Both the position numbers and the translations under genes were made by a program. Of a stretch of 61,961 nucleotides of DNA, positions 1-61,961 are shown in pieces. The notes under the pieces are model-generated. The model was not told the origin of the DNA, searched no databases, and worked only from the letters and a program-made list of their open reading frames with translations. Where the stretch lies: positions 1-61,961 of the forward strand of contig CAZCME010000025.1 in NCBI GenBank assembly GCA_964499705.1. The letters run 5' to 3'. How positions within the stretch are numbered: the stretch's first letter is position 1; each line of letters opens with the position of its first letter. This stretch comes from an uncultured bacterium (lineage in GTDB: Bacteria; UBA8481).

Positions 1-37
1 CGGGGCGGTCCTTTCTACTTTGCAGAAGCGGAACTTA

Positions 38-523
38 CTACTTTGCGCGTACAGACATTCCCGCCGAGTCGGCCGCGCCATCCGCCGCGTCAAGCCGGAG
101 GATATCGAGCCTGGCATTCTGGAGGCGCAGGCGCGTGCGCGCGCGTTCCTCCGCGCACCGCGCGATCTCCTCCCTGCAGGCGTTCCGCACGCGCCGTGCC
201 TCGCGCGAGAACGCGCTCGCGGAATCATACTGGCGCTCCGCGTCAAACGGAGACCAGAGATTCTGCTCGACCTCCGCGAGATCGCTCTTCCTTCGTTCCG
301 CTCCCGCCTGCGCGATCAGCTCGTATCGCCGCGTCTCCAGCTCGGCTTCCACCCGGCGAATCCGGTCCGCCGCGATTCGCGCTCTTTCTTCCGCGATCCG
401 GCTTTCCAACGAGGTGACGTTAGCGTTATCGGGCAAGGGGCCGTTGTCCGCTCTAGCGGAATGCGCGGCCGCGATGAGGAGGACCATCATCGCGTAAAGC
501 ATGAATCGGTTCAGGTGTTTCAT
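38..523 (-). CDS. Secreted hypothetical protein (signal peptide, helical/coiled-coil)
   Basis: 161-aa ORF with an N-terminal signal peptide (MKHLNRFMLYAMMVLLIAAAHSARA) and an R/E/A-rich helical body. It lies downstream of the ABC operon on the same strand. Confidence 0.6.
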   Translation of the reverse strand: MKHLNRFMLYAMMVLLIAAAHSARADNGPLPDNANVTSLESRIAEERARIAADRIRRVEAELETRRYELIAQAGAERRKSDLAEVEQNLWSPFDAERQYDSASAFSREARRVRNACREEIARCAEERARTRLRLQNARLDILRLDAADGAADSAGMSVRAK

Positions 524-573
524 CTGGCCGGCATTCTATCGAGCGGGATCGTCCGCTTCATCTGTTATTCCTC

Positions 574-2094
574 TTATGAGCGGAATCTCCACGCCCCCGC
601 GTTCGATAATCCCCAGTGCGCGAACACGGTGAAGATCATGCTCCAGAAGAGCACGAGGAAGAGCCAGGCACAGAGCGCGGACCAGGGAGCAAAAAACGAG
701 ATCACGCCGCAGCAGAGAAATGTCAACGCCATGCTCACGGTGCCGGAACCAGCCGCTGCGAATCCCCAGAGGCTGACGCGCATCTTCTCGGCGGCCGCAG
801 GGAACGATTCCCGGCAGTAGACCGCGAACGCGCCCGCCCCGAGGCTGACGGGCACGATCGTCACGATACATCGGATGAAGAGGGATACGGGCAGGTCAAG
901 CTTCACCTCCGGCTGGATCCGCGCGATCACGAGGTTAAGCAGGCAGAGCAGAACGCCCGCGGAGAAGAGGAGCAGCATCGTGAAGAGCCCGGTTCCAAGG
1001 GCGCGGCCTGTCGTGTATTCGGCGCGTCGCACCGGCAGATACGAGATGAAATGTTCCGGCCGGCCGCTTCCTTCCAGGTGCCCACTCACGGTATTCATGA
1101 TGAGGATGAGCGGCATCAATAAAAGCGCTGTCGCAAGGCCTCCGATCACACCCGCGGCCGAACCTTCCGCGCCATGGATGCCGTAGCCGCACACGCCGCC
1201 CATGAGCGCATAAAGTACGGAGATGGTAAGTCCTCCCATGACGAACTGGTTGCTTCTCAAGATGGCGCGCACCTCATTCATGCAGGCCAGCATCCATGGC
1301 TTACGAGGCAAACCCTCCTGTTGTCTCCGTCCCAGCGTGACGATCATGGAATCGCGCCTGGCTATTTCGCTGCCGTGGGGCATGTAGGCGTGGATGAAGA
1401 AATATTCGGCGAGCATGTAGCACCCGGCGAGAGAGACGATGTGAACGAGCCACAGGGAGGGATGCCGGTACGAGGCCGTCGAGAGAGCCAGGAGCTCGTG
1501 GAGAAGATACGGAAGGAATTTCATGATCGAGATTATTCCGGCGATGAGAAGAGCGATCACGCCGCTTGCTTTTCGCGGGTTCCACACCCATAGCCCGCTC
1601 AACGCCGACCAGAGGGAGACGCTGGCGAGGAGCACCGCCGGGACGGAAAAAACGGCGATCGCCATGACGTGGAGAACGACGGATCGCTCCTCGGAAAAGT
1701 CGAGCATGGCGCGCGCGCCCACGGCGGCGATCAGCTTCAGGAGGAATGAAATACCGGTGAAGCCCTGGCGGAGCTGGATCCAGAAGAGGACTCGATCGGA
1801 TACAGGGAAGGTTCGGAGGTGACGCAGCGTGGGAATGAGATGCGGCGAAAAAAGAACGGCCGGACCGGAGACGAAGGCGATCATGACAAGGAATCCGATC
1901 ACAGCGCCCCCCAGTGCGTAGAGCGCGGGACCCAGATTGGAGAGGGGAGTCAGGAGACATGCCAGGATCATCACGAGGAAATAGGCGCGGAGGATTTTTC
2001 TCCGGAGCGGCGTGACTCCCATGGTTTCGGCCGCGTTGCAGGCGAGCCGCCTGGCGGCGCGCTCATAGGCCCGCATGAGATCGAGGTCGTTCAT
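574..2094 (-). CDS. Polytopic membrane protein, probable ABC exporter permease
   Basis: 506 aa with about 12 hydrophobic segments in two halves. Its start overlaps the stop of the upstream ABC ATPase (ATGA). Confidence 0.7.
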   Translation of the reverse strand: MNDLDLMRAYERAARRLACNAAETMGVTPLRRKILRAYFLVMILACLLTPLSNLGPALYALGGAVIGFLVMIAFVSGPAVLFSPHLIPTLRHLRTFPVSDRVLFWIQLRQGFTGISFLLKLIAAVGARAMLDFSEERSVVLHVMAIAVFSVPAVLLASVSLWSALSGLWVWNPRKASGVIALLIAGIISIMKFLPYLLHELLALSTASYRHPSLWLVHIVSLAGCYMLAEYFFIHAYMPHGSEIARRDSMIVTLGRRQQEGLPRKPWMLACMNEVRAILRSNQFVMGGLTISVLYALMGGVCGYGIHGAEGSAAGVIGGLATALLLMPLILIMNTVSGHLEGSGRPEHFISYLPVRRAEYTTGRALGTGLFTMLLLFSAGVLLCLLNLVIARIQPEVKLDLPVSLFIRCIVTIVPVSLGAGAFAVYCRESFPAAAEKMRVSLWGFAAAGSGTVSMALTFLCCGVISFFAPWSALCAWLFLVLFWSMIFTVFAHWGLSNAGAWRFRS

Positions 2095-2837
2095 ACCAAT
2101 GTCGCCCAGCTTTCCTCCTGATGCATGCCGAGCAGATGGAAGAAGGCGCGCTCGAGATCTCCGTCGCCATGCCGCGCGATCTCCGCCGTGGTCCCGTCGG
2201 CGATCAGCCTGCCCTCGCGCACGACGAAGACCTTGTCCGCGATTTTTTCCGCGTCGCCGATCAGGTGGGTCGACAACAGGACGGCGCCTCCTCCGTGGCG
2301 GAAGGCGCGGAGCATTTCCGCGACCGCCCGTGCTCCGGGCGGATCCAGGTTCGCCGTGGGCTCATCGAGGAGCAGAACTTTCGGCCGATGAAGGAGGGCG
2401 GCCGCGAGCCCGAGCCGCTGCTTCATCCCCATGGAATAGGCGCGGACAAGTCCTTTCGCGTCGGCGAGTTCGAAGCGCTTGAGGAGCATATCGATCCGGG
2501 AGGATGATTCCGCGCGATCGAGCCCCCGGAGATCTGCGCAGAGTTCGAGATACTCCCGGCCCTTCAGGAAATCCAGCAGCCCCCATTCCTCGGGAAGAAA
2601 TCCCGTGACGCGCTTGACGTCGAGGGGATGTGTCCTTGTGGAAAATCCGGCGACCTCCGCATCGCCCGCGCTGGGCGTCAACGTGCCGAGTATCATCCGA
2701 AGCGTTGTCGTCTTGCCTGCTCCGTTCGGGCCCAGCAGGAGAGCGATCTCGCCGGCCTTCACTTCGAGATCGAGCCCGTCCACCGCGTTTTTCGTTCCGA
2801 AGCGGCGCGTCAATCCCCGCGTCCTTATGAGTGTCAT
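2091..2837 (-). CDS. ABC transporter ATP-binding protein (exporter type)
   Basis: Walker A GPNGAGKTT, signature YSMGMKQ, Walker B LLLDEP and H-loop STH. The real start is MTLIRTRGL at 2837, with GGAGG upstream and an ATGA overlap with the previous gene. Confidence 0.95.
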   Translation of the reverse strand: MTLIRTRGLTRRFGTKNAVDGLDLEVKAGEIALLLGPNGAGKTTTLRMILGTLTPSAGDAEVAGFSTRTHPLDVKRVTGFLPEEWGLLDFLKGREYLELCADLRGLDRAESSSRIDMLLKRFELADAKGLVRAYSMGMKQRLGLAAALLHRPKVLLLDEPTANLDPPGARAVAEMLRAFRHGGGAVLLSTHLIGDAEKIADKVFVVREGRLIADGTTAEIARHGDGDLERAFFHLLGMHQEESWATLV

Positions 2838-5419
2838 CCGAAATTCCTCCCCAGGAGATTCATCACGATGACGATCAGGAGATTGAACGTTCCGTGAACC
2901 AGCACGGTTGCCAGAAGGCCGTGTCGCCGCATGACTTCTCCCAGGACCATGGCCAGTCCCGTTACGTGCAGGAATTTCCACCACTCGGGCTGCACCATGC
3001 CCGCGTGGGCCAGGGCCCACAGTACTCCGATCGCCAGGGACGCCAGTCCCCACGCGCCGGTCGCCTTCCACCGCGCGCGGCGGCCGCCGATCATGAGGAA
3101 GATGAGCGGCAGAAAAAATCCCCGGCAGAGGATCTCCTCCCGGATTGCCGCCAGAATCAGCATCAGGGCCACGGGAATTGTCAGGGTATCCGCCGACATG
3201 AGGATTCCCAGCTCGCCGCCAGCAGGATTCGTCTCGAACCATTTCATCAGCTCGGAAACCCGGGGAGGAGAGAGCGCCATCAGGAGGAGTGTCCATGCGA
3301 TGCAGGCGACGGTGGCCAGCGCGGCCACCGCGAGGGAAATGCCCCGGCCGGGCCGGCGGAAAATTCCCGTGCCGGCGGCGCGCGCCAGCGCGATGCCGGA
3401 GACGACAACCAGCAGGTCGCGGATCACCGCCGCGATGGTGAGGAGCCAGGACGTGTTCGCATGGACCTGGTCCGACGAGAGGACGAGAAGTGCCTGCAGG
3501 ATGAAGATCGATCCCGCCGCCAGCAGGGCGGGAAACATCGCGCGATCCACGCCGCGCCGCCGCGAGTACGTCAGGAGCGCGAGCACGGATCCTCCGGAAA
3601 CGGCGGCAAGCCAGACGACGAAACTCATCAGGAGCGCGGGTTCCCGTCTGATATGGACGATCGACCTTTCCTGGAAATTCGCCGTCACGGAGTCGCCCCA
3701 TCGGGCGCGCAATCGATCGTAACCTTCGAGGGATCCCATGAGGGAATGGCGCCGGAGAAGGTCACCGGCGAGCTCAGCGGCCTCGCCGGATTCCCGGCGC
3801 ACGTGCGCCAGGAGCGCTTCCGCGTCTTCGATTCGATCCGCCTGGAACAACTTCCAAGCAACGGCCAGCCGCAGGTTCTCCGCGCGCGTGTCGATGGAAG
3901 AATGAGCGATCGAATCGCGCCAGGCGATATCGAGCGCGACATACGAGTCGAGGGCGCGAGTCCTGTCGAAGAGAGCCAGGAGGTCGAGCACTGTCGCGAA
4001 CCGGGATGCGGAATCAGACATCAACTGTGCCTGTAATTCCCCGATCCGGTCGGTGTCGCTCGGATAGGGCTTGGTGCGGATCCGTGCGATGGCGCCGGCG
4101 ATCAGCGGAGGCGCGTGCGATGACCGGCGAGGTTTCAGGTTCTTACGCAGAATCAGGTCCGCGGCGCGGAAAGCGATCAGTGACGTATCGCCTCGCGATA
4201 TCACGGAATCCATAAGCTCTCGCGCTCCTTCGCGATCACCCCGCCATGATCGAAATATGGAGGCATAAGACATCGCGGCGGAGAGATCGTCGGAATCGGG
4301 CATGGCGTGGAAATATTGCGTCTCGTCGATTTCGCCGAGAAAATAGTCGATCCTGCTGGCTCGCGCGGACGTCGAGTCGAAATAAGGCGATCTTCGCGCC
4401 AGGCGAAGCACCGAATCAGCGGCGGCATCGTGGCCGGCGAGACGCAGGGTGATGCCGGCCCGCGTCGCGTTATGGTTCCAGGATGAGGTTCCCTGCAGGG
4501 GACGCAGGTAGGCGAGCGAAGCGGAATCGAATTCTCCCCGTGCAAGGTGCGCGAGCCATTGTCCTTCCCGCGCCCCGCTATAGGCGGAATCGATCCGATC
4601 CAGGCGGGCGTAGAGTCCGAGCGCCCGGTCAACATTCCCCCGCGCGGCTTGCGCCGATCCGTGGGTCGCGAGATAGGGTTTCAGGATCCAAGTCTCCAAT
4701 AACGGTTCGATCCGGGCCATATCTTCCGCTGCCCGGATCACTTCGTCATGGCGATCCAGCACGTACCAGTCGATAATTCGATTCCAATGAGCGGCGGTAT
4801 CCCCCGGGTATCGGGCGAGCCAATCCTCCGCAAGTCGCGCGGCGCTTTCAGAGTTATTCTCGTCATAGAAGCTTTCCCGCAGTTTCCGAAAGACGCGCGT
4901 ATCGCCGGGAAATCTGCTCATCAGGAGATCGGACAGGCGGTCGGTCCGCCGGTGGCCGTTGCGGCTCTCGTAGAGGTCGGCGATCAGGGAACCGATGTTC
5001 GTGTCGTCCGGCGCATGAAGCAGGTAATCCGCGATCTCCGCGATCGCCGAATCATCCTGCTTTTCGGTGACGTGAACGTGAATGATCCAGCTGCGAGGTC
5101 CCCAGAGTAAAGGATTGCGCCGCCGCGCTTCGAACCAATCCGCCATGGCCGCATCCGTATCGCCCAGCTTGAACCACGCATACGCACGGTCGACATAAGC
5201 CGTCTCGGTCGGCGCGATATCGATGAGGCGCGAATTGAGGAAGACATCCACGCGATCATCCAACTGCCCATCGAGCATCGCGAGATTCCGTTCCGGAGCC
5301 ATTCGCTCGTGATGGTTCCAGAGAAGGTACCCAGCGGCCGGAACGAGAATCGCCACGGCGAATGACAGCGCACGGCGCAAAGTGATCGACGGGATTCGGG
5401 GAGAATCGTTTAACGCCAC
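2834..5419 (-). CDS. TPR-repeat protein fused to a C-terminal CPBP (Abi/CAAX-type) intramembrane metalloprotease
   Basis: N-terminal TM anchor and long TPR-like helical repeats, followed by TM segments carrying CPBP motifs REEILCRG, WALAH and HGTFN. Confidence 0.8.
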   Translation of the reverse strand: MALNDSPRIPSITLRRALSFAVAILVPAAGYLLWNHHERMAPERNLAMLDGQLDDRVDVFLNSRLIDIAPTETAYVDRAYAWFKLGDTDAAMADWFEARRRNPLLWGPRSWIIHVHVTEKQDDSAIAEIADYLLHAPDDTNIGSLIADLYESRNGHRRTDRLSDLLMSRFPGDTRVFRKLRESFYDENNSESAARLAEDWLARYPGDTAAHWNRIIDWYVLDRHDEVIRAAEDMARIEPLLETWILKPYLATHGSAQAARGNVDRALGLYARLDRIDSAYSGAREGQWLAHLARGEFDSASLAYLRPLQGTSSWNHNATRAGITLRLAGHDAAADSVLRLARRSPYFDSTSARASRIDYFLGEIDETQYFHAMPDSDDLSAAMSYASIFRSWRGDREGARELMDSVISRGDTSLIAFRAADLILRKNLKPRRSSHAPPLIAGAIARIRTKPYPSDTDRIGELQAQLMSDSASRFATVLDLLALFDRTRALDSYVALDIAWRDSIAHSSIDTRAENLRLAVAWKLFQADRIEDAEALLAHVRRESGEAAELAGDLLRRHSLMGSLEGYDRLRARWGDSVTANFQERSIVHIRREPALLMSFVVWLAAVSGGSVLALLTYSRRRGVDRAMFPALLAAGSIFILQALLVLSSDQVHANTSWLLTIAAVIRDLLVVVSGIALARAAGTGIFRRPGRGISLAVAALATVACIAWTLLLMALSPPRVSELMKWFETNPAGGELGILMSADTLTIPVALMLILAAIREEILCRGFFLPLIFLMIGGRRARWKATGAWGLASLAIGVLWALAHAGMVQPEWWKFLHVTGLAMVLGEVMRRHGLLATVLVHGTFNLLIVIVMNLLGRNFG

Positions 5420-5482
5420 GAAGGTGTTATAACTGCATGCCGAGGGTGACGTCGAGGGGAAAACAGATGTAACCTTCTCTTC

Positions 5483-8086
5483 ATGGAGGACACGAGCGAG
5501 ACGGAGGATGCGGGCGCTCCAACCGGCGAGGGGATTCCATCACCGCGCGTGATCGAGTCGGCGCCCGCACTTGTTCCACTGCCCCGGACCGGGCCGATCG
5601 ATCTCCTCGCCGCGCACTACGATCGGCTCATCCTGTTCCTCCTGATGGCGCAGTATTTCTTCGTCCATCTCGTTTTCACGACGTACACACAGAATATTCT
5701 CATCCTGAAGGATCTGTCCGCGCCCTTCTTCTCCCTGTTGATCCTCTGCACCTGGATGTTGGGCGACCTTGCGCGACATGGGAAATGGGAGCTTCCGAAA
5801 AACTCGTTCGTGACGGTCTCCGTGATCCTGCTTTTGTACTGGAGCGTCCTGGTGTATTTGCAGCCCGCGACGGCGATGGGCCTGGAACAGTGGGGCAAGC
5901 TGTGCGGAGGATTCATCCAGGCGTGGGCGATTTTGCGGTTCGCGGACACGATTCCCCGGATCGGCTTGATCGTGGGGACGATCATCTTCGCCAATGCGCT
6001 CTCGACGGGCTACGCCCTCACGCAATTGAGCGGCAACGATTTTCTTGTGATGCTGAACTTGATTCCGGATTGGGGATCCAGCGTCCTGACTTCGACGCAG
6101 GGCTGTCCGTGCCGAACGGCGGAATCGATCGTCATGATCCTGCCGGTCCTGCTCGGATGCCGGTGCCTGATCGATCGAACAATCGGGCGATGGATCGTTT
6201 GTCTGCTGGTCGCTGCGAACGTTTATGTGCTGTTGCACACGGCGCTCTACGCCGCCTATATCTCCTTCGTTCTCTTTGCCGTTCTTGCAGCGACCTATGA
6301 GGCGCGCGCTTTCTGGAATCGTCGTGGGGGAACAGGCGGTTGGAACAGGCGAATCGCGACCGGAATGGCTGCGGTTACCGGATTTGTGCTGGTCGTGATG
6401 CTGATAGGATGCGTCAGGATGAGGAGTTTCGGCGATGGCGACGCGATCGGATCCTATTCGATGGGCATTCGATCCGCTCTCGATATATTAAAATATCCGT
6501 TCCAGCTTTATGTGTTGAGCGACGGCGGCGAAGAAGGCGTCCGGCAGGAATTCGCAAGGATGGCATTGGAGGGAGGACTGCGCAATCCCATCCTCGGCCG
6601 GGGGCCGGGTACGTTCAATTACCTGATGCCCGAAACAAGGATGTCCGGGTATCACCGCCTGGGAATATCGCATAACACCGATCATCCTCATAATGAACCG
6701 CTCGTCTGGTTCCATGACTCGGGCGTCCTCGGCCTCTCGCTCTTCTGGCTCATGTATGTTGTCTTTGTGAGATCATGTATCCCCGGTCTCGGAAGATCGT
6801 ATGGTTATCGTCTGGCCCCCCTCCGGTTTTACCTTCTGCTGAGCCCGCTGCTTTTTCTGCTCGCTGAAACTTTCGGGACCGACTATCGCGATTCCAGCCA
6901 GTCGACGATTCACTGGACCATGTTCGGGCTGGCTCTGGCCGTCGGTCGAATCGGCGGCAGGTCGGATGTGCCTGCGGAGACATATCGATGGCGCAGCATG
7001 CTCGCGCCGCGTGCTCCGGCATTCCTCGCGCTGGGGACTTTGTTCACCGTCCTGGCCGGAATGTATCTGGCATTCGCGCAAAACATCTGGCTCGCGGACC
7101 ATCATCTCCGGAACAACATGGCGTTTACGGACGCGAACCAGGGGAGCATCCAGAGCGCGCTACGGGAGGCGGATGCGGCGCGCGAACTTAATCCGAGCAA
7201 TACATCGAACTATTACAAGCTCGCTTACACGTATCTTGTCGCGGGTCAACGCGAAGACGCCATGAATTCCTATCGCGACCTCCAGAGCTTCGCGCCGAAT
7301 TATGCCCAGATCCATATCAATCTCGCTTTCCTGAACGACCAGATGGGATTTCGGACGGCGTCGGCCTGGGAGCGCGACCGCGCGGCCGCGCTCGAAAACA
7401 ACATCAAGAATCACCGCGATGCGGCGCAGTACTGGCTCGGGCTCGGTAAGATGAGCCGCGCTCTGGGGCACATGAGATACGGCCTCACCTTCGAACATGA
7501 GCGGCTGGAGAATGGCTACTACTTCTGGTATGACGAGGACAACATCCGAGCGGAACTGGCGCGGATCTACATGAGTGTTGGAGACAGTCGGGTTGCGGAA
7601 CGCGAACTTCAGGAAGCGCTGCAGAGAAATCCGAACAATGTCCTGGCGGCGGTTCTGCTGACTCAACTCTTCGCCGGAGAGGACCGTCACGCGCAGACCG
7701 CGCGGCTCGAAGCGATGCTCCAGAATCTCGCGCCTTCCAATCCCGCGCTGCTAGTCATGAAGATGTCCCGCGCCGTTGCTGAGAAAAAATACACCGCCGC
7801 ATTGAGATGGGCGGATGAAGCTTCCGCCGGACTGCCGCTTCCGGCGCGAGGCTCTCAACCTACTCAGGAAGCCGCGAATCTCGGTAACTCGCTGCTCGCC
7901 TTCCTCCAGGTGCTCTTCGCCGCCGAGTTCGATCGGACAAGATGCCTCGAGATCGCGGGGTGGGTTTACGCGACCCAGGCGAGATATCCGGAGGCGGAAC
8001 AGTTTCTCGCGAGGGCTTATCAGGAAATGCGCGATGCGAGGACCGGTGAGCGGTTGGGTCAGGTGCGAGCACGCCGGCAGGACTGA
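5483..8086 (+). CDS. O-antigen ligase-like (Wzy_C) membrane protein with C-terminal TPR repeats
   Basis: About 12 TM segments, PILGRGPGTF and HPHNE motifs typical of the O-antigen ligase/oligosaccharyltransferase family, and a TPR-like C-terminal third. Confidence 0.8.
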   Translation: MEDTSETEDAGAPTGEGIPSPRVIESAPALVPLPRTGPIDLLAAHYDRLILFLLMAQYFFVHLVFTTYTQNILILKDLSAPFFSLLILCTWMLGDLARHGKWELPKNSFVTVSVILLLYWSVLVYLQPATAMGLEQWGKLCGGFIQAWAILRFADTIPRIGLIVGTIIFANALSTGYALTQLSGNDFLVMLNLIPDWGSSVLTSTQGCPCRTAESIVMILPVLLGCRCLIDRTIGRWIVCLLVAANVYVLLHTALYAAYISFVLFAVLAATYEARAFWNRRGGTGGWNRRIATGMAAVTGFVLVVMLIGCVRMRSFGDGDAIGSYSMGIRSALDILKYPFQLYVLSDGGEEGVRQEFARMALEGGLRNPILGRGPGTFNYLMPETRMSGYHRLGISHNTDHPHNEPLVWFHDSGVLGLSLFWLMYVVFVRSCIPGLGRSYGYRLAPLRFYLLLSPLLFLLAETFGTDYRDSSQSTIHWTMFGLALAVGRIGGRSDVPAETYRWRSMLAPRAPAFLALGTLFTVLAGMYLAFAQNIWLADHHLRNNMAFTDANQGSIQSALREADAARELNPSNTSNYYKLAYTYLVAGQREDAMNSYRDLQSFAPNYAQIHINLAFLNDQMGFRTASAWERDRAAALENNIKNHRDAAQYWLGLGKMSRALGHMRYGLTFEHERLENGYYFWYDEDNIRAELARIYMSVGDSRVAERELQEALQRNPNNVLAAVLLTQLFAGEDRHAQTARLEAMLQNLAPSNPALLVMKMSRAVAEKKYTAALRWADEASAGLPLPARGSQPTQEAANLGNSLLAFLQVLFAAEFDRTRCLEIAGWVYATQARYPEAEQFLARAYQEMRDARTGERLGQVRARRQD

Positions 8087-8120
8087 TCATCGAACGCGAA
8101 ATACTCCCTATCCAAAAATA

Positions 8121-8281
8121 TTAACAGGATGAACAGGATAGGCAGGATCGATTCAGGGCAGAATTGAAGGTAATGTAGTTCTGTTATCGGCGAGTGGTTA
8201 TATTTGAGGTGGCATGTAAGGATATTTATGGTAGCGGATTCCATCAACTCCAAATCCTGCCCATCCTGCCCATCCTGTTAA
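8121..8281. repeat. Palindromic intergenic element, copy 1 (28-bp imperfect terminal inverted repeats built from 9-bp CAGGAT-containing units)
   Basis: The left arm ttaacaggatgaacaggataggcaggat (8121-8148) pairs with atcctgcccatcctgcccatcctgttaa (8254-8281) around an AT-rich interior. A homologous copy lies at 57061-57182. Confidence 0.85.
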
Positions 8282-8326
8282 TTTCTCTCCATCAGATGGC
8301 GAACATCCCTGTCCCGCGTGTCCGGT

Positions 8327-8355
8327 TTGAAAGATGACGATCGATAGGGTAATAT
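8327..8355 (+). promoter_or_regulatory. Sigma70-like promoter of trpD (leaderless architecture)
   Basis: TTGAAA-N17-TAATAT, then 6 nt to the ATG at 8362, with no Shine-Dalgarno sequence. Confidence 0.65.
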
Positions 8356-8361
8356 CCCTCC

Positions 8362-9432
8362 ATGCCATCCCTAACAAACGATCCGCGATTCTTCGATCAC
8401 CTCGTCGAGATTGCCGGGCGCGGCGCGCTCTCGGAGGAGGAAGCCGCCTCGGCGATGGCCATGATGGCCGACGGAGTCGCTTCGCATGCGCAGATCAAGG
8501 CGTTTCTTCTGACTCCCGCGCTTTCCGTGGAGGAGGTCGATGCCGATACGCTGGCGGGTCTCGTGAAGGTCGTGCGATCGCGCGTCACGCGCCTTTCCGG
8601 AGTCACACGCTCGCCGCTGCTGGATACATGCGGTACCGGGGGCGGCGCCGCCACCTTCAACATTTCCACGGCGGCCGCGCTCCTGGTGGCCGCGTCCGCC
8701 GGTAACCATGGTGTCGCCAAGCACGGAAATCGCGCGGTTGCCTCCAGATCGGGTTCCGCCGACGTCCTGGAGCGAATGGGTGTGCCGATCGATCTCGATG
8801 CGGATGCCGCCGCCCGGGAGATCAACGCGCACGGTTTCGCTTTCCTCTTCGCGCAGAAGTATCACACGGCTTTCGCGCACGTCGGTCCGGTCCGCAGGGA
8901 ACTGGCCGCCGAAGGGCGGCGCACGGCCTTCAACTTCATCGGTCCGCTCGCGAATCCCGCGCTTGTCTCGCACCAGCTCATCGGGATCTTCCGCCCGGAG
9001 AAGCTCCGCGTCATCGCCGAAGTCATGGCGCGGATCGGCATCGAGGAAGGATACTGCATCGCAGGTCTGTCGGAATCCGGCGAACCGGTCGACGAGATTT
9101 CCCTGGCGGGCGAGACGAAGATGTTCCGGCTGAGCGGAGGTGTATTGACTGAGGAGACAATCCACCCCGGGGATGCCGGAATCGCATCCGCGCCCTTGTC
9201 GGAGCTCCGCGCAGCCGATGCGGCGGATTCCGCGCGGATCATCCGAACAATTCTCGCCGGCGAAGACTCGAAGGGACCCGCTGCGCGCGCCGTTCTTTTG
9301 AATGCCGCGGCCTGCTTCCGCCTGCTCGGTGAAACGTCCTGGAGAGTCGCGGCGGAACGCGCGGAGGAGACGCTGCGATCCGGAGCGGCGTCGAAACTGC
9401 TGGATGCCTTGTCCCGGAAGGATCGATCATGA
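8362..9432 (+). CDS. trpD: Anthranilate phosphoribosyltransferase
   Basis: Motifs DTCGTGG, FNISTAA, KHGNRAVASRSGSAD, RTAFNFIGPLANP and DEIS. Confidence 0.95.
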   Translation: MPSLTNDPRFFDHLVEIAGRGALSEEEAASAMAMMADGVASHAQIKAFLLTPALSVEEVDADTLAGLVKVVRSRVTRLSGVTRSPLLDTCGTGGGAATFNISTAAALLVAASAGNHGVAKHGNRAVASRSGSADVLERMGVPIDLDADAAAREINAHGFAFLFAQKYHTAFAHVGPVRRELAAEGRRTAFNFIGPLANPALVSHQLIGIFRPEKLRVIAEVMARIGIEEGYCIAGLSESGEPVDEISLAGETKMFRLSGGVLTEETIHPGDAGIASAPLSELRAADAADSARIIRTILAGEDSKGPAARAVLLNAAACFRLLGETSWRVAAERAEETLRSGAASKLLDALSRKDRS

Positions 9433-10175
9433 TGGAACGAAGCTCCTTATGCTGCCCGCACTGCGGCGCAATCGAGTCGGTCACGAGCGTCGTCTGCCAC
9501 AGGTGCGGGAAGATCATCCGGAAAGTCGCGGATACGGGGCGCGTTCCCGCGTTCCTCCTGCGCGAAGATGCGACGGTCAAGATCCTCCAGGTGGTTTACA
9601 CGGCGTTTTTTCTTCTCGCCCTGATGATGACGATCATGTCCGGCGGAACTCCGCTCGAAGCGCTCTGGCCGGGTGAAGCATTCAACGAGAGCATCGTCCG
9701 GCTCGGCTCCATGTACGGACCGATGCTCATCGCCAATGGCGAATGGTACCGGCTCCTTACCGCGACGTTTCTGCACGCGGGACTTCTGCATCTCCTCTTC
9801 AACTCCATGGCGCTCGGCGCGGTCGGGCCGGAAACGGAGAAGCAGGTCGGTCGATGGAGATTTCTCGTGACCTACCTGGTTTCCGGCGTCGCGGCGAACG
9901 CGGTCAGTCTCTTCTGGCATGGCGGAGCGATCCATCAGGTCGGAGCATCCGGCGCGATCTGCGGATTGATCGGCGCGCTGTACTCCATCGCGCGGATGCG
10001 CGGGGGCGTTTACGACCAGATCGTCCGCCGGATCGTGACCCGCTGGATCGTGATGACCGTTCTCTTCGGCCTGCTGGTTCCTTTCGTCGATAACGCCGCG
10101 CATATCTCCGGGATGATCGTCGGCGCTCTTCTGGCGCGACTGCTCGGATTGAAAAAGTCCGCCTGGGTCGTGTAG
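9429..10175 (+). CDS. Rhomboid family intramembrane serine protease with N-terminal zinc ribbon
   Basis: [16 protein letters not shown], catalytic GASG and AHISG; the N-terminus has CPHC...CHRC. Confidence 0.9.
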
Positions 10176-10178
10176 CTC

Positions 10179-10206
10179 TTGCCAATTCCTCCATCACCGG
10201 TAACAT
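10179..10206 (+). promoter_or_regulatory. Sigma70-like promoter (leaderless) of the B12-binding/meaB/mce operon
   Basis: TTGCCA-N16-TAACAT, then 7 nt to the ATG at 10214. Confidence 0.55.
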
Positions 10207-10213
10207 TTCCCCG

Positions 10214-10654
10214 ATGACGGACCGCCCGATCAAAGTGCTCATCGCCAAGCCCGGCCTCGACGGCCATGACCGCGGCGCGCATGTCATCGTCCGCGCGCTT
10301 CGGGACGCGGGTATGGAAGTCGTCTACACCGGCATCCGCCAGACCCCGGAAAAGATCGCCGCGGTGGCCGTGGACGAGGACGTCGATGTCATCGGGCTCT
10401 CGTGCCTTTCGGGCGCGCACATGGAACTTTTTCCCCGCGTGCTGGCGCTTCTTGCGGAGAAGGGAAGAGGCGATATCCCCGTGCTGGCGGGCGGAACGAT
10501 TCCCGCCGCTGATGCGGAGGCTCTGAAAGCGGCCGGCATCCGGAGCGTCTTCGGGCCGGGCGCGAAGTTGTCGGAGATCGCGGATGTCGTGCGCGAAGCG
10601 GCCGCATTCCGGAGAAAATCCGCGACACAATCGTCCGCGAAGCAGGTCGCGTAA
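10214..10654 (+). CDS. Cobalamin-binding subunit of methylmalonyl-CoA mutase (stand-alone C-terminal domain)
   Basis: [12 protein letters not shown] (DxHxxG), GLSCLSGAH and LAGGTIP; adjacent to meaB and mce. Confidence 0.92.
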
Positions 10655-10725
10655 TTCTTCCGAAGACCGGGACGTTTGACGGAGCATCCTTCATCGAGAA
10701 AGTTCGCGCTGGCGATAGAGCCGCG

Positions 10726-11628
10726 TTGTCCCGCGCGGTTTCCGAGATCGAAGAAGGGACGCCCGCCGGCTACGAAATCCTTCAGAGCTTCCCGGCCGTG
10801 GAGCCATGCGTCATCGGTTGGACCGGATGGCCGGGCGCCGGCAAGTCGTCGCTCATCGGGCGGATCGTCTCCGCGCGCCGCGTTCATTCACCAAATACGC
10901 GCATCGCGATCCTCGCCGTCGATCCATCGAGTTCTTTCACAGGCGGAGCGCTCCTTGGCGACCGCATCCGGATGGATGATCTCGCGCTCGACGATCGCGT
11001 CTACATCCGCTCGCTCGCGGCGCGCGGCGGCGGCGGAGCCTTATCGCCCGCGGTCATGCGGATCGCCCGGTTTCTCGCTTCCGCCGGCTTCTCCGAGATT
11101 CATATCGAGACCGTCGGCGCCGGCCAGTCCGACGTCCTGATCCGTTCCTACGCGGACTTGACCATCCTCGTCGTGCCCCCCCATGCGGGCGACGTCATCC
11201 AGGGATTGAAGGCGGGCATCCTGGAAATCGCGGATCTCTTCGTCGTGAACAAGTGCGATCTCGACGGAGCCTCCGCAACGGCGATGGCGCTGGAATCGGC
11301 CCTGACGGCCGGCGACAGCGACACGCAGGCTCCGGCGATCCTGCTGGCGTCGGCGAAGGAGATGCGCGGGATCGCCGAGATCGCGAACGAAGTCGAGTCC
11401 CGCCTTGTCGTCCTAGGAGAAACCGGCGCCGTTGAAAAACGGTGGATGCAGAGGCGGGAATCGGAATTCCGTGCGCAGCTCGCGGCGGATATGATGAAGC
11501 ACTTCGAACGAAGCGGCGCATTTGCGAAGATGGCCGAAGAGGTTCGAACGGGAGCCCGCTCTCCATGGAGCGCCGCGGCGGAAATATGCCGGGCGATCGA
11601 GGAAGCGGGGAGAGGACAGGGAAGATGA
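10726..11628 (+). CDS. meaB: Methylmalonyl-CoA mutase-associated GTPase MeaB/ArgK
   Basis: TGWPGAGKSS, AVDPSSSFTGGALLGDRIRM, IETVGAGQSD and VVNKCD. Homology appears to extend upstream of the first canonical start (see findings). Confidence 0.92.
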   Translation: MSRAVSEIEEGTPAGYEILQSFPAVEPCVIGWTGWPGAGKSSLIGRIVSARRVHSPNTRIAILAVDPSSSFTGGALLGDRIRMDDLALDDRVYIRSLAARGGGGALSPAVMRIARFLASAGFSEIHIETVGAGQSDVLIRSYADLTILVVPPHAGDVIQGLKAGILEIADLFVVNKCDLDGASATAMALESALTAGDSDTQAPAILLASAKEMRGIAEIANEVESRLVVLGETGAVEKRWMQRRESEFRAQLAADMMKHFERSGAFAKMAEEVRTGARSPWSAAAEICRAIEEAGRGQGR

Positions 11629-12026
11629 TTCAGGGAGTGAACCATATCGGTATTGCCGTGAAGGACATGGCGGCGGCCGTCGCCTTCTTCGAGAAGGGGC
11701 TCGGGCTTCGCCCTTCGGGTGAGGAGATCGTGGAGGATCAGTTCGTCCGAGTCGTCTTCTTCCATGTGGGCGGCGTGAAGATCGAGCTCCTCGAATCGAC
11801 GTCGCCCGACGGGCCGATCGGGAAGTACATCGCGAAAAAAGGTCCGGGCCTGCATCACCTTACTCTCTCGACCGACGGCATCGACGGCGACCTCGACAAG
11901 ATGAGAAGTGAAGGAATGCGCCTCATCGACAACCAATCCCGCGCGGGCGCTCATGGAACAAAGATCGCCTTCGTGCATCCTGAATCCACGGGAGGGTTTC
12001 TCCTCGAGTTGTGCGAGGAAGCCTAG
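11625..12026 (+). CDS. mce: Methylmalonyl-CoA epimerase
   Basis: NHIGIAV, KIELLE, GPGLHH and GAHGTKIAFVHPESTGGFLLELCE; ATGA overlap with meaB. Confidence 0.95.
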   Translation: MIQGVNHIGIAVKDMAAAVAFFEKGLGLRPSGEEIVEDQFVRVVFFHVGGVKIELLESTSPDGPIGKYIAKKGPGLHHLTLSTDGIDGDLDKMRSEGMRLIDNQSRAGAHGTKIAFVHPESTGGFLLELCEEA

Positions 12027-12718
12027 CGCTCCTTGCCGTCCCCCTCAATTGCCGCGGCCAGGTCCGTGTCGCCCGCGGCTCGATAGGCCTCGCCGAGCCA
12101 GCGGCGCGCCAGGGGAAGCGCGGGCTGTTTCTGGAGCGCGCTCCAGAAATCCCGGATGGATTCTTCGATGCGACCGTCGTGAAATTCCGCGAGGCCCTGC
12201 AGCAGCAATGTCTCCGCCGTGGGATTGTCGATCGTTCCGGTCGGCGCGGCACGGGGAACCAGGCGAGCGAGAGCCAGGGCCGCGCTGTCGCCTAGCGCCC
12301 GAGCGAAAGGGTGCAGTTCCGCTTCGGAAGCAAGTATTGTCCAGGTTCCCATGACTTCTCCACCGGCGCTATGGAGAATTCGCATGCCGACAAGATATCG
12401 GGCCGGTTCCGCTTTCGTCATGGTGACGATGACGAGGTATTTCGCGCCACGGATTCTTGGCGTCGCTTCTGTCGCGGGAAGTCCCGCTTTCTTCTGTAGA
12501 GCGAGTTCGGCGAGAATCGGATCAAGGTCGGCCCGAGACAATGTTTCATGGCCGCCTTCCGAAAGCCTGTCCTCCACGACGTCGGCTATGCCCTGCGCGA
12601 GGTTGATGAGCTCCGTGTCGCCGTCAGGCATGACCGCGATCGTTCTGGATTCGGGGGCGGACAGCGCTGTCGTGGCCGCGAAGACGCCTAGTACCGCGAA
12701 CCCGCGCATGGAAATCAT
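12023..12718 (-). CDS. Exported CsgG/FlgO-like domain protein with C-terminal TPR
   Basis: Signal peptide, TIAVMP strand, LSRADLDPILAELAL helix motif, GAKYLVI and one TPR pair at the C-terminus. Confidence 0.65.
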   Translation of the reverse strand: MISMRGFAVLGVFAATTALSAPESRTIAVMPDGDTELINLAQGIADVVEDRLSEGGHETLSRADLDPILAELALQKKAGLPATEATPRIRGAKYLVIVTMTKAEPARYLVGMRILHSAGGEVMGTWTILASEAELHPFARALGDSAALALARLVPRAAPTGTIDNPTAETLLLQGLAEFHDGRIEESIRDFWSALQKQPALPLARRWLGEAYRAAGDTDLAAAIEGDGKER

Positions 12719-15588
12719 GGAGCGGCTCCTTCGAAATCAGGACGCATCAGCGTCGCGGTCCATAATCCCTCCTCGCGCTGGGCGTTCCAGAGAATTTCGA
12801 GCCCGTCGTCCGTCTCGCGGAAATCGGACCAGAACGGCGAACCGAAGAGAAAGGGAACCGCGAGGAGCCAATGAGACCAGGTTCGTCCTTCGTCATCGGA
12901 GCGCGCCACCATCAGAGGTCCCACGGATTTCCACGCGCAATAGAGCCCTCTGTCGCGGCCGCGTCTCAGCCGGACGGATTGCACGGGATACTTCGGGTCG
13001 TCGTTGACGAAGGAGAGAAACCGCGCATCGCCGTTCATTTCGATGGAATGGATCGCGACCTTCTGGCCGCCATCGACCGAGAGGAGGTTGGCCGCCAGCA
13101 GAACGTTTTCGCCGGCGCCCGACGTGAGAGCGACATCGCCAAGTGGAATCAGTCCCTGCGCGGGCCGCGGACGATGGGCCTGGCCGGGCCCCAAGGCGAT
13201 CTCCGCCGGAGCGCTCCAGCGGATTCCGTCCACGGATCGCGACAGAAGGATGCGGTCCGTCGAGCTGTATAAAGTGGCGGGATCGTGGCGAACGAGCGCG
13301 AGGTGGAAGGTGCCCTTGTCCGTCACGTGAAGATCGAGGTTTGAGGGGCGCATTTCGAAAATTCTTCGAGCGGGAGTCCACTGGAATCCGTCGGATGATT
13401 GGGAATACCAGACGCCGACTTGCGATGAATCGGCTCCTGAAGCGGCACGCACCCAGGCTAGGTGAAATTGGAAGTCGGGGCCGAAGACGAGACTGGGAGA
13501 GATGTCGGTCGCATCGCGGCTGAAGGGGAAGCGAAACGTCGATGAGGGCGAATCCGGATGTAGTACGTGCAGAACGGACGAACCGGCTTCTTCCACCGTG
13601 TAGACGATCAGGCGAGGACCATCAGGATCGCAGGCTTGGCTGATCCTGCCGATGCGTCCCGGCGCGAGGACGCGCGGCGTCGAAAGCTCGGTCCATGGAG
13701 AAAAATAGAGGTAGCTGCGTCGTCGTGCGGCGATTTCGATCGTGCGGGACTGAACCTTACCGTTGGACTCCAGGCGGGCCTCGTAAGTCCCTGCCAGCAG
13801 ATCGCGTTCGCCGAAATAAAGTTCCTTCGTCAACTCGTCGCTTCCGATGAAGCACCGTGCCTCCTTCGGTGCGGTATAGAACGACAAGTGGCCGGTGGGG
13901 CGGGCAGCATCGACCGATGAGGCGTTGTCAGCCAGAGCAAACCGGACGGACCAGTCCGTCGGCCGAGCCGCCTGATCCATGACCGCTTCCAGCACCAGGC
14001 TGCGAATATCGGACGGAAGCCGATACTCTTTTCGAATCCTGATGATGCTTCCTCGAGTTTCCACCGAGATGTCCGCGGGAAGAAAATGCTCGGGGTAGGC
14101 AAACGGATCGTCGAGCCCTCCCACGCGCACCATGCCTGTCCGCACGAATCCGGGATATTGGTAAGGTTCGATCACATGCTCGTATTCCCGGGACTCCAGC
14201 GGAGCGGATTGCGTGATCGTGAATCCAGCGATTCGTTTTCCGTCGGGCGCCGCGAATGCGTACACTTCGCCTTCGCCCGGCGCCGCGCCTTGCGTGAAGA
14301 GATCGTCATTCCCGCGTACAAAATTGAGATGCCGTACGGCCAGAGGCTGCGGCCTCATGGATGACGTACGTTCAAACACGGGATCCGTATCGGAGATCGT
14401 GACGACGCCGGACACAAGGGGATGCCCGCCGTTCTGTATGATCGCGGCCGCCGCCGTATGCAGCAGGGCGAAGATCCGGTCCCGCGGATTCGTGTGCGAC
14501 CGAGATGCGGCATTATAGAATACGGCGCGCGCTCCGCCGCGATTCACCGTCGTCGCTTCCGGAAAAGCATAGGTCGTATCCGCAACCGCCTCAAGGGAGG
14601 CGGCCTGCCGCAGAGCGTCGAACGCGCGTTCCGGATCGCCCTGCGAGAGCCGGATGCGTCCCAGCTCGACGAAGGACCATTGCCTCCGGTCCGCGGCATC
14701 TCCCGTCTCCTGGGCCGAACGCAGGTAGGCTTCGAGATATTCCGCCGCCTCGTCCGATCGGCCGTGGGAAATTTCCAGGAGCGCGAGGAGACGCATCGCG
14801 GGATGCCTTACGGCGGGCGGAGCATCGAGACATTTCCGGAGCGTCGCGTCCGCAAGTCGATCCTCGCTCATGTCCATGTAGATGCGTCCTTCCCACAGCC
14901 GGGCGGCCGGAAACGCCGGACTGAGGCTGCGGGCTTTTCTGATCTTGAACAGTGCGCCCGGCAGATCTCCCCGCCGCAGGATGGAAAGACCGTCATAGAG
15001 TTCCTTCGCCGCGTCGAGATTCCGGGTCGGCGCTTCCCAGAGGGGCGAGGACACTTTTCCTTCCAGGAGGTGTGCCGCCAGCTCATGCGCCAGGCTCATC
15101 GCTTCGGCGACGGGTCGCTCCGCCGTGACGCTCTGCAACTGCGATCCGTCCGACACCCGGATGCGGCGCAGCACGACCTTGACGCGCCCCTCGACAATTT
15201 CAAAGGAACCCGTGATCGCTTCATCGATGGCGCTTGCCGCGGCGGCGCTGCCCTGTTCTTCGAGGAGCCCGAACCGCGCGAGCTCTCTTTCCTGCAGGAG
15301 CGCACCGAGATGTCCGCGCTCGTACAATCGATATTGCCCGGAAACGGCGAGCGCTTCGCCGACGAGATCGGGGAGCGCTTCCGAGAGCCATCTCCATTCG
15401 TCGCCGCCGTTTCTCTGCCGGAAGGGAATAACCGCGACGCGCGGCCCTTCCGCGGCGGCCCCGGGAATCCACAGGCCGTGCCCGCCCGTTCCCTTGCGGT
15501 AGGAACCGCCGGACAGCAGGAGAATGGACAGAACGAGGAGCGCGCCGAGGCGGCGAATCCATGTCCGTCTCGGTGCTGGGAATCCCAC
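12715..15588 (-). CDS. Large exported protein: CsgG/FlgO-like domain, TPRs, PEGA-like segment and Asp-box (BNR/sialidase-like) propeller
   Basis: RVAVIPF...LYERGHLGALLQE, TPR-like helices, and Asp-boxes SSDGFQW, SVDGIRW and SDDEGRTW. The start is uncertain: the ORF is open to 15849, and GTG 15588 precedes the hydrophobic signal segment. Confidence 0.7.
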   Translation of the reverse strand: MGFPAPRRTWIRRLGALLVLSILLLSGGSYRKGTGGHGLWIPGAAAEGPRVAVIPFRQRNGGDEWRWLSEALPDLVGEALAVSGQYRLYERGHLGALLQERELARFGLLEEQGSAAAASAIDEAITGSFEIVEGRVKVVLRRIRVSDGSQLQSVTAERPVAEAMSLAHELAAHLLEGKVSSPLWEAPTRNLDAAKELYDGLSILRRGDLPGALFKIRKARSLSPAFPAARLWEGRIYMDMSEDRLADATLRKCLDAPPAVRHPAMRLLALLEISHGRSDEAAEYLEAYLRSAQETGDAADRRQWSFVELGRIRLSQGDPERAFDALRQAASLEAVADTTYAFPEATTVNRGGARAVFYNAASRSHTNPRDRIFALLHTAAAAIIQNGGHPLVSGVVTISDTDPVFERTSSMRPQPLAVRHLNFVRGNDDLFTQGAAPGEGEVYAFAAPDGKRIAGFTITQSAPLESREYEHVIEPYQYPGFVRTGMVRVGGLDDPFAYPEHFLPADISVETRGSIIRIRKEYRLPSDIRSLVLEAVMDQAARPTDWSVRFALADNASSVDAARPTGHLSFYTAPKEARCFIGSDELTKELYFGERDLLAGTYEARLESNGKVQSRTIEIAARRRSYLYFSPWTELSTPRVLAPGRIGRISQACDPDGPRLIVYTVEEAGSSVLHVLHPDSPSSTFRFPFSRDATDISPSLVFGPDFQFHLAWVRAASGADSSQVGVWYSQSSDGFQWTPARRIFEMRPSNLDLHVTDKGTFHLALVRHDPATLYSSTDRILLSRSVDGIRWSAPAEIALGPGQAHRPRPAQGLIPLGDVALTSGAGENVLLAANLLSVDGGQKVAIHSIEMNGDARFLSFVNDDPKYPVQSVRLRRGRDRGLYCAWKSVGPLMVARSDDEGRTWSHWLLAVPFLFGSPFWSDFRETDDGLEILWNAQREEGLWTATLMRPDFEGAAP

Positions 15589-15652
15589 CTTGCGGGAAGA
15601 ATCCGCTGAGATGTGATGAGGCGCGAGAGTCAGAAAATATCCCGCGGGAAAA

Positions 15653-16732
15653 TTATTGCGGTGTCTCCGTGGATGCGCCAGACGCGGCCACCGGAGCAGG
15701 GGCTGGAGCGGGATGCGACGCGTTCCAGCGGCGGACAAACTCCGGGATGATCCGGAGAGAGAGTTTTTCCGTGGCGCGCGAGAGAGCCGCCTTCGCGGCC
15801 TGGAAGACGGAGACGTCGACGGCCCTGTTTTCCTCGTCGCCTGCCGCAATGATTTTTCCGGAGACGGGATCGATGACCTTGATCTCCACGCGTCCGGCGC
15901 ATGACCGGAGCTCGCCGCGCCGCGCCAGGTCGGAGGACACAGCTTCGACGTGGACGATCAGATCGGCCTTTTCCGTGTTCGCGGAAGCGCCGGGATCCTG
16001 AGTGAAGATCTGGAAACCGGCGGCCTTCATCAGCGAGAGAATCTTCATCTCGCTGGCCGGATCCGACGTGCGCGATTCGTGGTGCGTTTCGTTGACCTTA
16101 ATGTAGATCCCCGGGAGCTTCATGCCCTGGAGCGAGTCCAGGAGTTCCGTGACGGGATCCGCCTGTTCCCTGGTCCGGGGCAGAAGTGTGGCGGCCTTCG
16201 TTCCGATGAATTCCTCGATGCGTCGCGCCAATTTCGTTACGGCGCCGGGAAGTTCGCCGTCAGCACCGATCGATTCCTTGAAGGCGGTCAGCTTGGATGT
16301 TTCCACGGAGACGAGCTTAATGGTGATCATGGTATTGTCCGACGCAACGCGGACGACGCGGCCGAAGAGGTAGAATTTCGCGCCCGCAAGCTGCGCGACT
16401 TTTACCGCTTCGTCCTCGGCGGTGAGGCCGGACATCGAGGTCGCCTGTTCCGAAAAGAGCGATTCGATCTGCTCACGATCCACCAGCCTCAGCGTATTGA
16501 GTCGTGACAACTGCTCGTACATGATATCCGTCGAGGCTTCGGCGTATTCCTGCTCCTTGGCGCCGCGTCCCGTGAAGGGGATGAGCGCTGTCGCGTAGAC
16601 CGTCTTCGCGGCCGGTCCTGCCGCGGTGGCACGAGCCGTGTCGACGGCCGCCGCCGGTTCTTCGGCAAACGTCACGGTTGGTGTGATGAGAAGCAGGAGC
16701 GCGAGATAAACAGCACGACGAGGGACAAGCAT
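15653..16732 (-). CDS. Exported CsgG/HfaB-like protein
   Basis: GGAGG RBS, signal peptide, ALIPF...LVDREQIESLFSEQ...KVAQLAGAKFYLFG...IKLVSVETS, and a second alpha/beta domain. Confidence 0.75.
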   Translation of the reverse strand: MLVPRRAVYLALLLLITPTVTFAEEPAAAVDTARATAAGPAAKTVYATALIPFTGRGAKEQEYAEASTDIMYEQLSRLNTLRLVDREQIESLFSEQATSMSGLTAEDEAVKVAQLAGAKFYLFGRVVRVASDNTMITIKLVSVETSKLTAFKESIGADGELPGAVTKLARRIEEFIGTKAATLLPRTREQADPVTELLDSLQGMKLPGIYIKVNETHHESRTSDPASEMKILSLMKAAGFQIFTQDPGASANTEKADLIVHVEAVSSDLARRGELRSCAGRVEIKVIDPVSGKIIAAGDEENRAVDVSVFQAAKAALSRATEKLSLRIIPEFVRRWNASHPAPAPAPVAASGASTETPQ

Positions 16733-16860
16733 GGGCCACCTCCACAGGTACGGCCATTATTCGCCGCGCGGTTCCCGGCGTCAAATGCCGTTTGCCGGAG
16801 TTCGCCGGCTTGTTTCACTGGTCTCGGATCGTGATTGCCGCTACAAAGGTCCGGCTCCTG

Positions 16861-18468
16861 ATGATGATTCCGATGGCCTTATCTTCAAGGTGGGCGCGAT
16901 TTCCGTCATGGTTCGTGGTGTGCGTCCTGTTCTTCGCGCCCTGCGCGGTCCGTGCAGACGATACCGTCACCGTCACCATTCTCTATACGGCGGGCAACAA
17001 GGGATATTTTCTGCCCTTCAAGGTTTACGAAAGCCGGATCTTCAAGGGTCTCACATTGAAGCCGGGCGATCGATACGGGGGATATGCCGTCCTCGCGCAC
17101 TATGTGAAGGAAGCGCGCGCGCAAGCGCTCCGCCGCAAGGGGATCCTGGTACTCGTCGACGGAGGAAATTCGCTGGTCGGAAGTTCGGAAGCGAATTTCT
17201 TCAAGGGAAATGTCAGCGTCGATTTCATGAATCGCGTGGGGTATGACGCGATCACCGTTTCCAATCTCGACTTCTCCCTCGGCCGCGACGTGGTCGAGGC
17301 CTGCGCCGGGAAAGCCACGTTCCCTTTCTTGAACGCCAATCTCTTCGAGACTCGGACGGAACAGCCTCCTTCTTTTCTGAAGCGCCATACCTTGATCGAA
17401 AGGGAAGGCGTCAAGATCGGGATCGTCGGTTATGCCCAGAGCAACATGCGGGGGTGGCTCGATCCCCGGACCATCGCGGGGCTGGCGGCGCGGCCGGCCG
17501 CGCCCCTTGTCCAGCGCTGCGTGGATGAATTGCGCGCGGCGGGCGCGGAGCTAGTCGTTGCCGTCGATCATACCGCCGGAGAGAACATGAAAGCGATCGC
17601 CGCAAACGTGCGGGGGATCGATGTTCTCATAGACGGAGCGGTTGAATGGGCCAGCGTCTACACCACGACATTCTCACTGGGGGCGCCGGAGCAGATCGGA
17701 AACACCGTGATCTATCCCGAGGTCGATGCTCACTTCGGCATCGGCCGGATCGACCTGGTGATCGATCGCGGAACGAGGCGGATCGTGAGCAGGAAGAGCG
17801 AGATCCGGTTTCTGAACCTGGCTGAGGACGCGGAGGATCCTGCGATGAAGAATTTCGTCGCCAAGTATTCCGAAATCTACTTCGACGTGATCGGCAACAA
17901 GCTTGAGGAAGTGATCGGATACGCCACGGCCGATCTCACGACCGAATGGGACGAGGCCTGGACCACTCCGCTCGGGACCCTTGTCTGCGACGCGCTCCGC
18001 GAACGCGCGGGAACGGATTTTGGCATCCAGAACGTCGGCGGTATCCGCCGGTACATCAGGAAAGGGCCGATTCGCATCGCCGATGTCCGCGACGCGCTGC
18101 CGTTCGAGAACACCATCGTGACGTTCGAAGTACTGGGCCGGGATCTCGATGAACTGTATGCCCTGCGGTTGATCGCTCCGACAAAACCCGCCGTTCCGTG
18201 GATCTATGTTTCCGGGGCCACTCTGGAGCGGGACTCGGGCCTGGCCGTCCGGCGCGTCAGGATCCTGGGAAAGAATCCCGAACCTGACCGCGTGTATACG
18301 TTTGCCACGAACAGCTACTTCCATGCTGCGGGCTATCTGATCGATGCTCGATGCAGAAATATCAAAGTGCTCGATATTCCCGTTGCCGACGCTGTCGCCG
18401 ACTACGTTCGCGGGCATTCCCCCCTGTCGCCGACCGGGAGGGAAGTCGGGACGCATTATGAGCACTGA
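16861..18468 (+). CDS. 5'-nucleotidase/UshA-like two-domain protein with degenerate metal-binding motifs
   Basis: Fold landmarks FMNRVGYDA, FPFLNAN, GVKIGIVG, QNVGGIR, LPFENTI, VSG and YTFATNSY, plus a signal peptide. Metal ligands are substituted (see findings). Confidence 0.85.
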   Translation: MMIPMALSSRWARFPSWFVVCVLFFAPCAVRADDTVTVTILYTAGNKGYFLPFKVYESRIFKGLTLKPGDRYGGYAVLAHYVKEARAQALRRKGILVLVDGGNSLVGSSEANFFKGNVSVDFMNRVGYDAITVSNLDFSLGRDVVEACAGKATFPFLNANLFETRTEQPPSFLKRHTLIEREGVKIGIVGYAQSNMRGWLDPRTIAGLAARPAAPLVQRCVDELRAAGAELVVAVDHTAGENMKAIAANVRGIDVLIDGAVEWASVYTTTFSLGAPEQIGNTVIYPEVDAHFGIGRIDLVIDRGTRRIVSRKSEIRFLNLAEDAEDPAMKNFVAKYSEIYFDVIGNKLEEVIGYATADLTTEWDEAWTTPLGTLVCDALRERAGTDFGIQNVGGIRRYIRKGPIRIADVRDALPFENTIVTFEVLGRDLDELYALRLIAPTKPAVPWIYVSGATLERDSGLAVRRVRILGKNPEPDRVYTFATNSYFHAAGYLIDARCRNIKVLDIPVADAVADYVRGHSPLSPTGREVGTHYEH

Positions 18469-20089
18469 CCTTCGTGCCGCGGCATTGCGAAGAATTCTGA
18501 TCGCGGCGGCCTTGTGCCTTTTCGTCACGACAAATTGTCCGGCCGAACCCGTCCGGATCGCGATCGTCCCCTTCGACAATCTCACGGATCAGGCCTCGGG
18601 CGACGAATGCGCCGAGCTTGTCTTTCACTATGCCGTCACGGAGCTGTCGCGATTCGGCGGCATCGAATTGTTCGAGCGGCAACGCGCGGACCTGATTCTG
18701 CGCGAGCGCTTCATGGCGAGCGCCGATCCCGGACGATTCCGAACGTATCCGCCAGTTGACCTCGTGATATTCGGCTCGATTCGCATGGACGAAACGGCGG
18801 GGCGCGCGATAATCCACGCGACGGTGGAGGATATCCGAGCGGAGTCCTCCTCCGTTAGTGTGGAAGTGATCGCTCCCCTGGCATCATGGTCGAATGAAGA
18901 TCTGGATTCGACGGCGCGTTCGATCTTCAGGGACCGCATCGGCGGGCTCTACCGCTGGCCGCTCGGAGAAACCGGGTCCCGCGGGACATACGCGGGAAGG
19001 AAGATCGCCATGACAGCCTTCAACAACTACGGCGGCGACGAAAATTTCGATCCTCTCCAGAAAGGGATCATCTACCTGGCGGCGGAGAATCTCGCGCGCG
19101 TACAGGGGGTGTCGGTGATCGAGCGAGAGGAACTGGTGAAGGTGCTTGATGAAAAGCGGATGGGTTCATTCAGCCACGATTTCGAGCCGTTTGAGCTCCT
19201 GTCGGCGGATCTTGTCGTGACGGGATGCATGAGCGCGACGCCGCGGACTTTCCGGCTGGATGCCCGGATCATCGACGTCCGCACATCGGAGATTGTCGCG
19301 TCCTTCTACAGCGAGGCGGCGCGGAATGATATCCTGCCCGTGATCACGGATGTGATGGAAATGATCGCGCGCGAGTTGTCCAGGGATTCGCGTTCCGCCG
19401 CCACGGACAAGTTTGACACGGATAGGACCGAACGAGTCGTTTCCTTCCCTTCCTCGCAGGAGGCGCTTCTCCATTATGCACGCGGCGCGCAATTCTATGA
19501 CCGGGGAGACTACCTGGCGTCGATCGAGTCGATCGAGCGCGCGCTCACTGTCGATCCGGATTTCACATTCGGCAGGTGGGAGGCGGGGCGCATTTATGAA
19601 AAATATCTGGGGCGTCATGAAAAGGCCGCCGAAGCATACAGGATGGTCCTCGCCGATGACCCGGACAGCGCGCTCAGAGAGAAGACCCTGATGAGGCTCG
19701 GCATGCTCTGTTACCGCAGGCTGGGGAGACCCGGCGATGCCGCGGTATTCCTTTCGCGGCTTTTGCGGGATTTTCCTGAAACGATCTATGGCGATCTCGC
19801 AGGTTATGCGCTCGGTCATTCGCTCCAGCAGACGGGCGAATACCGGCTCGCGGTCGCCGCCTATGAGAAAGCCCTGGCGTATGCGGCATACTCCCCCTTG
19901 AAAGGCAGTCTCCTCATCCGGCGCGGGCAGTGTCTTCTTGAATTGGAGGAATTCGAAAAGGCGCGCCAATCGTTCGAAACCGCCATCTCCGGGCACGGCT
20001 CGGAAATCTTCCAGGCGTCCACCGAACAAGGTCAGACGACGATCCGGGAAGAAGCGTCGCGCTGGAAAATCCTGATGCAGGCGCCATGA
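18458..20089 (+). CDS. Exported protein with two CsgG/FlgO-like domains and C-terminal TPRs
   Basis: IAIVPFDN...LFERQRADLILRE and IAMTAFNN...VIEREELVKVLDE...RLDARIIDVRTSEI, then several TPRs; overlaps the upstream gene. Confidence 0.75.
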   Translation: MSTDLRAAALRRILIAAALCLFVTTNCPAEPVRIAIVPFDNLTDQASGDECAELVFHYAVTELSRFGGIELFERQRADLILRERFMASADPGRFRTYPPVDLVIFGSIRMDETAGRAIIHATVEDIRAESSSVSVEVIAPLASWSNEDLDSTARSIFRDRIGGLYRWPLGETGSRGTYAGRKIAMTAFNNYGGDENFDPLQKGIIYLAAENLARVQGVSVIEREELVKVLDEKRMGSFSHDFEPFELLSADLVVTGCMSATPRTFRLDARIIDVRTSEIVASFYSEAARNDILPVITDVMEMIARELSRDSRSAATDKFDTDRTERVVSFPSSQEALLHYARGAQFYDRGDYLASIESIERALTVDPDFTFGRWEAGRIYEKYLGRHEKAAEAYRMVLADDPDSALREKTLMRLGMLCYRRLGRPGDAAVFLSRLLRDFPETIYGDLAGYALGHSLQQTGEYRLAVAAYEKALAYAAYSPLKGSLLIRRGQCLLELEEFEKARQSFETAISGHGSEIFQASTEQGQTTIREEASRWKILMQAP

Positions 20090-20110
20090 GGCGATCGCGG
20101 TCCCGGATGA

Positions 20111-21073
20111 TTATTCCGGCTCCGGCCGGCGCCGAAGAATAAACTCGAGAATACCCCGGCCGATGCGCGGAAGCGCGGCGGGGTGTAATTCTCCCGACGG
20201 GAGATGCCAGAAGATAAGGCGCGCATTATCCATCTCGTATTCGAGCGCGAGGAGCCTGCGGCGCGCGACGAAGAGAGCGCGCGAACCGGAAGGATCGAGC
20301 GGCAGCAGGTTCAAACCCGATTCAGGCGCGGTTTCTGAAAGAAACCATTCGATCTCGCGAGATGGAAATTCCGCGAATTCTCCGGCGATTTCCGTGTCCA
20401 TGTAAGGCTCCTCTAGGAAACCGGAATCTCCGGTCAATGTCACGGGCCATATGGCCGTATCGAATGCATCCTGTTCGAGAACGACGAGCCGTAGCCCCGA
20501 CTTCGCGCGACGGGCCAATGCAAGTTGCGCATCGGTGGACATCCTCGACAAGGCACCCGGCCCCAGAATCAGCGCGTGGAAACTGTCGGCCGCCATCGGA
20601 TCATCCACGCGTGGCATGCTTCCCCAGAAAATTTCGCGGCGGCACAGCCGAAGCGGGTCGTACAGCGCGACACCCAGATTCGAGGCGGTTCTCGCCCAGC
20701 TTCCTGTGTCCGCTGCCGGCAGGTTCAGATACCGGATCACACCGGTTTCGATGTGTGAGTCCGACACGCACTTCCATCCGACGTGAATCAGCGTCGGCCT
20801 TGAAACCGTCGGCGCGGAAAAACAGGCGCGGCCCACTCCCTCCGTATCAGGGGGCTGATCGGACAGTGTGCCTCGCGCGATCAATAACCTCCGCGACACG
20901 GCTTTCCATTCCAGGGCGAATGTATTTTCCGACGGCACCTGAAAATTCAGAATGACCGTTTCGCCGGATTCGACCAGTCGGATCTGTTCCGCGCGGGCCG
21001 TCGCATGGGAGAGCATCCACGCGACGGCCAGGACTCGAGCGGCACGGATGAGAGCACGTCTTATCGGGCACAC
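20111..21073 (-). CDS. Exported hypothetical protein
   Basis: 320-aa ORF with a signal peptide ending ATARA. It is the last gene of the 26916-20111 minus-strand run. Confidence 0.55.
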   Translation of the reverse strand: MCPIRRALIRAARVLAVAWMLSHATARAEQIRLVESGETVILNFQVPSENTFALEWKAVSRRLLIARGTLSDQPPDTEGVGRACFSAPTVSRPTLIHVGWKCVSDSHIETGVIRYLNLPAADTGSWARTASNLGVALYDPLRLCRREIFWGSMPRVDDPMAADSFHALILGPGALSRMSTDAQLALARRAKSGLRLVVLEQDAFDTAIWPVTLTGDSGFLEEPYMDTEIAGEFAEFPSREIEWFLSETAPESGLNLLPLDPSGSRALFVARRRLLALEYEMDNARLIFWHLPSGELHPAALPRIGRGILEFILRRRPEPE

Positions 21074-21077
21074 AGAA

Positions 21078-24000
21078 CTAATCCGGCACGATCATGGAAA
21101 AATTCTCCAGATCTGCGACGTCGGGACTGATGCGCGTGGGGGCGATCATGACGGGATCGGCGTCATGCCAGACGCGCGCGGGATTGAACTTCCAGGCATT
21201 TCCTTTTCTCAGCGAAGGGAAATCCCACGGAATGGTCAGCGCGGCCTCAACGATCCATTCATCTCCATTGCTCCGCGCCGCCCAACGGATCTCCGGTTGC
21301 CAGGGGAGTCCCGCATATTCCCAGGCCGGGCCGCGGCGAATAGTACGGATGATGCCGTGGGGATTGAACCGGATTTCATAATATCCCTGCATCGTCCTCG
21401 CGGGATCGAGTTGGAGGATGACGCCATCCTCGAAGTATATCGGACTTCCTGTTTCGGTCTGATACGCCATGGCGAGCCGCCCCGGATGTTCCCGGCATCT
21501 GAAAGCAAAATAGAGCATGCTGTCATCGTAGGAGAGAAAGAACTCGGTGAATTTCATGGTCGACCCGGGATAGGGCTCGAAGCGGACCCAGGAAATCGGC
21601 AGGCGATGCGCCGCCCATTCCCCATCATCGATGCGCCCGTCGAGCACAGGCGTCTCCGCAATCGCCTGCGCTGAATAGATCGGAAGCTCGCCGGATATTT
21701 TATTTCGCTTAAAGGCCGTTTCGAGCCTGCCGGCGAGCATCATTTCCTCGCCGGCGTCTGTCATCAATTCCAGATACTGCCTGTCGTCCAGAAAGGTTCG
21801 GCATAGCACGGCAAGCCGCGCCGGATCCTCTTTCCAATACGGAGAAGAGGTGATGGTGTGGCCGTTGTCATGCCAGAACGAGCGGAGTTCCGCGGCGGCA
21901 GTCGGCGAGGCTCTTCCGAGAGCCACCCATTGAATCAGAGCTTCGCGCGCAATGAGCGACTCCGGATTCATCGTCAGAACCTGCCTCAAGGCGCTCGCCG
22001 CATCCGAATCACGATCAAGGAAAGCGTATCGTTCGGCTTGCGCCATGAGCTCCCGGCCTTCGTGCAAAAACCTGGTCCATCGGACGAATCGATCCCCCTC
22101 GCCCCGGGCGAAATAAATCGAGCGAACCTGCTCCACGGCATCCTCGGCTTCGCGCGACCTCGGTTCATTCTCCACGATGAATCGCAAGTGCTTGAGCGCC
22201 TCCTCGGAATCGCCGCGCGAGAGGAAATACCCCGCCGCCATCATTCTATAGGTGGAACGATAGGGTTGAATCTGGAGCAGGAGTGCCAGATCTTCTTTGA
22301 TATTCGCGCTGACCCTGGTTGGAGAGGACGTGCCGATCCTGTCCTGCACTCTTGCGGCGAGCGCGAGCGAAGCATAAAAGTCGTGCGCGTTCATGCGATG
22401 CGCGACGGCCTCGTCGAAACGGCCGTCATCATGAAGATACAGCGGATAATAAGGCTTCAAGGAGAGTGCCCGTTCGAGCGCGTCTTCATCCTCTCCCGTC
22501 AACCAGAGCTCCTTCCACGCCTCCGCATAATCAGGTCTCAGCTTCAGCGCTCTCCTGAATCCCTCCGCCGCTTCCGGGCCTCGTCCCAGTCTCCTGTAGC
22601 GGATCCGCGCCAATTGGTACCACGCCTGGAACAGATCGGGTTGTCTCGACAGAGCCTGCTCCACGTGCGCCAGAACTTTTTCTTCGGATAATCCGCCGCG
22701 CGCGGCTATGCCGAGCTTATTCTCCAATTCGGCCGCTTTTCGAGCCGCGAATTGTTCGAGCCTGTCCGACTGGGCGAGATAGAACCATTTGAAGGATTTT
22801 GGCAGGGAGTTGACCTGAGTATACGCGGCATAGGCTTCGGGTAACCGCCCCTTCTCCTCAAGGATGCGCGCGCGCGCCGTCAGGGCGGTCGAAAGCCATC
22901 GGCTTTCGCGAAGCGTTGACGAGTTGAATCGTTCCAGCATGCGGGCAACCTGATCGCCGTTTTGCGCGGGTGAAATTTCATACAGATGGTCGGCCGCCAC
23001 GAGAAGAGATTCGTCCAGTTCCGGGTAATGAGGAAAGTCGCGGCTCAGCGCGTCGAACATTTCTTCCGCGTCCGCGATTCTTCCTGCGTTCACCTGGAGC
23101 AGGAACAGGCGATAGCGCGCCATGCCGAACGAGGAGTCCAGCAGAACGGACGCTTCGAGAGCGTTTTCAGCGTCGTCCATTCTGTCATCATCGAGGTAGT
23201 TCAGAGCGAAGAGATATTGCTCCAGGGCCTCTCTGCTGGCTGTCGCGGAAAGAGGAGGTCCACCGCGGGATGCACCCAGAGTGGTGGCGGCAAGAAGCGC
23301 GCGCAGGCCGGAATCGATCTCGATCTGCGCGTCGGAACGGTGGATCGTGATGGCGAGTTCGGAAGCAACGACTCCCGTCGCGGCCTCGATGAGTCGCAGG
23401 TGGAGGCGCGCGCCGTCCCGTTCATCGCCGAATATCCACCCGCCGAGAAGCCATCCGGCCCGTTCGAGGTCGATGGTCAAGTCCTGATCCAATCTCAATT
23501 CACTCGCCAGAAATCCCAGGGAATTTCTTTCCACTGCAATTTCACGGGATGAAAGTTGCACTTCCGCGAGGTCCTCGCACCATCTTGCCAGGCGCAGCGA
23601 GGCTTCCGATCCGGAGGCGGATTGAAAGGGCAGAAGAACGATGCGGCCCGCCGGTTCCACGGAGACGGTCGTGTCAGGAGATTGAAGGAGCCCCGACAAG
23701 ATCTCGCCGATCTGCGCCGTGTCCTTCAACAACCAGATGCGTCTATGATCCGTCTCAGTGGCGCTTGCGTACAGGAGAAGGGAACCGTCCTTTTGCGCGT
23801 AGCCATGCAGATACAGAGCGGCCCCCGTGATTGTTCCGCCGAACAACTGCTGTTCGAGATCCACGGCGTCGAGTTCCTTGCGTTCATGGAGCGTGATGGA
23901 AGGAAAATCCGCGCGCAGCCGTGCGACGATGTCTCGATGGAATCGTTCCGCGACTTCATCGTGCCGCCCGCCCGCGGATTCGAAGGGGAAGATTGCGATG

Positions 24001-24686
24001 GATGATGCGAAGAACGGAATGAAGGAGTCATGGGACTCATGCACCCCGCGGAACGCGGTGTGATCCCGTCCGTCTCTTTCCTTGAGTAAAACCTCGCCGG
24101 AAAAATCCGTTCCCTCGGAGGCGCATGCGACAACGCGCCTGTGAGCGCGGAGCTTTTTAAGCCAGGGAGCCGGATGGGAGGAAACCTCGCTGCCCAGGTG
24201 CCGGACGATGATGCGGCCTTCCTCAAGGTCGAAATCGATGAGGTCTCCTTTCCGCATCGTCTCCGATGATAAATGCAGGAAATTCTCCTCTTGCTCAGGC
24301 AGAAAATCAGAATGGATATCGATCTGAAGTTGATCGTCAGCCGTGGCACCGTGCAGGACTTGAACGATGCGGTTTGTCGTCAGTGCCAGGGGAAGGAGGC
24401 TTTCGAAGAGAAACGATCCGTGCATGAAGTGAATGCTCAATCGCGTTGGCATGTCGCCTCCATGCACGTATCGAATTACGGAGACGCGCGTTCTTTCATC
24501 GACCCAATATCCATTGGCCGGGATCGCAATCCAATCGGCAAGGGCTTTTCCGGGCCCGGGAAGTGCAAGCCAGCGGGATGGCATGTAAGCGTGGAAGAGC
24601 GTGACAAGGGCGAGCGCGCCACCGAGCAGGACGATGCGTTTGCCGTTGCCAGGGACATGAGGCGGTCCGGGCCGGATTATCTCCAC
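21078..24686 (-). CDS. Large membrane-anchored protein: two CsgG-like domains, TPRs and a C-terminal CBM9/DOMON-like domain
   Basis: N-terminal TM; IAIFPF...LHERKELDAVDLEQ and IVLLPF...VERNSLGFLASE; many TPRs; PVLDGRIDDGEW...YDDSMLYFAF...DGVILQLDP...WIVEAALTIPW (CBM9-like). Confidence 0.75.
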   Translation of the reverse strand: MEIIRPGPPHVPGNGKRIVLLGGALALVTLFHAYMPSRWLALPGPGKALADWIAIPANGYWVDERTRVSVIRYVHGGDMPTRLSIHFMHGSFLFESLLPLALTTNRIVQVLHGATADDQLQIDIHSDFLPEQEENFLHLSSETMRKGDLIDFDLEEGRIIVRHLGSEVSSHPAPWLKKLRAHRRVVACASEGTDFSGEVLLKERDGRDHTAFRGVHESHDSFIPFFASSIAIFPFESAGGRHDEVAERFHRDIVARLRADFPSITLHERKELDAVDLEQQLFGGTITGAALYLHGYAQKDGSLLLYASATETDHRRIWLLKDTAQIGEILSGLLQSPDTTVSVEPAGRIVLLPFQSASGSEASLRLARWCEDLAEVQLSSREIAVERNSLGFLASELRLDQDLTIDLERAGWLLGGWIFGDERDGARLHLRLIEAATGVVASELAITIHRSDAQIEIDSGLRALLAATTLGASRGGPPLSATASREALEQYLFALNYLDDDRMDDAENALEASVLLDSSFGMARYRLFLLQVNAGRIADAEEMFDALSRDFPHYPELDESLLVAADHLYEISPAQNGDQVARMLERFNSSTLRESRWLSTALTARARILEEKGRLPEAYAAYTQVNSLPKSFKWFYLAQSDRLEQFAARKAAELENKLGIAARGGLSEEKVLAHVEQALSRQPDLFQAWYQLARIRYRRLGRGPEAAEGFRRALKLRPDYAEAWKELWLTGEDEDALERALSLKPYYPLYLHDDGRFDEAVAHRMNAHDFYASLALAARVQDRIGTSSPTRVSANIKEDLALLLQIQPYRSTYRMMAAGYFLSRGDSEEALKHLRFIVENEPRSREAEDAVEQVRSIYFARGEGDRFVRWTRFLHEGRELMAQAERYAFLDRDSDAASALRQVLTMNPESLIAREALIQWVALGRASPTAAAELRSFWHDNGHTITSSPYWKEDPARLAVLCRTFLDDRQYLELMTDAGEEMMLAGRLETAFKRNKISGELPIYSAQAIAETPVLDGRIDDGEWAAHRLPISWVRFEPYPGSTMKFTEFFLSYDDSMLYFAFRCREHPGRLAMAYQTETGSPIYFEDGVILQLDPARTMQGYYEIRFNPHGIIRTIRRGPAWEYAGLPWQPEIRWAARSNGDEWIVEAALTIPWDFPSLRKGNAWKFNPARVWHDADPVMIAPTRISPDVADLENFSMIVPD

Positions 24687-26401
24687 CCCTCGAAAGGTCG
24701 ATACAAAGGATTCGAGAGCGCGTTCGATCGGCCGCTCTGACCGGGCCGCTCAGGGGATTCGGCCAAGCCCAGAGCCCGGCAGGCTTCGTTTCCGGCGCGC
24801 CATGCATCGACTTCCTGCTCGATGCATCGGCGTCCGCTGACGTGATACCGACCCGCCTGGGCCGCGTGGACTGCGGAGCGCGCCAGGTTCTGAACCAGCT
24901 TCTGCTTCGGAGCGACGAGCCGTTCGCCGTCGATGACGCACTCCATGAATTCCTTCGGCCGGCGATCCGCATCGGCGATTGCCTCTTCCGATGCGTCGAG
25001 CTCGACGATGAATTCCTCCTCGAGCTCCGATCCATCGGCGGCCTCGGAAAAAAAATTGCGGACATAATTCATGTTCCCGGCAGGTGATCGATGCGAGGAC
25101 GTCGGATGCATCGGCCCCGTCGGCCTGCCGCCCGCGTTCTTGTCGCGCAGGACGACGACGGTCACGTCGCCCGGGAGAAAGGTGGCGGCCAGATGGAGAA
25201 GTTCGCGGCCGCGCGGCGAAGCGGAGAAGGAGGAAGAATCGAGCTCGTCGATGACGCGCTGCAGGAGCATCCGTGCCTTCATTCTCCAGGCGCCACCTCC
25301 CGGCGTCACTTCCAGCGTTGTCGGCGGCTCCTCGCAGCGCATCAATCCCGCGAGTTCCGCCGCGACCATGTTTTCCTGCATTCCCGTCGCCGCGATCCGG
25401 CGCTCCAGCACCGCCTCGGCGGCGTTTCGCAGCGCCCGCGTCTGATCGGCTTTGCGTCTCGCCATTTCACGGGAATCCTGCGCGGCCTTGCGCTCCGCTT
25501 CTCTCAGTGCCGCGTCGCGTTCGCGCAGGATGAGCGTCGCCGATTCTTCTCCCGCGCTCTTCCACCTGCGCAGAAGTTCATCGGAATTGATCCGGCCCGC
25601 GCGGTAATCCGTCCACGCGTTTCGTCCCGCGGAGGAACGAATCCGCAATTCGCGCGTCGTGACATGGCTCGCCTTCACATCCTCGGAGAAGGCTCCGCCT
25701 TCATCAGGTGCCTGCGTGATATCCGCGAGGCGCGCTTCCGCCTGGGCAAGAAACGCCGCCTCCGTGGCCATGGCCGCATCGAGTCCCGCCACGTCGGCGC
25801 GGGCTCGCGCTTCCGCGAGAATCAATCGAGCTCGGTCTCTCCGCGCCGCCGCCACGGTCCGTTCCTTTGCCCAGCAGGCATCCTCCGGCTCGGATGTCGC
25901 CGAGATGCGCACGTCGAGCCCGCCGATCGCCAGCGCCTGATCGAAGGATCGGCCGGGCCGGGAGATGACGGCTTCCTCTTCCATGGGCGAGGACATTTCC
26001 TCGTTTCGCGCTGGGGAGGCGGTCTGGAGCACCAAGTCGGTGAAGGAAAAAATGTCGGACAATATCGGGAGGCCGCGGCCATCCGCGGGCGGGGTGGAGG
26101 AATAGTTCCGGCGCGCCGCCGCGTTTTCGGCCGTTGAATCCGTCGCGGGGAGCCGGACGACGGAGACCGTGATCGAGTCGAGATCGGGCAGCGTCATGGT
26201 CTTCGAGGATCGGCTGGGCATCGTGAATTGCTGCGAGAAATCCGCGTGGCCGGCCGTTACCTTGACGCGCACATATTCATCGCCGCGATGATGAAAGGTG
26301 ATATCGCGAAATCGCTCGGCCGACGCGACTGGCGCGAGGGCGGCGCACAACGCGAGCATCGCAGCGCCGATGATTCCGCCGCCCGGCCGCGTCACACGCA
26401 A
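24677..26401 (-). CDS. Exported coiled-coil protein with a possible degenerate zincin-like C-terminus
   Basis: 574-aa ORF with a signal peptide and long A/R/E helical tracts; overlaps both neighbours. Confidence 0.55.
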   Translation of the reverse strand: MRVTRPGGGIIGAAMLALCAALAPVASAERFRDITFHHRGDEYVRVKVTAGHADFSQQFTMPSRSSKTMTLPDLDSITVSVVRLPATDSTAENAAARRNYSSTPPADGRGLPILSDIFSFTDLVLQTASPARNEEMSSPMEEEAVISRPGRSFDQALAIGGLDVRISATSEPEDACWAKERTVAAARRDRARLILAEARARADVAGLDAAMATEAAFLAQAEARLADITQAPDEGGAFSEDVKASHVTTRELRIRSSAGRNAWTDYRAGRINSDELLRRWKSAGEESATLILRERDAALREAERKAAQDSREMARRKADQTRALRNAAEAVLERRIAATGMQENMVAAELAGLMRCEEPPTTLEVTPGGGAWRMKARMLLQRVIDELDSSSFSASPRGRELLHLAATFLPGDVTVVVLRDKNAGGRPTGPMHPTSSHRSPAGNMNYVRNFFSEAADGSELEEEFIVELDASEEAIADADRRPKEFMECVIDGERLVAPKQKLVQNLARSAVHAAQAGRYHVSGRRCIEQEVDAWRAGNEACRALGLAESPERPGQSGRSNALSNPLYRPFEGWR

Positions 26402-26916
26402 TATTTTTCCCGGATGCAGGAATTGAGCTTCTGGTGCGCCTGGAGAATACCCTTCAGGTCATCCGATCTCCGCTTGTTGTACTGCGCCATCAGGTCTTCG
26501 AAGAGTTTAACATACGAATCCTCCAGCTCGGCCGCCTGCACTTTCAACGTGGAAAATTGTTCCGTGGTGCTCTGGAGCCGGCGGGCGAGCATCTGGCAGA
26601 GCTTGATGCCGATGTTCGGGGATTCGGCGATGAATTTCTCGACCGCGTCTTCCGGAACGACGAAGAGCATGGAGTCTTCCGCGGCGCGGATGGTCGCCGT
26701 GCGCGGCGTCTTGAGAAGAGTCGACATCTCGCCGATGAACGTGCCCTTGTCCGAGATGGAGGCGATCACCTTGCCGTTCCGGCTTACATCGACGGAACCG
26801 GAGATCAGGATGTACAGGTCGGAAGTGGAATCGCCTTCCTTGAAGAGCACCTGGCCCTTTTCGAAATGCCGCTGCATGTTGAGGATTGCGCGCCGGGCCT
26901 GAAGATTCTGCGACAT
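26392..26916 (-). CDS. Cyclic nucleotide-binding domain protein (no HTH, C-terminal coiled coil)
   Basis: LFKEGD...LYILISGSVDV...FIGEMSTLLKTPRTATIRA phosphate-binding cassette. Confidence 0.9.
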   Translation of the reverse strand: MSQNLQARRAILNMQRHFEKGQVLFKEGDSTSDLYILISGSVDVSRNGKVIASISDKGTFIGEMSTLLKTPRTATIRAAEDSMLFVVPEDAVEKFIAESPNIGIKLCQMLARRLQSTTEQFSTLKVQAAELEDSYVKLFEDLMAQYNKRRSDDLKGILQAHQKLNSCIREKYCV

Positions 26917-26922
26917 GGAGAA

Positions 26923-26951
26923 AGATTAGGGTTCGTGGATGTGAAAAGCAA
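26923..26951 (-). promoter_or_regulatory. Sigma70-like promoter (leaderless) of the cNMP-protein operon
   Basis: Minus strand TTGCTT-N17-TAATCT, then 6 nt to the ATG at 26916. Confidence 0.55.
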
Positions 26952-26977
26952 TCTTGAAAATGGAGGAAGGAAACTCT

Positions 26978-28288
26978 TCAGGCTTTCCTTCCCAGGGTCG
27001 CGATCCCCCGCGCGGATGCGGAAGCCATGCGGATGTCGCGACCTGAGAAGAGACGCGCGTCCTCGATCGAGACGTCGTCGAGAAATCGATCGCCGCCGCC
27101 CAGCATGACATCGGGCAGGATCACGCGGGACTTTCCGCTGGCCGCTATGACGGGAGCGATATCGCGCCAGCCCAGGAGACCGGTGACGGTCGTGGCCGGG
27201 CCGTAGGTTTCATTCACGGCGACGCGCAGCTCCACATCGGAACCGGTCCGCTCGTTGAAGTCGGCGATGATCCTGCGGAGCCATCTCTCCGGCGACGCGC
27301 CGGTCACGACAAGGCACGAAGCGGAATCCTTCTTCGTCAGCTTCTTCCTCAGTTTTGACCAGTCGTCCAGCATCTTCCGGACCATGCCCACGCCGTTTTC
27401 CTCCACCGCCATTCCGCCGTAATAATCGGCTTCGGGCGGATCGACCCCCAGGATGCTGAACCATTCGTCCGCGGCCTGGACGAATCCGCGTGGGTAATTC
27501 CGGCCGACATCGGTGATCTCCTTCAACGCATCGCGCGCTTCCTCCGGTGTCCAGCGGCGGACACCCTGCGTGTGGTGCGACGTCAGTCCGACCGGAACGA
27601 TCGCGACGGACTGGAGCTCCGGCTGGAGCGCGAAGAGATCCTCGACGGTTCGCTTCATCACATCGCCGTCGTTCAAACCCCGGATCATGACGATCTGCGA
27701 GTGCAGTTCGATCGACGCGCTTTTCAGGCGCTTGAGGACAGGCATCGCGTCGGCCTTCGGTCTTCCCAGGAGCCGCGCGCGGATCTCGGGATCGGTCGCG
27801 TGGACGCTCACGTAGAGCGGGGAGAGGCGCATGTCGCGGATCCTGGCGAAGTCGGCGTTGGAGAGATTCGTGAGCGTGACGTAGTGGCCGTAGAGGAAGG
27901 AGTAGCGGTAGTCGTCGTCCTTGATCTCCAGGCCTTTCCGGAACTTCTTGTCCTTCGGAGCCTGGTCCACGAAGCAGAAGGGGCAGAAATTCGTGCATTG
28001 CCGGATCGGAGGATCCTCCAGGATCATCCCGTGCGCCTCGCCGTACTCGCGCGTGATCTCAGCGGTGAAGATCGATTCGGTCCCGCTCGCGTCGATCCGC
28101 CGCGCCTTCACCTCGAACACTTCGGTTGCCGCATGGAAGTCGGCGTCGATGCAGTCCTGGACCTCGATGCCGTCAATCGCGAGGATGAAATCTCCCGCGC
28201 GGAGCCCGGCTTCGTCGGCGGCGGATCCCTGCCGGATGCGCTCGATCAGGACGCCGCGGGTAGTCTGGATTTGTGCTGGAGCAGTCAT
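26978..28288 (-). CDS. PDZ-domain radical SAM protein (DUF512 family)
   Basis: N-terminal PDZ (GSAADEAGLRAGD), CTNFCPFC, KDDDYRYSFLYGHYVTLTN, LSPLYVSVH, VPVGLT and ENGVG. Confidence 0.92.
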   Translation of the reverse strand: MTAPAQIQTTRGVLIERIRQGSAADEAGLRAGDFILAIDGIEVQDCIDADFHAATEVFEVKARRIDASGTESIFTAEITREYGEAHGMILEDPPIRQCTNFCPFCFVDQAPKDKKFRKGLEIKDDDYRYSFLYGHYVTLTNLSNADFARIRDMRLSPLYVSVHATDPEIRARLLGRPKADAMPVLKRLKSASIELHSQIVMIRGLNDGDVMKRTVEDLFALQPELQSVAIVPVGLTSHHTQGVRRWTPEEARDALKEITDVGRNYPRGFVQAADEWFSILGVDPPEADYYGGMAVEENGVGMVRKMLDDWSKLRKKLTKKDSASCLVVTGASPERWLRRIIADFNERTGSDVELRVAVNETYGPATTVTGLLGWRDIAPVIAASGKSRVILPDVMLGGGDRFLDDVSIEDARLFSGRDIRMASASARGIATLGRKA

Positions 28289-28357
28289 GCGAAGAGAAGG
28301 ATAGTTTACAGTTTTACGTGGAAGAGATCACGGAAAACAGCAGCGGACTCCCGGATA

Positions 28358-29461
28358 TTACGCGAAGGACTCCGGCGCGGAACTGCGGAGGTGATTGTCG
28401 ATCCGCTGGACGACGTCGTGGAAGTTCGATTCGTTGGCTTCCCGGTAGGGAAAGGACTTGCCTCGACCGCCCGCCGAGGCCGCGCCCCGGTGGCCGCCTC
28501 CGCCCAGCGGGGTCAGCATCCGTCCGGCGTGGAGCTCGGATTCCTCCCGGTCCATCCGGATGGAGATGAAGGGGTGGCGATGCACGATGACCGCCACCCG
28601 CGCGCCCCGCTCCTCCAGGCAGTGGATTCCCGCGACGGTGACGCGGAGCGAATCGTCGGGCGGAAGAAGCGCGTACACGACGGGAATGCTCCGGCCGCTG
28701 CGGAGCCGCCACTCGCGCCAGTCGAATTGGAGCGAAGAGATCGACCTGCGGATCCGCGCTTCCTGCGCGCGGCAGATCGCGTCGAGCTCATCGCACCAGA
28801 AACGGCCATGCGCCAGGTGCTCGGCCATCGCGATCGGATTGAAATCGGCGCCGATGACAGTGGAGATGCGGTTGGCCTCGGGAATCAGCCTGATGCCGAA
28901 GTCCTGGTCTCGCGCGAAGCGGGCGATGCGGAGCATCTCCTCGTCGGGAGTCACGAGAAAGCGATTCTGCAGCAGGGCGAGCGACATTTCCGCGGCGCAG
29001 AATTTATCCTCGATCAGCCGCACGCGGTCGGCCTCGGCATCCATCTCCGACAGGATCGCGCTTTCCATCAGGCCCTCGCGCACAAATCCATGGAAGAGGC
29101 GTGATGTCATCGCGGAGAGGGGATGGTGATCGACGAAATTGACGGAGACATTCTGATCGCGCAGACGCAGGAGCGTGGCAAGCAGGTGCTCCGTCGTCTC
29201 GGGCATGCCAGGCCGCGCCAGGGCTTCCGGAGGAACGTCCGCGACGAAGGCGGAGACATCGCGGTATCGCAGAAGTCGATCAAGCCCGTTCTCGTAGTAA
29301 TCGAGAAAGTCGACTTCGAAGTCTTCGCCGCGGACGAGGCCCTTGTTCAGTGCGCCGCGCCAGAAGAGCGCGACGGATGCGATCGCATCGAGGTCCGTCC
29401 TCGTGTTGCCGCCCCCCGAGCGGCCGTGACTCACATATAAGTACCTGTACATTTTGGGCAA
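28358..29461 (-). CDS. DHH/DHHA1 family phosphoesterase (nanoRNase-like)
   Basis: SH...DLDAIAS, FVADV, VDHHP and C-terminal GGGGHRGAAS. The start is TTG 29461 (7 nt after TAGTAT) or ATG 29452. Confidence 0.75.
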   Translation of the reverse strand: MPKMYRYLYVSHGRSGGGNTRTDLDAIASVALFWRGALNKGLVRGEDFEVDFLDYYENGLDRLLRYRDVSAFVADVPPEALARPGMPETTEHLLATLLRLRDQNVSVNFVDHHPLSAMTSRLFHGFVREGLMESAILSEMDAEADRVRLIEDKFCAAEMSLALLQNRFLVTPDEEMLRIARFARDQDFGIRLIPEANRISTVIGADFNPIAMAEHLAHGRFWCDELDAICRAQEARIRRSISSLQFDWREWRLRSGRSIPVVYALLPPDDSLRVTVAGIHCLEERGARVAVIVHRHPFISIRMDREESELHAGRMLTPLGGGGHRGAASAGGRGKSFPYREANESNFHDVVQRIDNHLRSSAPESFA

Positions 29462-29504
29462 GCGGGAGATACTACAGGATATCGATTCCTGATACAATCG
29501 CCGA

Positions 29505-30557
29505 ATGACAAAAATCGCCGTGGCCATGTCCGGGGGCGTGGACTCCTCCACGGTCTTCATGATGCTGCGCGCCGCCGGGCATGATGTCTTCGGCGTCACG
29601 ATGCGTCATCTCCCGAAGGAAATGGCACGGGAGCGCGTTGGCTCGTGCTGCGCTCCTTCGGCGCTCGCGGCCGCCGGACGGCTGACGCGCGCGCACGATG
29701 CGGCGCATCACGTCTTCGGGCTCGAGGAGGAATTTGCCGCCGCGGTGATGAAGCCGTCGGCGAAATCCTACGCGATCGGCGTGACGCCGAATCCGTGCGT
29801 CTGGTGCAACGAGCGCGTGAAGTTCGATCTGCTCTTCCGACGCGCGATGGCCCTGGGAGCCGACGTCTTTGCCACGGGGCATTATGCGCGGATCAAGGAG
29901 GGGAGATTGTGCCGGGCCGTGGACCGCGCTCGCGACCAGTCCTATTTCCTGTATCGCGTTCATCCCGATGTTCTTGCGCGGACATCGTTTCCGCTGGGCG
30001 GATTGACGAAGGAGGAAGTGCGGGAGAAGGCTCGGGCTTTCGGGATCGAGATGGCGGACAAGGAGGATTCGATGGATGTCTGCTTCGCGCCCGCCGGCGA
30101 TTTTTCCGATGCGTTTCGCCGGCATGCTCCGGAAGCGATGGAGTCCGGCGATGTGGTGGACGAAAGGGGCGCGGTCGTGGGAACCCATGCCGGGATCGGC
30201 CGCGTGACGATCGGGCAGAGGAGAGGACTGGGCATTCCGACCGGCGGCAGAGTTTACGTGCGCGCGATCGATCCGGATTCGCGTCGCGTCACGATAGGGG
30301 ATAGGCCGGTCACAACGGAGGTCCGCCTGGAGGATTGCACATGGGTCGACGACCTGACCGATCCCCTTCGTGCCACCGCGCGAATTAGGTCGCAGCATGC
30401 GGGAACGGATGTGGTCGTCGAGCGTCGGGGGAATTCCGCGCGCGCCGTATTCGGCGAGCCTCAAGCGGGAGTGACGCCAGGGCAGTCTCTCGTCTGCTAC
30501 CAGGGAGATGAAGTTCTCGGCGGAGGCGTCATGGTGGCTGATTCGTCCAGTATTTAG
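29505..30557 (+). CDS. mnmA: tRNA 2-thiouridine(34) synthase MnmA
   Basis: [11 protein letters not shown]-loop, [35 protein letters not shown] and TPGQ. Confidence 0.96.
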
Positions 30558-30588
30558 AGCCCGTCCCAATCCTAACTCGCGCTTTCCC

Positions 30589-30621
30589 AATGTTGCAATG
30601 TTGGAGAATGACCCCTATTCT
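30589..30621 (+). promoter_or_regulatory. Solitary repeat arm coinciding with the aroC promoter
   Basis: 30589-30620 matches the reverse complement of 41784-41815 at 30 of 32 nt and contains TTGCAA-N17-TATTCT, 6 nt before the aroC ATG. Confidence 0.65.
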
Positions 30622-30627
30622 CTCTTC

Positions 30628-31707
30628 ATGGGAAATACGTTCGGGACTCTCTTTCGCATCACATCTTTCGGCGAATCGCACGGCAAGGCGATCGGCGTCG
30701 TGGTGGATGGAGTTCCGCCCGGACTCGCGGTCACCGAAGATGACATCAATGCCGAACTTCGGCGAAGGCGACCGGGCCAGTCGAAGCTTGTCACGCAGCG
30801 CATGGAGTCGGATGCCTGCGAGATTCTTTCCGGTGTCGAGCAGGGCGTGACGCTGGGGACGCCGATCGGCGTCCTCGTCCGGAACGAGGACGCCCGTCCC
30901 GATGCCTACTCCGAGATGCGCGACCTCTACCGCCCCTCTCACGCCGATTTCACATACGACGCGAAGTATGGAGTGCAGGCGTCTTCGGGAGGAGGACGCG
31001 CGAGCGCGCGGGAGACGATCGCGCGCGTGATCGGAGGCGTCATCGCGATGAAGGCTCTGCGGGAGATCGCGCCCGTGGAGGTCGTCGCGTACGTGCGGTC
31101 GGTTCATGATATCTCCGCGGAGATCGATTCCGGCACCGTGACGCGCGAGGACGTCGAGGCGAACCCGGTTCGCTGTCCCGACCCGGAGACGGCGGCGCGA
31201 ATGATCGAGAAGATCGAGGAAGCGCGGCGATCGGGCGATTCCGTCGGCGGCGTCATCGAGTGCGTGGCGCGCGGCGTTCCCGCGGGCTGGGGCGATCCGG
31301 TCTTCGACAAGATCGAGGCGACGCTGGCGCAGGCGATCCTCTCGCTTCCCGCCGTGAAGGGTTTCGAGGTCGGATCCGGATTCGCCGGAACGCGCATCAC
31401 GGGAAGCGAGCACAACGATCCTTTCATCCTTAAAGACGGCCGCGTCGGCACGACGACGAATTTTTCGGGAGGGATCCAGGGAGGAATCACGAACGGCGAG
31501 GCGATCATCCTCCGCGCCGCGTTCAAGCCGACGGCGACGATCAACAAGGAGCAGGACACCTTGACCCGGGAGGGGAAAGCGGTGAAACTGAAAGCTAGGG
31601 GGCGCCACGATCCCTGTGTCCTGCCGCGCGCCGTGCCGATCGTGGAGGCGATGGTGGCGCTCGTTCTCGCGGATCACGCGCTCCGGCACAGGGGGCAGTG
31701 CGGATGA
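30628..31707 (+). CDS. aroC: Chorismate synthase
   Basis: [43 protein letters not shown] and GRHDPCV. Confidence 0.97.
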
Positions 31708-34274
31708 GCGACACGAGACATGCCCTGGTGAATACAATCCAATTTCCAATTTCAAATTTCCAATTTCAAATTATCAATATGTTCACCTGCTTTTGCTTTT
31801 CATGCTTTCTTCTGCTTCCTGTTTACGCTTCTCCGAAAATCGCGCGCCTCCCCAACGGTCTCACCGTCATCACGGATCCTCGTCCCGGCGCGGCCGTGAC
31901 GGCGGTGCAGCTCTGGGTGCAGGCGGGCTCGATCGACGAGGCGGAAAAGACCCTGGGGCTGGCGCACTTCATGGAGCATATGCTCTTCAAGGGCACGACG
32001 ACGCGGGATGTGGGCAATATTCATGCGGAGGTCGAGCGGAACGGCGGCGACATGAACGCGGCCACGTCCGACGACTGGACGTACTACCACATCACGATCC
32101 CGTCTTCCGAATGGAAGATGGCGCTCGACCTGCTTCTCGACATCGCGGTGAACGCGACCTTTCCGGACTCCGAGGTCACGCGCGAACGGGAAGTCATCAA
32201 GGAGGAGATCGCGCGACGGGATGATAATCCCGAGGCGCTTCTTTACGACAATCTCGGGCGCGCCGCCTACAAGGTCCATCCTTACCGCTGGCGGGTCATC
32301 GGGAACGACACGAGCCTGAACCGGATCACGCGGCCGGTCTTCCTGGATTTCTACCGCCGCCACTACGTGCCGTGGAAGCAGGCGATCGTTCTTGTCGGGG
32401 ATTTCGACACGGCTCATGTCGTTCGCAGAGTCGCGGAGACGCTCGGGAAAATTTCCCGAGGGAAAGTTCGCCCGGATCCCGCGAGGCCGATGGAACCGCC
32501 GACGAAGCCGGAGGAACTGGTCGTGCCGGCGCGGACCCAGCTGGCATACGGAGCCGTCTCCTATCCGGCTCCGTCCGCGAAGGAACTCCTTGCCAATGTC
32601 GCCGGCGACATCCTCGGCGATCTGCTGACGGCTCCGGGTTCCGGCAGGCTCATGAAGAATCTCGTGGAATCGAAGCGGATCGCCGATGCCGTCGAGTTCT
32701 CTTTTCCGACCTCGCGCGATCCCGCCCGCTTCTCCATCACGTACACGGCTCCGCCCGCGAACCGCGCGGCGATCGAGGAGGAGATTCGCAAGGAGCTTCG
32801 CATCCTTGTCGCCGACGGTGTGACGGCCGCCGAGCTGTCCGGCGTCATCGACCGGATGAAGCGAGGCCGCCGGCTCAGGAACGAATCCAGCGCGTCGCGC
32901 GCGTTCAATCTCGGTTTCTGGTTCGCGGTGACGCGGCCGGAAGATGCCGACGCCTACGAGCGCGCGCTCGATACGATCACGCCGCGCGATATCGAGGCGT
33001 TCGCGAAGCGCTTTCTCGACGATCGGCGCGCCGTGACCGTCGTGGTCGAGCCCGCGGCGATCGCGACGGGAAGCGACATCCTGGCTGAGACCGCGATTAT
33101 CTGGAGGCCGCACGCCGGGGAACTGGCCTCGGTAGGACTCTTCTTCACCGGAGGCCAATCGCTGGAGCCGCGGCCGGGATGGGCGGCCACGCTTTCCGGA
33201 GTCATGGCGCGGGGGGTCGCGGGCAAGACGCACGAAGAATTCGAGCGGGATTTGGCGAGCCTCGGGCTGACGGTCTCGGCGTCCGCCGCTCCGGATCTCT
33301 TCTCCGTGATCGGCACGTGCGAGCCGGCGCGCGCGGGCCTGCTCGTCAACACGCTCTTCGATGTGGTGACGAATCCGAACATGGCCGACCTGGAGATCGT
33401 CCGCGAGTCGCTCCTGGATTCCCTTCGCGGCCGGGCGGATCGCCCGTTCGAGACCGGGCTCGACAAGCTGAACGCGCTCCGGTTTCCCGGGCATCCTTAC
33501 GGCCGTCCCGATGCCGGCGATGAAACCGGAGTTCGCGCCGCCGGCGTCGAAGCGCTTCGGGACTATCTCCGGACGCTACATATCCGCGACCGCCTTCGCG
33601 TCGTCGTCGTGGGCTCCGCCGACACGGCGATGATCCGCCGTGCCGTCGCGGAACGCATTTCCACCTGGCCGGCCGGCGCCGATCTCCCGCTTCCCATTCC
33701 GGATGCCGTGACATCCGGCGTCGTCTCGGAACTGGCTCCGACAGCCCAGACGATCGTGCTCCGCTCCGTCGCCGCTCCGCCCGTCTCCGATCCCGACTAC
33801 CCGAAATGGAAAGTCGCGAACGCGATTCTCGGAGGCCGGAGCGCGTCGCGGCTCTTCAGGATCATCCGGGAGGAGCGCGGGCTCGCGTATGCCGTCGGAT
33901 CCTTCTATGCCACCCGGAGGTTGGGCGCTCACCTCGTCTTCTATGCCGGCTGCCGGCCTCCATTCGCCGCTCAGGTTCGAGCGCATTATCCGGAAGCCCT
34001 GTATCCGCCCACGCCGGCGGAGATGGACGATGCGATCCGCAGCCTGACGGGCGACTTCGCGCGCGACCATGAGCGCGTGGAGCGGCGCGCATGGTATCTC
34101 GGGTGGTACGCGGCGATCGGTCTCGACGCCTCGTATGATGAAAAATTCTCCGATGCGATTCGCGGTGTCACCCTCGGCGACGTGGAATCCGTCTTCGAAA
34201 AAGTGAGAACCGCGCCGGTCATCGATCTGACGTACGGCGCCGCACCGCTTCCGGAAACGGCGAGCGAGCCGTGA
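31704..34274 (+). CDS. M16 family (pitrilysin-like) zinc peptidase, fused two-half form
   Basis: [14 protein letters not shown] (HxxEH), MNAATS and [15 protein letters not shown]. The start is 31704 (ATGA overlap) or 31779. Confidence 0.92.
31736..31778. repeat. Short AT-rich 7-bp tandem repeat (AATTTCC/AATTTCA)
   Basis: aatttcc aatttca aatttcc aatttca aattatc aat, an AT-rich island in a GC-rich context. Confidence 0.7.
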
Positions 34275-35410
34275 CCGAGCATCTCGTCGTCAAGATCCAG
34301 AAATGGGTTATTTGGGGAGTTCTCGCCTACGTCGTGTATCTCATGCACAGTCTCTTCACCGTCGTCTTCCTGACGTTCATCCTCTCCTACATCGGCAACA
34401 GCGCCGTCTCCTTCCTGACGAGGCGTTTCCAGTACCGGCGGTTCAATCTCACGCTCATCTATTTTGTCTTCATCAGCCTCCTCCTGGCATTCGCCTCCGT
34501 CGTCATCCCGCGCGTCTTTTCCGAAGCGCGCGACCTCGCGCAGCATCAGATCGTGGAGAGCCAATCCGACACGATGCCTCAGGTCCCTGTGGCAATGCAC
34601 GGGCCGCTCGCGGATGGCGACACGCAGGCGCGCGCCGCAAGCCCTGTCCTGACGCGCGAGACGAAGAAGTATCTCGACCGCGCCATCATCCAGATCATGG
34701 GGAGGGATTACTTCCAGACGTTCCGGAAATCATCCGCCTACGACGACCTGGTCGTGAAGGTGGAAGATTACATCACGGCTTTCATTCCTCGGATCGTCGA
34801 CGGCGTGAAAGGTTTCGTGAACAACCTCCTGAAGGTCGCGTTCCACTTTCTCCTCTCCATCATCTTCTCGTTTCTCATCATCTGGGATCTGCCGCGTCTC
34901 TCGGAAAGCGTCCGGTCGTTCGGGCAGGGGCGCACGGCAGAAGCCTACGCGGAAATTTCGCCCGGCCTCCGGGCTTTCGGCGTCATGCTCGGCAAGGCCT
35001 TCGAGGCGCAGACGGGGATCGCTTTCGTGAATGCCACGCTTACGGCGATCGGATTCTGGCTCCTCGACATTCCATCCCTCGCGCTTCTTTCCACCATCGT
35101 CTTCTTCTGCTCCTACATTCCCGTCCTCGGCGTCATCCTCAGCTCCCTGCCCGCGGCGCTCCTGGCCTTCAAGATCGGCGGCATCATCACCGTCCTGTGG
35201 CTCGTCGTCATGGTCCTGGCCGTGCACGCGATCGAGACCTACATGCTGAACCCGATCATCTACGGGCATCATCTCAAGATGCATCCGGTCGGAGTTCTTG
35301 TTATTCTCCTGACGGGCGAACATCTCTTCGGGCTCTGGGGCATGATCCTCGGCGTGCCGGTCTCGGCGTTCGTCCTGAAATACGTCCTGCAAGGAGAACA
35401 GATCGAGTGA
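34271..35410 (+). CDS. AI-2E family transporter (PerM-like)
   Basis: Multiple TM segments; SYIPVLG, IETYMLNPIIYG, MHPVGVLV and GLWGMILGVP. Confidence 0.9.
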   Translation: MTEHLVVKIQKWVIWGVLAYVVYLMHSLFTVVFLTFILSYIGNSAVSFLTRRFQYRRFNLTLIYFVFISLLLAFASVVIPRVFSEARDLAQHQIVESQSDTMPQVPVAMHGPLADGDTQARAASPVLTRETKKYLDRAIIQIMGRDYFQTFRKSSAYDDLVVKVEDYITAFIPRIVDGVKGFVNNLLKVAFHFLLSIIFSFLIIWDLPRLSESVRSFGQGRTAEAYAEISPGLRAFGVMLGKAFEAQTGIAFVNATLTAIGFWLLDIPSLALLSTIVFFCSYIPVLGVILSSLPAALLAFKIGGIITVLWLVVMVLAVHAIETYMLNPIIYGHHLKMHPVGVLVILLTGEHLFGLWGMILGVPVSAFVLKYVLQGEQIE

Positions 35411-35808
35411 AGATCGACATGCTGCGCCTGGAGGCGCTGGCGGACATGATGGAGCAGAGGGATCTCGTGGAGGTCGAACTGGCCGACGGGGACAGCGCGA
35501 TCATGCTGGAACTGGCTCCGCCGCGCCGCGGTCGGAAGAAGCTCATCGACGATCAGGTGGAGGATCCCGGCGTCACGGTCACATCCTCGCGCGTCGGGAT
35601 TTTTCTGAAGCGCGTTTCGGTGGGAGACCAGGTGGCCGAGGGAGGACTTCTTGCGGAGCTGCGCGTCATGGATGTGAAATATCGCGTCACGTCGCCCGCC
35701 TCGGGCGTCGTCGAGGAAATCTTCGTGGAGGACGGCATGGGAGTCGAATACGGCCAGCCGCTCCTGAAGCTCGATCCGGGTTCCTCCCCGACTCCCCGGC
35801 AGGAATGA
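35407..35808 (+). CDS. accB: Biotin carboxyl carrier protein-like (biotinyl/lipoyl fold) lacking the canonical MKM lysine
   Basis: AccB-type N-terminus and TSSRVGIF...VSVGDQV...SGVVEEIFVEDGMGVEYGQPL; directly upstream of accC. The biotinylation site reads RVMDV. Confidence 0.8.
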   Translation: MKIDMLRLEALADMMEQRDLVEVELADGDSAIMLELAPPRRGRKKLIDDQVEDPGVTVTSSRVGIFLKRVSVGDQVAEGGLLAELRVMDVKYRVTSPASGVVEEIFVEDGMGVEYGQPLLKLDPGSSPTPRQE

Positions 35809-37157
35809 TGCCCACCTTTCGTCGAGTGCTCATCGCCAACCGCGGCGAGATCGCCGTGCGGATCATCCGCGCCTGCCGCGAGCTCGGCATCGAAACCGTG
35901 GCGGTCCATTCCGACGTCGACGCGGATTCGCTGCACGTCAAGCTCGCCGACGAGAGCATCTGCATCGGCCCGGCTCCGTCGCGCGATTCCTACCTGAACA
36001 TCGCGGCCATTCTCTCCGCGGCGAAGATCACGGGCGCCGACGCGATTCATCCCGGTTACGGATTTCTCGCGGAGAACGACCGGTTCGCGGAGCTCGTGGA
36101 GCAGAGCGGATTCTGCTTCATCGGACCGTCGGCGACCTCGATCCGCGCGATGGGCAACAAGGTCGCGGCCCGGAAGCGCATGGAGGAAGCCGGCGTGCCG
36201 GTCGTTCCGGGCCTGTATCTGAACGGCCAGTCGACGTCCTCCGATGTGATTGCGAAGGTGAAGCCGCCGCTTCTGATCAAGGCCGCCGCGGGCGGCGGAG
36301 GGCGCGGCATGCGCGTCGTGCGCGCCGAGGAGGATTTCGATTCGTCGCTTCTGGCGGCGCAGAACGAGGCGCAGTCCGCCTTCGGATCCCGCGAGGTGTA
36401 CATCGAGCGTTATCTTGAACGGGCGCGGCATATCGAGATCCAGGTTGTGGCGGACCGGTTCGGAAAGACGATTCATCTCGGCGAGCGCGATTGTTCCACG
36501 CAGCGCCGTCACCAGAAGCTCGTGGAGGAAGCGCCGTCGCCGGTCCTGACGCCGGAACTGCGGCACCGGATGGGGGAGGCCGCGATCGCCGCCGCCGCCG
36601 CCGTCGGATATTACACGGTCGGCACGATCGAATTCATGCTGACGCAGGACATGGAATTCTATTTTCTGGAGATGAACACGCGGATCCAGGTGGAGCATCC
36701 CGTGACGGAGCTCGTGACGAACGTCGACCTCGTCAAGCTCCAGATCCTCCTGGCCGCCGGCGAGCCTTTGGCGATGGAGAGCATGGAGGAGTTGAACGGC
36801 CACGCGATCGAGTGCCGGATCAATTCCGAGGATTACACGAAGAACTTCGCTCCGCAGGGCGGCACCGTGAAAGCCCTGCATCTGCCCGGAGGCCCCGGCA
36901 TCAGGATCGACACGCACATCTACGAAGGGTATCGCATCCCGACGAACTACGATTCGCTCCTGATGAAGATCCTCGCCAAGGGTTCCAACCGCCGCGAGGC
37001 GATCATCCGGATGCAGCGCGCTCTCGGCGAGCTGGTGATCGAGGGAGTGCCGACGACGGCTTCGTTCCATCGGAAATTTCTCGACGATGAAAATTTCATC
37101 AACGGAGCGATCGACACGGGTTATGTGGAGAGATGGTTAGGCTCTACCCGATCATAG
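35805..37157 (+). CDS. accC: Acetyl-CoA carboxylase biotin carboxylase subunit
   Basis: LIANRGEIA, HPGYGFLAEN, GGGGRGM, ERDCSTQRRHQK, FLEMNTRIQVEHPVTE and YDSL. Confidence 0.96.
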   Translation: MMPTFRRVLIANRGEIAVRIIRACRELGIETVAVHSDVDADSLHVKLADESICIGPAPSRDSYLNIAAILSAAKITGADAIHPGYGFLAENDRFAELVEQSGFCFIGPSATSIRAMGNKVAARKRMEEAGVPVVPGLYLNGQSTSSDVIAKVKPPLLIKAAAGGGGRGMRVVRAEEDFDSSLLAAQNEAQSAFGSREVYIERYLERARHIEIQVVADRFGKTIHLGERDCSTQRRHQKLVEEAPSPVLTPELRHRMGEAAIAAAAAVGYYTVGTIEFMLTQDMEFYFLEMNTRIQVEHPVTELVTNVDLVKLQILLAAGEPLAMESMEELNGHAIECRINSEDYTKNFAPQGGTVKALHLPGGPGIRIDTHIYEGYRIPTNYDSLLMKILAKGSNRREAIIRMQRALGELVIEGVPTTASFHRKFLDDENFINGAIDTGYVERWLGSTRS

Positions 37158-37771
37158 GACCGGGCGACGTCTTCGCCACCCGGTCCATCGTCTCCGATCT
37201 GTTGCGTTCGGGAATCCGGTATCTGCAGCTGCGCGCAGGCTCGCCTGGTAGCGGCTCCGCGGCCCGAACCCTCGCGGCCGCGAAGGAGCTCATGCCGGAG
37301 GCTTCCGAAACGAAGGTCACGCTCGTCGTTAACGACCGCGTCGACATCGCGCTCCTGGCCGGCTGCGGCGTCCACCTGGGCCAGTCCGATCTTTCCGCGG
37401 ACGATGCGCGCCGGCTTCTCGGATGGGACAAGGTCATAGGACTGTCGACGCACAACCGGGACGAGGCGCTGACCGTGGCCGGCGCCGATTATGTCGCCGT
37501 CGGGCCGGTCTTTCCCACCGACACGAAACAGGACGCCGCGCCGGCGATCGGACTCGCCGGGATCCGCGAGCTCGCGCAGGTCATCCGCACGCAGACGAGC
37601 CCCCGCAGGACGCCGGTCGTGGCGATCGGCGGGATCACGCCCGCGAATTTCCGCTCGTGCATCGAATCCGGAGCGGACTTCGTGGCCGCGATCTCGGCGC
37701 TTCGCGTCGCCGGACCTTCCTCGCGCCTGAGTCCGGATGCCGGTTCGTTGATCGAGAAATTTGAAGCGTGA
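37133..37771 (+). CDS. thiE: Thiamine-phosphate synthase
   Basis: QLR, VNDRVD, GVHLGQSD, GLSTH, GPVFPTDTK and VAIGGI. Confidence 0.9.
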   Translation: MVRLYPIIGPGDVFATRSIVSDLLRSGIRYLQLRAGSPGSGSAARTLAAAKELMPEASETKVTLVVNDRVDIALLAGCGVHLGQSDLSADDARRLLGWDKVIGLSTHNRDEALTVAGADYVAVGPVFPTDTKQDAAPAIGLAGIRELAQVIRTQTSPRRTPVVAIGGITPANFRSCIESGADFVAAISALRVAGPSSRLSPDAGSLIEKFEA

Positions 37772-38940
37772 GTAACGCGACGTACGATGCCATCGTCATC
37801 GGATCCGGTCCCGCCGGCGCGATGGCCGCGCGCACATTGGCGCGCCGGGGGCGGTCGGTGATGATGCTGGAGCGGGACAAGCTGCCGCGTCCGAAGGCGT
37901 GCGGCGGAGGGTTGACGGGCAACATACGCAAATCGATCGATTTCGAGCTCGACGATGTGGTCGAGAACGTGGTGACGCGGACCTTCTGCGTCTTCAAGGG
38001 AACACGGTCCATTCTTCTTCAACCGAAGGGCCTGCACGTCCAGATGGTGCAGCGCGACAAGTTCGACAACTACCTGACTCAGAGGGCGGTTGCGGATGGC
38101 GCGGAATTGCGCGATGGCACGCCGATGCGGAAGATGACATCGGAACATGGCTCGAAGATCATCGAGACCCCTTCCGGAACGTTCAAGGCGAAGGTGGTCA
38201 TCGGAGCCGACGGCGCGGCCAGCCCGACGGCTCGAGCGGCGGGGCTGCGCTTGAATACTCCGCTGGGTATCGCGATGGATGCCGACCTCGCCGTGCGACC
38301 CGAGCAGTACGAAAAGTGGAAAGACACCGCGATCTTCGACTTTGGCATCGTGCCTCACGGATACGGGTGGTCGTTTCCGAAGAAGGATTTCTTCTCGATC
38401 GGAGTCGGCACCGTGGAAAGTCATTTTCCGACGGCGCGCGCCCACCTGAATGACCTCATGGCTCGACATGAGTGCCTCCACGATTCTCTCTCCATGAAGC
38501 TTCGCTCCGCGCCGCTTCCGTTCTGGACTCACCACGAGGAAATCGCGGTCGATGGCGTTTTTCTGGCGGGAGATTCGGCCGGTCTCGTCGATCCGTTCTC
38601 CGGGGAAGGGATTTCCTACGCGCTCCGTTCGGGCACGCTGGCCGCCGAGTTCGCCGCCGCTCGCCTGGCCGGTGATTCATCCGCGGAAGCGGGATATAAC
38701 GAGATGATAGAGCGGACCATGGAGCGCGGGTTCGCCTTCGCGCTCCGGCTGGCGAACATATTTTTCGAGCATCCGAACGTGACCTACCACGTGGGGGTCA
38801 GATCGCAGGCCGTCAACGACATATTCGCGAAATTGATCGCTGGTGAAATTGATTACGTGGAGTTGTATCAGGAGCTCGCGGCATCGTGGCCGGGCCGCTT
38901 CTATCGGCTGTTGAAGCCCCTCCTGAAGGTGCTGAAATGA
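37768..38940 (+). CDS. Geranylgeranyl reductase family FAD-dependent oxidoreductase
   Basis: IGSGPAG, PRPKACGGG, IGADG, GYGWSFP and AGDSAGLVDPFSGEGI. Confidence 0.9.
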   Translation: MSNATYDAIVIGSGPAGAMAARTLARRGRSVMMLERDKLPRPKACGGGLTGNIRKSIDFELDDVVENVVTRTFCVFKGTRSILLQPKGLHVQMVQRDKFDNYLTQRAVADGAELRDGTPMRKMTSEHGSKIIETPSGTFKAKVVIGADGAASPTARAAGLRLNTPLGIAMDADLAVRPEQYEKWKDTAIFDFGIVPHGYGWSFPKKDFFSIGVGTVESHFPTARAHLNDLMARHECLHDSLSMKLRSAPLPFWTHHEEIAVDGVFLAGDSAGLVDPFSGEGISYALRSGTLAAEFAAARLAGDSSAEAGYNEMIERTMERGFAFALRLANIFFEHPNVTYHVGVRSQAVNDIFAKLIAGEIDYVELYQELAASWPGRFYRLLKPLLKVLK

Positions 38941-39092
38941 GAGGCAATTCCGCGGTGGCCGCTCTCTTCATCCTCCTCGCGTTCGTGGCGCTCTTCTTCG
39001 GAGTGCTCCTTGCCGAATCCTGGTTCTGGACGGGACTCCTGGCCCTCGTTTTCGCGGGCGTCTTCATGGCGTTCATCCTGCCTCGGATATGA
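38937..39092 (+). CDS. Small two-TM membrane protein (51 aa)
   Basis: MRGNSAVAALFILLAFVALFFG...; ATGA overlaps with both neighbours. Confidence 0.6.
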   Translation: MRGNSAVAALFILLAFVALFFGVLLAESWFWTGLLALVFAGVFMAFILPRI

Positions 39093-39421
39093 TCACGCTC
39101 GCCTGGCAGGACCGGCTTTTCATCTGGGAAAGCGCCGCGCTCCTGTTCGCCATAGGTCTGGCGTGGATCAACGGCTGGCCGAAGTACAGATCCGTCTGGG
39201 GTCTTCAACTTCGGATTTCCATGGTCTCGGAGGAAAACTGGCGCAAGCTCCATCGTCGCGTCGGATGGCTTGCGATCGGTCAGGCCGTCTGGCTCGCGCT
39301 TCCTTTTCCCAACGCCACGGTCGCCGCGCTCGTCCAGATTCCCGCCGCGCTCTTCGGCACGATCATCATCGTGGTGATGATCAAGAGGGAACTGGAAAAG
39401 GAATCGGCTGGAAAATCCTGA
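39089..39421 (+). CDS. SdpI/YhfL-like membrane protein
   Basis: WGLQLRISMVSEENWRKLHRRVG resembles the SdpI GxRtxxTxxsexxWxxtHR motif; three TM segments. Confidence 0.65.
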   Translation: MITLAWQDRLFIWESAALLFAIGLAWINGWPKYRSVWGLQLRISMVSEENWRKLHRRVGWLAIGQAVWLALPFPNATVAALVQIPAALFGTIIIVVMIKRELEKESAGKS

Positions 39422-39430
39422 GCACCTGCG

Positions 39431-40255
39431 TCAGTCCTGCGGCGCATCCGGCGCCATAGTTTCCCCGGCCGGTTTCAGGACGTGCCGTGTCCGGAGGCCC
39501 AGGTAAGGTCCCGAAACATAATAGATCGCCGCCAGTGTCAGCCATGCTCCGACAAAGTGCGTGAACAGGAGGATGATAATGAGGAGCAGCAGGACGAGCG
39601 TGCCGAAGGAATAGGGGCGGTCGGGCTTCAGGATGACCTTGGATGAGGGATAGCGGATATTGCAGAGCATGAGGTAGGAGAGGAGGAAGACGATGGATAT
39701 GACGATCCACTTCGGATACCCGGCCATGTCCTCTTTCTCCAGCGCCAGCACGAGGCCGACGACGACGCCCGCCGGGGCCGGAATCGGGGTGCCGCGGAAA
39801 TCACGTGAGCCGGTCGAAGCGTCGAGCGCGTTGAAGCGCGCGAGACGGAGCGCGCCTGCGATCGCGTAGAAGAGGGGAAAGATCCAGAAGGGGTGATGCG
39901 AGAGCCCGAAGCGCTGGTAGATCAGAAGCGCCGGAGCACAGCCGAACGACACGACGTCCGCGAGCGAATCCAGCTCGCTGCCGAACTTCGATTCCGTGCG
40001 CGTGATGCGCGCCATGGCGCCGTCGAGCATGTCGGCGAGCATCGCGAAGATGATGAGGTAGCTCGCCGTGACGTATTCGGCTTCGACCGAGTAGATGATC
40101 GACATGAAGCCGCAGCCGAAATTGCAGAGCGTGACGAGGGCGGGGAGAACGAAAATGCCCCGGCGCACGCGCTCGAACCGGCCGGGACGCGTCTCCCCGT
40201 AATCGTCGCTTCGACGTCCGAAGCGCCCCTGCCGCCACCGCGGACGACGGCTCAT
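39431..40255 (-). CDS. pssA: CDP-diacylglycerol--serine O-phosphatidyltransferase
   Basis: DMLDGAMAR...FGSELDSLADVVSFGCAP, LRLARFN and FRGTPIP; adjacent to psd. Confidence 0.93.
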   Translation of the reverse strand: MSRRPRWRQGRFGRRSDDYGETRPGRFERVRRGIFVLPALVTLCNFGCGFMSIIYSVEAEYVTASYLIIFAMLADMLDGAMARITRTESKFGSELDSLADVVSFGCAPALLIYQRFGLSHHPFWIFPLFYAIAGALRLARFNALDASTGSRDFRGTPIPAPAGVVVGLVLALEKEDMAGYPKWIVISIVFLLSYLMLCNIRYPSSKVILKPDRPYSFGTLVLLLLIIILLFTHFVGAWLTLAAIYYVSGPYLGLRTRHVLKPAGETMAPDAPQD

Positions 40256-40288
40256 GAGCCTTGCGGAGCCGTTACAACCGGGCTGGGA

Positions 40289-40930
40289 TTAACTAATTCG
40301 CTCGGCCAGCGCCGTCACGCCGCCGATCGTGGCGTCGCCGACGTTGACCATGAGCCGGAGGTCGAGGGGGAAGTACACGTCGACGCGCGAACCGAGCATG
40401 ATGATGCCGATCCGGTCGCCCTGCTCGACGAAGTCGCCGACGCGCGGATACTGGACGATCTGTCGCGCCGCGAAACCCGCAACCTGCTTCGTCAGCGCCG
40501 GAGGCTCGCCCATGATGCCGAGATAGGCGCGGCGGTTCTCGTCGGACGCGCGATCGTCCCAGGCCGCGAGAAATCCCCCGTCGGCCGTCGACTGGTAGGA
40601 AACCTTGCCGCCCACGGGCGCGCGGTTCACGTGGCAGTCCGTGAGGCTCATGAAGATGGAGACACAGCGAACCGGACCCTCGAAGAATTCCGGAGCCTCC
40701 GTCTCGTCGATCCGGATCACCTTGCCGTCGGCGGGAGCCAGGATGCCGTTGTCGATCGGCACGACGAACCGCTCGGGATCGCGGAAGAAGAAGGCGAGCG
40801 CGCCGGTGGCGGCCAGGGTCGCGAGCGCGATGTTCCTTACGGCGCGGCCTCCGATCGCGAACAGAGTGGTGGTCAATGCGAGGCCGCCGAGCACGATGCC
40901 GCGGCCTTCACGCGCAATGGGTAGTGACAT
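40289..40930 (-). CDS. psd: Phosphatidylserine decarboxylase proenzyme (short type)
   Basis: FFFRDPER, APADG, IFMSLTDCHVNRAP, ASDEN, QVAG and the cleavage motif LGSRVD. Confidence 0.93.
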   Translation of the reverse strand: MSLPIAREGRGIVLGGLALTTTLFAIGGRAVRNIALATLAATGALAFFFRDPERFVVPIDNGILAPADGKVIRIDETEAPEFFEGPVRCVSIFMSLTDCHVNRAPVGGKVSYQSTADGGFLAAWDDRASDENRRAYLGIMGEPPALTKQVAGFAARQIVQYPRVGDFVEQGDRIGIIMLGSRVDVYFPLDLRLMVNVGDATIGGVTALAERIS

Positions 40931-41018
40931 GGGAGGACTCCTTTGGGACTGACGAATCTGGTTCGCGCGCATTATGGCACAACGTGACGAGCGAGGCAAA
41001 CGAGAGTACATTTCTTTC

Positions 41019-41789
41019 ATGGCGCGCATCATCAAGGAGGAATCGACTCTCAAGGGGATCATGAAAGGGCTCCATATGGAGACCTCAATTCTAGAGAAAA
41101 TATGGAAGATCGAGTTGTTCGCCGGCGGTGTCCTGATCCTCGCGGGCGCCGCCGCCTGGTTCTTCGGTTATGCCTGGCACTTCGTCGTTCCCGGCATTCT
41201 GCTGGTATTCCTGGGAGCCTCGCACGCCCTGAAGAAAGGCGATAACCGGGCCGATCTCGGCCGCTTCAAGGGAGGTGCCGCCGGGGAGCAGGAAGTGACG
41301 AAGATCATGCAGACCGGCCTGCCGGATTCCTACATGATCCTGAATGACTGCTCCGTCCGCTCCGGTTCCCGTTCCGCTCAGAACGATCACATCGTTCTCG
41401 GCCCGAACGGCATCTTCGTCGTGGAAACGAAGGCGTATGCGGGAGTTCTGCAGGGGAGAGCGGGAGACGATTATCTTCAGCAGACGAAGACCCGCGGCGG
41501 CAAGTCCACTCAGAACCGGATCAAGAACCCGATTCCCCAGAACGCTTATCACATCGAAATTGTCGCCGCGAGGATGTCGGAGGGCGGATTCGTCACCGAT
41601 GATATCCATTCCATCATCGTCTTCACGAACCGCTGGGCCCGGATCGAGATTGACGGATCCGATGTTCCCGTCCTGAAACCCGAAGAAATCGCATCGACCA
41701 TCCTCAACACGAAATCGAAATTTTCCTACAGCGAATCCTGGCAGCGAAAACTGGCCTCCCATCTCGATCCCGCGGTCAAGTTTGAATAG
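41019..41789 (+). CDS. NERD (nuclease-related) domain membrane protein
   Basis: Two N-terminal TM segments, then GAAGEQEV...QNDHIVLGPNGIFVVETK...NPIPQ. Confidence 0.88.
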   Translation: MARIIKEESTLKGIMKGLHMETSILEKIWKIELFAGGVLILAGAAAWFFGYAWHFVVPGILLVFLGASHALKKGDNRADLGRFKGGAAGEQEVTKIMQTGLPDSYMILNDCSVRSGSRSAQNDHIVLGPNGIFVVETKAYAGVLQGRAGDDYLQQTKTRGGKSTQNRIKNPIPQNAYHIEIVAARMSEGGFVTDDIHSIIVFTNRWARIEIDGSDVPVLKPEEIASTILNTKSKFSYSESWQRKLASHLDPAVKFE

Positions 41790-41891
41790 GGGACATTCTC
41801 CAACATTCCAACATTCACAACTCAAGACTTGCACCCCGATGGGATCTAACTCCATTATTCTGAATGTTGGAATGTTGGAGAATGTCCCCTA
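41787..41891. repeat. Perfect 31-bp inverted repeat between convergent genes (REP-like, possible bidirectional terminator)
   Basis: taggggacattctccaacattccaacattca (41787-41817) is the exact reverse complement of 41861-41891, with a 43-nt spacer. Confidence 0.9.
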
Positions 41892-42134
41892 ATTCAGCTT
41901 GGCGCGGATCCTGTCTTTGACATCCTGGGGCATGGCTGTCTCCGAATCGAAGGAGGACGAATCCGCGCAGCGGTTCAGCAGGGAGCGAAGGAAGGCGAAT
42001 TCCTTGCGGCAGCGGCGGCAGAATGAGCATGTGATGAGATGTGCGCTCAGCGCGAACTTCTCGGCGAACGTGAGGGGGCGTTCCATCGCGATGGACATGA
42101 GACGTGTCGATTCGCGGCAGGAGAAAATATTCAT
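41889..42134 (-). CDS. Zinc-finger (zf-HC2/ZAS) anti-sigma factor
   Basis: SCRESTRLMS...HLITCSFC (HxxxCxxC); ATGA overlap with the ECF sigma gene. Confidence 0.88.
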   Translation of the reverse strand: MNIFSCRESTRLMSIAMERPLTFAEKFALSAHLITCSFCRRCRKEFAFLRSLLNRCADSSSFDSETAMPQDVKDRIRAKLN

Positions 42135-42727
42135 GCGGCGGCTTTTCCGAACCAGGAGCGTTCGAGACAGCGGCGGAGCTGGAGCCGGGAACGATGAAGC
42201 ATGACCCAGAGGTTCGATTCGGTGATGCCGGCCGCGCGGCAGATTTCCTCGGCGGGCAGGTTGTTCATCTCCCGCATCGTGAAGATCCTGAAGAGACGGT
42301 CGGGCAGCATGCGAAGGCACTCCTGGAGCTGGCGGTGAAATTCGCGCCGCTCGAGGATTTCGCCGGGATCGGCGTCCCAGGATGTATCCGCCTCCGCCAA
42401 GTGACCGTCCTTGCGAAAGAAGTCGTCGACGGAAGTGATCGCCGTGTCCTCCTCCGCGCCGACTTTCTCACGGGCCGTCTTCCGGAAATGATCCGCGATC
42501 TTGTGATTGAGGATTCCCACGAGCCATGTCCTCATGGTGGAAGATCCCGTGAATCGGTCGACGGATCGGAGCGCGGCGAGCAGCGTTTCCTGGACCGCGT
42601 CTTCGGCGTCATGCGCGTTCCGCATGCGGAAGCAGGCGTAGCGATACAGGTAATCGCCATGCTCTTCGAGCCACTTCTCGGCGTCCGCTGTGGAACGGTT
42701 CGCGCGGTATTCGGTTGTCTCCGACAT
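42131..42727 (-). CDS. ECF sigma-70 factor (TIGR02943-like)
   Basis: DAEDAVQETLLAA, TWLVGILNHKIAD, FTMRE...EEIC and NLWVMLHRSRLQLRRCLE. Confidence 0.93.
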   Translation of the reverse strand: MSETTEYRANRSTADAEKWLEEHGDYLYRYACFRMRNAHDAEDAVQETLLAALRSVDRFTGSSTMRTWLVGILNHKIADHFRKTAREKVGAEEDTAITSVDDFFRKDGHLAEADTSWDADPGEILERREFHRQLQECLRMLPDRLFRIFTMREMNNLPAEEICRAAGITESNLWVMLHRSRLQLRRCLERSWFGKAAA

Positions 42728-42777
42728 GCGTCATCGCATCTTATATCTCCGTTATCGACGCTCAACTCTTTTCGTTT

Positions 42778-42804
42778 GTCGCGCGGAGCGTGTGAGTTCT
42801 TACA
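42778..42804 (-). promoter_or_regulatory. Putative ECF promoter of the sigma/anti-sigma operon
   Basis: Minus strand TGTAAG-N17-CGAC(AAACGA); the same motif occurs upstream of msrAB and DUF1223. Confidence 0.65.
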
Positions 42805-42814
42805 ATGGATTTTC

Positions 42815-42840
42815 TGTAAGAACATCCCTCCGAAATGGAC
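42815..42840 (+). promoter_or_regulatory. Putative ECF promoter of the DUF1223 gene
   Basis: TGTAAG-N16-GGAC, 8 nt before ATG 42849, back-to-back with the sigma promoter. Confidence 0.55.
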
Positions 42841-42848
42841 AATTCGCC

Positions 42849-43631
42849 ATGGATACCATGATTCGCATCTCCTTCGCGGGAGCGGTAGTAACGACGTTTT
42901 TCGCGGCCTCGGCCCTGTATGCCTCCTGGAAGAATGAGGCGACGCCGCTGGAATTATCCGGCACCGAGGGCTTCGCGCTCGTGGAGCTCTTCACATCGGA
43001 AGGATGTTCGAGCTGCCCGTCCGCCGATCGCCTGCTCGCGGATCTTGACGCGAAAGCGCGCGACGAGCGCCGGCCGGTGTACGTTCTCTCCTTTCATGTC
43101 GATTACTGGAACCGCCTCGGGTGGCGCGATCCGTACAGCCAGGCGGACTATTCCGCCCGGCAATCCGCTTACGCGTCGAAGTTCGGAAGCTTCGGTGTCT
43201 ACACCCCGCAGATGATCGTGAACGGGAGGACGGAATTCGTCGGCTCGGACCGGGCCCGGGCGGTTCGGGAAATCGATGCCGCCCTGAAGAAACGCGTTCC
43301 GGTTTCCCTCCGGATTACCGCGAAGGAAAGCGCCGCGTCGGGCATTGAGATTCATTACACGGTGACCGGTCTCGAGTTGACGGCGCTCCTGCATGTCGCG
43401 CTTGTCGACGACGAACGCGTGGTGCCCGTGTCGAGCGGCGAGAATGGAGGTCGAACGCTCCGGCATGTCAACGTGGTCCGCGCGTTCAAGACGGTGACGG
43501 TCGACCGGAACGCCACGGGAACGGTCACGATCGAGAGACCGGCCACGGGCCGGGTGCCGGGACGGATCATCGCGTATCTCCAGGACCCGGCCGGATATGA
43601 AATCGAGGCGGCAGCCGCGGCGGAAATCTGA
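42849..43631 (+). CDS. DUF1223 thioredoxin-like exported protein
   Basis: Signal/TM segment, VELFTSEGCSSCPSAD, SFHVDYWNRLGWRDPY, YTPQMIVNG and GENGGRTLRHVNVVR. Confidence 0.9.
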   Translation: MDTMIRISFAGAVVTTFFAASALYASWKNEATPLELSGTEGFALVELFTSEGCSSCPSADRLLADLDAKARDERRPVYVLSFHVDYWNRLGWRDPYSQADYSARQSAYASKFGSFGVYTPQMIVNGRTEFVGSDRARAVREIDAALKKRVPVSLRITAKESAASGIEIHYTVTGLELTALLHVALVDDERVVPVSSGENGGRTLRHVNVVRAFKTVTVDRNATGTVTIERPATGRVPGRIIAYLQDPAGYEIEAAAAAEI

Positions 43632-43712
43632 CCTCCGCGGCCGCTGCCGGATCCCGGGCAAAATGTCTCTTGTCGGCGGACGATCCTGCCGAAGGTTCAT
43701 CTTGTGTGGACC

Positions 43713-44678
43713 ATGAGAAAAGCGCCCATCGTCGCCCTCTTAATCCTGCTGGCCTTTGTCATCGATTCGGAAGTCGGGGCGGAAGCGCCCTATGAGAGTT
43801 TCCCCGCGCCGGATTTCACGAGAGGTGAGCGGGGTGACGTCGGGGAATTTTCCATCGGCATGTACACGCACTTTCGCCGCTTCGATGCTCTCATCAGTGG
43901 ATCGAAGCGCGTCGCGAACACCAGGGATATTCACCACGAACGCTGGATTCCCGCGTTGATCCTCGACTACCGATTTACCGAGCGATTCGCGGTCTCCGTG
44001 AAGGCTCACGGCGCGAGCATCCGCACGAATCTCCTGGATAACGACCTCGTGACGCGCCGCATCAACAATACGACGATTCCAGGAGATGTCTTCGTCTACG
44101 GAATCTGGCATCCCTGGCTGGAAAAGGACCCGAACGCGCCGTATTCCTTCTGGGATCGCCGCAATCTCGGCTTCGTCGCGGGGCCCAAGTTCGATTTCGA
44201 CCGCGAGGATCCGCAGGTCGGCGTGGCGCCGGGAGCGGATTTCCGCCATGGGCCTTTTGGCGCCGGATCCAACGAGGCGCTGGCCGGTTTTGTCTACACC
44301 GGCCATATCAATGACAAGATCTGGCTGTATCATTATTCGCAGTACCTGATTCCGCTCGACAGGAACGTCTTCGGCATGAAGCCGGGCGAGCGCTATGAAT
44401 CTCAACTCCTGGGAATTTCCTACCTGCCCAACGACGTCGTCCAGCTCTTCTGCTCGGTCAACGCCGGCTACGAGTGGAGCGGCAGCGGCGGCCGAATCGC
44501 GAGCGCGCCCGCGAATACGGGCGGGACGAAGGTGTTCCTCAATCCCGGCATCACCGCGGATTTCGCGCATGGCTGGGGCACCGAAATCTCCGTGAATTAT
44601 CCCCTGTACGGAAATCTCCACGGCATCCAGCTCGAAGGGCGCGAGGATCTCTTCTTCGGGTTCTACAAGACGTTCTGA
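43713..44678 (+). CDS. Probable outer-membrane beta-barrel protein (transporter-like)
   Basis: Signal peptide, aromatic amphipathic strands, NTGGTKVFLNPGI and a C-terminal FFGFYKTF ending in Phe. Confidence 0.65.
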   Translation: MRKAPIVALLILLAFVIDSEVGAEAPYESFPAPDFTRGERGDVGEFSIGMYTHFRRFDALISGSKRVANTRDIHHERWIPALILDYRFTERFAVSVKAHGASIRTNLLDNDLVTRRINNTTIPGDVFVYGIWHPWLEKDPNAPYSFWDRRNLGFVAGPKFDFDREDPQVGVAPGADFRHGPFGAGSNEALAGFVYTGHINDKIWLYHYSQYLIPLDRNVFGMKPGERYESQLLGISYLPNDVVQLFCSVNAGYEWSGSGGRIASAPANTGGTKVFLNPGITADFAHGWGTEISVNYPLYGNLHGIQLEGREDLFFGFYKTF

Positions 44679-45946
44679 CGCACCGCGAGCGTCGAGGCGA
44701 TCCACACGGTTACCGTGACGAGCAAAATCCCGGCTGTCCATATTTCCGGCAGCCCCAGCACGAACGTCATGAGGATGATCGCGCCCGCGGCAAAAACGAC
44801 GCCGGCGCGGGTCACGACGCCGTCCAGGAGCAACTTGATCGCACCGAGCCGGTCGGGTTCGACGCGGGCCAGGAGTTTTTCGGCCGCCGCCTCGTGAAGG
44901 GAATCCGACAGACCCTCCTTCATGATCTGGACGATATAGATGACGGCCAGGAGCTTATAGAAGAGAAAGATCGCCGCGCCGAAGAAGAGCGCCAGCGGCA
45001 GAACCAGGAGCGCGGACAGGAGACCGAATTTCCGGATGATGCGCTCCGCGCCGAAGGACAGGACGATCAGCGAAAACGAGTAAAGGTAGATGTAGAAGTT
45101 GGAGAAGAATTCGACGAATCCCGTCGCCGACGATTCTCCCTGTTCGCCGATGATCCAGTAGAAGAAATAGTCCAGGATGACGAGCGAAGCGCCGGCGGCG
45201 AAGAAAAGCGGCGCAAGACGGGCGATTTTCCGGTCCGTCCTGATCCAGTTCCACGATTCGGACCATGTCAGCTTCTTCTTCTCCACGTCCGGAGAAGCGG
45301 CCGTGCCGGCGAGAAACCGGCGTTCCGCCGCGATGACGAGCGGCAGATCCAGGAAGATCGCGCCCGCGATGACGAACATGAAATGATCGCGGATGGATTC
45401 GAAACGTCCGCCCAGTCCGTCCATGAGCAGAGGCGCAGCGGCTCCGGAGAACCAGGATCCGAAGAGGCCTCCCGCCATGATCGACGCCGCGGCGTATCGC
45501 ATGCCCCGTGCCGTGTCGGGCCCGGAAAAAAGATGTCCCACGCGGACGAAGAGATTGGCCCAGAGCAGCACGAAGACGAGCTCGAGCGCGACGAAGTAGA
45601 CAATGTACGTGGATCGGATCGTCTCCAGCCAGAACTCATGCCGCCCCGCGTCCCCGCGCGAGAATTCCTCCGCCTGGAAAAGCTTGTACGTGAGGAAGCG
45701 GAAGCAGGCGAAGAAGAGACCGGCCGCGATCGTCGTCATGATCTGCCATCGCGCGGCGCTCGCCTTCGCCTGCATCCTGACCTGCGTGGCGGCGACCGGC
45801 ACGGTGAGGAATGCGATGGTCATCAAGGGCACCGGGACGAACTGGTAGCCGACGTTGCACGTGAGCGAGCAGTCGCGGATGATGTCGCCCATGCCGTTGG
45901 CCATCCCGAGGAGAAACCCGGAAGCGATGATGAGGAAGATTTCCAC
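44663..45946 (-). CDS. MFS-like membrane protein, Npt/TLC nucleotide-carrier-like (paralogue A)
   Basis: About 12 TM segments; RDCSLTCNVG, DYFFY, FFSNFY and IIRKFGL; clear paralogue at 51175-52446. Confidence 0.7.
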   Translation of the reverse strand: MEIFLIIASGFLLGMANGMGDIIRDCSLTCNVGYQFVPVPLMTIAFLTVPVAATQVRMQAKASAARWQIMTTIAAGLFFACFRFLTYKLFQAEEFSRGDAGRHEFWLETIRSTYIVYFVALELVFVLLWANLFVRVGHLFSGPDTARGMRYAAASIMAGGLFGSWFSGAAAPLLMDGLGGRFESIRDHFMFVIAGAIFLDLPLVIAAERRFLAGTAASPDVEKKKLTWSESWNWIRTDRKIARLAPLFFAAGASLVILDYFFYWIIGEQGESSATGFVEFFSNFYIYLYSFSLIVLSFGAERIIRKFGLLSALLVLPLALFFGAAIFLFYKLLAVIYIVQIMKEGLSDSLHEAAAEKLLARVEPDRLGAIKLLLDGVVTRAGVVFAAGAIILMTFVLGLPEIWTAGILLVTVTVWIASTLAVRQNVL

Positions 45947-45978
45947 GGAGCCCCCATTATCCGCATCGCGGCTTCATG

Positions 45979-46007
45979 TTGCAATCTCGATGACCGGCAT
46001 TTAGGAT
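45979..46007 (+). promoter_or_regulatory. Sigma70-like promoter of the Zn-finger/CpaF/cyclase operon
   Basis: TTGCAA-N17-TAGGAT, followed by a GGAGGTG RBS and ATG 46026. Confidence 0.6.
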
Positions 46008-46025
46008 GAGCGGACTGGAGGTGTC

Positions 46026-46298
46026 ATGTCAGAACTTTACGCCAGCCTGCGTGGTTGGAAGCCCGATGAACCCGGCGATGTCATCTGTCCGCTCTGCGAA
46101 CGGAAGTTCAGCCGGCTCGGCTATAAGTTGCATCTCGTCTTCGACAAGGGGCAACTTCAGCAGATCAAGAAGGATCATCCGGACTGGACGGACGAGGACG
46201 GAGCCTGTTTCCCCTGCATCAACCTCTATCGCTCCGAATTCAAGCTCCCGCCCCTCTCGCGCGACGAAATGCTGCCGCTCGTGCGGTTGACGAAGTAA
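46026..46298 (+). CDS. Small CxxC...CxxC putative zinc-binding protein
   Basis: Strong RBS; CPLC and IKKDHPDWTDEDGACFPC. Confidence 0.75.
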   Translation: MSELYASLRGWKPDEPGDVICPLCERKFSRLGYKLHLVFDKGQLQQIKKDHPDWTDEDGACFPCINLYRSEFKLPPLSRDEMLPLVRLTK

Positions 46299-46301
46299 AC
46301 C

Positions 46302-47621
46302 ATGGCCTGGAAACGCGGCGACCAGGATCTGAAGACTCCGGAGATCGAAGATCTCCTCGAAGCCATCATCGCCGAAGCGGGACAGAAGCTCGATCTCGTG
46401 AAGATCGATCCGGAGGCGGTCAAGCAGTCCGAGGCGTCCGTCCGCGACGTGTTGAAGGCCGCCACGGAAAAGGCTTCCGCGATGCTCGGCATGACGGGCT
46501 CCATCATCGATCGTGACCGGGTGATCGATCATGTCCTTCGCGAGCTCGCGGGCTTCGGCCCGATCACATCGTTTCTCGCCGAGAAGACCATCACGGAGAT
46601 CATGGCCAACGGGCCGGGTCGGATTATCGTGGAGCGAAACGGCGTCATGGAAGAGACGCGCCGGAAATTCCATTCCAACGAGCATCTCCTTCATATCATC
46701 CGCCTGATGTCCTCCGGAATCGGCCGCGGGATCGACGAGGACAATCCCTTCGTCGACGCGCGCCTGCCGGACGGCTCGCGCCTCCATGCGATCATCCCGC
46801 CCCTGGCGGCGGACGGACCCGCTCTGACGATCCGCAAATTCTCCCGGTCCGCGTCGTCCATGGCCGACTTGGTCAAGAACGGCGCCGTTCCGGAAGAAGT
46901 CGCGGGATTCCTGCACGCCTGCGTGAAGGGGAGGCTCAACATCCTGGTCTCCGGCGGAACGAACACCGGCAAGACCACGATGCTGAACGCGCTCGCGGAA
47001 GCGATTCCCGATACGGAGCGGGTCATCACGATCGAGGATGCCTGCGAGCTGCAGTTCAAGAAGAGAAACCTGGTGCGTCTGGAGACGAAGCCGCCGGACA
47101 TGAACGGCAAGGGGGAGATCCCGACGCGCATTCTCGTCAGAAACGCCCTCCGCATGCGGCCCGACCGGATCGTCGTCGGAGAAGTCCGCGGCGCCGAGAG
47201 CTTCGACATGCTCCAGGCCATGAACACCGGCCACAGCGGCTCCATGACGACGGTCCACGCCAACACCGCCCGCGACGCGCTCGCGCGCGTGGAGACGACG
47301 GCGCTCCTGGCCGACGTCGGCCTGCCGCTCGTGGCGATCCGCCGCCAGATGTCGTCCGCGATTCATCTCATCGTTCATCTCGAACGACAATCGGACGGGG
47401 CGAGGCGGCTTGCGAAAATGACGGAGGTGATCGGCACCGAAGGCGATGTGATCACGACGCAGGATCTCTTCGAGATGAAGGCGGAAAAATCCGGGAAGGA
47501 CGGATCGGTCACAATGACTTTGCGCGCGACCGGACTCGTTCCGAAGTTCGACCGCATCCTCGACGAGCGCGGCATCAAGGTGCCGCGGAGAATCTTCGAA
47601 CAGTCCGTCGGCAAAGGGTAG
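46302..47621 (+). CDS. cpaF: CpaF/TadA family secretion ATPase
   Basis: EIMANG, VDARLPDGSR, LTIRKF, SGGTNTGKTT, TIEDACEL, LRMRPDRIVVGEVRG and AMNTGHSGSMTTVHAN. Confidence 0.93.
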   Translation: MAWKRGDQDLKTPEIEDLLEAIIAEAGQKLDLVKIDPEAVKQSEASVRDVLKAATEKASAMLGMTGSIIDRDRVIDHVLRELAGFGPITSFLAEKTITEIMANGPGRIIVERNGVMEETRRKFHSNEHLLHIIRLMSSGIGRGIDEDNPFVDARLPDGSRLHAIIPPLAADGPALTIRKFSRSASSMADLVKNGAVPEEVAGFLHACVKGRLNILVSGGTNTGKTTMLNALAEAIPDTERVITIEDACELQFKKRNLVRLETKPPDMNGKGEIPTRILVRNALRMRPDRIVVGEVRGAESFDMLQAMNTGHSGSMTTVHANTARDALARVETTALLADVGLPLVAIRRQMSSAIHLIVHLERQSDGARRLAKMTEVIGTEGDVITTQDLFEMKAEKSGKDGSVTMTLRATGLVPKFDRILDERGIKVPRRIFEQSVGKG

Positions 47622-48965
47622 TTGGCTCCTACGACCCAGGGGATGGCGGAACGCTTCCAGGCGCTCGAACAATACCCTGAGCTGGATCGGGAGCTCCTGG
47701 ATCGTCTGCGTGCCTGGATCGAGTCGGCTCCCGATCCCGCGCTCTTTCGCGTCAATCTCGTCCCCTGGAGCGCGGAATGGGATGTGCCGCTCTCCAAGGC
47801 GATCCTGCACTTTCTGCATCTGACGCGGCATGGCGTGATGGAGCTCTCCCTCGATGTCCACTGTCCGCATTGCAACGTCGTCCTGAACCGAGCCTCCACG
47901 CTGAAGGCGGCTCAATCGCGCCACTACTGCCAGTACTGCCTGAAGGATGTCGAATCGAAGTTCGACGACAATTTCGAAGTGACGTTCACGATCAGCGGCA
48001 GTCTCCGGACTGTGAAGGGATACGTCGGCTATGAGCCGTCGTCGAACGTCGAGATCTATCTCCGGTCGAAGGTGGAGCCTGGTGCGACGACGGAGCTGCG
48101 CGTCGAACCTCCCGCGCATGCGCGCCTCCTGCGGCTCGTTTCGTGGCCGCCCGTCCACGTGCATGTCGCTCCGGTCGAACCCGCGGGTCCGAAGGACCAG
48201 GATCTCATCCTGCCGGATGAACTGCCGGAGGGCATCACCGGCGTCGCGGAAGGAACGTTCACGCTCAGGGTGAGAAACACGAGCCGTGTCGCCCGGAGCT
48301 TGATGATCGAGAACCACGAGATGAGGGAGTACGAGCCGCACGAGGTGAAACCCCGTCTTTCGGGCCTCCAGGTCGCGATACATCCCGCGTTCGAGAAACT
48401 TTTCGGAGGCGACACGCTGTCGGAGCGGGAGTCACTCCGGATCCGCGACATCACCGCCGCTTTCACCGACATCCAGGGGTCCACGGCCTTCTATGAGAAA
48501 TGGGGGGACGTGCGCGCCTACAATATCGTGCGCGATCACTTCGAGATTCTCTTCGCGGAGATCGAGAGCCGAGACGGCGTGGTCGTCAAGACGATGGGGG
48601 ACGCCGTGATGGCGGCTTTCATCCATGCGAGCGACGCGGTTGGAGCGCTCCTTGCCATTCAAGGCGCCATGATGCGCTTCAACAGGGACAGGAAGATGGA
48701 GGACGGCATCTTCATCAAGTCGGGACTCCATCGCGGCAGCGCGATTCTTGTCAGCCTGAACGGCCGGAACGATTATTTCGGAACGACGATCAACGAGACG
48801 TCGAGGATCCAGAAATTATCTGAAGCCAACAAGATTGTTATGTCGGACCCGGTGTATCAATCAGCAGGCGTGAAAAACATCCTCGAACAAGCCCGGGTGG
48901 AATCTTTCGAGACGCGACTGGCCGGGCTGGAAAAGAAATACACGCTTCATCGCGTCAGCGCGTAA
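47622..48965 (+). CDS. Class III adenylate/guanylate cyclase with N-terminal DUF5939-like region
   Basis: N-terminal CPHC/CQYC and EVTFTI; catalytic FTDIQGST, KTMGDAVM and NDYFGTTINETSR. The start is TTG 47622 or ATG 47643. Confidence 0.9.
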   Translation: MAPTTQGMAERFQALEQYPELDRELLDRLRAWIESAPDPALFRVNLVPWSAEWDVPLSKAILHFLHLTRHGVMELSLDVHCPHCNVVLNRASTLKAAQSRHYCQYCLKDVESKFDDNFEVTFTISGSLRTVKGYVGYEPSSNVEIYLRSKVEPGATTELRVEPPAHARLLRLVSWPPVHVHVAPVEPAGPKDQDLILPDELPEGITGVAEGTFTLRVRNTSRVARSLMIENHEMREYEPHEVKPRLSGLQVAIHPAFEKLFGGDTLSERESLRIRDITAAFTDIQGSTAFYEKWGDVRAYNIVRDHFEILFAEIESRDGVVVKTMGDAVMAAFIHASDAVGALLAIQGAMMRFNRDRKMEDGIFIKSGLHRGSAILVSLNGRNDYFGTTINETSRIQKLSEANKIVMSDPVYQSAGVKNILEQARVESFETRLAGLEKKYTLHRVSA

Positions 48966-49896
48966 ACCTCCGGCAGAAGTTCCAGAGCTCCACGTTGGCG
49001 TCGATGACATTCGTATAGGGACCCATGATGAATTCCGGCAGCTTCGGTTTCTGACCGGGCCATCCATGCCCGGCGCCGGTGAGCCTGATGAGGACGACTT
49101 CGCTTCCGTTCCGGCCGCCCGTCCAGGTGATGCGCTGCGCCGTGTGGGGCTTGGCGCGGCGGGAGGAACGCCACGTGATGATCGTTCCGATTTTCGGATT
49201 TCGAGAACAACCGTTCTGCCTGACCCACCAGGCCATCAATTCGTCCACATTGGCATGGTAGGATGCATCGGTGGCGCCGATCAGATATTTCGGTCCGTAC
49301 CCACCGTTGTAGGCGGCACGCGGATCGTCGACGCTGTGGATATGGAGAACGGGAACGGAACGGGAAGGCGTGACGGTCGTATCGAGCGAGGCGCCGCAAA
49401 CTTCCACCACCGCGGCCACGAGGTCGGATGCCTCCCGGGCCAGCCGGTCGCACATCATGGCTCCGTTCGAATGGCCGCACGCATAGACGCGCTTCCGATC
49501 GATCGATGTGCGTGACGCGAGATCGTCGATGATCGCTCGCGTGAATCCGACATCGTCGGCATTGTTGACCATGGCGTAACCGCAGCAGGTCCGGGCGTTC
49601 CATGTGAGGATCTTCCTGCGCCTCCGGCCCGTTCCTGCGGGATAAACGACGATGAAGCCTTCACTGTCGGCGAGAGCATCGAGCCTGTAATCCTTCTGCA
49701 TCTCATCCGGAGTTCCGCCTCCGCCGTGAAAGGCCAGGAGGACGGGCAGCGGCTTGCCGTGGGATGCCTGCGGGGGAAGATGAACGAGGTAATACCGTTC
49801 CGCGGAACCGATCCGGATATCGAATTCGTGGTTGCCTGTTGCCAGGGGAGAAGCGGCGATGAGCGCATGCCACTGGAGAAGAAGGAGCATCAACAT
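48955..49896 (-). CDS. Exported alpha/beta hydrolase, PHB depolymerase/LpqC-like esterase
   Basis: AFHGGGG, VVYPAG, WNARTCCG, DDVGF, nucleophile GHSNG and GAGHGWPG. Confidence 0.9.
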   Translation of the reverse strand: MLMLLLLQWHALIAASPLATGNHEFDIRIGSAERYYLVHLPPQASHGKPLPVLLAFHGGGGTPDEMQKDYRLDALADSEGFIVVYPAGTGRRRRKILTWNARTCCGYAMVNNADDVGFTRAIIDDLASRTSIDRKRVYACGHSNGAMMCDRLAREASDLVAAVVEVCGASLDTTVTPSRSVPVLHIHSVDDPRAAYNGGYGPKYLIGATDASYHANVDELMAWWVRQNGCSRNPKIGTIITWRSSRRAKPHTAQRITWTGGRNGSEVVLIRLTGAGHGWPGQKPKLPEFIMGPYTNVIDANVELWNFCRRFTR

Positions 49897-49950
49897 GGCG
49901 TCAGATTAGCGAAGGAAGAACGCCTTCGCAATCCCACTGTCGCATGCGTG

Positions 49951-51027
49951 TTATTCGAATGTAAGCGCCGCTGAATTGATGCAGTACCGCAGGCCGGTCG
50001 GTCGGGGACCGTCGTCGAAGACGTGGCCGAGATGAGCGGAGCAACGGCTGCAGCGGACCTCCGCGCGCGTCATGCCGTGGCTTTTATCCGTGATGCTCTC
50101 GAGCGCGGACCGATCCACCGGCATCCAGAAGCTCGGCCATCCGGTACCGGATTCGAACTTCGCCGTGGAGACGAAGAGTTCCTGTCCGCACCCGGCGCAG
50201 GAGAAAGCCCCGATATCGTGATGATCCCAGTATTTTCCGGTGAAGGCGCGTTCCGTGCCGGCCTTGCGAATGACCTTGAATTGCTGGGGTGTCAGAATCG
50301 CCTGCCATTCCTTTTCCGTGACGCTCTGCCAGTATTCGCGCGTCTCGTCGGCTCCCGGAGGAACCATGCTCGTATCGGCGTCTCTCGATGGCGCATGGCA
50401 TGATCCTCCGCCCGATTTTTCGTAGTACTGCTGATGATAGTCCTCGGCTGGATAAAACATTCCCTCTGCCTGGATCTGGGTCCCGACTTTGTCCGTGCCG
50501 AGTCGCGCGGCCCGCCGCGCTCCTTCTCTCAAGCGAGATAATCGCGCCACCACAGCCTGCTTCGGGGTTGTCGTGAAGATGACCGAGCGGTACTGGCTCC
50601 GCGTGTCCTCCTCGGCCGGCGGCGTGTGGCTCGACCAGAAAACCTGCAGCAGACGGTCGTAGGAGACGCGCGACGGATCGTACGTCACCTCGACGACCTC
50701 GGCGTGGCCGGTCACATGCGAGCAGACATCTTCGTACGTGGGATTCATGCGCGTGCCTCCGGAATACCCGGCGCGCGTGGAGACGACGCCGTCGATCGAC
50801 CGGAACAGTGCCTCCACGCCCCAGAAGCATCCCGCTCCGAAGACGGCTTTCTCCGTTACGGCCGTCGGGGTTTCACGCGGCGAGCCGGCCGGTTTCACCG
50901 CGGTGGAAGTGAGCGCGGGGCCGGTCTGGCCGGAGCGGGCTAGGGAGAGGGCGGGTCGGAAAGCGGCGAACAGGATCCCCGCCGTTGCGAGAACGGAGGC
51001 TAACAGAATGAGCTGAGCATGATTCAT
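49951..51027 (-). CDS. msrAB: Exported bifunctional methionine sulfoxide reductase MsrA-MsrB
   Basis: N-terminal signal/TM; MsrA motifs GAGCFWG, GHAE and FYPAEDYHQQY; MsrB motifs GTERAF, GWPSF, HLGHVFDDGP and RYCINS. Confidence 0.96.
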   Translation of the reverse strand: MNHAQLILLASVLATAGILFAAFRPALSLARSGQTGPALTSTAVKPAGSPRETPTAVTEKAVFGAGCFWGVEALFRSIDGVVSTRAGYSGGTRMNPTYEDVCSHVTGHAEVVEVTYDPSRVSYDRLLQVFWSSHTPPAEEDTRSQYRSVIFTTTPKQAVVARLSRLREGARRAARLGTDKVGTQIQAEGMFYPAEDYHQQYYEKSGGGSCHAPSRDADTSMVPPGADETREYWQSVTEKEWQAILTPQQFKVIRKAGTERAFTGKYWDHHDIGAFSCAGCGQELFVSTAKFESGTGWPSFWMPVDRSALESITDKSHGMTRAEVRCSRCSAHLGHVFDDGPRPTGLRYCINSAALTFE

Positions 51028-51057
51028 GGAGTTCTCCTTTCAGATGTGTATCGTTCT

Positions 51058-51083
51058 GTCGCGACGCACAAAGCTATCTTACA
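51058..51083 (-). promoter_or_regulatory. Putative ECF promoter of msrAB
   Basis: Minus strand TGTAAG-N16-CGAC(AGAACGA), followed by an AAGGAG RBS and ATG 51027. Confidence 0.7.
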
Positions 51084-51174
51084 ACTTTGCCGTTGTTAAT
51101 TCTGAAAGACCGCCCTTCTCCGTGATTCCGGCTCGCCCGATTCGGGCACGTCAGCTAGAATGAGGAAACGCCCG

Positions 51175-52446
51175 ATGAACAACCGCAGCCGCCTTGGATT
51201 CGCCCTCGCTCCTGCGCTACTGCTCGGCCTCACTTACGGATTGGGCCAGATCGTCCGGGATTGTTCCCTGACGTGCAACGTCGGCTTTCGCCTTTCGCCG
51301 ATCGTATTCCTCCTGATCTCGCTCCTCTCCTTCGGAGTCGTCTCCCTCCAGATCCGCATCGTTTCCCGATTCGACGCCAGCTGCTGGTGGATCGGATGCG
51401 CGGGCGGCGGCGCCCTGCTCATTCTCGTGTTTCGCGGTCTGACATTTCTTCTTCTATCCGGTGATCCTTCAACGGGGAAGGAGGCGCTGCAGGCCGTCTA
51501 TATCGGATTCTATGTCGTCCTGGAGCTGCTCTTCGCTCTGCTCTGGAACAACCTCTTCGGATTCGTGAGGAGGCTCTTTCCGGACGAGGTTAAGGGTGGA
51601 CGCATGTTCGGTTATGTCTCCGCTTGCGTTCTTGTCGGCAGCCTGGCCGGCGCCTGGCTGGGAGGCGAGCTTGCGCCGATTCTGATGAGGTCTTTCCCCG
51701 ATCGATTCGAGCAGATCCGGGATCATCTCATGTTCGCCATGGCCGCGAGCCTGCTTCTGTCGATCCCGATCCTCGCCGCCGGCGCGCGCGCTTCCGGGGC
51801 GAAGACCGCGGGCCCCGGGACGAAAATCGAGGAGTCTTTCGGGCTGGGCACCGCGTGGTCGTGGGTGAAATCCGACTCGCGGATGAAGCGCATGGCCTGG
51901 ATTTATCTTCTCACCGGAAGCTCCGCGATCTTCATGGATTACATCTTCTACTGGGTCATCAGCCAGCAGGCGGAAGGTGGCAGCGTCGGGCTCGTCGGAT
52001 TCTTCTCGAACTTCTACATCTATTTGAGCGGCATGACCCTTTTGCTTCTCCTGTTCGGAGCAGGGCGGTTGTCGCGCCGGTTCGGAGACACGGCCGGTCT
52101 CTTGATTTTGCCTGCAGTGCTCTTGCTGGGAACCGGCGGACTCCTCGCGTTCGTGAACCTTCGCCTTTTGTCCGGAATCAGGATCATGGAGAAGAGCCTG
52201 AAGAAATCGATCTACGAGCCATCGACGGAGTCCCTGTTTCAACAGCTCGATCCCGAGCGCTATTCGGTGCTGCGCCCGGTGCTCGACGGCTTCTCCAAGA
52301 GAATAGGGGAGGCCGCCATTTCGATCGCCCTCCTGGGTTTCCTTCTGTTCCCGGATCTGCCGATCCGAGCGGCTCTCGGCCTGCTGCTCTTCATCCAGGC
52401 TGCATGGCTCATCGCCGTGCTTTCACATCGACGTTCGGCGCGCTGA
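51175..52446 (+). CDS. MFS-like membrane protein, Npt/TLC nucleotide-carrier-like (paralogue B)
   Basis: Shares RDCSLTCNVG, RFEQIRDHLMF, DYIFYW and FFSNFYIYL with 44663-45946. The start is 51160 or 51175. Confidence 0.7.
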   Translation: MNNRSRLGFALAPALLLGLTYGLGQIVRDCSLTCNVGFRLSPIVFLLISLLSFGVVSLQIRIVSRFDASCWWIGCAGGGALLILVFRGLTFLLLSGDPSTGKEALQAVYIGFYVVLELLFALLWNNLFGFVRRLFPDEVKGGRMFGYVSACVLVGSLAGAWLGGELAPILMRSFPDRFEQIRDHLMFAMAASLLLSIPILAAGARASGAKTAGPGTKIEESFGLGTAWSWVKSDSRMKRMAWIYLLTGSSAIFMDYIFYWVISQQAEGGSVGLVGFFSNFYIYLSGMTLLLLLFGAGRLSRRFGDTAGLLILPAVLLLGTGGLLAFVNLRLLSGIRIMEKSLKKSIYEPSTESLFQQLDPERYSVLRPVLDGFSKRIGEAAISIALLGFLLFPDLPIRAALGLLLFIQAAWLIAVLSHRRSAR

Positions 52447-52506
52447 TCTGATCCGCTTAGGCGGAGACTGTTAAATCGAAGCGCTCGATTTCCTGCTTAA
52501 TTCCGA

Positions 52507-53094
52507 TCAGCCCCCGATCAAAGGAAGAAGGGGAGTATTGATGGTGGTGACGCTTCCCGGGTTGACCTGAAGCCATCGGTAGTTCGGATCGTTCACCGTG
52601 GTCGGCTGGTAGCTCTGCCATCGACCAACGGAATCCATCGTGCGAAACCATGTGGTGACGATGAGGTCTCCAATATCTTCTCTCGCGGTGCCGTAGGGCA
52701 GGTAGATTCCGACTTCCGGATTGCCTTCCCAAAGTCCGTTTATTCCCTGCGGCGCCTGGACCATGGCATGTCCGAGGACTTCGCTGGTCACCTTGTTGTG
52801 GACGCTGATGATGAAGGCGATCTGCAGAACCGTGTCGTGGATGGCTTCCAACCTGTACGGCAGGGTCAATGTCACGTCATAGGGCCGGATATTGCCCGTC
52901 GCGCCCGCTCCGATCGCGGAGAGTTGAACCACCTCGATCAGGGATAACTGCACGTTATATTCGACCGCGGTCGGCTGGATCATCGCCGTCGTCACCTGGG
53001 ACACAACCATGTTCATGGGGGACGCCTCCGCCTTCAAAGGTGTCGCCAACAGTGCCAGTACAACGAGGAAAGGTGCGATGAGAATATTTTTCAT
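52507..53094 (-). CDS. Secreted hypothetical protein (beta-rich)
   Basis: AAGGAG RBS and signal peptide MKNILIAPFLVVLALLATPLKA. Confidence 0.7.
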   Translation of the reverse strand: MKNILIAPFLVVLALLATPLKAEASPMNMVVSQVTTAMIQPTAVEYNVQLSLIEVVQLSAIGAGATGNIRPYDVTLTLPYRLEAIHDTVLQIAFIISVHNKVTSEVLGHAMVQAPQGINGLWEGNPEVGIYLPYGTAREDIGDLIVTTWFRTMDSVGRWQSYQPTTVNDPNYRWLQVNPGSVTTINTPLLPLIGG

Positions 53095-53141
53095 GTTCGT
53101 TCTCCTTGAGGAAATGGAATGAATGTCGACGGATGTCATGA

Positions 53142-54050
53142 CTATTGCCCTCGCGTTCCGAAGCCGCTGATCCTCGGGATTGTCACGCGGACCGGTTGGA
53201 ACGGTCCGGCATTGACGATCAGCGAGAAGTTGGGCAGTTCCATGATCTGAGCTGCACCGCAGGCGGAACAATTGCCGGCGACGAGTCGAACTCCATACGC
53301 GGCCCGAGCGGAATTGTTCTGCGCATTGAAGGTGACAACGCGGCTCGTGTTGGAACCGGATACGACTCCCAGCGTCACGAAGACGTCACCCTGCTGCTGT
53401 CCCGTTGCGGTGTCGTAAAGAAAAGCGCTCGTGAGGTTGTGGAGATTCGTGCCCTGAAGGATCACTTCAACATAGGGACTGGTTATCGGCGTGAGAGCGG
53501 CGCTCGACATCAGGGCGCCGCCCGATGTCGTGACATGGGTGATCGTCGGCCTCGCCGCCGCCGCTTCCAATTCCGCGGCCGCCGCTGCCGCCGCTGCCGC
53601 TGCCGCCACCGCCGCCGCCGTTGCCTCCGCGGTATTGGTCGATGGCGCGGAGACGGTGATGGTGAAGCCAGGAATCGTCTGCTCCTGGGTTCCGTTGAAG
53701 AATCGGACCACAAGTCCCGTGGCGGCCGGTGACTGGTCGGAGACTCTGAAAGAGCAGAGGCGTGAGTTGATCGTGGCCGTGGACGCAGGCTGGATCATGA
53801 CGCTGATGTCGGCTCGCCTTGCGAAGGAGACGGGATCATAGACAAAGACATCTCCGAGTTCATTGAGATTTGACCCCTGCAGATAGACTCCGGCCTGGGA
53901 ACGGGTCTGATCGAGCGGTGCAAGCTCGATGAGCGAGGTTGGGCCGGTTCCGTCATCCTTCGCCACAATAGTGATCATCGGTTCGGCGTGTACAGCCGCT
54001 ACCGCGAGCATGACAGCGCTCCATGCCATTAAACATCGATTCATCTTCAT
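53142..54050 (-). CDS. Secreted protein with two internally duplicated Ig/IPT-like domains and a poly-Ala linker
   Basis: GGAGGAG RBS and signal peptide; VYLQGSNLNELGDVFVYD versus VILQGTNLHNLTSAFLYD; Ala run encoded at about 53550-53630. Confidence 0.75.
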   Translation of the reverse strand: MKMNRCLMAWSAVMLAVAAVHAEPMITIVAKDDGTGPTSLIELAPLDQTRSQAGVYLQGSNLNELGDVFVYDPVSFARRADISVMIQPASTATINSRLCSFRVSDQSPAATGLVVRFFNGTQEQTIPGFTITVSAPSTNTAEATAAAVAAAAAAAAAAAELEAAAARPTITHVTTSGGALMSSAALTPITSPYVEVILQGTNLHNLTSAFLYDTATGQQQGDVFVTLGVVSGSNTSRVVTFNAQNNSARAAYGVRLVAGNCSACGAAQIMELPNFSLIVNAGPFQPVRVTIPRISGFGTRGQ

Positions 54051-54087
54051 AGACTCCTCCTGAGCTTGACCGTGCTGTTGATGATTC

Positions 54088-54113
54088 ATCGTAGATCGTA
54101 AGCAAACCTTACG
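54088..54113 (-). promoter_or_regulatory. Possible ECF promoter of the 54050/53094 secreted-protein genes
   Basis: Minus strand CGTAAG-N16-CGAT, directly after the terminator U-tract; a weaker match to the TGTAAG-N16/17-CGAC motif. Confidence 0.4.
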
Positions 54114-54114
54114 C

Positions 54115-54147
54115 AAAAAAAAAGGGACCCCGCCGCGCGGGGTCCCT
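54115..54147 (-). terminator. Intrinsic terminator downstream of the Met-rich gene
   Basis: GC-rich stem gggaccccgc/gcggggtccc with a 3-nt loop and nine U on the minus strand, 17 nt after the stop codon. Confidence 0.9.
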
Positions 54148-54163
54148 CCGATACTCTCGAAGC

Positions 54164-54979
54164 TCAGCGATACGCCGTCATCGACTTCATCTTCATCTTG
54201 CCGGTCATCATCGACATCCCGTCCATCATCTTCGACATGTCCATCATCATCTTGCCCATGTCGCCGGCCATCATGCCGCCCATCTTGCCCATCATCATGG
54301 ACATCATCTTCATCTGGTTCATCATGCCGGTCTTCATGTCGCCGCTCATCATCATGGCGCCCATGTTCCCGTGCATCATCTTCGACATGTCCATCATCAT
54401 CTTGTTCATGTCGGTCATCATCGGCATCATGTCGCCGGTCATGCCCATGCCCATCATCTTCATGCCGTGCATGTTCATCATCATCTTCGACATGTCGCCC
54501 ATCATCATGCCCATCTTCGCCATCATCATCTTCGCCATGTCATCGGACATCATCATCGACATGTCGGACATCTCGTTCATCTTCCCCATGTCCATCATCA
54601 TCTTGGACATCTTCCCCATCATCATCGACATGTCGCCCATCGACATGGAGCCCATGGGCATCTCGCCCATTGTCATCATGCCCATGTCGCCCATCATCTT
54701 CGACATGTCCATCATCATCTTCCCCGACCCCATCGGCATGGCCATGCCCATGTCGCCCATCATCTTCGACATGTTCATCATCATGTCGGCCATGTTCATC
54801 ATGGACATCTTATCCATGTTCATGCTCATCTTCGACATGTCCATGTTCATCTTGGACATGTCGCCCATCATATCCATGGGCATGTTGCCCATCATCTCCT
54901 CGGCGGCGACGTTCGGCGCAAAGCCGCACATCAAGGCCAGCGCGATCGTCGGGATCGCGCGTCGGGTACAGTAACTCAT
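54164..54979 (-). CDS. Secreted methionine-rich repeat protein
   Basis: AGGAGG RBS, signal peptide and its own terminator. About 114 Met in the 243 residues after the leader (hand count), arranged in DMSKMMM-type heptads. Confidence 0.85.
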   Translation of the reverse strand: MSYCTRRAIPTIALALMCGFAPNVAAEEMMGNMPMDMMGDMSKMNMDMSKMSMNMDKMSMMNMADMMMNMSKMMGDMGMAMPMGSGKMMMDMSKMMGDMGMMTMGEMPMGSMSMGDMSMMMGKMSKMMMDMGKMNEMSDMSMMMSDDMAKMMMAKMGMMMGDMSKMMMNMHGMKMMGMGMTGDMMPMMTDMNKMMMDMSKMMHGNMGAMMMSGDMKTGMMNQMKMMSMMMGKMGGMMAGDMGKMMMDMSKMMDGMSMMTGKMKMKSMTAYR

Positions 54980-55005
54980 AACTACCTCCTGTGATTTATA
55001 TTACA

Positions 55006-55042
55006 GCCGCTTCAATTTAGCGGCGGACTTCAGCCGGATCAA
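55006..55042 (-). promoter_or_regulatory. Possible sigma70 promoter of the Met-rich gene with overlapping dyad
   Basis: Minus strand TTGATC-N17-TAAATT; the inverted repeat gccgct-N7-agcggc (55006-55024) brackets the -10. Confidence 0.4.
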
Positions 55043-55084
55043 AAATATTACTTATTCCTTTGGTTCAGCGGTTTTTCACCTCCT

Positions 55085-56059
55085 TTAAGGGGTTGCCTTA
55101 GGGCATTGGACCAGATTCTTTAAAAGGGCGCGAAAGGCCGTCATCGGAACTTCGCGCCGGTTGAACCGGAAGACGAATTCGTCCAGGTACTGCTGGAGAT
55201 ATCTCGGGGTGACGCCTCGATGTGTTACCAGGAGCCAGGATTTCAGTTCTCCGAAGGCCTTATGGATATGCGGGAAGCGCGTCGCGGCCTCGTGCGGCGA
55301 CCCGACGGCCCGGATGCGATGCCGGTACAGGGTCAGGATCTTCGGGGAAAGACTCAGTCGCCCGTTCGTCCGGATTTTCGATCCCGCTTCGACGTTTCCC
55401 ATCAGGAAGGCCTCCAGCGTCGACGCTCTCTGATCCGGTATCACGGCAAGTTTCAGGCGTCCCGGCGCCTCACGGCGCCGGCCGCGCGCATCGCGACGCG
55501 TGACGACCTCCACCGCTCCGACAACCAGGTCGCCTCCTCCGGCTCCCGGCGCACGGCTTCCTGCGCGAGCTTCCTCGTGGAGCAGCGTCACGTAGACGCG
55601 GACGGTTCCGGTCAGCTTCTCCAGCGACTCCGTGACCATGTTGCTTCGGAGACGGCGCAGGAGGTTCCAGGCGCTCCTGTAATTCGCCAGGTCCAGCTCT
55701 TTCTGCAGTTGAAGCGCGCTGATGCCCGGGAGCCGTGTCGCCACAAGATACGCCGCCAGGAACCAGCTCTCGATCGGAACGTGCGAACGGTGCATGGCCG
55801 TGCCGGCTGTCGGTGAAACCTGGGTTCGGCATGCACGACACTGATAAGCCGGTCGCGTTCGGAGTAGTGCCGCTGACCGGCTTTGGCACCGGGGACAGAC
55901 GAACCCGTGCGGCCATCTCAATGTCGCGACATATTCCAGACACGTCGGGGCGGATGAAAACTTGCGGCGAAACGCGGCGAAGTCCGCGGTTCTATCCGGC
56001 TGCATTTTCGCGGAGCGGCTTCGAGAGTTCGGAAATAAGTCAGGAGCCTGCTTTTTCAT
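55085..56059 (-). mobile_element. IS1595-family (ISXO2-like) transposase homologue with substituted catalytic residues
   Basis: LRWPHGFVCPRC...YQCRAC...TAGT zinc ribbon, ISALQLQKEL and YLDEFVFRFNRR. No terminal inverted repeats recognised. Confidence 0.85.
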
Positions 56060-56184
56060 GAAATGCCTTTCCACGCAATTGAACGTGGAAAAGAGTCGGA
56101 CTCATCGTCACGAGCTTACAAAGAAAAGCTCCGCTGGATCCCTATGAGATTCGGTTCCCCCCCCCGGAGCTGCAGACGGCACTC

Positions 56185-56985
56185 CTATTTTTTAAACCAC
56201 GCCCGCGCTTTTCGCAGACTCACGGCGACATATTCCGCATCCGAGGAGAAGACCTCCAGCGTGACCGTGCGCTTATATCCCATCTTCTTCAGGTGCCCGA
56301 TCTCCGTGGGCCAGTCGATCGTGCCCGCGCCGAGAGGCATGTGCGCGTCGACGTCGCCGCGGTTGTCGGAGATATGAACGTGCATCAGGCGCTTGCCGTA
56401 GCGGCGGCAGAACTCGTTCGTGACATTCTCGCGGCCTGACAGATTCGCGTGGCCGATGTCGAGATGAAAGCCGAGCGCGGGGACTTTGTCGAAGAGAGCG
56501 TCGAGCGTTTCGAACTGGTCGGGCCGGCCGTGGAAATGTTCCAGCACGATCTGCACGCCCATCGCGCCGGCTTCCTCGGAGACGTATCGCAGCGTCTCGA
56601 CCTGGGCGTCGATGGCCGCCTGGAGCCCGATGTATTTCGCGACGGCGGCGTGGATGTGATACGTCATCGTCTTCGCGCCGAGCGTAGAGAAGTGACGGGC
56701 GGCCCACAGCAGGGACTCCGCAACGCCGCGGCGGACTTCCGGGTAAGCGGCGTTGCCGTGGAGATGCCAGCCGGTGTGGCCGACGATGCCGAGGCCGGTC
56801 TTGTCGAAGGCGCGCTGGACGGGGGCGAGCTTGAACGTCTCAAACCCGGCGCCCGGCGGTTCGAGCGTCAGGTCGACAAAATCAAAGCCCATCTTCTTCG
56901 CCTTAAGGATCTCGGGAACCGGATCGAGAGCCGGATGATTCATCATGCCGAATGTAACCTGCTGCTTCATGGTTTTGGATTTCAT
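56185..56985 (-). CDS. Sugar phosphate isomerase/epimerase (xylose-isomerase-like TIM barrel)
   Basis: GFDFVDL, IVLEH, FHLDIGHAN, HVHISDN...DAHMPLGAGTIDW and TLEVF; TATAAT lies 6 nt before the ATG. Confidence 0.88.
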   Translation of the reverse strand: MKSKTMKQQVTFGMMNHPALDPVPEILKAKKMGFDFVDLTLEPPGAGFETFKLAPVQRAFDKTGLGIVGHTGWHLHGNAAYPEVRRGVAESLLWAARHFSTLGAKTMTYHIHAAVAKYIGLQAAIDAQVETLRYVSEEAGAMGVQIVLEHFHGRPDQFETLDALFDKVPALGFHLDIGHANLSGRENVTNEFCRRYGKRLMHVHISDNRGDVDAHMPLGAGTIDWPTEIGHLKKMGYKRTVTLEVFSSDAEYVAVSLRKARAWFKK

Positions 56986-57036
56986 GCGGCTATTATAAGC
57001 AGGATCATTTCCCCGGCAATCTCTGATCGTCCCGAT

Positions 57037-57212
57037 CCAGAACTTCCCCATCAAGAAATATTAACCGGATGAACAGGATAAGCAGGATCGATTCAGGTTG
57101 GTATAGAAGGCGATTTAGTTCAGTTATTGGGAAGTGGGTTTTCATTCCTCTCAAATCCTGCTCATCCTGCCCATCCTGTTAAATTTCCCGCCATCGGATG
57201 GGGAAGTTCTGG
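57037..57212. repeat. Palindromic intergenic element, copy 2, with an additional outer 16-bp perfect inverted repeat
   Basis: Inner arms 57061-57088 and 57155-57182 are homologous to 8121-8281. Outer arms are ccagaacttccccatc (57037-57052) and gatggggaagttctgg (57197-57212). Confidence 0.85.
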
Positions 57213-57263
57213 TCCCGGTCTGACACGATTGCAATCGACGAACCGTTGCGTCATGCTGTCGGC

Positions 57264-57725
57264 ATGTTCCGTCTTCTTGCCATGACGTCAGCCGCGATGT
57301 TCATCGTGGCCTGCGGCCGGCCGGCGCCCCCGCCCGCGATGCCATCCGCCTTGTCCACGCCGACGCCGGCGGTCGCCGCGATCGCCCGGAACTTGCCGCC
57401 GCTCGAGATCGTCCTGGAGGGTGACGCGATCCGCAGAAGCGACACGGAATATGAAGCCGCCGGTCCGGAAATTCTCTGTTCCGCGTTCCTCATGGACTCA
57501 GAAGTGCCGCGCCTAGTTTCCTCCGAAGTGGAATGGAAGACCGATCCGCCCGGCGGATCCTTTTCTTCGGGCGCGAGCGGGGTCTTCTTTCTGCCGGATT
57601 CGCATTCAACGGTGAAGATCTATGCTCTCTTTTCGGAACAGGGACAGGTCAGCCCGGGTGCGTCAAGCCCGTCAATGGCAGGCTACACGGTTGAAAGTCC
57701 CAGGATTACCTTGATCGTGCCCTGA
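57264..57725 (+). CDS. Hypothetical lipoprotein
   Basis: MFRLLAMTSAAMFIVAC lipobox, Pro-rich linker and a beta-rich domain. Confidence 0.6.
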   Translation: MFRLLAMTSAAMFIVACGRPAPPPAMPSALSTPTPAVAAIARNLPPLEIVLEGDAIRRSDTEYEAAGPEILCSAFLMDSEVPRLVSSEVEWKTDPPGGSFSSGASGVFFLPDSHSTVKIYALFSEQGQVSPGASSPSMAGYTVESPRITLIVP

Positions 57726-58290
57726 GCTGATCCTGCGCCAGGGGCGTCAGGATGGCGTTATCCGCGATGGCGGGATCATTGGATGCGGCCAGCGTCTGCG
57801 ACGTGACCAGCCGTTTCCTGACGGGGATTGAGGAGGACTTTCGCTCCACGTCGGCAATCATGTCGATGCGCTTCTGATATTTGCCCCCGAGAAAATCCGT
57901 CCTGAGCCAGAGCTCGACGAGCGTCTTTGCCTGATCGGACGTGATGACCTTCGCGCCGAAAGAAATCACGTTGGCGTCGCTGTGCTCCCGGCTGATCTTC
58001 GCCGTGAATTCGTCGTGAACGACGGAGGCGCGGACGCCAGGCACCTTGTTGGCGACCATGGCGGATGGAGAACCCGCGCCATCGATGAGGATTCCGCGAT
58101 CCGCCGCCCGGACGGACACCGCGTGGGCCACGTCCCGGGCGGAGACGGGAAAGTCATACGATTCACGGCTGAAACATCCGACGTCCATGACCTCATGCCT
58201 CTGGCCTCGGAGAAATCGAATGAGCTCGGCCTTCATGTCGTAGCCGCCATGATCGCTGCCGATGACGATGCGGCAAGTTCGGGAGTTCAT
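57706..58290 (-). CDS. rpiB: RpiB/LacA/LacB family sugar-phosphate isomerase (DGAG variant with C-terminal extension)
   Basis: IGSDHGG, YDFP, ANKVPGVRA, SREHSDANVISFG and FLGGKYQKR. Confidence 0.88.
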   Translation of the reverse strand: MNSRTCRIVIGSDHGGYDMKAELIRFLRGQRHEVMDVGCFSRESYDFPVSARDVAHAVSVRAADRGILIDGAGSPSAMVANKVPGVRASVVHDEFTAKISREHSDANVISFGAKVITSDQAKTLVELWLRTDFLGGKYQKRIDMIADVERKSSSIPVRKRLVTSQTLAASNDPAIADNAILTPLAQDQLRARSR

Positions 58291-58419
58291 GGGCTCGATG
58301 ATAGGACGGCTCCGCATCCCATGGCAAGCGAAGGAAAACGGCTCGAGGCATCAGCCGCCCGCAATCTTGCGCCATTCCCCGCTGGCATGTTGCAGGCTCC
58401 GGAGGTAAGATACGGGTCT

Positions 58420-58740
58420 ATGCATCGTTGCTGGAGTTGCGGAAAGATCACGGGGATTGTCGGGCGGCCTTCGCGCACCGATGACTGCCCGTATTGCCGT
58501 GCCGAGCTGAGATGCTGCCGCGGTTGCCGATTTTACGATGCGGTGCGCTCGGGGGAATGCTCCGAGCCTCGTGCCGAACCGCCCACGGAAAAGACCAAGG
58601 TCAATTTCTGCGACTATTTCGTCGCGGCGGAAATCGCCGCGCCGGAAGTGAAGAACGGGTGGGACAAGCGGGAGCACACCGGCAACGGCGGAAATGTCAA
58701 CGATGCCAGGGCGGCTCTGAACAAGCTCTTCTCGAAATAA
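58420..58740 (+). CDS. Small Cys-rich conserved hypothetical protein
   Basis: CWSC...CPYC...CCRGCRFYD...C.EP...EKTKVNFCDYF...ARAALNKLF; GGAGG upstream. Confidence 0.8.
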   Translation: MHRCWSCGKITGIVGRPSRTDDCPYCRAELRCCRGCRFYDAVRSGECSEPRAEPPTEKTKVNFCDYFVAAEIAAPEVKNGWDKREHTGNGGNVNDARAALNKLFSK

Positions 58741-58808
58741 TCATGAAGTGATACACGCGGAAGCGGGGAATGGCGGGCCGGCAAAATACAAGACCAAATA
58801 CAAATATA

Positions 58809-58980
58809 GTCCCGCCGCTGCCGTGGTGCGTTTCATTTATGGACCCTGTAGAGACAGGTGGGCGCCCCAGGCCGGTTCAGCTTACCTTCCCGGAGGAAAG
58901 CGTCGCGTTCCCGCCATATCAGGCTCCCGTCCAAAAAAATGTTGGGTCAAAAAATCAACGCTCCGCGCACAGCGCAGGAC
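58809..58980 (-). ncRNA. ssrS: 6S RNA
   Basis: 172-nt rod with pairs GTCCTGC/GCGGGAC, GCTGT/GCAGC, GCGTT/AACGC, GACCC/GGGTC and GGGAGCC/GGCGCCC. It has a central bubble AACATTTTTTT and the 6S-like CACCTG...CAGGGTCCA...CGGCA segment. Confidence 0.85.
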
Positions 58981-58987
58981 CACATCC

Positions 58988-59017
58988 ACTATAGCTCTCT
59001 CTTTCAGAAAATTTCAA
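58988..59017 (-). promoter_or_regulatory. Sigma70 promoter of the 6S RNA
   Basis: Minus strand TTGAAA-N18-TATAGT, 7 nt upstream of the predicted 5' stem. Confidence 0.7.
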
Positions 59018-59150
59018 GATTAATCAAAATGTTTTTTTATTCCGACCATCCTTCGAGAACATGACACGATTCGTGGTAGTGGGGTTGCGGCGCGCGTTGC
59101 GGATGCTCTACAATACATCCGATGCATCCGGCATCACGGAGGTTTTACCA

Positions 59151-60164
59151 GTGAGAAATGCGACAAGGGTCATGATCGTCGTGGTTGGCGTGGCGCTGAT
59201 GGGCGCTTGGAACTCGCCGGCGCGAGCCGCGGTGGCTTCGCGCGGGAAGATTGTTCACGCCATGAAGGACACGAGTCGGCTTGACGCGCGCTTCGCAGGA
59301 ACCCTCAAACCGGGCGTGGAATACCACGCGGTGATCGAACTGGCCAGGGGCGGCAAGGTCGACATTCTTTTCTATCCGGAGACGGCTCCCAATCACGTCG
59401 CCAATTTCGTCTCCCTGGCGCGCAAGGGGTATTATGACAGCGTGACGTTTCACCGCGTCCTGCCGGGATTCATGGCGCAGGGAGGAGATCCTTCGGGAAC
59501 AGGCGCCGGCGGTCCGGGTTATGCCATCAATGCGGAATTCTCCAACGTGCCGCATCTCCGGGGAACCGTGTCCATGGCGAGAACAAACGATCCGAACTCG
59601 GCGGGCTCCCAGTTCTTCATCTGTTTTCAGCCGACACCCTTCCTGGACGGGAAATACACGGTCTTTGGCCAAGTGGTGAAAGGCATGGACCGCGTCGATT
59701 CGCTGACTCCGCGCGATCCCGCGCGGAATCCAGGATTCACGGGTGATGCGATCAGGACCGTGAAGATTGTGGAAGTGGCCGGTAAGAAACCAGCATCAAG
59801 ACCGGCCCGCACGCGGCGTCGGGGAACAAAATCTTCATCCAAGCCATTGGGATCGGTGCGCGAGGAGCAGTTCTCTTTTTCTCAGGATGTTCTTCCCCTC
59901 GCGGCACCGCAACAACTTGCTTTCGCGCTCTCGGGTTGCGCACAACCGGGATACCAGCCGAATTCGGGATACCAAGTTCAATTGTACCAGAAGAACCCGG
60001 GTCGATTCGTCGTCAACGGCGTGTCCGTTTCGCCGGCGCAGGCTGTTCTGCCGGGCACGGCGATCATGCACCCCGCCAAGCCCGCAAGCGGTTACACTCC
60101 TAATTCCGGCCATATATTGCTTCCGGCGTGCGGAGCCACCGCTGCAACGGGAGCAGCTTCCTAG
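59151..60164 (+). CDS. Exported cyclophilin-type peptidyl-prolyl cis-trans isomerase with C-terminal extension
   Basis: GGAGG RBS plus GTG, signal peptide, APNHVANF, FHRVLPGFMAQGGDP, SMART, SAGSQFFI and LDGKYTVFGQV. Confidence 0.92.
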   Translation: MRNATRVMIVVVGVALMGAWNSPARAAVASRGKIVHAMKDTSRLDARFAGTLKPGVEYHAVIELARGGKVDILFYPETAPNHVANFVSLARKGYYDSVTFHRVLPGFMAQGGDPSGTGAGGPGYAINAEFSNVPHLRGTVSMARTNDPNSAGSQFFICFQPTPFLDGKYTVFGQVVKGMDRVDSLTPRDPARNPGFTGDAIRTVKIVEVAGKKPASRPARTRRRGTKSSSKPLGSVREEQFSFSQDVLPLAAPQQLAFALSGCAQPGYQPNSGYQVQLYQKNPGRFVVNGVSVSPAQAVLPGTAIMHPAKPASGYTPNSGHILLPACGATAATGAAS

Positions 60165-60245
60165 AGCGGCTCGTCAGGCAGTATCTATTTTGCATTCCGG
60201 GCGTGATAAACCCCAAATCGCCGGAACCCTATCCTCCAACGATAT

Positions 60246-60848
60246 TCAGGGGAGAGACCAGATTCCTGCGCTGGCCTTGCGGGCGTTATCCTGGATCTCA
60301 TACCACGCCTGTTCGTTGATAATAGCCCTATTGTCCAGAAAATAGGTCTTCGCAAGGCCAAGTCGAACCAGTTCGACGTTGATAACTTTAGAGTCAGAAA
60401 GGACCAGGGCGAGCGTGCGGCCGTAACGATCGGTGGGCTCCTCGTCCGGGACAATCAGCGTGATTTCCCTGCCTTTCAGGGTCCGTAAGAGATAATCCCG
60501 GGCGTCATTTCCAAAAGGTTCGGGCTGGGATTCGCCTCGATCCGGGTGCGCGATTTCGGGGCAATTGATGCCGAGAAAACGGACCGCGATTCCGTCGCTT
60601 GTCTTGATCGTGTCCCCGTCGTAGACGTAAGCGCAAACGGTTGCGATCCTCTTGTGGGGAATATGCGTTTTCCAGAGGATCAGAGTATCGACCGTGGAAG
60701 CGACCGTCTGGTGGAGGGCTACAGTCGTGTCGGCGATCGGTGTTGAGAAGGCCATCACCGGCGCGGGCTGAGGCGCGCTCCTGGCGCACGACAAAAGGCA
60801 GAACGCGACGGGCCAGAGGAGGCGTTTCATGATCGCGATCATGGTCAT
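60246..60848 (-). CDS. Thermonuclease (SNase-like) lipoprotein
   Basis: Lipobox LLSC, YDGDTI, RFLGINCPE, DRYGRTLA, NVELVRLGLA and AGIWS. Confidence 0.92.
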   Translation of the reverse strand: MTMIAIMKRLLWPVAFCLLSCARSAPQPAPVMAFSTPIADTTVALHQTVASTVDTLILWKTHIPHKRIATVCAYVYDGDTIKTSDGIAVRFLGINCPEIAHPDRGESQPEPFGNDARDYLLRTLKGREITLIVPDEEPTDRYGRTLALVLSDSKVINVELVRLGLAKTYFLDNRAIINEQAWYEIQDNARKASAGIWSLP

Positions 60849-61179
60849 GTCAGCGGCTGGTCGTCAACAGGCGAATCTCGATTGTAACTTGTCGTGAGGC
60901 GTGTGCGAGACATGTAATTATTTAGCGGAAGTGAATCCTGTGAAAGATCTGATTTTCAGAACTTCAGACCCCGAATTCGTCTGTAAAAAAACTTACTGAC
61001 ATTTTTGGATGTTTTTGACGATTATTGTCCAGTTAAATCGACGAATTCTAGTATGCTGATACTCAATGTGGTAACCGCAGGTACTCAAATAATTGCCGCG
61101 TGTCAGGGAGGACGGTAGTTTTTGGATAACGGGGTCAGGGGTTATAGTTAAGCTCGTGCGTTCCCGTGAGAAACATGGG

Positions 61180-61961
61180 TTGGGAACGTGTCTCCATCAC
61201 GCGTGTCGTTTTCTTCTCCTCTTCTATTGTGTCGCGATTCTGATTTCCACGATGGCGATCGTGGAAGTCCATGCGGCGACGAACGACAACAATGTCGAGA
61301 ATAACGGTGGCCAACCCCGTCACGTTCCCGGTGAAGAAGCCTGGATCACCGCGGGATTCAACATGCGGAACGCGACCAACGTTGATGATCTCGATGCGCC
61401 GTTCTTTTACTTCTCCGTCTGGGGGAACGACATTACGGGCGCGGAGTTCAATTCGAGCGCGAACAATTGGTCCGCCTACACAATGGTCTACGATTCCGAT
61501 CACGACGCGAAGTCCTACTGGCGGACGGCGGCGGGCATAACGGAGATCCGGGACAAAAATCCAGGAACGATCATTTATTACGACTTCAAGGCCATCGACG
61601 GCACGAACCAGAAATGGATCAAGGCCGACGGCGTCTTTGATAATCCGAACCAGGGGAATTCCTTCAGCTTTACGGTCGAAGGAGTTACGTCGCAGCCTAC
61701 GTCCGTCGCGGGCGATTCCTCGGCGACCTCGACCGTGTCCGCATGGGTCACGAATGCGGGCCAGCCGGTTTCGGGCGAGGTTGTCACGTTCACGTTCGTC
61801 TCCGGCCCTGGAGCTTTCGTCTCGACGAACAATCAGACGGCGACCGCGAACACGGACGCAAGCGGAAAGGCCACGGTCCAGGTCCGATCCGGCACGGCCG
61901 GCAATGCGCTCATCCAGGCTTCGTCCACCAACTTCGCTGATTCCGGCGATACGGCGACCAA
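61180..61961 (+). CDS. Partial (3'-truncated) secreted/surface protein: CBM34-like N-domain followed by a bacterial Ig-like (Big_1) domain
   Basis: Not in the ORF track because it has no stop in the window. My translation gives a signal peptide, AATNDNNVE...DITGA...MVYDS...YW...YYDFKAIDGT...W, then GQPVSGEVVTF...ANTDASGKATVQVRSGTAG. The start is uncertain (61156 or 61180). Confidence 0.8.
   Translation, partial: MGTCLHHACRFLLLFYCVAILISTMAIVEVHAATNDNNVENNGGQPRHVPGEEAWITAGFNMRNATNVDDLDAPFFYFSVWGNDITGAEFNSSANNWSAYTMVYDSDHDAKSYWRTAAGITEIRDKNPGTIIYYDFKAIDGTNQKWIKADGVFDNPNQGNSFSFTVEGVTSQPTSVAGDSSATSTVSAWVTNAGQPVSGEVVTFTFVSGPGAFVSTNNQTATANTDASGKATVQVRSGTAGNALIQASSTNFADSGDTAT

Follow-up and report, generated by a model that had tools for sequence, protein, structure and literature searches.

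A candidate ECF sigma factor regulon comprising msrAB and a DUF1223 gene in an uncultured bacterium

Genes at the locus

The window that we analysed is a stretch of 61,961 nucleotides from an uncultured bacterium (GTDB lineage UBA8481; contig CAZCME010000025.1). A minus-strand operon in this window encodes an ECF sigma factor and an anti-sigma factor. The sigma factor (42131..42727, 198 aa) has sigma2 and sigma4 domains only (Pfam Sigma70_r2 and r4_2) and scores 174.6 bits against TIGR02943 (cutoff 162.2). The anti-sigma factor (41889..42134, 81 aa) is of the soluble, cytoplasmic ZAS type, and matches Pfam zf-HC2 and, with 55.6 bits (cutoff 50), the NCBIfam model NF052368, 'antisigmaE'. Its zinc-site residues C6, H32, C36 and C39 are arranged as Cys-x25-His-x3-Cys-x2-Cys, which is the spacing given for MseR (Cys4/His30/Cys34/Cys37) and RsrA in the excerpted text of PMC2893595. 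Both identities had been proposed by an initial annotation made from the DNA letters, and are confirmed by these matches. The anti-sigma start overlaps the sigma stop codon, and translation of the anti-sigma gene is predicted to be coupled to that of the sigma gene. The nearest relatives of the sigma factor are 75% and 71% identical to it and the nearest DUF1223 relative is 63% identical; they lie on different contigs, which gives no sign of conserved synteny.

Divergent from this operon is a DUF1223 gene (42849..43631, plus strand), whose 260-aa product has an N-terminal signal sequence and a CSSC motif (Pfam PF06764, E 5e-56; PDB 2AXO, E 6e-26). In the family profile, the CxxC motif and a TP loop align with the archaeal thioredoxins 1FO5 and 1NHO, and the two cysteines (C53 and C56) are invariant across 42 sequences. 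The protein is thus recognizable by sequence as an exported thioredoxin-fold CxxC protein, in agreement with the earlier description of it as a CxxC protein. The next gene (43704..44678, plus strand) encodes a predicted secreted protein of 324 aa that ends in YKTF and has no match in Pfam or NCBIfam. No terminator-like site was found in the 72-nt gap between the two genes, which may be co-transcribed. Based on its C-terminal Phe only, we would guess that the 324-aa protein is an outer-membrane barrel.

The msrAB gene is the minus-strand ORF 49951..51027 rather than its neighbour on the plus strand. It encodes an MsrA-MsrB fusion of 358 aa (Pfam PMSR and SelR; NCBIfam msrA and msrB domains), confirming the previous identification. 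By inspection, the N-terminus consists of a hydrophobic segment followed by a Pro/Thr/Ala-rich linker. This segment could be either a signal peptide or a membrane anchor, as there is no positive n-region and two Arg residues follow the hydrophobic segment. A secreted alpha/beta-hydrolase resembling PHB-depolymerase esterases is encoded next (48955..49896, minus strand; Pfam Esterase_PHB). No terminator was found between the two genes and one follows the esterase gene (48955-48940), so they possibly form one operon.

Three further minus-strand genes for secreted proteins are relevant. Two encode proteins of 302 aa (53142..54050, with a signal peptide) and, 3′ of it, 195 aa (52507..53094), neither of which has a family above threshold in Pfam or NCBIfam. 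The third (54164..54979) encodes a 271-aa protein recognized by its composition and periodicity, with 116 Met. Its predicted mature chain has 114 Met in ~245 residues (47%) and no Cys, and the protein contains only 2 His; G, K, D and S make up most of the remainder, and the sequence repeats with a period of 7 residues. The gene has a strong Shine-Dalgarno sequence on its 5′ side and a strong terminator on its 3′ side (54121-54149). Directly 5′ of it and co-oriented with it is an IS1595-family transposase gene (55085..56074, minus strand; Pfam, NCBIfam), for which a search detected no terminal inverted repeats.

The promoter motif and its conservation

The pattern TGTAAG-N16/17-SGAC occurs four times in the window, compared with 0.13 expected matches, and none of 100 shuffles had at least four. 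The five top matches to a position weight matrix (PWM) are all intergenic, each faces a gene, and all lie within 42.8-56.1 kb. The initial annotation had listed three sites and a weaker copy, and these are indeed present and face their genes.

The sigma/anti-sigma operon has a predicted autoregulatory promoter (42778..42804, minus strand) that reads TGTAAGAAC-N-CGACAAAC. It is an exact core match with a spacer of 17, lies 50 nt 5′ of the sigma ATG (42727) and has the top PWM score in the window (20.2). The predicted msrAB promoter (51058..51083, minus strand; TGTAAGATA-N-CGACAGAA, spacer 16) is also an exact match to TGTAAG-N16-CGAC (PWM 15.8), and lies 30 nt 5′ of the ATG (51027) with a Shine-Dalgarno GGAG in between. 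As previously noted, these two copies have downstream bases in common (cgcgacaaacga and cgcgacagaacga). The predicted divergent DUF1223 promoter (42815..42840, plus strand; TGTAAGAAC-N-GGACAAT, spacer 16) is a core match with PWM 14.2. Its −10 box ends 8 nt from the DUF1223 ATG (42849), before which no Shine-Dalgarno sequence was found, and for these reasons the DUF1223 mRNA is probably leaderless.

Two other sites are of more doubtful status. The weaker copy (54088..54113, minus strand; cGTAAGGTTT-N-CGAtGAAT, spacer 16) lies 37 nt 5′ of the ATG at 54050, in front of the genes for the 302-aa and 195-aa proteins. Its PWM score of 18.0 is the second in the window and exceeds the maxima of all ten shuffled windows, and its flanking bases agree well with the sigma-family consensus. 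Its role as a promoter of this sigma factor is uncertain. The last site (56095..56120, minus strand; TGTAAGCTC-N-CGACTCTT) was absent from the initial annotation. It is a fourth exact core match (TGTAAG-N16-CGAC), and could drive a transcript of the transposase and Met-rich genes.

We also looked for the motif in 80 loci from many phyla with sigma homologues of 43-52% identity (1.118 Mb in all). The motif is enriched around these homologues: TGTAAG-N16/17-CGAC has 116 exact sites, compared with counts of 0-7 when six permuted patterns are used. Of the 116 sites, 105 have a spacer of 16 and the other 11 one of 17, and 75 fall in the interval from −400 to +1300 relative to the sigma start. At least one site occurs in 64 of the 80 loci. 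The motif in the window also matches the consensus for Neisseria sigmaE (−35 GTAAGGTT, −10 CGTCTAA; excerpted text of PMC2893595). We conclude from these comparisons that the motif is the predicted promoter of this ECF sigma family. In only 4 of the 80 loci is the sigma match preceded within 400 nt by an exact site on the same strand, so autoregulation from a proximal site is not typical of the family. Divergent target promoters within the same distance upstream account for 10 of the 116 sites.

The proposal that the motif is a shared sigma promoter holds well for the sigma operon and msrAB, which have the CGAC box. It holds less well for DUF1223, as GGAC is rare as a −10 box in the family (2 sites versus 116 with CGAC). 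One locus (L063) has GGAC in the same divergent position as at DUF1223.

Among the 80 loci, three hold msr genes, and an exact site stands in front of these in two. Targets at homologous loci include a Tat-exported MsrB (L056), an MsrB-MsrA fusion whose gene lies divergently to the sigma gene (L079), DoxX, a redoxin and disulfide oxidoreductases. According to excerpts, an mseR mutant has msrA/msrB up 80-fold (PMC3240639), and the Haemophilus RpoE2/HrsE system is HOCl-induced and activates msrAB (PMC7907618). Targets of this sigma family thus repeatedly include msrAB, in Neisseria and Haemophilus as well as at these loci.

No DUF1223 gene was found near the sigma genes of the 80 loci. The earlier idea of a different parts list with the same logic stands in part: control of msrAB by an ECF sigma is already known elsewhere, but DUF1223 does not accompany the homologous sigmas. 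Independent support for DUF1223 as a member of defence regulons of this kind comes from proteobacterial replicons, where 7 of 18 DUF1223 genes have an exact TGTAAC-N16/17-CGAA, a sigmaF-type (ECF16) promoter; permuted control motifs had no exact matches. DUF1223 genes elsewhere neighbour DsbD, CcdA or thioredoxin genes (L081, L085, L095) or an ECF sigma gene with NrsF/DUF1109 (L082, L084, L085).

Alternative readings

The −35 boxes of the sigma and DUF1223 promoters form a perfect 9-nt inverted repeat (42796-42804 and 42815-42823) with a 10-nt spacer. These back-to-back TGTAAGAAC boxes could be operator halves for a dimeric repressor instead of two −35 elements. However, the same half-site with its spacing to CGAC occurs at msrAB without a palindrome, recurs 116 times near homologous sigmas with the strict 16/17 spacer, and is found in back-to-back divergent sites in another locus (L051) as well. 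We therefore regard an operator as very improbable. A much more serious question is whether the Met-rich protein lies outside the sigma circuit, being independently expressed and perhaps having arrived with the IS1595 element. The regulon would then consist of the sigma operon, DUF1223 and msrAB, and the fourth and weak sites would be chance matches. The Met-rich gene lacks its own motif, as had been stated before; a PWM scan found no site in its 105-nt 5′ gap. The fourth site's PWM score (12.7) is inside the shuffled range (mean 1.2 matches of at least 12 per shuffle) and its flanks fit the family consensus poorly, with C after TGTAAG in 1 of 105 sites; the CGAT −10 box of the weak site was seen once, versus 116 CGAC. 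The very large Met-rich protein that had been reported nearby is real, but no Met-rich ORF of comparable density was found near the 80 sigma homologues, where the sole stretch past the Met threshold (L037) is weaker and Gly/Met-rich, with 12 Met in 40 residues ~6 kb from the sigma gene. On the other hand, the fourth site is a 10-of-10 core match (~0.1 expected per window), intergenic and correctly oriented, 20-35 nt 5′ of the transposase start codon, and neither a terminator nor a sigma70-like promoter was found between the transposase and Met-rich genes. Moreover, Met-rich peptides adjoin DUF1223 and Msr genes elsewhere: an MXKDX (MrpX-like) protein is encoded directly 3′ of DUF1223 in L083, and MsrPQ-like genes and a Met-rich peptide gene are divergent from DUF1223 in L097. 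ECF-controlled Met-rich peptides are also established in Azospira and Brucella. We consider the chances that the Met-rich protein stands apart to be slightly short of even, and its tie to the regulon is circumstantial.

The inducing stress might also be different. Envelope metal stress (Cu(I)/Ag(I)) could act instead of, or besides, reactive chlorine or oxygen, with the Met-rich protein as a thioether metal sponge, DUF1223 keeping periplasmic thiols or copper sites reduced and MsrAB guarding Met-based metal sites. Proteobacterial DUF1223 genes neighbour genes for CopD (L082, L086), for a multicopper oxidase (L087) and for SCO/PCuAC (L089), and in L084 DUF1223 is the last gene of an operon that also holds DUF692 and a gene for a DNA-binding domain, beside DUF2282 and DoxX. 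According to excerpts, Caulobacter sigmaF answers chromium and cadmium, not peroxides (PMC3511200), and periplasmic MsrPQ repair is tied to copper stress and CusF (PMC9302797). However, the window yielded no cop, cus or pco gene and none for a multicopper oxidase or for metal efflux, the Met-rich protein is poor in His and Cys, and those relatives of the sigma/anti-sigma type that have been characterised, as far as the excerpts describe them, answer oxidants and control msrAB. A metal response is accordingly unlikely in our estimation.

Proposed oxidant response

We consider it likely that the regulon is controlled by a sigma/anti-sigma switch of the same type as sigmaE-MseR in Neisseria and RpoE2-HrsE in Haemophilus. 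In this oxidant-responsive scheme, HOCl, peroxide or disulfide stress would oxidise the anti-sigma factor's zinc-thiolate site. The freed sigma factor would then amplify its own operon and transcribe msrAB, probably with the downstream esterase gene, and DUF1223, perhaps with the gene for the 324-aa secreted protein. MsrAB, with its N-terminal export or anchor segment, would repair oxidised Met in envelope proteins. DUF1223 is most likely a periplasmic thiol-disulfide reductant in this response, and MsrAB would be one candidate client, although electron transfer between them is pure inference. No DsbD, CcdA or thioredoxin gene that could serve as the reductant of DUF1223 was found in the window.

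Less certain members would be the operon for two secreted proteins and the transposase and Met-rich pair. If it is a member, the Met-rich protein may be a sacrificial oxidant scavenger, or "sink", recycled by MsrAB, which would be analogous to MrpX and MsrP; it may otherwise be a Cu(I) binder.

Given that the motif is the predicted promoter of this family and matches the Neisseria sigmaE consensus, the link from the sigma factor to msrAB appears to be the circuit known from Neisseria and Haemophilus, now in a new lineage. DUF1223 as a target of such regulons is new, as is the secreted protein of 271 aa with 116 Met.

A sigma/anti-sigma pair of a known type

The window encodes a 198-aa ECF sigma factor (42131-42727(-)) and, directly downstream with overlapping stop and start codons, an 81-aa zf-HC2 anti-sigma factor (41889-42134(-)); genes were mapped by combining an ORF listing with Pfam and NCBIfam searches. 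The sigma factor has the Pfam domains Sigma70_r2 and r4_2 only, and scores 174.6 against the NCBIfam model TIGR02943 (cutoff 162.2). The anti-sigma factor, which carries C6, H32, C36 and C39, scores 55.6 against NF052368, the "antisigmaE" model (cutoff 50). Its Cys-x25-His-x3-Cys-x2-Cys spacing is the one described in the available part of Hopman et al. (PMC2893595) for MseR (C4, H30, C34, C37) and RsrA. Given these matches, the shared spacing and the literature on Neisseria and Haemophilus, the pair is, as judged from its sequence, an ECF switch of the SigmaE-MseR/RpoE2-HrsE type, and the core of the system would be a fresh member of a known circuit. The RpoE2-HrsE type is named "ECF group 13" in excerpts of PMC7907618, and ECF13 has since been merged into ECF293 (PMC7826278).

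The sigmaE (Ecf, NMB2144)/MseR system of Neisseria meningitidis and N. gonorrhoeae likewise pairs an ECF sigma factor with a small cytoplasmic zinc anti-sigma (ZAS) factor of identical Cys/His spacing, as compared from its published description. Excerpts of PMC2893595 give the Neisseria promoter as a -35 element GTMAGBWTT and a -10 element CGTCTAAH with 12-13 nt between them. This consensus can be recast as GTAAG-N15/16-CGTC, so that both systems combine a -35 GTAAG with a CGxC -10 box at the corresponding distance, although the -10 box is CGTC in Neisseria and CGAC in the window. Autoregulation and an msrAB target are reported for Neisseria (excerpts of PMC2893595 and PMC3240639), where deletion of mseR raises msrA/msrB 80-fold (PMC3240639, in part); in the window, both properties are predicted from promoter sites. 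The gene arrangement differs, since the Neisseria sigma gene is fifth in the six-gene NMB2140-NMB2145 operon, whereas that of the window is first in a two-gene operon and has a DUF1223 gene as an additional, divergent predicted target. The Neisseria MsrAB enzyme carries a thioredoxin-like N-terminal domain, which is missing from the window MsrAB. Finally, the window organism is not a proteobacterial pathogen, and the nearest relatives of its sigma factor are metagenomic and share at most 75% identity (75% and 71%; the rest at most 54%).

In Haemophilus influenzae, the RpoE2 gene is also co-transcribed with that of a small ZAS anti-sigma factor, HrsE. According to excerpts of PMC7907618, this system responds to HOCl and directly activates msrAB, whose product the authors place in the periplasm. 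By contrast with the window, the neighbouring target is a DMT-type transporter, autoregulation is weak, and DUF1223 and the methionine-rich protein are both absent; these excerpts give no promoter consensus for RpoE2. Streptomyces coelicolor SigR/RsrA shares the cytoplasmic redox-sensing ZAS anti-sigma factor with Cys11/His37/Cys41/Cys44-type spacing (PMC2893595, in part), but belongs to another ECF group, uses another promoter and drives a cytoplasmic thiol response, and the RsrA model gives the window anti-sigma just 18 bits (cutoff 62.5). The window pair also falls outside the ECF16 SigF/NrsF group, since its anti-sigma factor is a soluble zf-HC2 protein rather than a six-helix DUF1109 protein, and its sites read TGTAAG...CGAC rather than GTAACC-N16-CGAA.

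Promoter sites in the window and around homologous sigma genes

The initial annotation had proposed that shared promoter sites place the sigma operon, DUF1223, msrAB and two secreted proteins in one methionine-oxidation regulon, and each site that it listed is present and oriented toward the claimed gene. The core motif TGTAAG-N16/17-SGAC occurs four times in the window, where 0.13 occurrences are expected, and 100 shuffles all gave fewer than four. The fourth match (56095-56120(-)), which had been missed, precedes an IS1595 transposase gene (55085-56074(-)) that itself lies directly 5′ of the methionine-rich gene on the same strand.

The motif is also conserved around homologues of the sigma gene. 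An alignment of 30 sigma homologues yielded 80 loci in species-representative genomes of many phyla (43-52% identity), referred to as L001-L080. TGTAAG-N16/17-CGAC is found 116 times in the 1.118 Mb that these loci comprise, compared to 0-7 times for six permuted control patterns. The spacer is 16 nt at 105 sites and 17 nt at 11, compared to 0-4 occurrences for spacers of other lengths. A pattern with one of the ten core bases substituted has no more than 16 matches. Extended by its flanks, the family consensus is yTGTAAGGwTyy...CGACyAAy. At least one site is present in 64 of the 80 loci. The interval from -400 to +1300 relative to the sigma start makes up 12% of the sequence and contains 75 of the 116 sites.

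We built a weight matrix from 63 non-coding family sites and substitution counts. Its five highest-scoring matches in the window are the sites preceding the sigma operon (42804(-), score 20.2), the two secreted proteins of no family match (54113(-), 18.0), msrAB (51083(-), 15.8), DUF1223 (42815(+), 14.2) and the transposase (56120(-), 12.7), and the sixth-ranked match scores 10.0. Ten shuffled windows contain on average 1.2 matches of at least 12, with maxima up to 17.4, so individual scores are weak evidence. The strength of the evidence lies in five intergenic, rightly oriented sites inside 13 kb.

The sites of the sigma operon and of msrAB are solid predicted promoters; the latter is an exact site 30 nt 5′ of the msrAB ATG, from which sigma-dependent transcription is predicted. 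The DUF1223 site has the full 9-nt -35 box in common with the sigma site, while its -10 box, GGAC, is rare in the family (2 occurrences versus 116). One of the two family cases (L063) also diverges from its sigma gene, and its extended -10 box is a good one. In the window, the -10 box ends 8 nt 5′ of the DUF1223 ATG and a Shine-Dalgarno sequence is absent. Given that Neisseria transcription starts about 10-11 nt past the -10 box (excerpts of PMC2893595 and PMC3240639), this arrangement fits a leaderless DUF1223 mRNA. The weak site before the two secreted proteins (54088-54113(-)) has excellent flanks and a -10 box, CGAT, seen once in the family versus 116 times for CGAC, and the transposase site has a perfect core and poor flanks. 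The two -35 boxes between the sigma and DUF1223 genes (42796-42823) form a perfect 9-nt inverted repeat, GTTCTTACA, 10 nt, TGTAAGAAC. Back-to-back sites likewise occur in locus L051, at 1922(-) and 1950(+).

Among the neighbours of the 80 homologous sigma genes, the anti-sigma gene is conserved in 60 loci and msr genes occur in three. A Pfam survey of 107 ORFs located 3′ of family sites points to a redox-flavoured set of predicted targets. In L056 it includes an exported MsrB that carries a twin-arginine signal and precedes MsrA, and in L079 a fused MsrB-MsrA whose gene diverges from that of the sigma factor. DoxX, AhpC/redoxin, pyridine-nucleotide disulfide oxidoreductases and DedA/VTT proteins also belong to the set, as do DM13, DUF547, aquaporins and subtilases. 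The msrB gene of L011 has no site that makes sense, even when two mismatches are allowed.

Two patterns within the family concern other aspects of these sigma factors. Of the 116 sites, 22 are exact copies of TGTAAG-N16-CGAC within the sigma ORF itself, in its 3′ portion (about +440 to +480) and 45-95 nt before the anti-sigma start (L006, L018, L022, L024, L026, L041, L042, L047, L053, L059, L063, L071 and others). The codons read C-K-x-L-x-I-T, and such sites could result from codon conservation, or could act as internal sigma-dependent promoters that give the anti-sigma gene feedback transcription of its own; the window sigma ORF contains no internal TGTAAG-N16-CGAC site. In addition, eight loci of Pyrinomonadaceae/Acidobacteriota (L001, L004, L009, L011, L014, L051, L061, L066) have a sigma-type promoter before a subtilase with a CBM48 domain, and in most of them such a promoter also precedes a MIP-family channel about 2 kb further. 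This pair of targets is conserved, with no obvious tie to methionine repair.

DUF1223 as a predicted ECF target

The 260-aa DUF1223 protein (42849-43631(+)) has a signal sequence and a CSSC motif, and belongs to a family with more than 7,700 database matches (PF06764, E 5e-56). It matches the structural-genomics entry 2AXO (Atu2684), a member of the same Pfam family with a conserved CxxC whose structure was deposited as that of a hypothetical protein. In a profile of 42 family members, both cysteines of the CxxC are invariant, and the ELFTSxGCxxCP segment and a TP...NG loop align with the archaeal thioredoxins 1FO5 and 1NHO. The family model, the conserved CxxC and the cis-Pro-type TP loop are those expected of a thioredoxin fold. 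A full-text literature search for "DUF1223" returned nothing on bacterial stress regulation, and together with the hypothetical-protein deposition this result indicates that the regulatory context is new for the family. DUF1223 is likewise not mentioned in the main text of PMC7826278, which re-classifies the ECF sigmas.

No conserved synteny of DUF1223 with this type of sigma gene was seen among the 80 homologous loci, as DUF1223 is near none of their sigma genes. The nearest DUF1223 relative (63% identity) and the 75% and 71% sigma relatives are on contigs of different lengths.

DUF1223 genes also occur on proteobacterial replicons. A tblastn search of plasmid and chromid records found 42 records, of which 18 were examined (13 of them annotated) for neighbours within 3-4 kb; these loci are numbered from L081 upward. 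DsbD, CcdA or thioredoxin is encoded near DUF1223 in L081, L085 and L095, and DsbA, DsbB or thioredoxin in L087 and L088. An ECF sigma gene with NrsF/DUF1109 is a neighbour in L082, L084 and L085, and copper genes are neighbours in L082, L086, L087 and L089. A Bradyrhizobium plasmid (L083) encodes an MXKDX Met-rich repeat protein (4745-5011(+)) 124 nt after DUF1223. On a Rhizobium rhizogenes plasmid (L097, 715-2669(-)), cytochrome-b and molybdopterin-binding genes resembling MsrQP, followed by a 101-aa Met-rich ORF, are divergent from DUF1223. L090 and L092 have no relevant DUF1223 neighbours.

The Caulobacter sigmaF site is GTAACC-N16-CGAA (excerpts of PMC3511200). Exact matches to TGTAAC-N16/17-CGAA are located about 40-170 nt from the estimated DUF1223 start in 7 of the 18 loci, or 8 with at most one mismatch. 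Permuted control motifs have no exact matches, and when one mismatch is allowed they match in 0.35 loci on average. In L084, DUF1223 closes an operon behind an exact site. Based on these sites and neighbours, DUF1223 is repeatedly predicted to be a target of another, unrelated ECF family that responds to oxidative or metal stress. This recurrence makes its placement under the window sigma factor credible and gives the family a functional setting. We hypothesize that DUF1223 might donate electrons to MsrAB. No DsbD, CcdA or thioredoxin genes are present in the window, and in L056 and L079 the msr genes linked to the motif have no recognisable electron-donor genes as neighbours.

DUF1223 is followed by a gene for a secreted 324-aa protein of no family match (43704-44678(+)). 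Two paralogous membrane proteins of 427/428 aa (44663-45946(-) and 51160-52446(+)) are 36% identical and have a common N-terminal RDCSLTCNVG segment; one is encoded next to the DUF1223 unit, the other divergently from msrAB. They were considered as electron conduits and rejected, because they resemble TLC/MFS nucleotide-transporter-like (Npt-like) proteins. A gene for a CpaF-like secretion ATPase (46302-47621(+)) is directly followed by one for a DUF5939-adenylate/guanylate cyclase (47622-48965(+)), with no further pilus or secretion genes nearby. A 6S (SsrS) RNA at 58805-58983(-) is the only Rfam match in the window (RF00013, 67 bits).

MsrAB, the methionine-rich protein and a possible repair cycle

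Both catalytic domains of the 358-aa MsrA-MsrB fusion (49951-51027(-)) are intact according to Pfam and NCBIfam. Its N-terminus has an 18-residue hydrophobic stretch and then a Pro/Thr/Ala-rich linker, and lacks a positively charged n-region. These features suggest that MsrAB is likely exported or held by an outward-facing anchor, in keeping with the Tat signal and the hydrophobic N-terminus of the motif-linked Msr proteins in L056 and L079, respectively. A gene for a PHB-depolymerase-like secreted esterase (48955-49896(-)) lies directly after msrAB, and no terminator was found between them. Genes for alpha/beta-hydrolases, lysophospholipases or PHB depolymerases also occur within 4 kb of DUF1223 in L082, L084 and L086, which may be coincidence. 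Beyond the divergent transporter gene are those of the two secreted proteins of no family match (52507-53094(-) and 53142-54050(-)). The latter, of 302 aa, has no family in Pfam or NCBIfam; by eye, it consists of two similar halves with a poly-Ala joint and a CSAC motif in the second half.

The methionine-rich protein (54164-54979(-), from the ORF listing) has a signal sequence and 116 Met among 271 residues, with 114 Met in the mature chain (47%). G, K, D and S account for most of the remainder, and the sequence has a period of 7 residues. That the gene is real is supported by its strong ribosome-binding site and 13-bp terminator. It has no NCBIfam or Pfam match, although low complexity blinds sequence searches (the composition filter of HMMER masks the protein's match to itself as well), such that homology cannot be judged in this way; the Atlas contains only 0.8-level matches to unnamed clusters.

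Established Met-rich scavengers are MrpX (PMC4436054) and Brucella BcrX, an MXKDX pentapeptide repeat protein (PMC8315932, both in part). In Azospira suillum (SigF/NrsF, yedY1Z1-mrpX) and Brucella melitensis (BcrS/AbcS, bcrXQP), an ECF sigma factor drives a periplasmic methionine sulfoxide reductase and a secreted Met-rich scavenger (excerpts of the same articles). Unlike the window, these systems have ECF16 sigmas (the promoter of the related Caulobacter system being GTAACC-N16-CGAA) and the six-helix membrane anti-sigma NrsF/DUF1109, and their reductase is the molybdoenzyme MsrPQ, not a thiol-based MsrAB. The window protein is secreted, of low complexity and Met-rich like the MrpX/MXKDX type, but its period is 7, not 5. 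Moreover, its gene does not belong to an ECF-driven reductase operon: it is separate, 3 kb from msrAB behind the transposase gene, and its own upstream gap has no site. Its 114 Met also set it apart from MrpX and BcrX, and the L083 example (9 Met in about 60 mature residues, directly after DUF1223) and the L097 ORF (about 19 Met) are much smaller. Near the 80 sigma homologues, there are no Met-rich ORFs of comparable density; one Gly/Met-rich stretch passes the threshold, 6 kb from the sigma gene of L037.

The sole candidate sigma site for the Met-rich gene is the one upstream of the transposase gene. That gene encodes a DDE transposase with an N-terminal zinc ribbon (Pfam, NCBIfam). The idea that an IS1595 insertion had separated the Met-rich gene from an ECF promoter was dropped, because a repeat search found no terminal inverted repeats; local alignment of the flanks scores 14, below the shuffled mean of 17. 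Visual inspection showed short hairpins, alike in their TTCAATT-type loops, near the two ends of the transposase gene (about 56070-56094 and 55005-55027(-)), for which the flank alignment is not significant. A tie between the Met-rich protein and the sigma factor is suggested by its proximity to msrAB and DUF1223, by the DUF1223-Msr-Met-rich association recurring elsewhere, and by the fourth site, there being neither a terminator nor a sigma70-like promoter in the interval that separates the Met-rich gene from the transposase gene. By analogy to the known scavengers, we hypothesize that the protein could be an oxidant sink; its composition fits a role in binding Cu(I) or Ag(I) equally well.

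On a broader reading, which we consider speculative and rather unlikely to hold in full, the window would be a thiol-based counterpart of the MsrPQ-MrpX hypochlorite-scavenging cycle, with DUF1223 as a widespread ECF-controlled repair component. The cytoplasmic ZAS sensor would free the ECF sigma factor, and exported MsrAB, DUF1223 and the Met-rich protein would be co-induced. DUF1223 would be the dedicated periplasmic reductant of MsrAB, taking the place of the fused thioredoxin domain or the Etrx-type partners found in other systems. The 114-methionine sacrificial protein would be made by read-through from the site before the transposase gene, and its methionine load would be about 10 times that of the MrpX-type peptides known so far. 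Beyond this window, DUF1223 would be an unrecognised, widely distributed part of ECF-controlled envelope methionine/thiol repair, recruited independently by sigmaE-type and sigmaF-type sigmas.

What is new here, at the level of prediction, is DUF1223 as a target with a wider ECF association, and the extreme Met-rich neighbour. The sigmaE/MseR circuit controlling msrAB has been studied in Neisseria and Haemophilus, and its promoter code, TGTAAGG-N15-CGAC(y)AA, is retained near homologous sigma genes of many phyla, so the regulon should be predictable from sequence alone. DUF1223, for which a structure is solved and no function is assigned, now has a testable setting, namely as an exported, predicted thioredoxin-fold protein that is repeatedly found under putative oxidative- and metal-stress ECF sigmas and beside DsbD/CcdA, Msr enzymes and Met-rich peptides. 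The 47%-methionine secreted protein is an extreme case that could tell scaled-up sacrificial methionine buffers from Cu(I) thioether sponges.

Follow-up and report, generated by a model that had tools for sequence, protein, structure and literature searches.

Sacrificial buffering of the bacterial envelope by methionine is described, in the literature cited here, only for MrpX and BcrX, both working with MsrP-type reductases (PMC4436054; PMC8315932). MrpX of Azospira suillum is a Met-rich periplasmic scavenger that is recycled by Msr under the control of an ECF sigma factor and consists of 20% Met and 44% charged residues (PMC4436054). BcrX of Brucella melitensis is also a Met-rich scavenger, recycled by Msr (BcrQP) and subject to ECF sigma control (PMC8315932). 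Control of msrAB in Neisseria involves sigmaE and a ZAS anti-sigma factor; the promoter is composed of a -35 element GTMAGBWTT, a spacer of 12-13 nt, and a -10 element CGTCTAAH (PMC2893595). The H. influenzae sigma factor RpoE2, which is paired with HrsE, a ZAS factor of 67 aa, induces periplasmic MsrAB, and rpoE2 expression goes up on exposure to HOCl or H2O2 (PMC7907618). Binding of soft metals is known for another pair of exported, low-complexity proteins, SilE and PcoE, which are disordered and become helical on binding; their Met residues help to bind Ag(I)/Cu(I), and Met-only or Met-rich sites for these ions are also described for CueO and CusF (PMC5008109).

Here, we consider a gene for a Met-rich protein located in a stretch of 61,961 nucleotides (referred to as the window, 62 kb) of contig CAZCME010000025.1 from an uncultured bacterium of the UBA8481 lineage. 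The gene and its signals are listed below.

54164..54979, minus strand: Met-rich open reading frame, 271 aa including the signal peptide; mature part 244 aa, 46.7% Met
54899..54979, minus strand: signal peptide, residues 1-27, read from the translation and hydropathy
54985..54990, minus strand: Shine-Dalgarno sequence AGGAGG, 5 nt before the Met-rich ATG
54121..54149, minus strand: intrinsic terminator of the Met-rich gene, a 13-bp stem with 9 G-C pairs followed by a T-run

The open reading frame, its gene signals, and its composition are directly observed. The ribosome binding site and the dedicated terminator of the preliminary description were both found, and the latter is the single terminator-like site in the scan of positions 52400..56200, lying 3' of the gene. 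The composition given there was confirmed as well, with a mature part of 244 aa (residues 28-271) that contains 114 of the 116 Met of the full-length protein, two His (residues 171 and 203), and no Cys, since both Cys fall within the signal peptide. Charged residues make up 19.7% of the mature part, and the exported protein has a size of ~27.6 kDa; in the 31 other window genes, pooled, Met amounts to 2.5%. By inspection, the signal peptide has an arginine pair at residues 6-7, a hydrophobic core, and a cleavage-type site between VAA and EE. It had been called weakly Tat-like, and the sequence T-R-R-A-I-P, set against the S/T-R-R-x-F-L-K pattern, leaves this remark with TRR as its only basis. 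Non-Met codons of the gene show a GC3 of 0.94 vs 0.76 in the background, Lys is encoded by AAG in 23 of 23 cases and Asn by AAC in 11 of 11, and this extreme codon choice fits a protein needed in bulk. Upstream of the gene, the minus-strand scan for sigma-70 promoters gave no site. The Rfam search near the gene found neither a riboswitch nor any other family, and its sub-threshold matches were terminator-like and C/D-box-like noise.

The density of Met would by itself suit a methionine or sulfur reserve, and this option had been raised for the protein. The gene context gives an exported reserve no support, and nothing else that was found speaks for a store. The plus strand is also open across the region, with a His-rich frame at 54371..54994 (87 His in 207 aa) and an Ile-rich frame at 54198..54974 (74 Ile in 258 aa), either of which might be taken for the real gene. 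However, the His frame has a GC3 of 0.32 vs 0.76 for the genes of this genome, and the Ile frame, although it shares the high GC3, would start with TTG inside the repeat and has no ribosome binding site in the preceding 25 nt. The hairpin with its T-run is a correct terminator on the minus strand only. A reserve or a plus-strand gene is thus held to be highly improbable.

The protein had been described as built from DMSKMMM heptads. Heptad periodicity above shuffled controls was observed, but the repeat unit is a degenerate MDMSKMM heptad, with one exact copy of DMSKMMM and four of DMSKMM. In 14 non-overlapping units, at least five of the seven positions agree with MDMSKMM (mean 3.6 and maximum 9 units in 2000 shuffles), and there are 22 lag-7 identities between non-Met residues vs 9.5 +/- 2.9 in 5000 shuffles; for the whole protein, the Fourier test gave no significant signal at periods 3.5 and 7. 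In the DNA, TRF detects a 21-nt period with a match of only 60-74%, and therefore the repeat is imperfect, with no sign of repeat collapse. Runs of Met do not exceed three residues and gaps between Met do not exceed four, which suggests constrained spacing.

When the consensus heptad is placed on a helix, three Met cluster inside an arc of 100 degrees, and the opposite side carries D and K (i, i+3). AlphaFold2 (AF2) run on the single sequence gave six helices of 12-45 residues and one short helix, with pLDDT 56 and pTM 0.22, and the Met-lined helical protein of the preliminary description is therefore a low-confidence prediction. Both the arc and the predicted helices, of low confidence as they are, would fit an amphipathic “methionine-bristle” binder with unfolded polypeptides or hydrophobic surfaces as its targets, in which helices with a flexible Met face serve as a periplasmic holdase or as a coat for a hydrophobic polymer (e.g., PHA). 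The SRP54 M domain is a possible analogy for such a binder. In its favor, (DMSKMM)n repeats form the N-termini of all five Phasin_2 proteins among the listed loci scanned, and an esterase gene 55 nt downstream of msrAB matches the model of an extracellular short-chain PHA depolymerase (NF050058, 155 bits, cut-off 150). However, the link to phasins is a short repeat that is not part of the Phasin_2 domain, the Met content of 47% greatly exceeds that of any known chaperone or phasin, and neither a family match nor direct evidence from the gene context speaks for a binder, a role that is considered very unlikely.

The homology search that had been advised for this protein returned no family model, solved structure, or credible protein match. 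No model of any kind matched in Pfam (E<=0.01) or NCBIfam (E<=1), and phmmer against the PDB gave only noise (E ~2). When 1.84 billion representatives, without a limit on length, were searched with phmmer, the sole match (P0001, E 1.3e-4) was a repeat protein of 1072 aa that lacks Met richness, and it was judged spurious. Among 1442 candidates of 149-475 aa selected by shared words, none was a relative at E<=0.001 and none at E<=10. In a control, phmmer recovers the protein itself at 7e-133 and still recovers it at 1e-51 and 1e-7 after resampling of 40% and 60% of its residues, respectively, while shuffles in which only the composition and the signal peptide are preserved score E<=0.001 in 3 of 20 cases; the search therefore sees in-register relatives and is blind to mere look-alikes. 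A pattern search of genome contigs for related loci gave 12 matches, none of them confirmed by tblastn, possibly owing to low-complexity masking. In the Atlas, feature matches reach at most 0.80 to unnamed clusters, with no usable named match, and the only other sighting of the protein is an identical record, possibly from the same sample. The protein thus appears to be an orphan, with no relative detected in three protein searches, and conservation therefore argues for no function.

The orphan status, together with an only other sighting that perhaps comes from the same sample, would also be expected of a young, decaying, or unexpressed reading frame, or of an assembly artefact, that is, an expanded ATG-rich repeat that is open by chance. 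All three plus-strand frames are open across the repeat too, and a transposase gene lies directly upstream, so that insertion of the IS may have cut expression. Against this stand a strong ribosome binding site, a non-repetitive signal peptide, and a dedicated terminator, which are jointly not expected by chance. Furthermore, the repeats are 60-74% alike in DNA, hence old and diverged, yet all 23 Lys and all 11 Asn codons end in G or C, and the limited Met runs and gaps point to constrained spacing. This explanation is distinctly unlikely in our view.

The surroundings of the gene may connect it to oxidative stress. The relevant features are the following.

49951..51027, minus strand: msrAB fusion, PMSR 5e-49 and SelR 1e-49, with an N-terminal hydrophobic segment
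55085..56074, minus strand: IS1595-family transposase gene, complete, with the third candidate promoter motif on one side and the Met-rich gene on the other
42131..42727, minus strand: ECF sigma factor gene, TIGR02943 174.6 bits (cut-off 162.2), Sigma70_r2 and r4_2
41889..42131, minus strand: gene for an 80-aa ZAS-type anti-sigma factor, NF052368 55.5 bits (cut-off 50), zf-HC2 E 1.2e-3
42778..42805, minus strand: candidate promoter motif before the ECF sigma gene, where it probably serves autoregulation
51058..51084, minus strand: candidate promoter motif upstream of msrAB
56095..56121, minus strand: candidate promoter motif TTGTAAG-N16-CGAC, third copy, pointing toward the transposase and Met-rich genes

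The start codon of the anti-sigma gene overlaps the stop codon of the sigma gene by 1 nt, and the ZAS motif of its product is complete (C6-x25-H32-x3-C36-x2-C39). The sequence TTGTAAG-N16/17-CGAC occurs in exactly three copies in the 62-kb window, whereas 0.02 are expected (mean of 100 shuffles, none of which reached three), and all three are intergenic, on the minus strand, and upstream of minus-strand genes. The three regions were aligned by eye on TTGTAAG, as the MAFFT alignment misaligned them. A looser pattern gave one extra match at 7229(-), within the span of a plus-strand open reading frame, which was taken as chance. Compared with the Neisserial promoter (PMC2893595), the geometry of which is GTMAG-N16/17-CGTC, the motif differs by one base, having CGAC as its -10 instead of CGTC. 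The motif is therefore a putative promoter of the ECF sigma factor of the window. The family matches of the sigma and anti-sigma factors, the msrAB domains, and the three motif copies are observations; the use of the motif by this sigma factor is what we infer from them.

The preliminary description placed the gene 3 kb from an exported msrAB and advised a look at the neighborhood for msr versus cop/sil genes. The msr side of this proposal holds, with the PMSR/SelR fusion gene at 3137 nt, in a separate unit; on the cop/sil side, none was found in the window. Export of MsrAB is likely, but its N-terminus, with hydrophobic residues 4-22, no basic residue before them and Arg after them, is ambiguous in its charges and could equally belong to a cytoplasmic enzyme tethered to the membrane. 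A divergently oriented gene for a membrane protein lies between msrAB and the Met-rich gene, together with two open reading frames that have no family match and begin with a stretch resembling a signal peptide. The transposase gene is supported by Pfam DDE_Tnp_IS1595 and Zn_ribbon_IS1595 and by NF033547 (120 bits, cut-off 75); no inverted or direct repeats above shuffled controls mark the IS ends, and the IS region has no similar DNA in the plasmid collection. Window open reading frames scanned contain no MsrP-type (molybdenum oxidoreductase) or YedZ-type domain.

We favor, with slightly less than even confidence, a reading in which the Met-rich protein is an exported sacrificial and rechargeable oxidant sink reset by MsrAB, similar to MrpX in function but not a member of its family. 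It assumes that hypochlorite-type and other envelope oxidants would convert the 114 thioether side chains to methionine sulfoxide, and that an envelope-associated MsrAB, encoded 3.1 kb away and facing the periplasm, would reduce the sulfoxides back to methionine. A single ECF sigma factor, restrained by the small cytoplasmic zinc-finger (ZAS) anti-sigma, would turn on the Met-rich gene, msrAB, and the regulator itself, and transcripts starting from the third motif would extend across the transposase gene to the Met-rich gene. The oxidant-sponge option already offered in the preliminary description is strengthened in so far as the Met-rich gene has in its upstream region the motif that msrAB and the ECF sigma gene also have. 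The oxidant sink is favored because the motif precedes the ECF sigma gene, msrAB, and the pair of transposase and Met-rich genes, with no terminator-like site found in the scan between its third copy and the Met-rich gene; because the sigma factor passes TIGR02943 and the next gene encodes a ZAS anti-sigma; because sigma/ZAS systems of Neisseria and H. influenzae control msrAB; and because MrpX and BcrX are a precedent for an Msr-recycled periplasmic Met-rich scavenger under ECF control. The two His and absence of Cys in the mature protein, the absence of copper or silver genes from the window, and the codon choice of a bulk protein also support it.

Several observations speak against the oxidant sink. 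It is possible that the transposase gene is the only one served by the third motif, or that the Met-rich gene was severed from it by the insertion, and the putative promoter assignment rests on a motif with CGAC, not CGTC, at -10. The Met-rich gene does not share an operon with msrAB, and the topology of MsrAB is ambiguous from its charge distribution, so that the enzyme could act on the cytoplasmic side. Charged residues are only 19.7%, compared to 44% in MrpX. In addition, elsewhere, secreted proteins with MDMxKMM adjoin copper genes in several loci and an msr gene in none (among the matches listed).

The last point leads to the soft-metal sponge, the other option of the preliminary description, in which clusters of Met thioethers with nearby Asp would bind Cu(I)/Ag(I) in the envelope, in the manner of Met-rich segments of copper-resistance proteins, and binding may make the chain helical, as in SilE. 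It is indirectly supported by secreted Met-rich proteins with MDM[S/T/G/A]KMM beside copper genes in other genomes (among the matches listed), but no copper or silver gene was found in the 62-kb window. In a scan for MDM[S/T/G/A..]KMM with one genome per species, at least 120 loci were obtained and flanks were fetched for 80; 20 listed loci were picked by eye for a Met-rich motif-bearing open reading frame, 9 of which have a signal-peptide-like N-terminus and flanks. Among the matches listed, copper genes stand beside the secreted Met-rich protein in five of these nine loci, with a P-type ATPase beside one more (L014), and no msr gene is present at any of 14 flank-scanned loci. The neighbors are a cupredoxin and a CusS-type kinase (L058), multicopper oxidases (L044, L009, and L020), and an HMBD/YHS P-type ATPase with CusF (L040), among the matches listed. 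DUF305 proteins are encoded at L014, L040, L006, L066, and L043 and an LTXXQ protein at L044, again among the matches listed. CopM is presumably a DUF305 member, and repeats of the D-H-S-K-M type occur in CopA of Pseudomonas. However, the Pfam scan of 54 window open reading frames gave no gene for copper, silver, or other heavy metals, and the sole regulatory motif found ties the Met-rich gene to msrAB. The likeness to copper proteins is a 7-residue motif and not homology, as no DUF305, LTXXQ, or CusF model matches, and MDMxKMM is also present in five cytoplasmic phasins (among the matches listed), hence it is not specific to metal proteins. Binding of Cu(I)/Ag(I) as the main role is therefore regarded as rather unlikely.

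It is also conceivable, though improbable, that these properties are combined in an envelope redox capacitor. A Met-lined helical or condensed protein would hold 114 two-electron equivalents per chain and be reset by MsrAB. In its reduced form it would be hydrophobic and helix-forming and might bind Cu(I)/Ag(I), and oxidation to the sulfoxide would make it hydrophilic and disordered; a single orphan protein would then couple oxidant scavenging, soft-metal buffering, and a change of physical state under the sigmaE/ZAS switch.

If the oxidant-sink reading is correct, the strategy of MrpX and BcrX arose independently with an unrelated protein of ~47% Met, a thiol-type MsrAB, and a sigmaE/ZAS switch. 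Composition, and not sequence, would then define the class, and homology-based annotation would miss its members. The protein would also be a natural, very dense polythioether for studies on Met oxidation, the handling of substrates by Msr, and metal binding by thioethers. If it binds copper or silver instead, a nearly His-free sponge would be unusual too.

Comparison with metal-binding proteins reveals both shared and distinct features. SilE and PcoE are exported low-complexity proteins that carry Met, like the protein described here; according to PMC5008109, each relies on ten conserved His and has only 10 or 15 Met, vs two His and 114 Met here, where sil, pco, or cus neighbors and a sequence match are also absent. 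The DUF305, LTXXQ, and other small secreted proteins of copper loci, seen in Bosea, Aureimonas, Zobellella, Acetobacteraceae, and Pyrinomonadaceae records, share MDM[S/T/G/A]KMM, but with the motif as a short segment, 15-28% Met (28% being the highest fraction in motif-bearing open reading frames of at least 100 aa), and a folded domain attached or copper genes adjoining (all among the matches listed). The protein considered here is filled by the motif throughout, without such a domain or copper genes; no DUF305 or LTXXQ Pfam domain was detected in it at E<=0.01 by the same library that finds both in motif-sharing proteins elsewhere. The Csp copper storage proteins (PF03860), Cys-lined four-helix bundles, share the idea of a sulfur-lined helix bundle, and the low-confidence Atlas model (pLDDT 0.52) aligns to a Csp cluster with TM 0.65 on the Csp side and 0.36-0.39 on the query side. 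With no Cys in the mature part and no Pfam match, this predicted resemblance is a lead only.

The regulatory arrangement resembles the sigmaE-MseR-MsrAB system of Neisseria and the RpoE2-HrsE-MsrAB system of H. influenzae, as far as the accessible text of PMC2893595 and PMC7907618 describes them. In all of them a gene for a small cytoplasmic ZAS anti-sigma comes after the ECF sigma gene, msrAB forms a target of its own, the sigma gene is itself preceded by the promoter motif, and the geometry is GTMAG-N16/17-CG(T/A)C, with CGAC here and CGTC there at -10. In contrast, the third motif copy points here at the Met-rich gene, and a Met-rich scavenger as a partner of the sigmaE/ZAS stress switch is unreported in those sections.

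With MrpX and BcrX the protein shares a signal peptide, as judged by inspection, Met richness, low complexity, and, putatively, control of the regulon by an ECF sigma factor. It contains 46.7% Met, compared to 20% in MrpX, and fewer than half as many charged residues by fraction; the pentapeptide “MXKDX repeat” of MrpX and BcrX is absent, with no M.KD. match and no KD dipeptide. The partner of those proteins is the molybdoenzyme MsrP/YedY, whereas the candidate partner here is the thiol-type MsrAB, and their genes lie in the msrPQ (yedYZ) operon, whereas the Met-rich gene lies outside the reductase operon; the anti-sigma factor differs as well, being here a small ZAS protein. The common element would be sacrificial oxidation by hypochlorite followed by reduction by an envelope Msr, which was shown for MrpX, proposed for BcrX, and is put forward as a proposal for the protein described here.

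The mature protein encoded by the minus-strand ORF (residues 28-271) contains 114 Met among 244 residues, or 46.7%, compared with 2.5% in the 31 other window genes, pooled. Cys is absent and His is limited to 2 residues; the remaining non-Met residues include 30 Gly, 23 Lys, 21 Asp, 21 Ser, and 10 Asn. Basic and acidic residues balance at 24 each, for a charged fraction of 19.7%, and the computed mass is 27.6 kDa with a pI of 7.0. Met is evenly spaced, in runs of at most three and with Met-to-Met gaps of at most four. In the open full-text literature, no bacterial protein near this Met content was found described. The gene and its signals are:

54164..54979, minus strand: Met-rich ORF, 271 residues
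54990..54985, minus strand: AGGAGG, the RBS, 5 bases ahead of the ATG
residues 1-27: signal peptide read from the sequence, with RR at 6-7, a hydrophobic core, and VAA then EE
54149..54121, minus strand: terminator 3' of the stop codon, built of a 13-bp stem containing 9 G-C pairs and a trailing T-run; the single terminator-like site in a scan of 52400..56200

Several frames are open in this ATG-rich DNA, among them, on the plus strand, a His-rich frame of 207 aa (87 His) and an Ile-rich frame of 258 aa (74 Ile). GC3 is 0.32 in the His frame versus 0.76 for the genome's genes. In the Ile frame it is 0.97, and since its third positions are common to the Met frame, composition is no arbiter between these two. 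No RBS was found in the 25 nt ahead of the Ile-frame start, a TTG within the repeat; the minus strand alone offers an RBS, a signal peptide free of repeats, and a terminator in the right orientation. Codon choice in the Met frame, Met itself set aside, is strongly biased (GC3 0.94 versus 0.76), with AAG for 23 of 23 Lys, AAC for 11 of 11 Asn, and GAC for 18 of 21 Asp. That a plus-strand gene is the genuine one, or that the protein is a sulfur store, is highly unlikely. At 54162..54355(-), the ATGATGA-rich coding sequence scores below threshold against archaeal C/D-box snoRNA models, a result rejected as a composition artefact.

The preliminary description had the protein built from DMSKMMM heptads. 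That exact heptad occurs only once; DMSKMM is present four times, and a degenerate MDMSKMM unit does underlie the sequence. Fourteen non-overlapping units match it at five or more of seven positions (2000 shuffles: mean 3.6, maximum 9), and lag-7 non-Met identities number 22, against 9.5 +/- 2.9 in 5000 shuffles. Tandem Repeats Finder gives a 21-nt period whose minus-strand consensus reads MDMSKMM. Its matches reach only 60-74%, so the repeats are old and diverged, and at this level no sign of a collapsed perfect repeat was seen in the gene; a non-functional or artefactual ORF is considered improbable. No significant signal emerged from a Fourier test over the whole protein at periods 3.5 and 7, presumably as indels throw the heptads out of register.

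No Pfam or NCBIfam family matches the protein, and a word-indexed search returned 1442 candidates, none at E<=0.001 or even at E<=10. The single phmmer match among 1.84 billion representatives (E 1.3e-4) is a repeat protein without Met enrichment, and was judged spurious. As composition filters can cripple such low-complexity queries, phmmer was also run on resampled copies: the query matched itself at 7e-133, and copies in which 40% or 60% of residues had been resampled were still recovered, at 1e-51 and 1e-7 respectively. The search would thus pick up in-register relatives but miss look-alikes that share composition only. No similar protein was found in the PDB; there is an identical entry in the ESM Atlas (pLDDT 0.52), whose neighbours are only weak and unnamed. 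The helices proposed earlier do appear in a single-sequence AF2 model (six spanning 12-45 residues plus a short one, with Gly/Pro-rich breaks between them), but a pLDDT of 56 and pTM of 0.22 make this a lead only. A role as a Met-bristle binder seems very improbable.

The genomic context involves four further features:

49951..51027, minus strand: msrAB, both domains present, 3137 nt from the Met-rich gene
42131..42727, minus strand: ECF sigma gene, passing TIGR02943
next to the sigma gene, with a 1-base overlap with its stop codon: anti-sigma factor of 80 residues with a complete ZAS motif
55085..56074, minus strand: complete IS1595-family transposase gene, immediately 5' of the Met-rich gene and co-oriented with it

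Upstream of both msrAB and the sigma gene lies TTGTAAGA and, 14-15 nt further on, GCGACA(G/A)A(A)CGA. Cut down to TTGTAAG-N16/17-CGAC, this pattern has exactly three copies in the window, both strands counted (100 shuffles: mean 0.02, none at three), each of them intergenic and on the minus strand. The third copy (56121..56095, minus strand), in the 110-nt gap between a TIM-barrel gene stop and the transposase start, is directed across the transposase gene and on into the Met-rich gene, with no terminator-like site before 54149 in the 52400..56200 scan.

Other features of the neighbourhood are:

42858..43631, plus strand: DUF1223 protein, divergent from the sigma gene, with a signal-peptide-like N-terminus and CSSC (CxxC) in ELFTSEGCSSCPSAD; a candidate envelope thiol-redox partner of MsrAB
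40974..41789, plus strand: NERD (nuclease-related) domain protein with an N-terminal membrane segment, adjoining the anti-sigma gene
44663..45946, minus strand, and 51160..52446, plus strand: polytopic membrane-protein paralogues of about 428 aa, one divergent from msrAB, sharing RDCSLTCNVG, RFE(Q/S)IRDH, and FFSNFYIYL, with only weak MFS and NTP-exchanger matches
48955..49896, minus strand: esterase passing NF050058 (extracellular short-chain PHA depolymerase; 155 bits, cut-off 150), probably co-transcribed with msrAB, as it lies 55 nt downstream on the same strand
53142..54116 and 52507..53271, minus strand: ORFs downstream of the Met-rich terminator that match no family and have signal-peptide-like N-termini; in the former, a poly-Ala linker connects two halves similar to each other
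58805..58983, minus strand: 6S RNA (RF00013; 67.1 bits, gathering score 46.4)

A DNA scan for MDM[S/T/G/A..]KMM, one genome per species, gave at least 120 loci, 80 with flanks. Met reached 15% or more in 15 of the 120 listed, and 28% at most among listed motif-bearing ORFs of at least 100 aa. Twenty loci with a Met-rich motif-bearing ORF were chosen by eye; the other 100 were omitted because the motif lay in ordinary proteins or very short frames. A Pfam scan of 59 ORFs from 19 of the 20 (L090 left out) distinguished cytoplasmic phasins from proteins with signal-peptide-like N-termini. The phasins carry an N-terminal (DMSKMM)n and Phasin_2 in 5/5; these Alphaproteobacterial proteins (L079, L037, L013, L021, L069) have 3-7 tandem DMSKMM-type hexapeptides before the phasin domain, at about 2001-2057 of the 4-kb loci. 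Of nine signal-peptide-like proteins with flanks, five are DUF305 and one LTXXQ; neighbours found by Pfam are:

L058: cupredoxin and CusS-type kinase
L044, L009, L020: multicopper oxidases
L040: HMBD/YHS P-type ATPase and CusF
L014: P-type ATPase
L006, L066, L043: no explicit copper domain found in the flanks

Explicit copper genes thus adjoin the secreted motif-sharing proteins in 5/9 loci, and no msr gene was found within about 2 kb in the 14 loci with flanks scanned. No other evidence speaks as strongly for a metal role, or against an oxidant sink; the tie to these proteins is a 7-residue motif, not homology. Against a Cu(I)/Ag(I) sponge, Pfam found no copper, silver, or other heavy-metal gene among the 54 window ORFs, and this role appears unlikely, if the most serious rival. 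A function beyond those considered here is rather improbable.

The most economical reading is a single oxidant-stress regulon that would unite the Met-rich protein, as an oxidant sink, with msrAB and the sigma/anti-sigma pair; we favor it at somewhat less than even confidence. It is weakened by the transposase gene between the third motif copy and the Met-rich gene, by the IS1595 ends, not located in inverted/direct repeat searches or a plasmid collection comparison, and by the copper context elsewhere. The MsrAB topology also weakens it: a strongly hydrophobic N-terminal segment precedes a Pro/Thr/Ala-rich linker, and the absence of a basic residue before that segment, with Arg residues after it, makes the topology ambiguous. 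The oxidant and metal readings are not mutually exclusive.

The sigma/ZAS anti-sigma/msrAB architecture is already known from Neisseria and Haemophilus influenzae. In Neisseria, msrAB is controlled by sigmaE and the ZAS protein MseR, from a promoter with -35 GTMAGBWTT and -10 CGTCTAAH spaced by 12-13 nt (PMC2893595); against that consensus, the window motif has the same geometry and a -10 differing by one base. In H. influenzae, RpoE2 and the 67-aa ZAS protein HrsE induce periplasmic MsrAB, and HOCl or H2O2 exposure raises rpoE2 expression (PMC7907618; review, PMC13488963). As an oxidant sink, the Met-rich protein would be a sacrificial target of oxidation in the envelope, to be reduced again afterwards, a role likened to that of MrpX of Azospira (PMC4436054) and BcrX of Brucella (PMC8315932). 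It is not a member of their family: their MXKDX pentapeptide was not found in it, its Met content is over double that of MrpX and its charged fraction under half, and its proposed reductase partner and the anti-sigma factor are of a different type from those of MrpX/BcrX.
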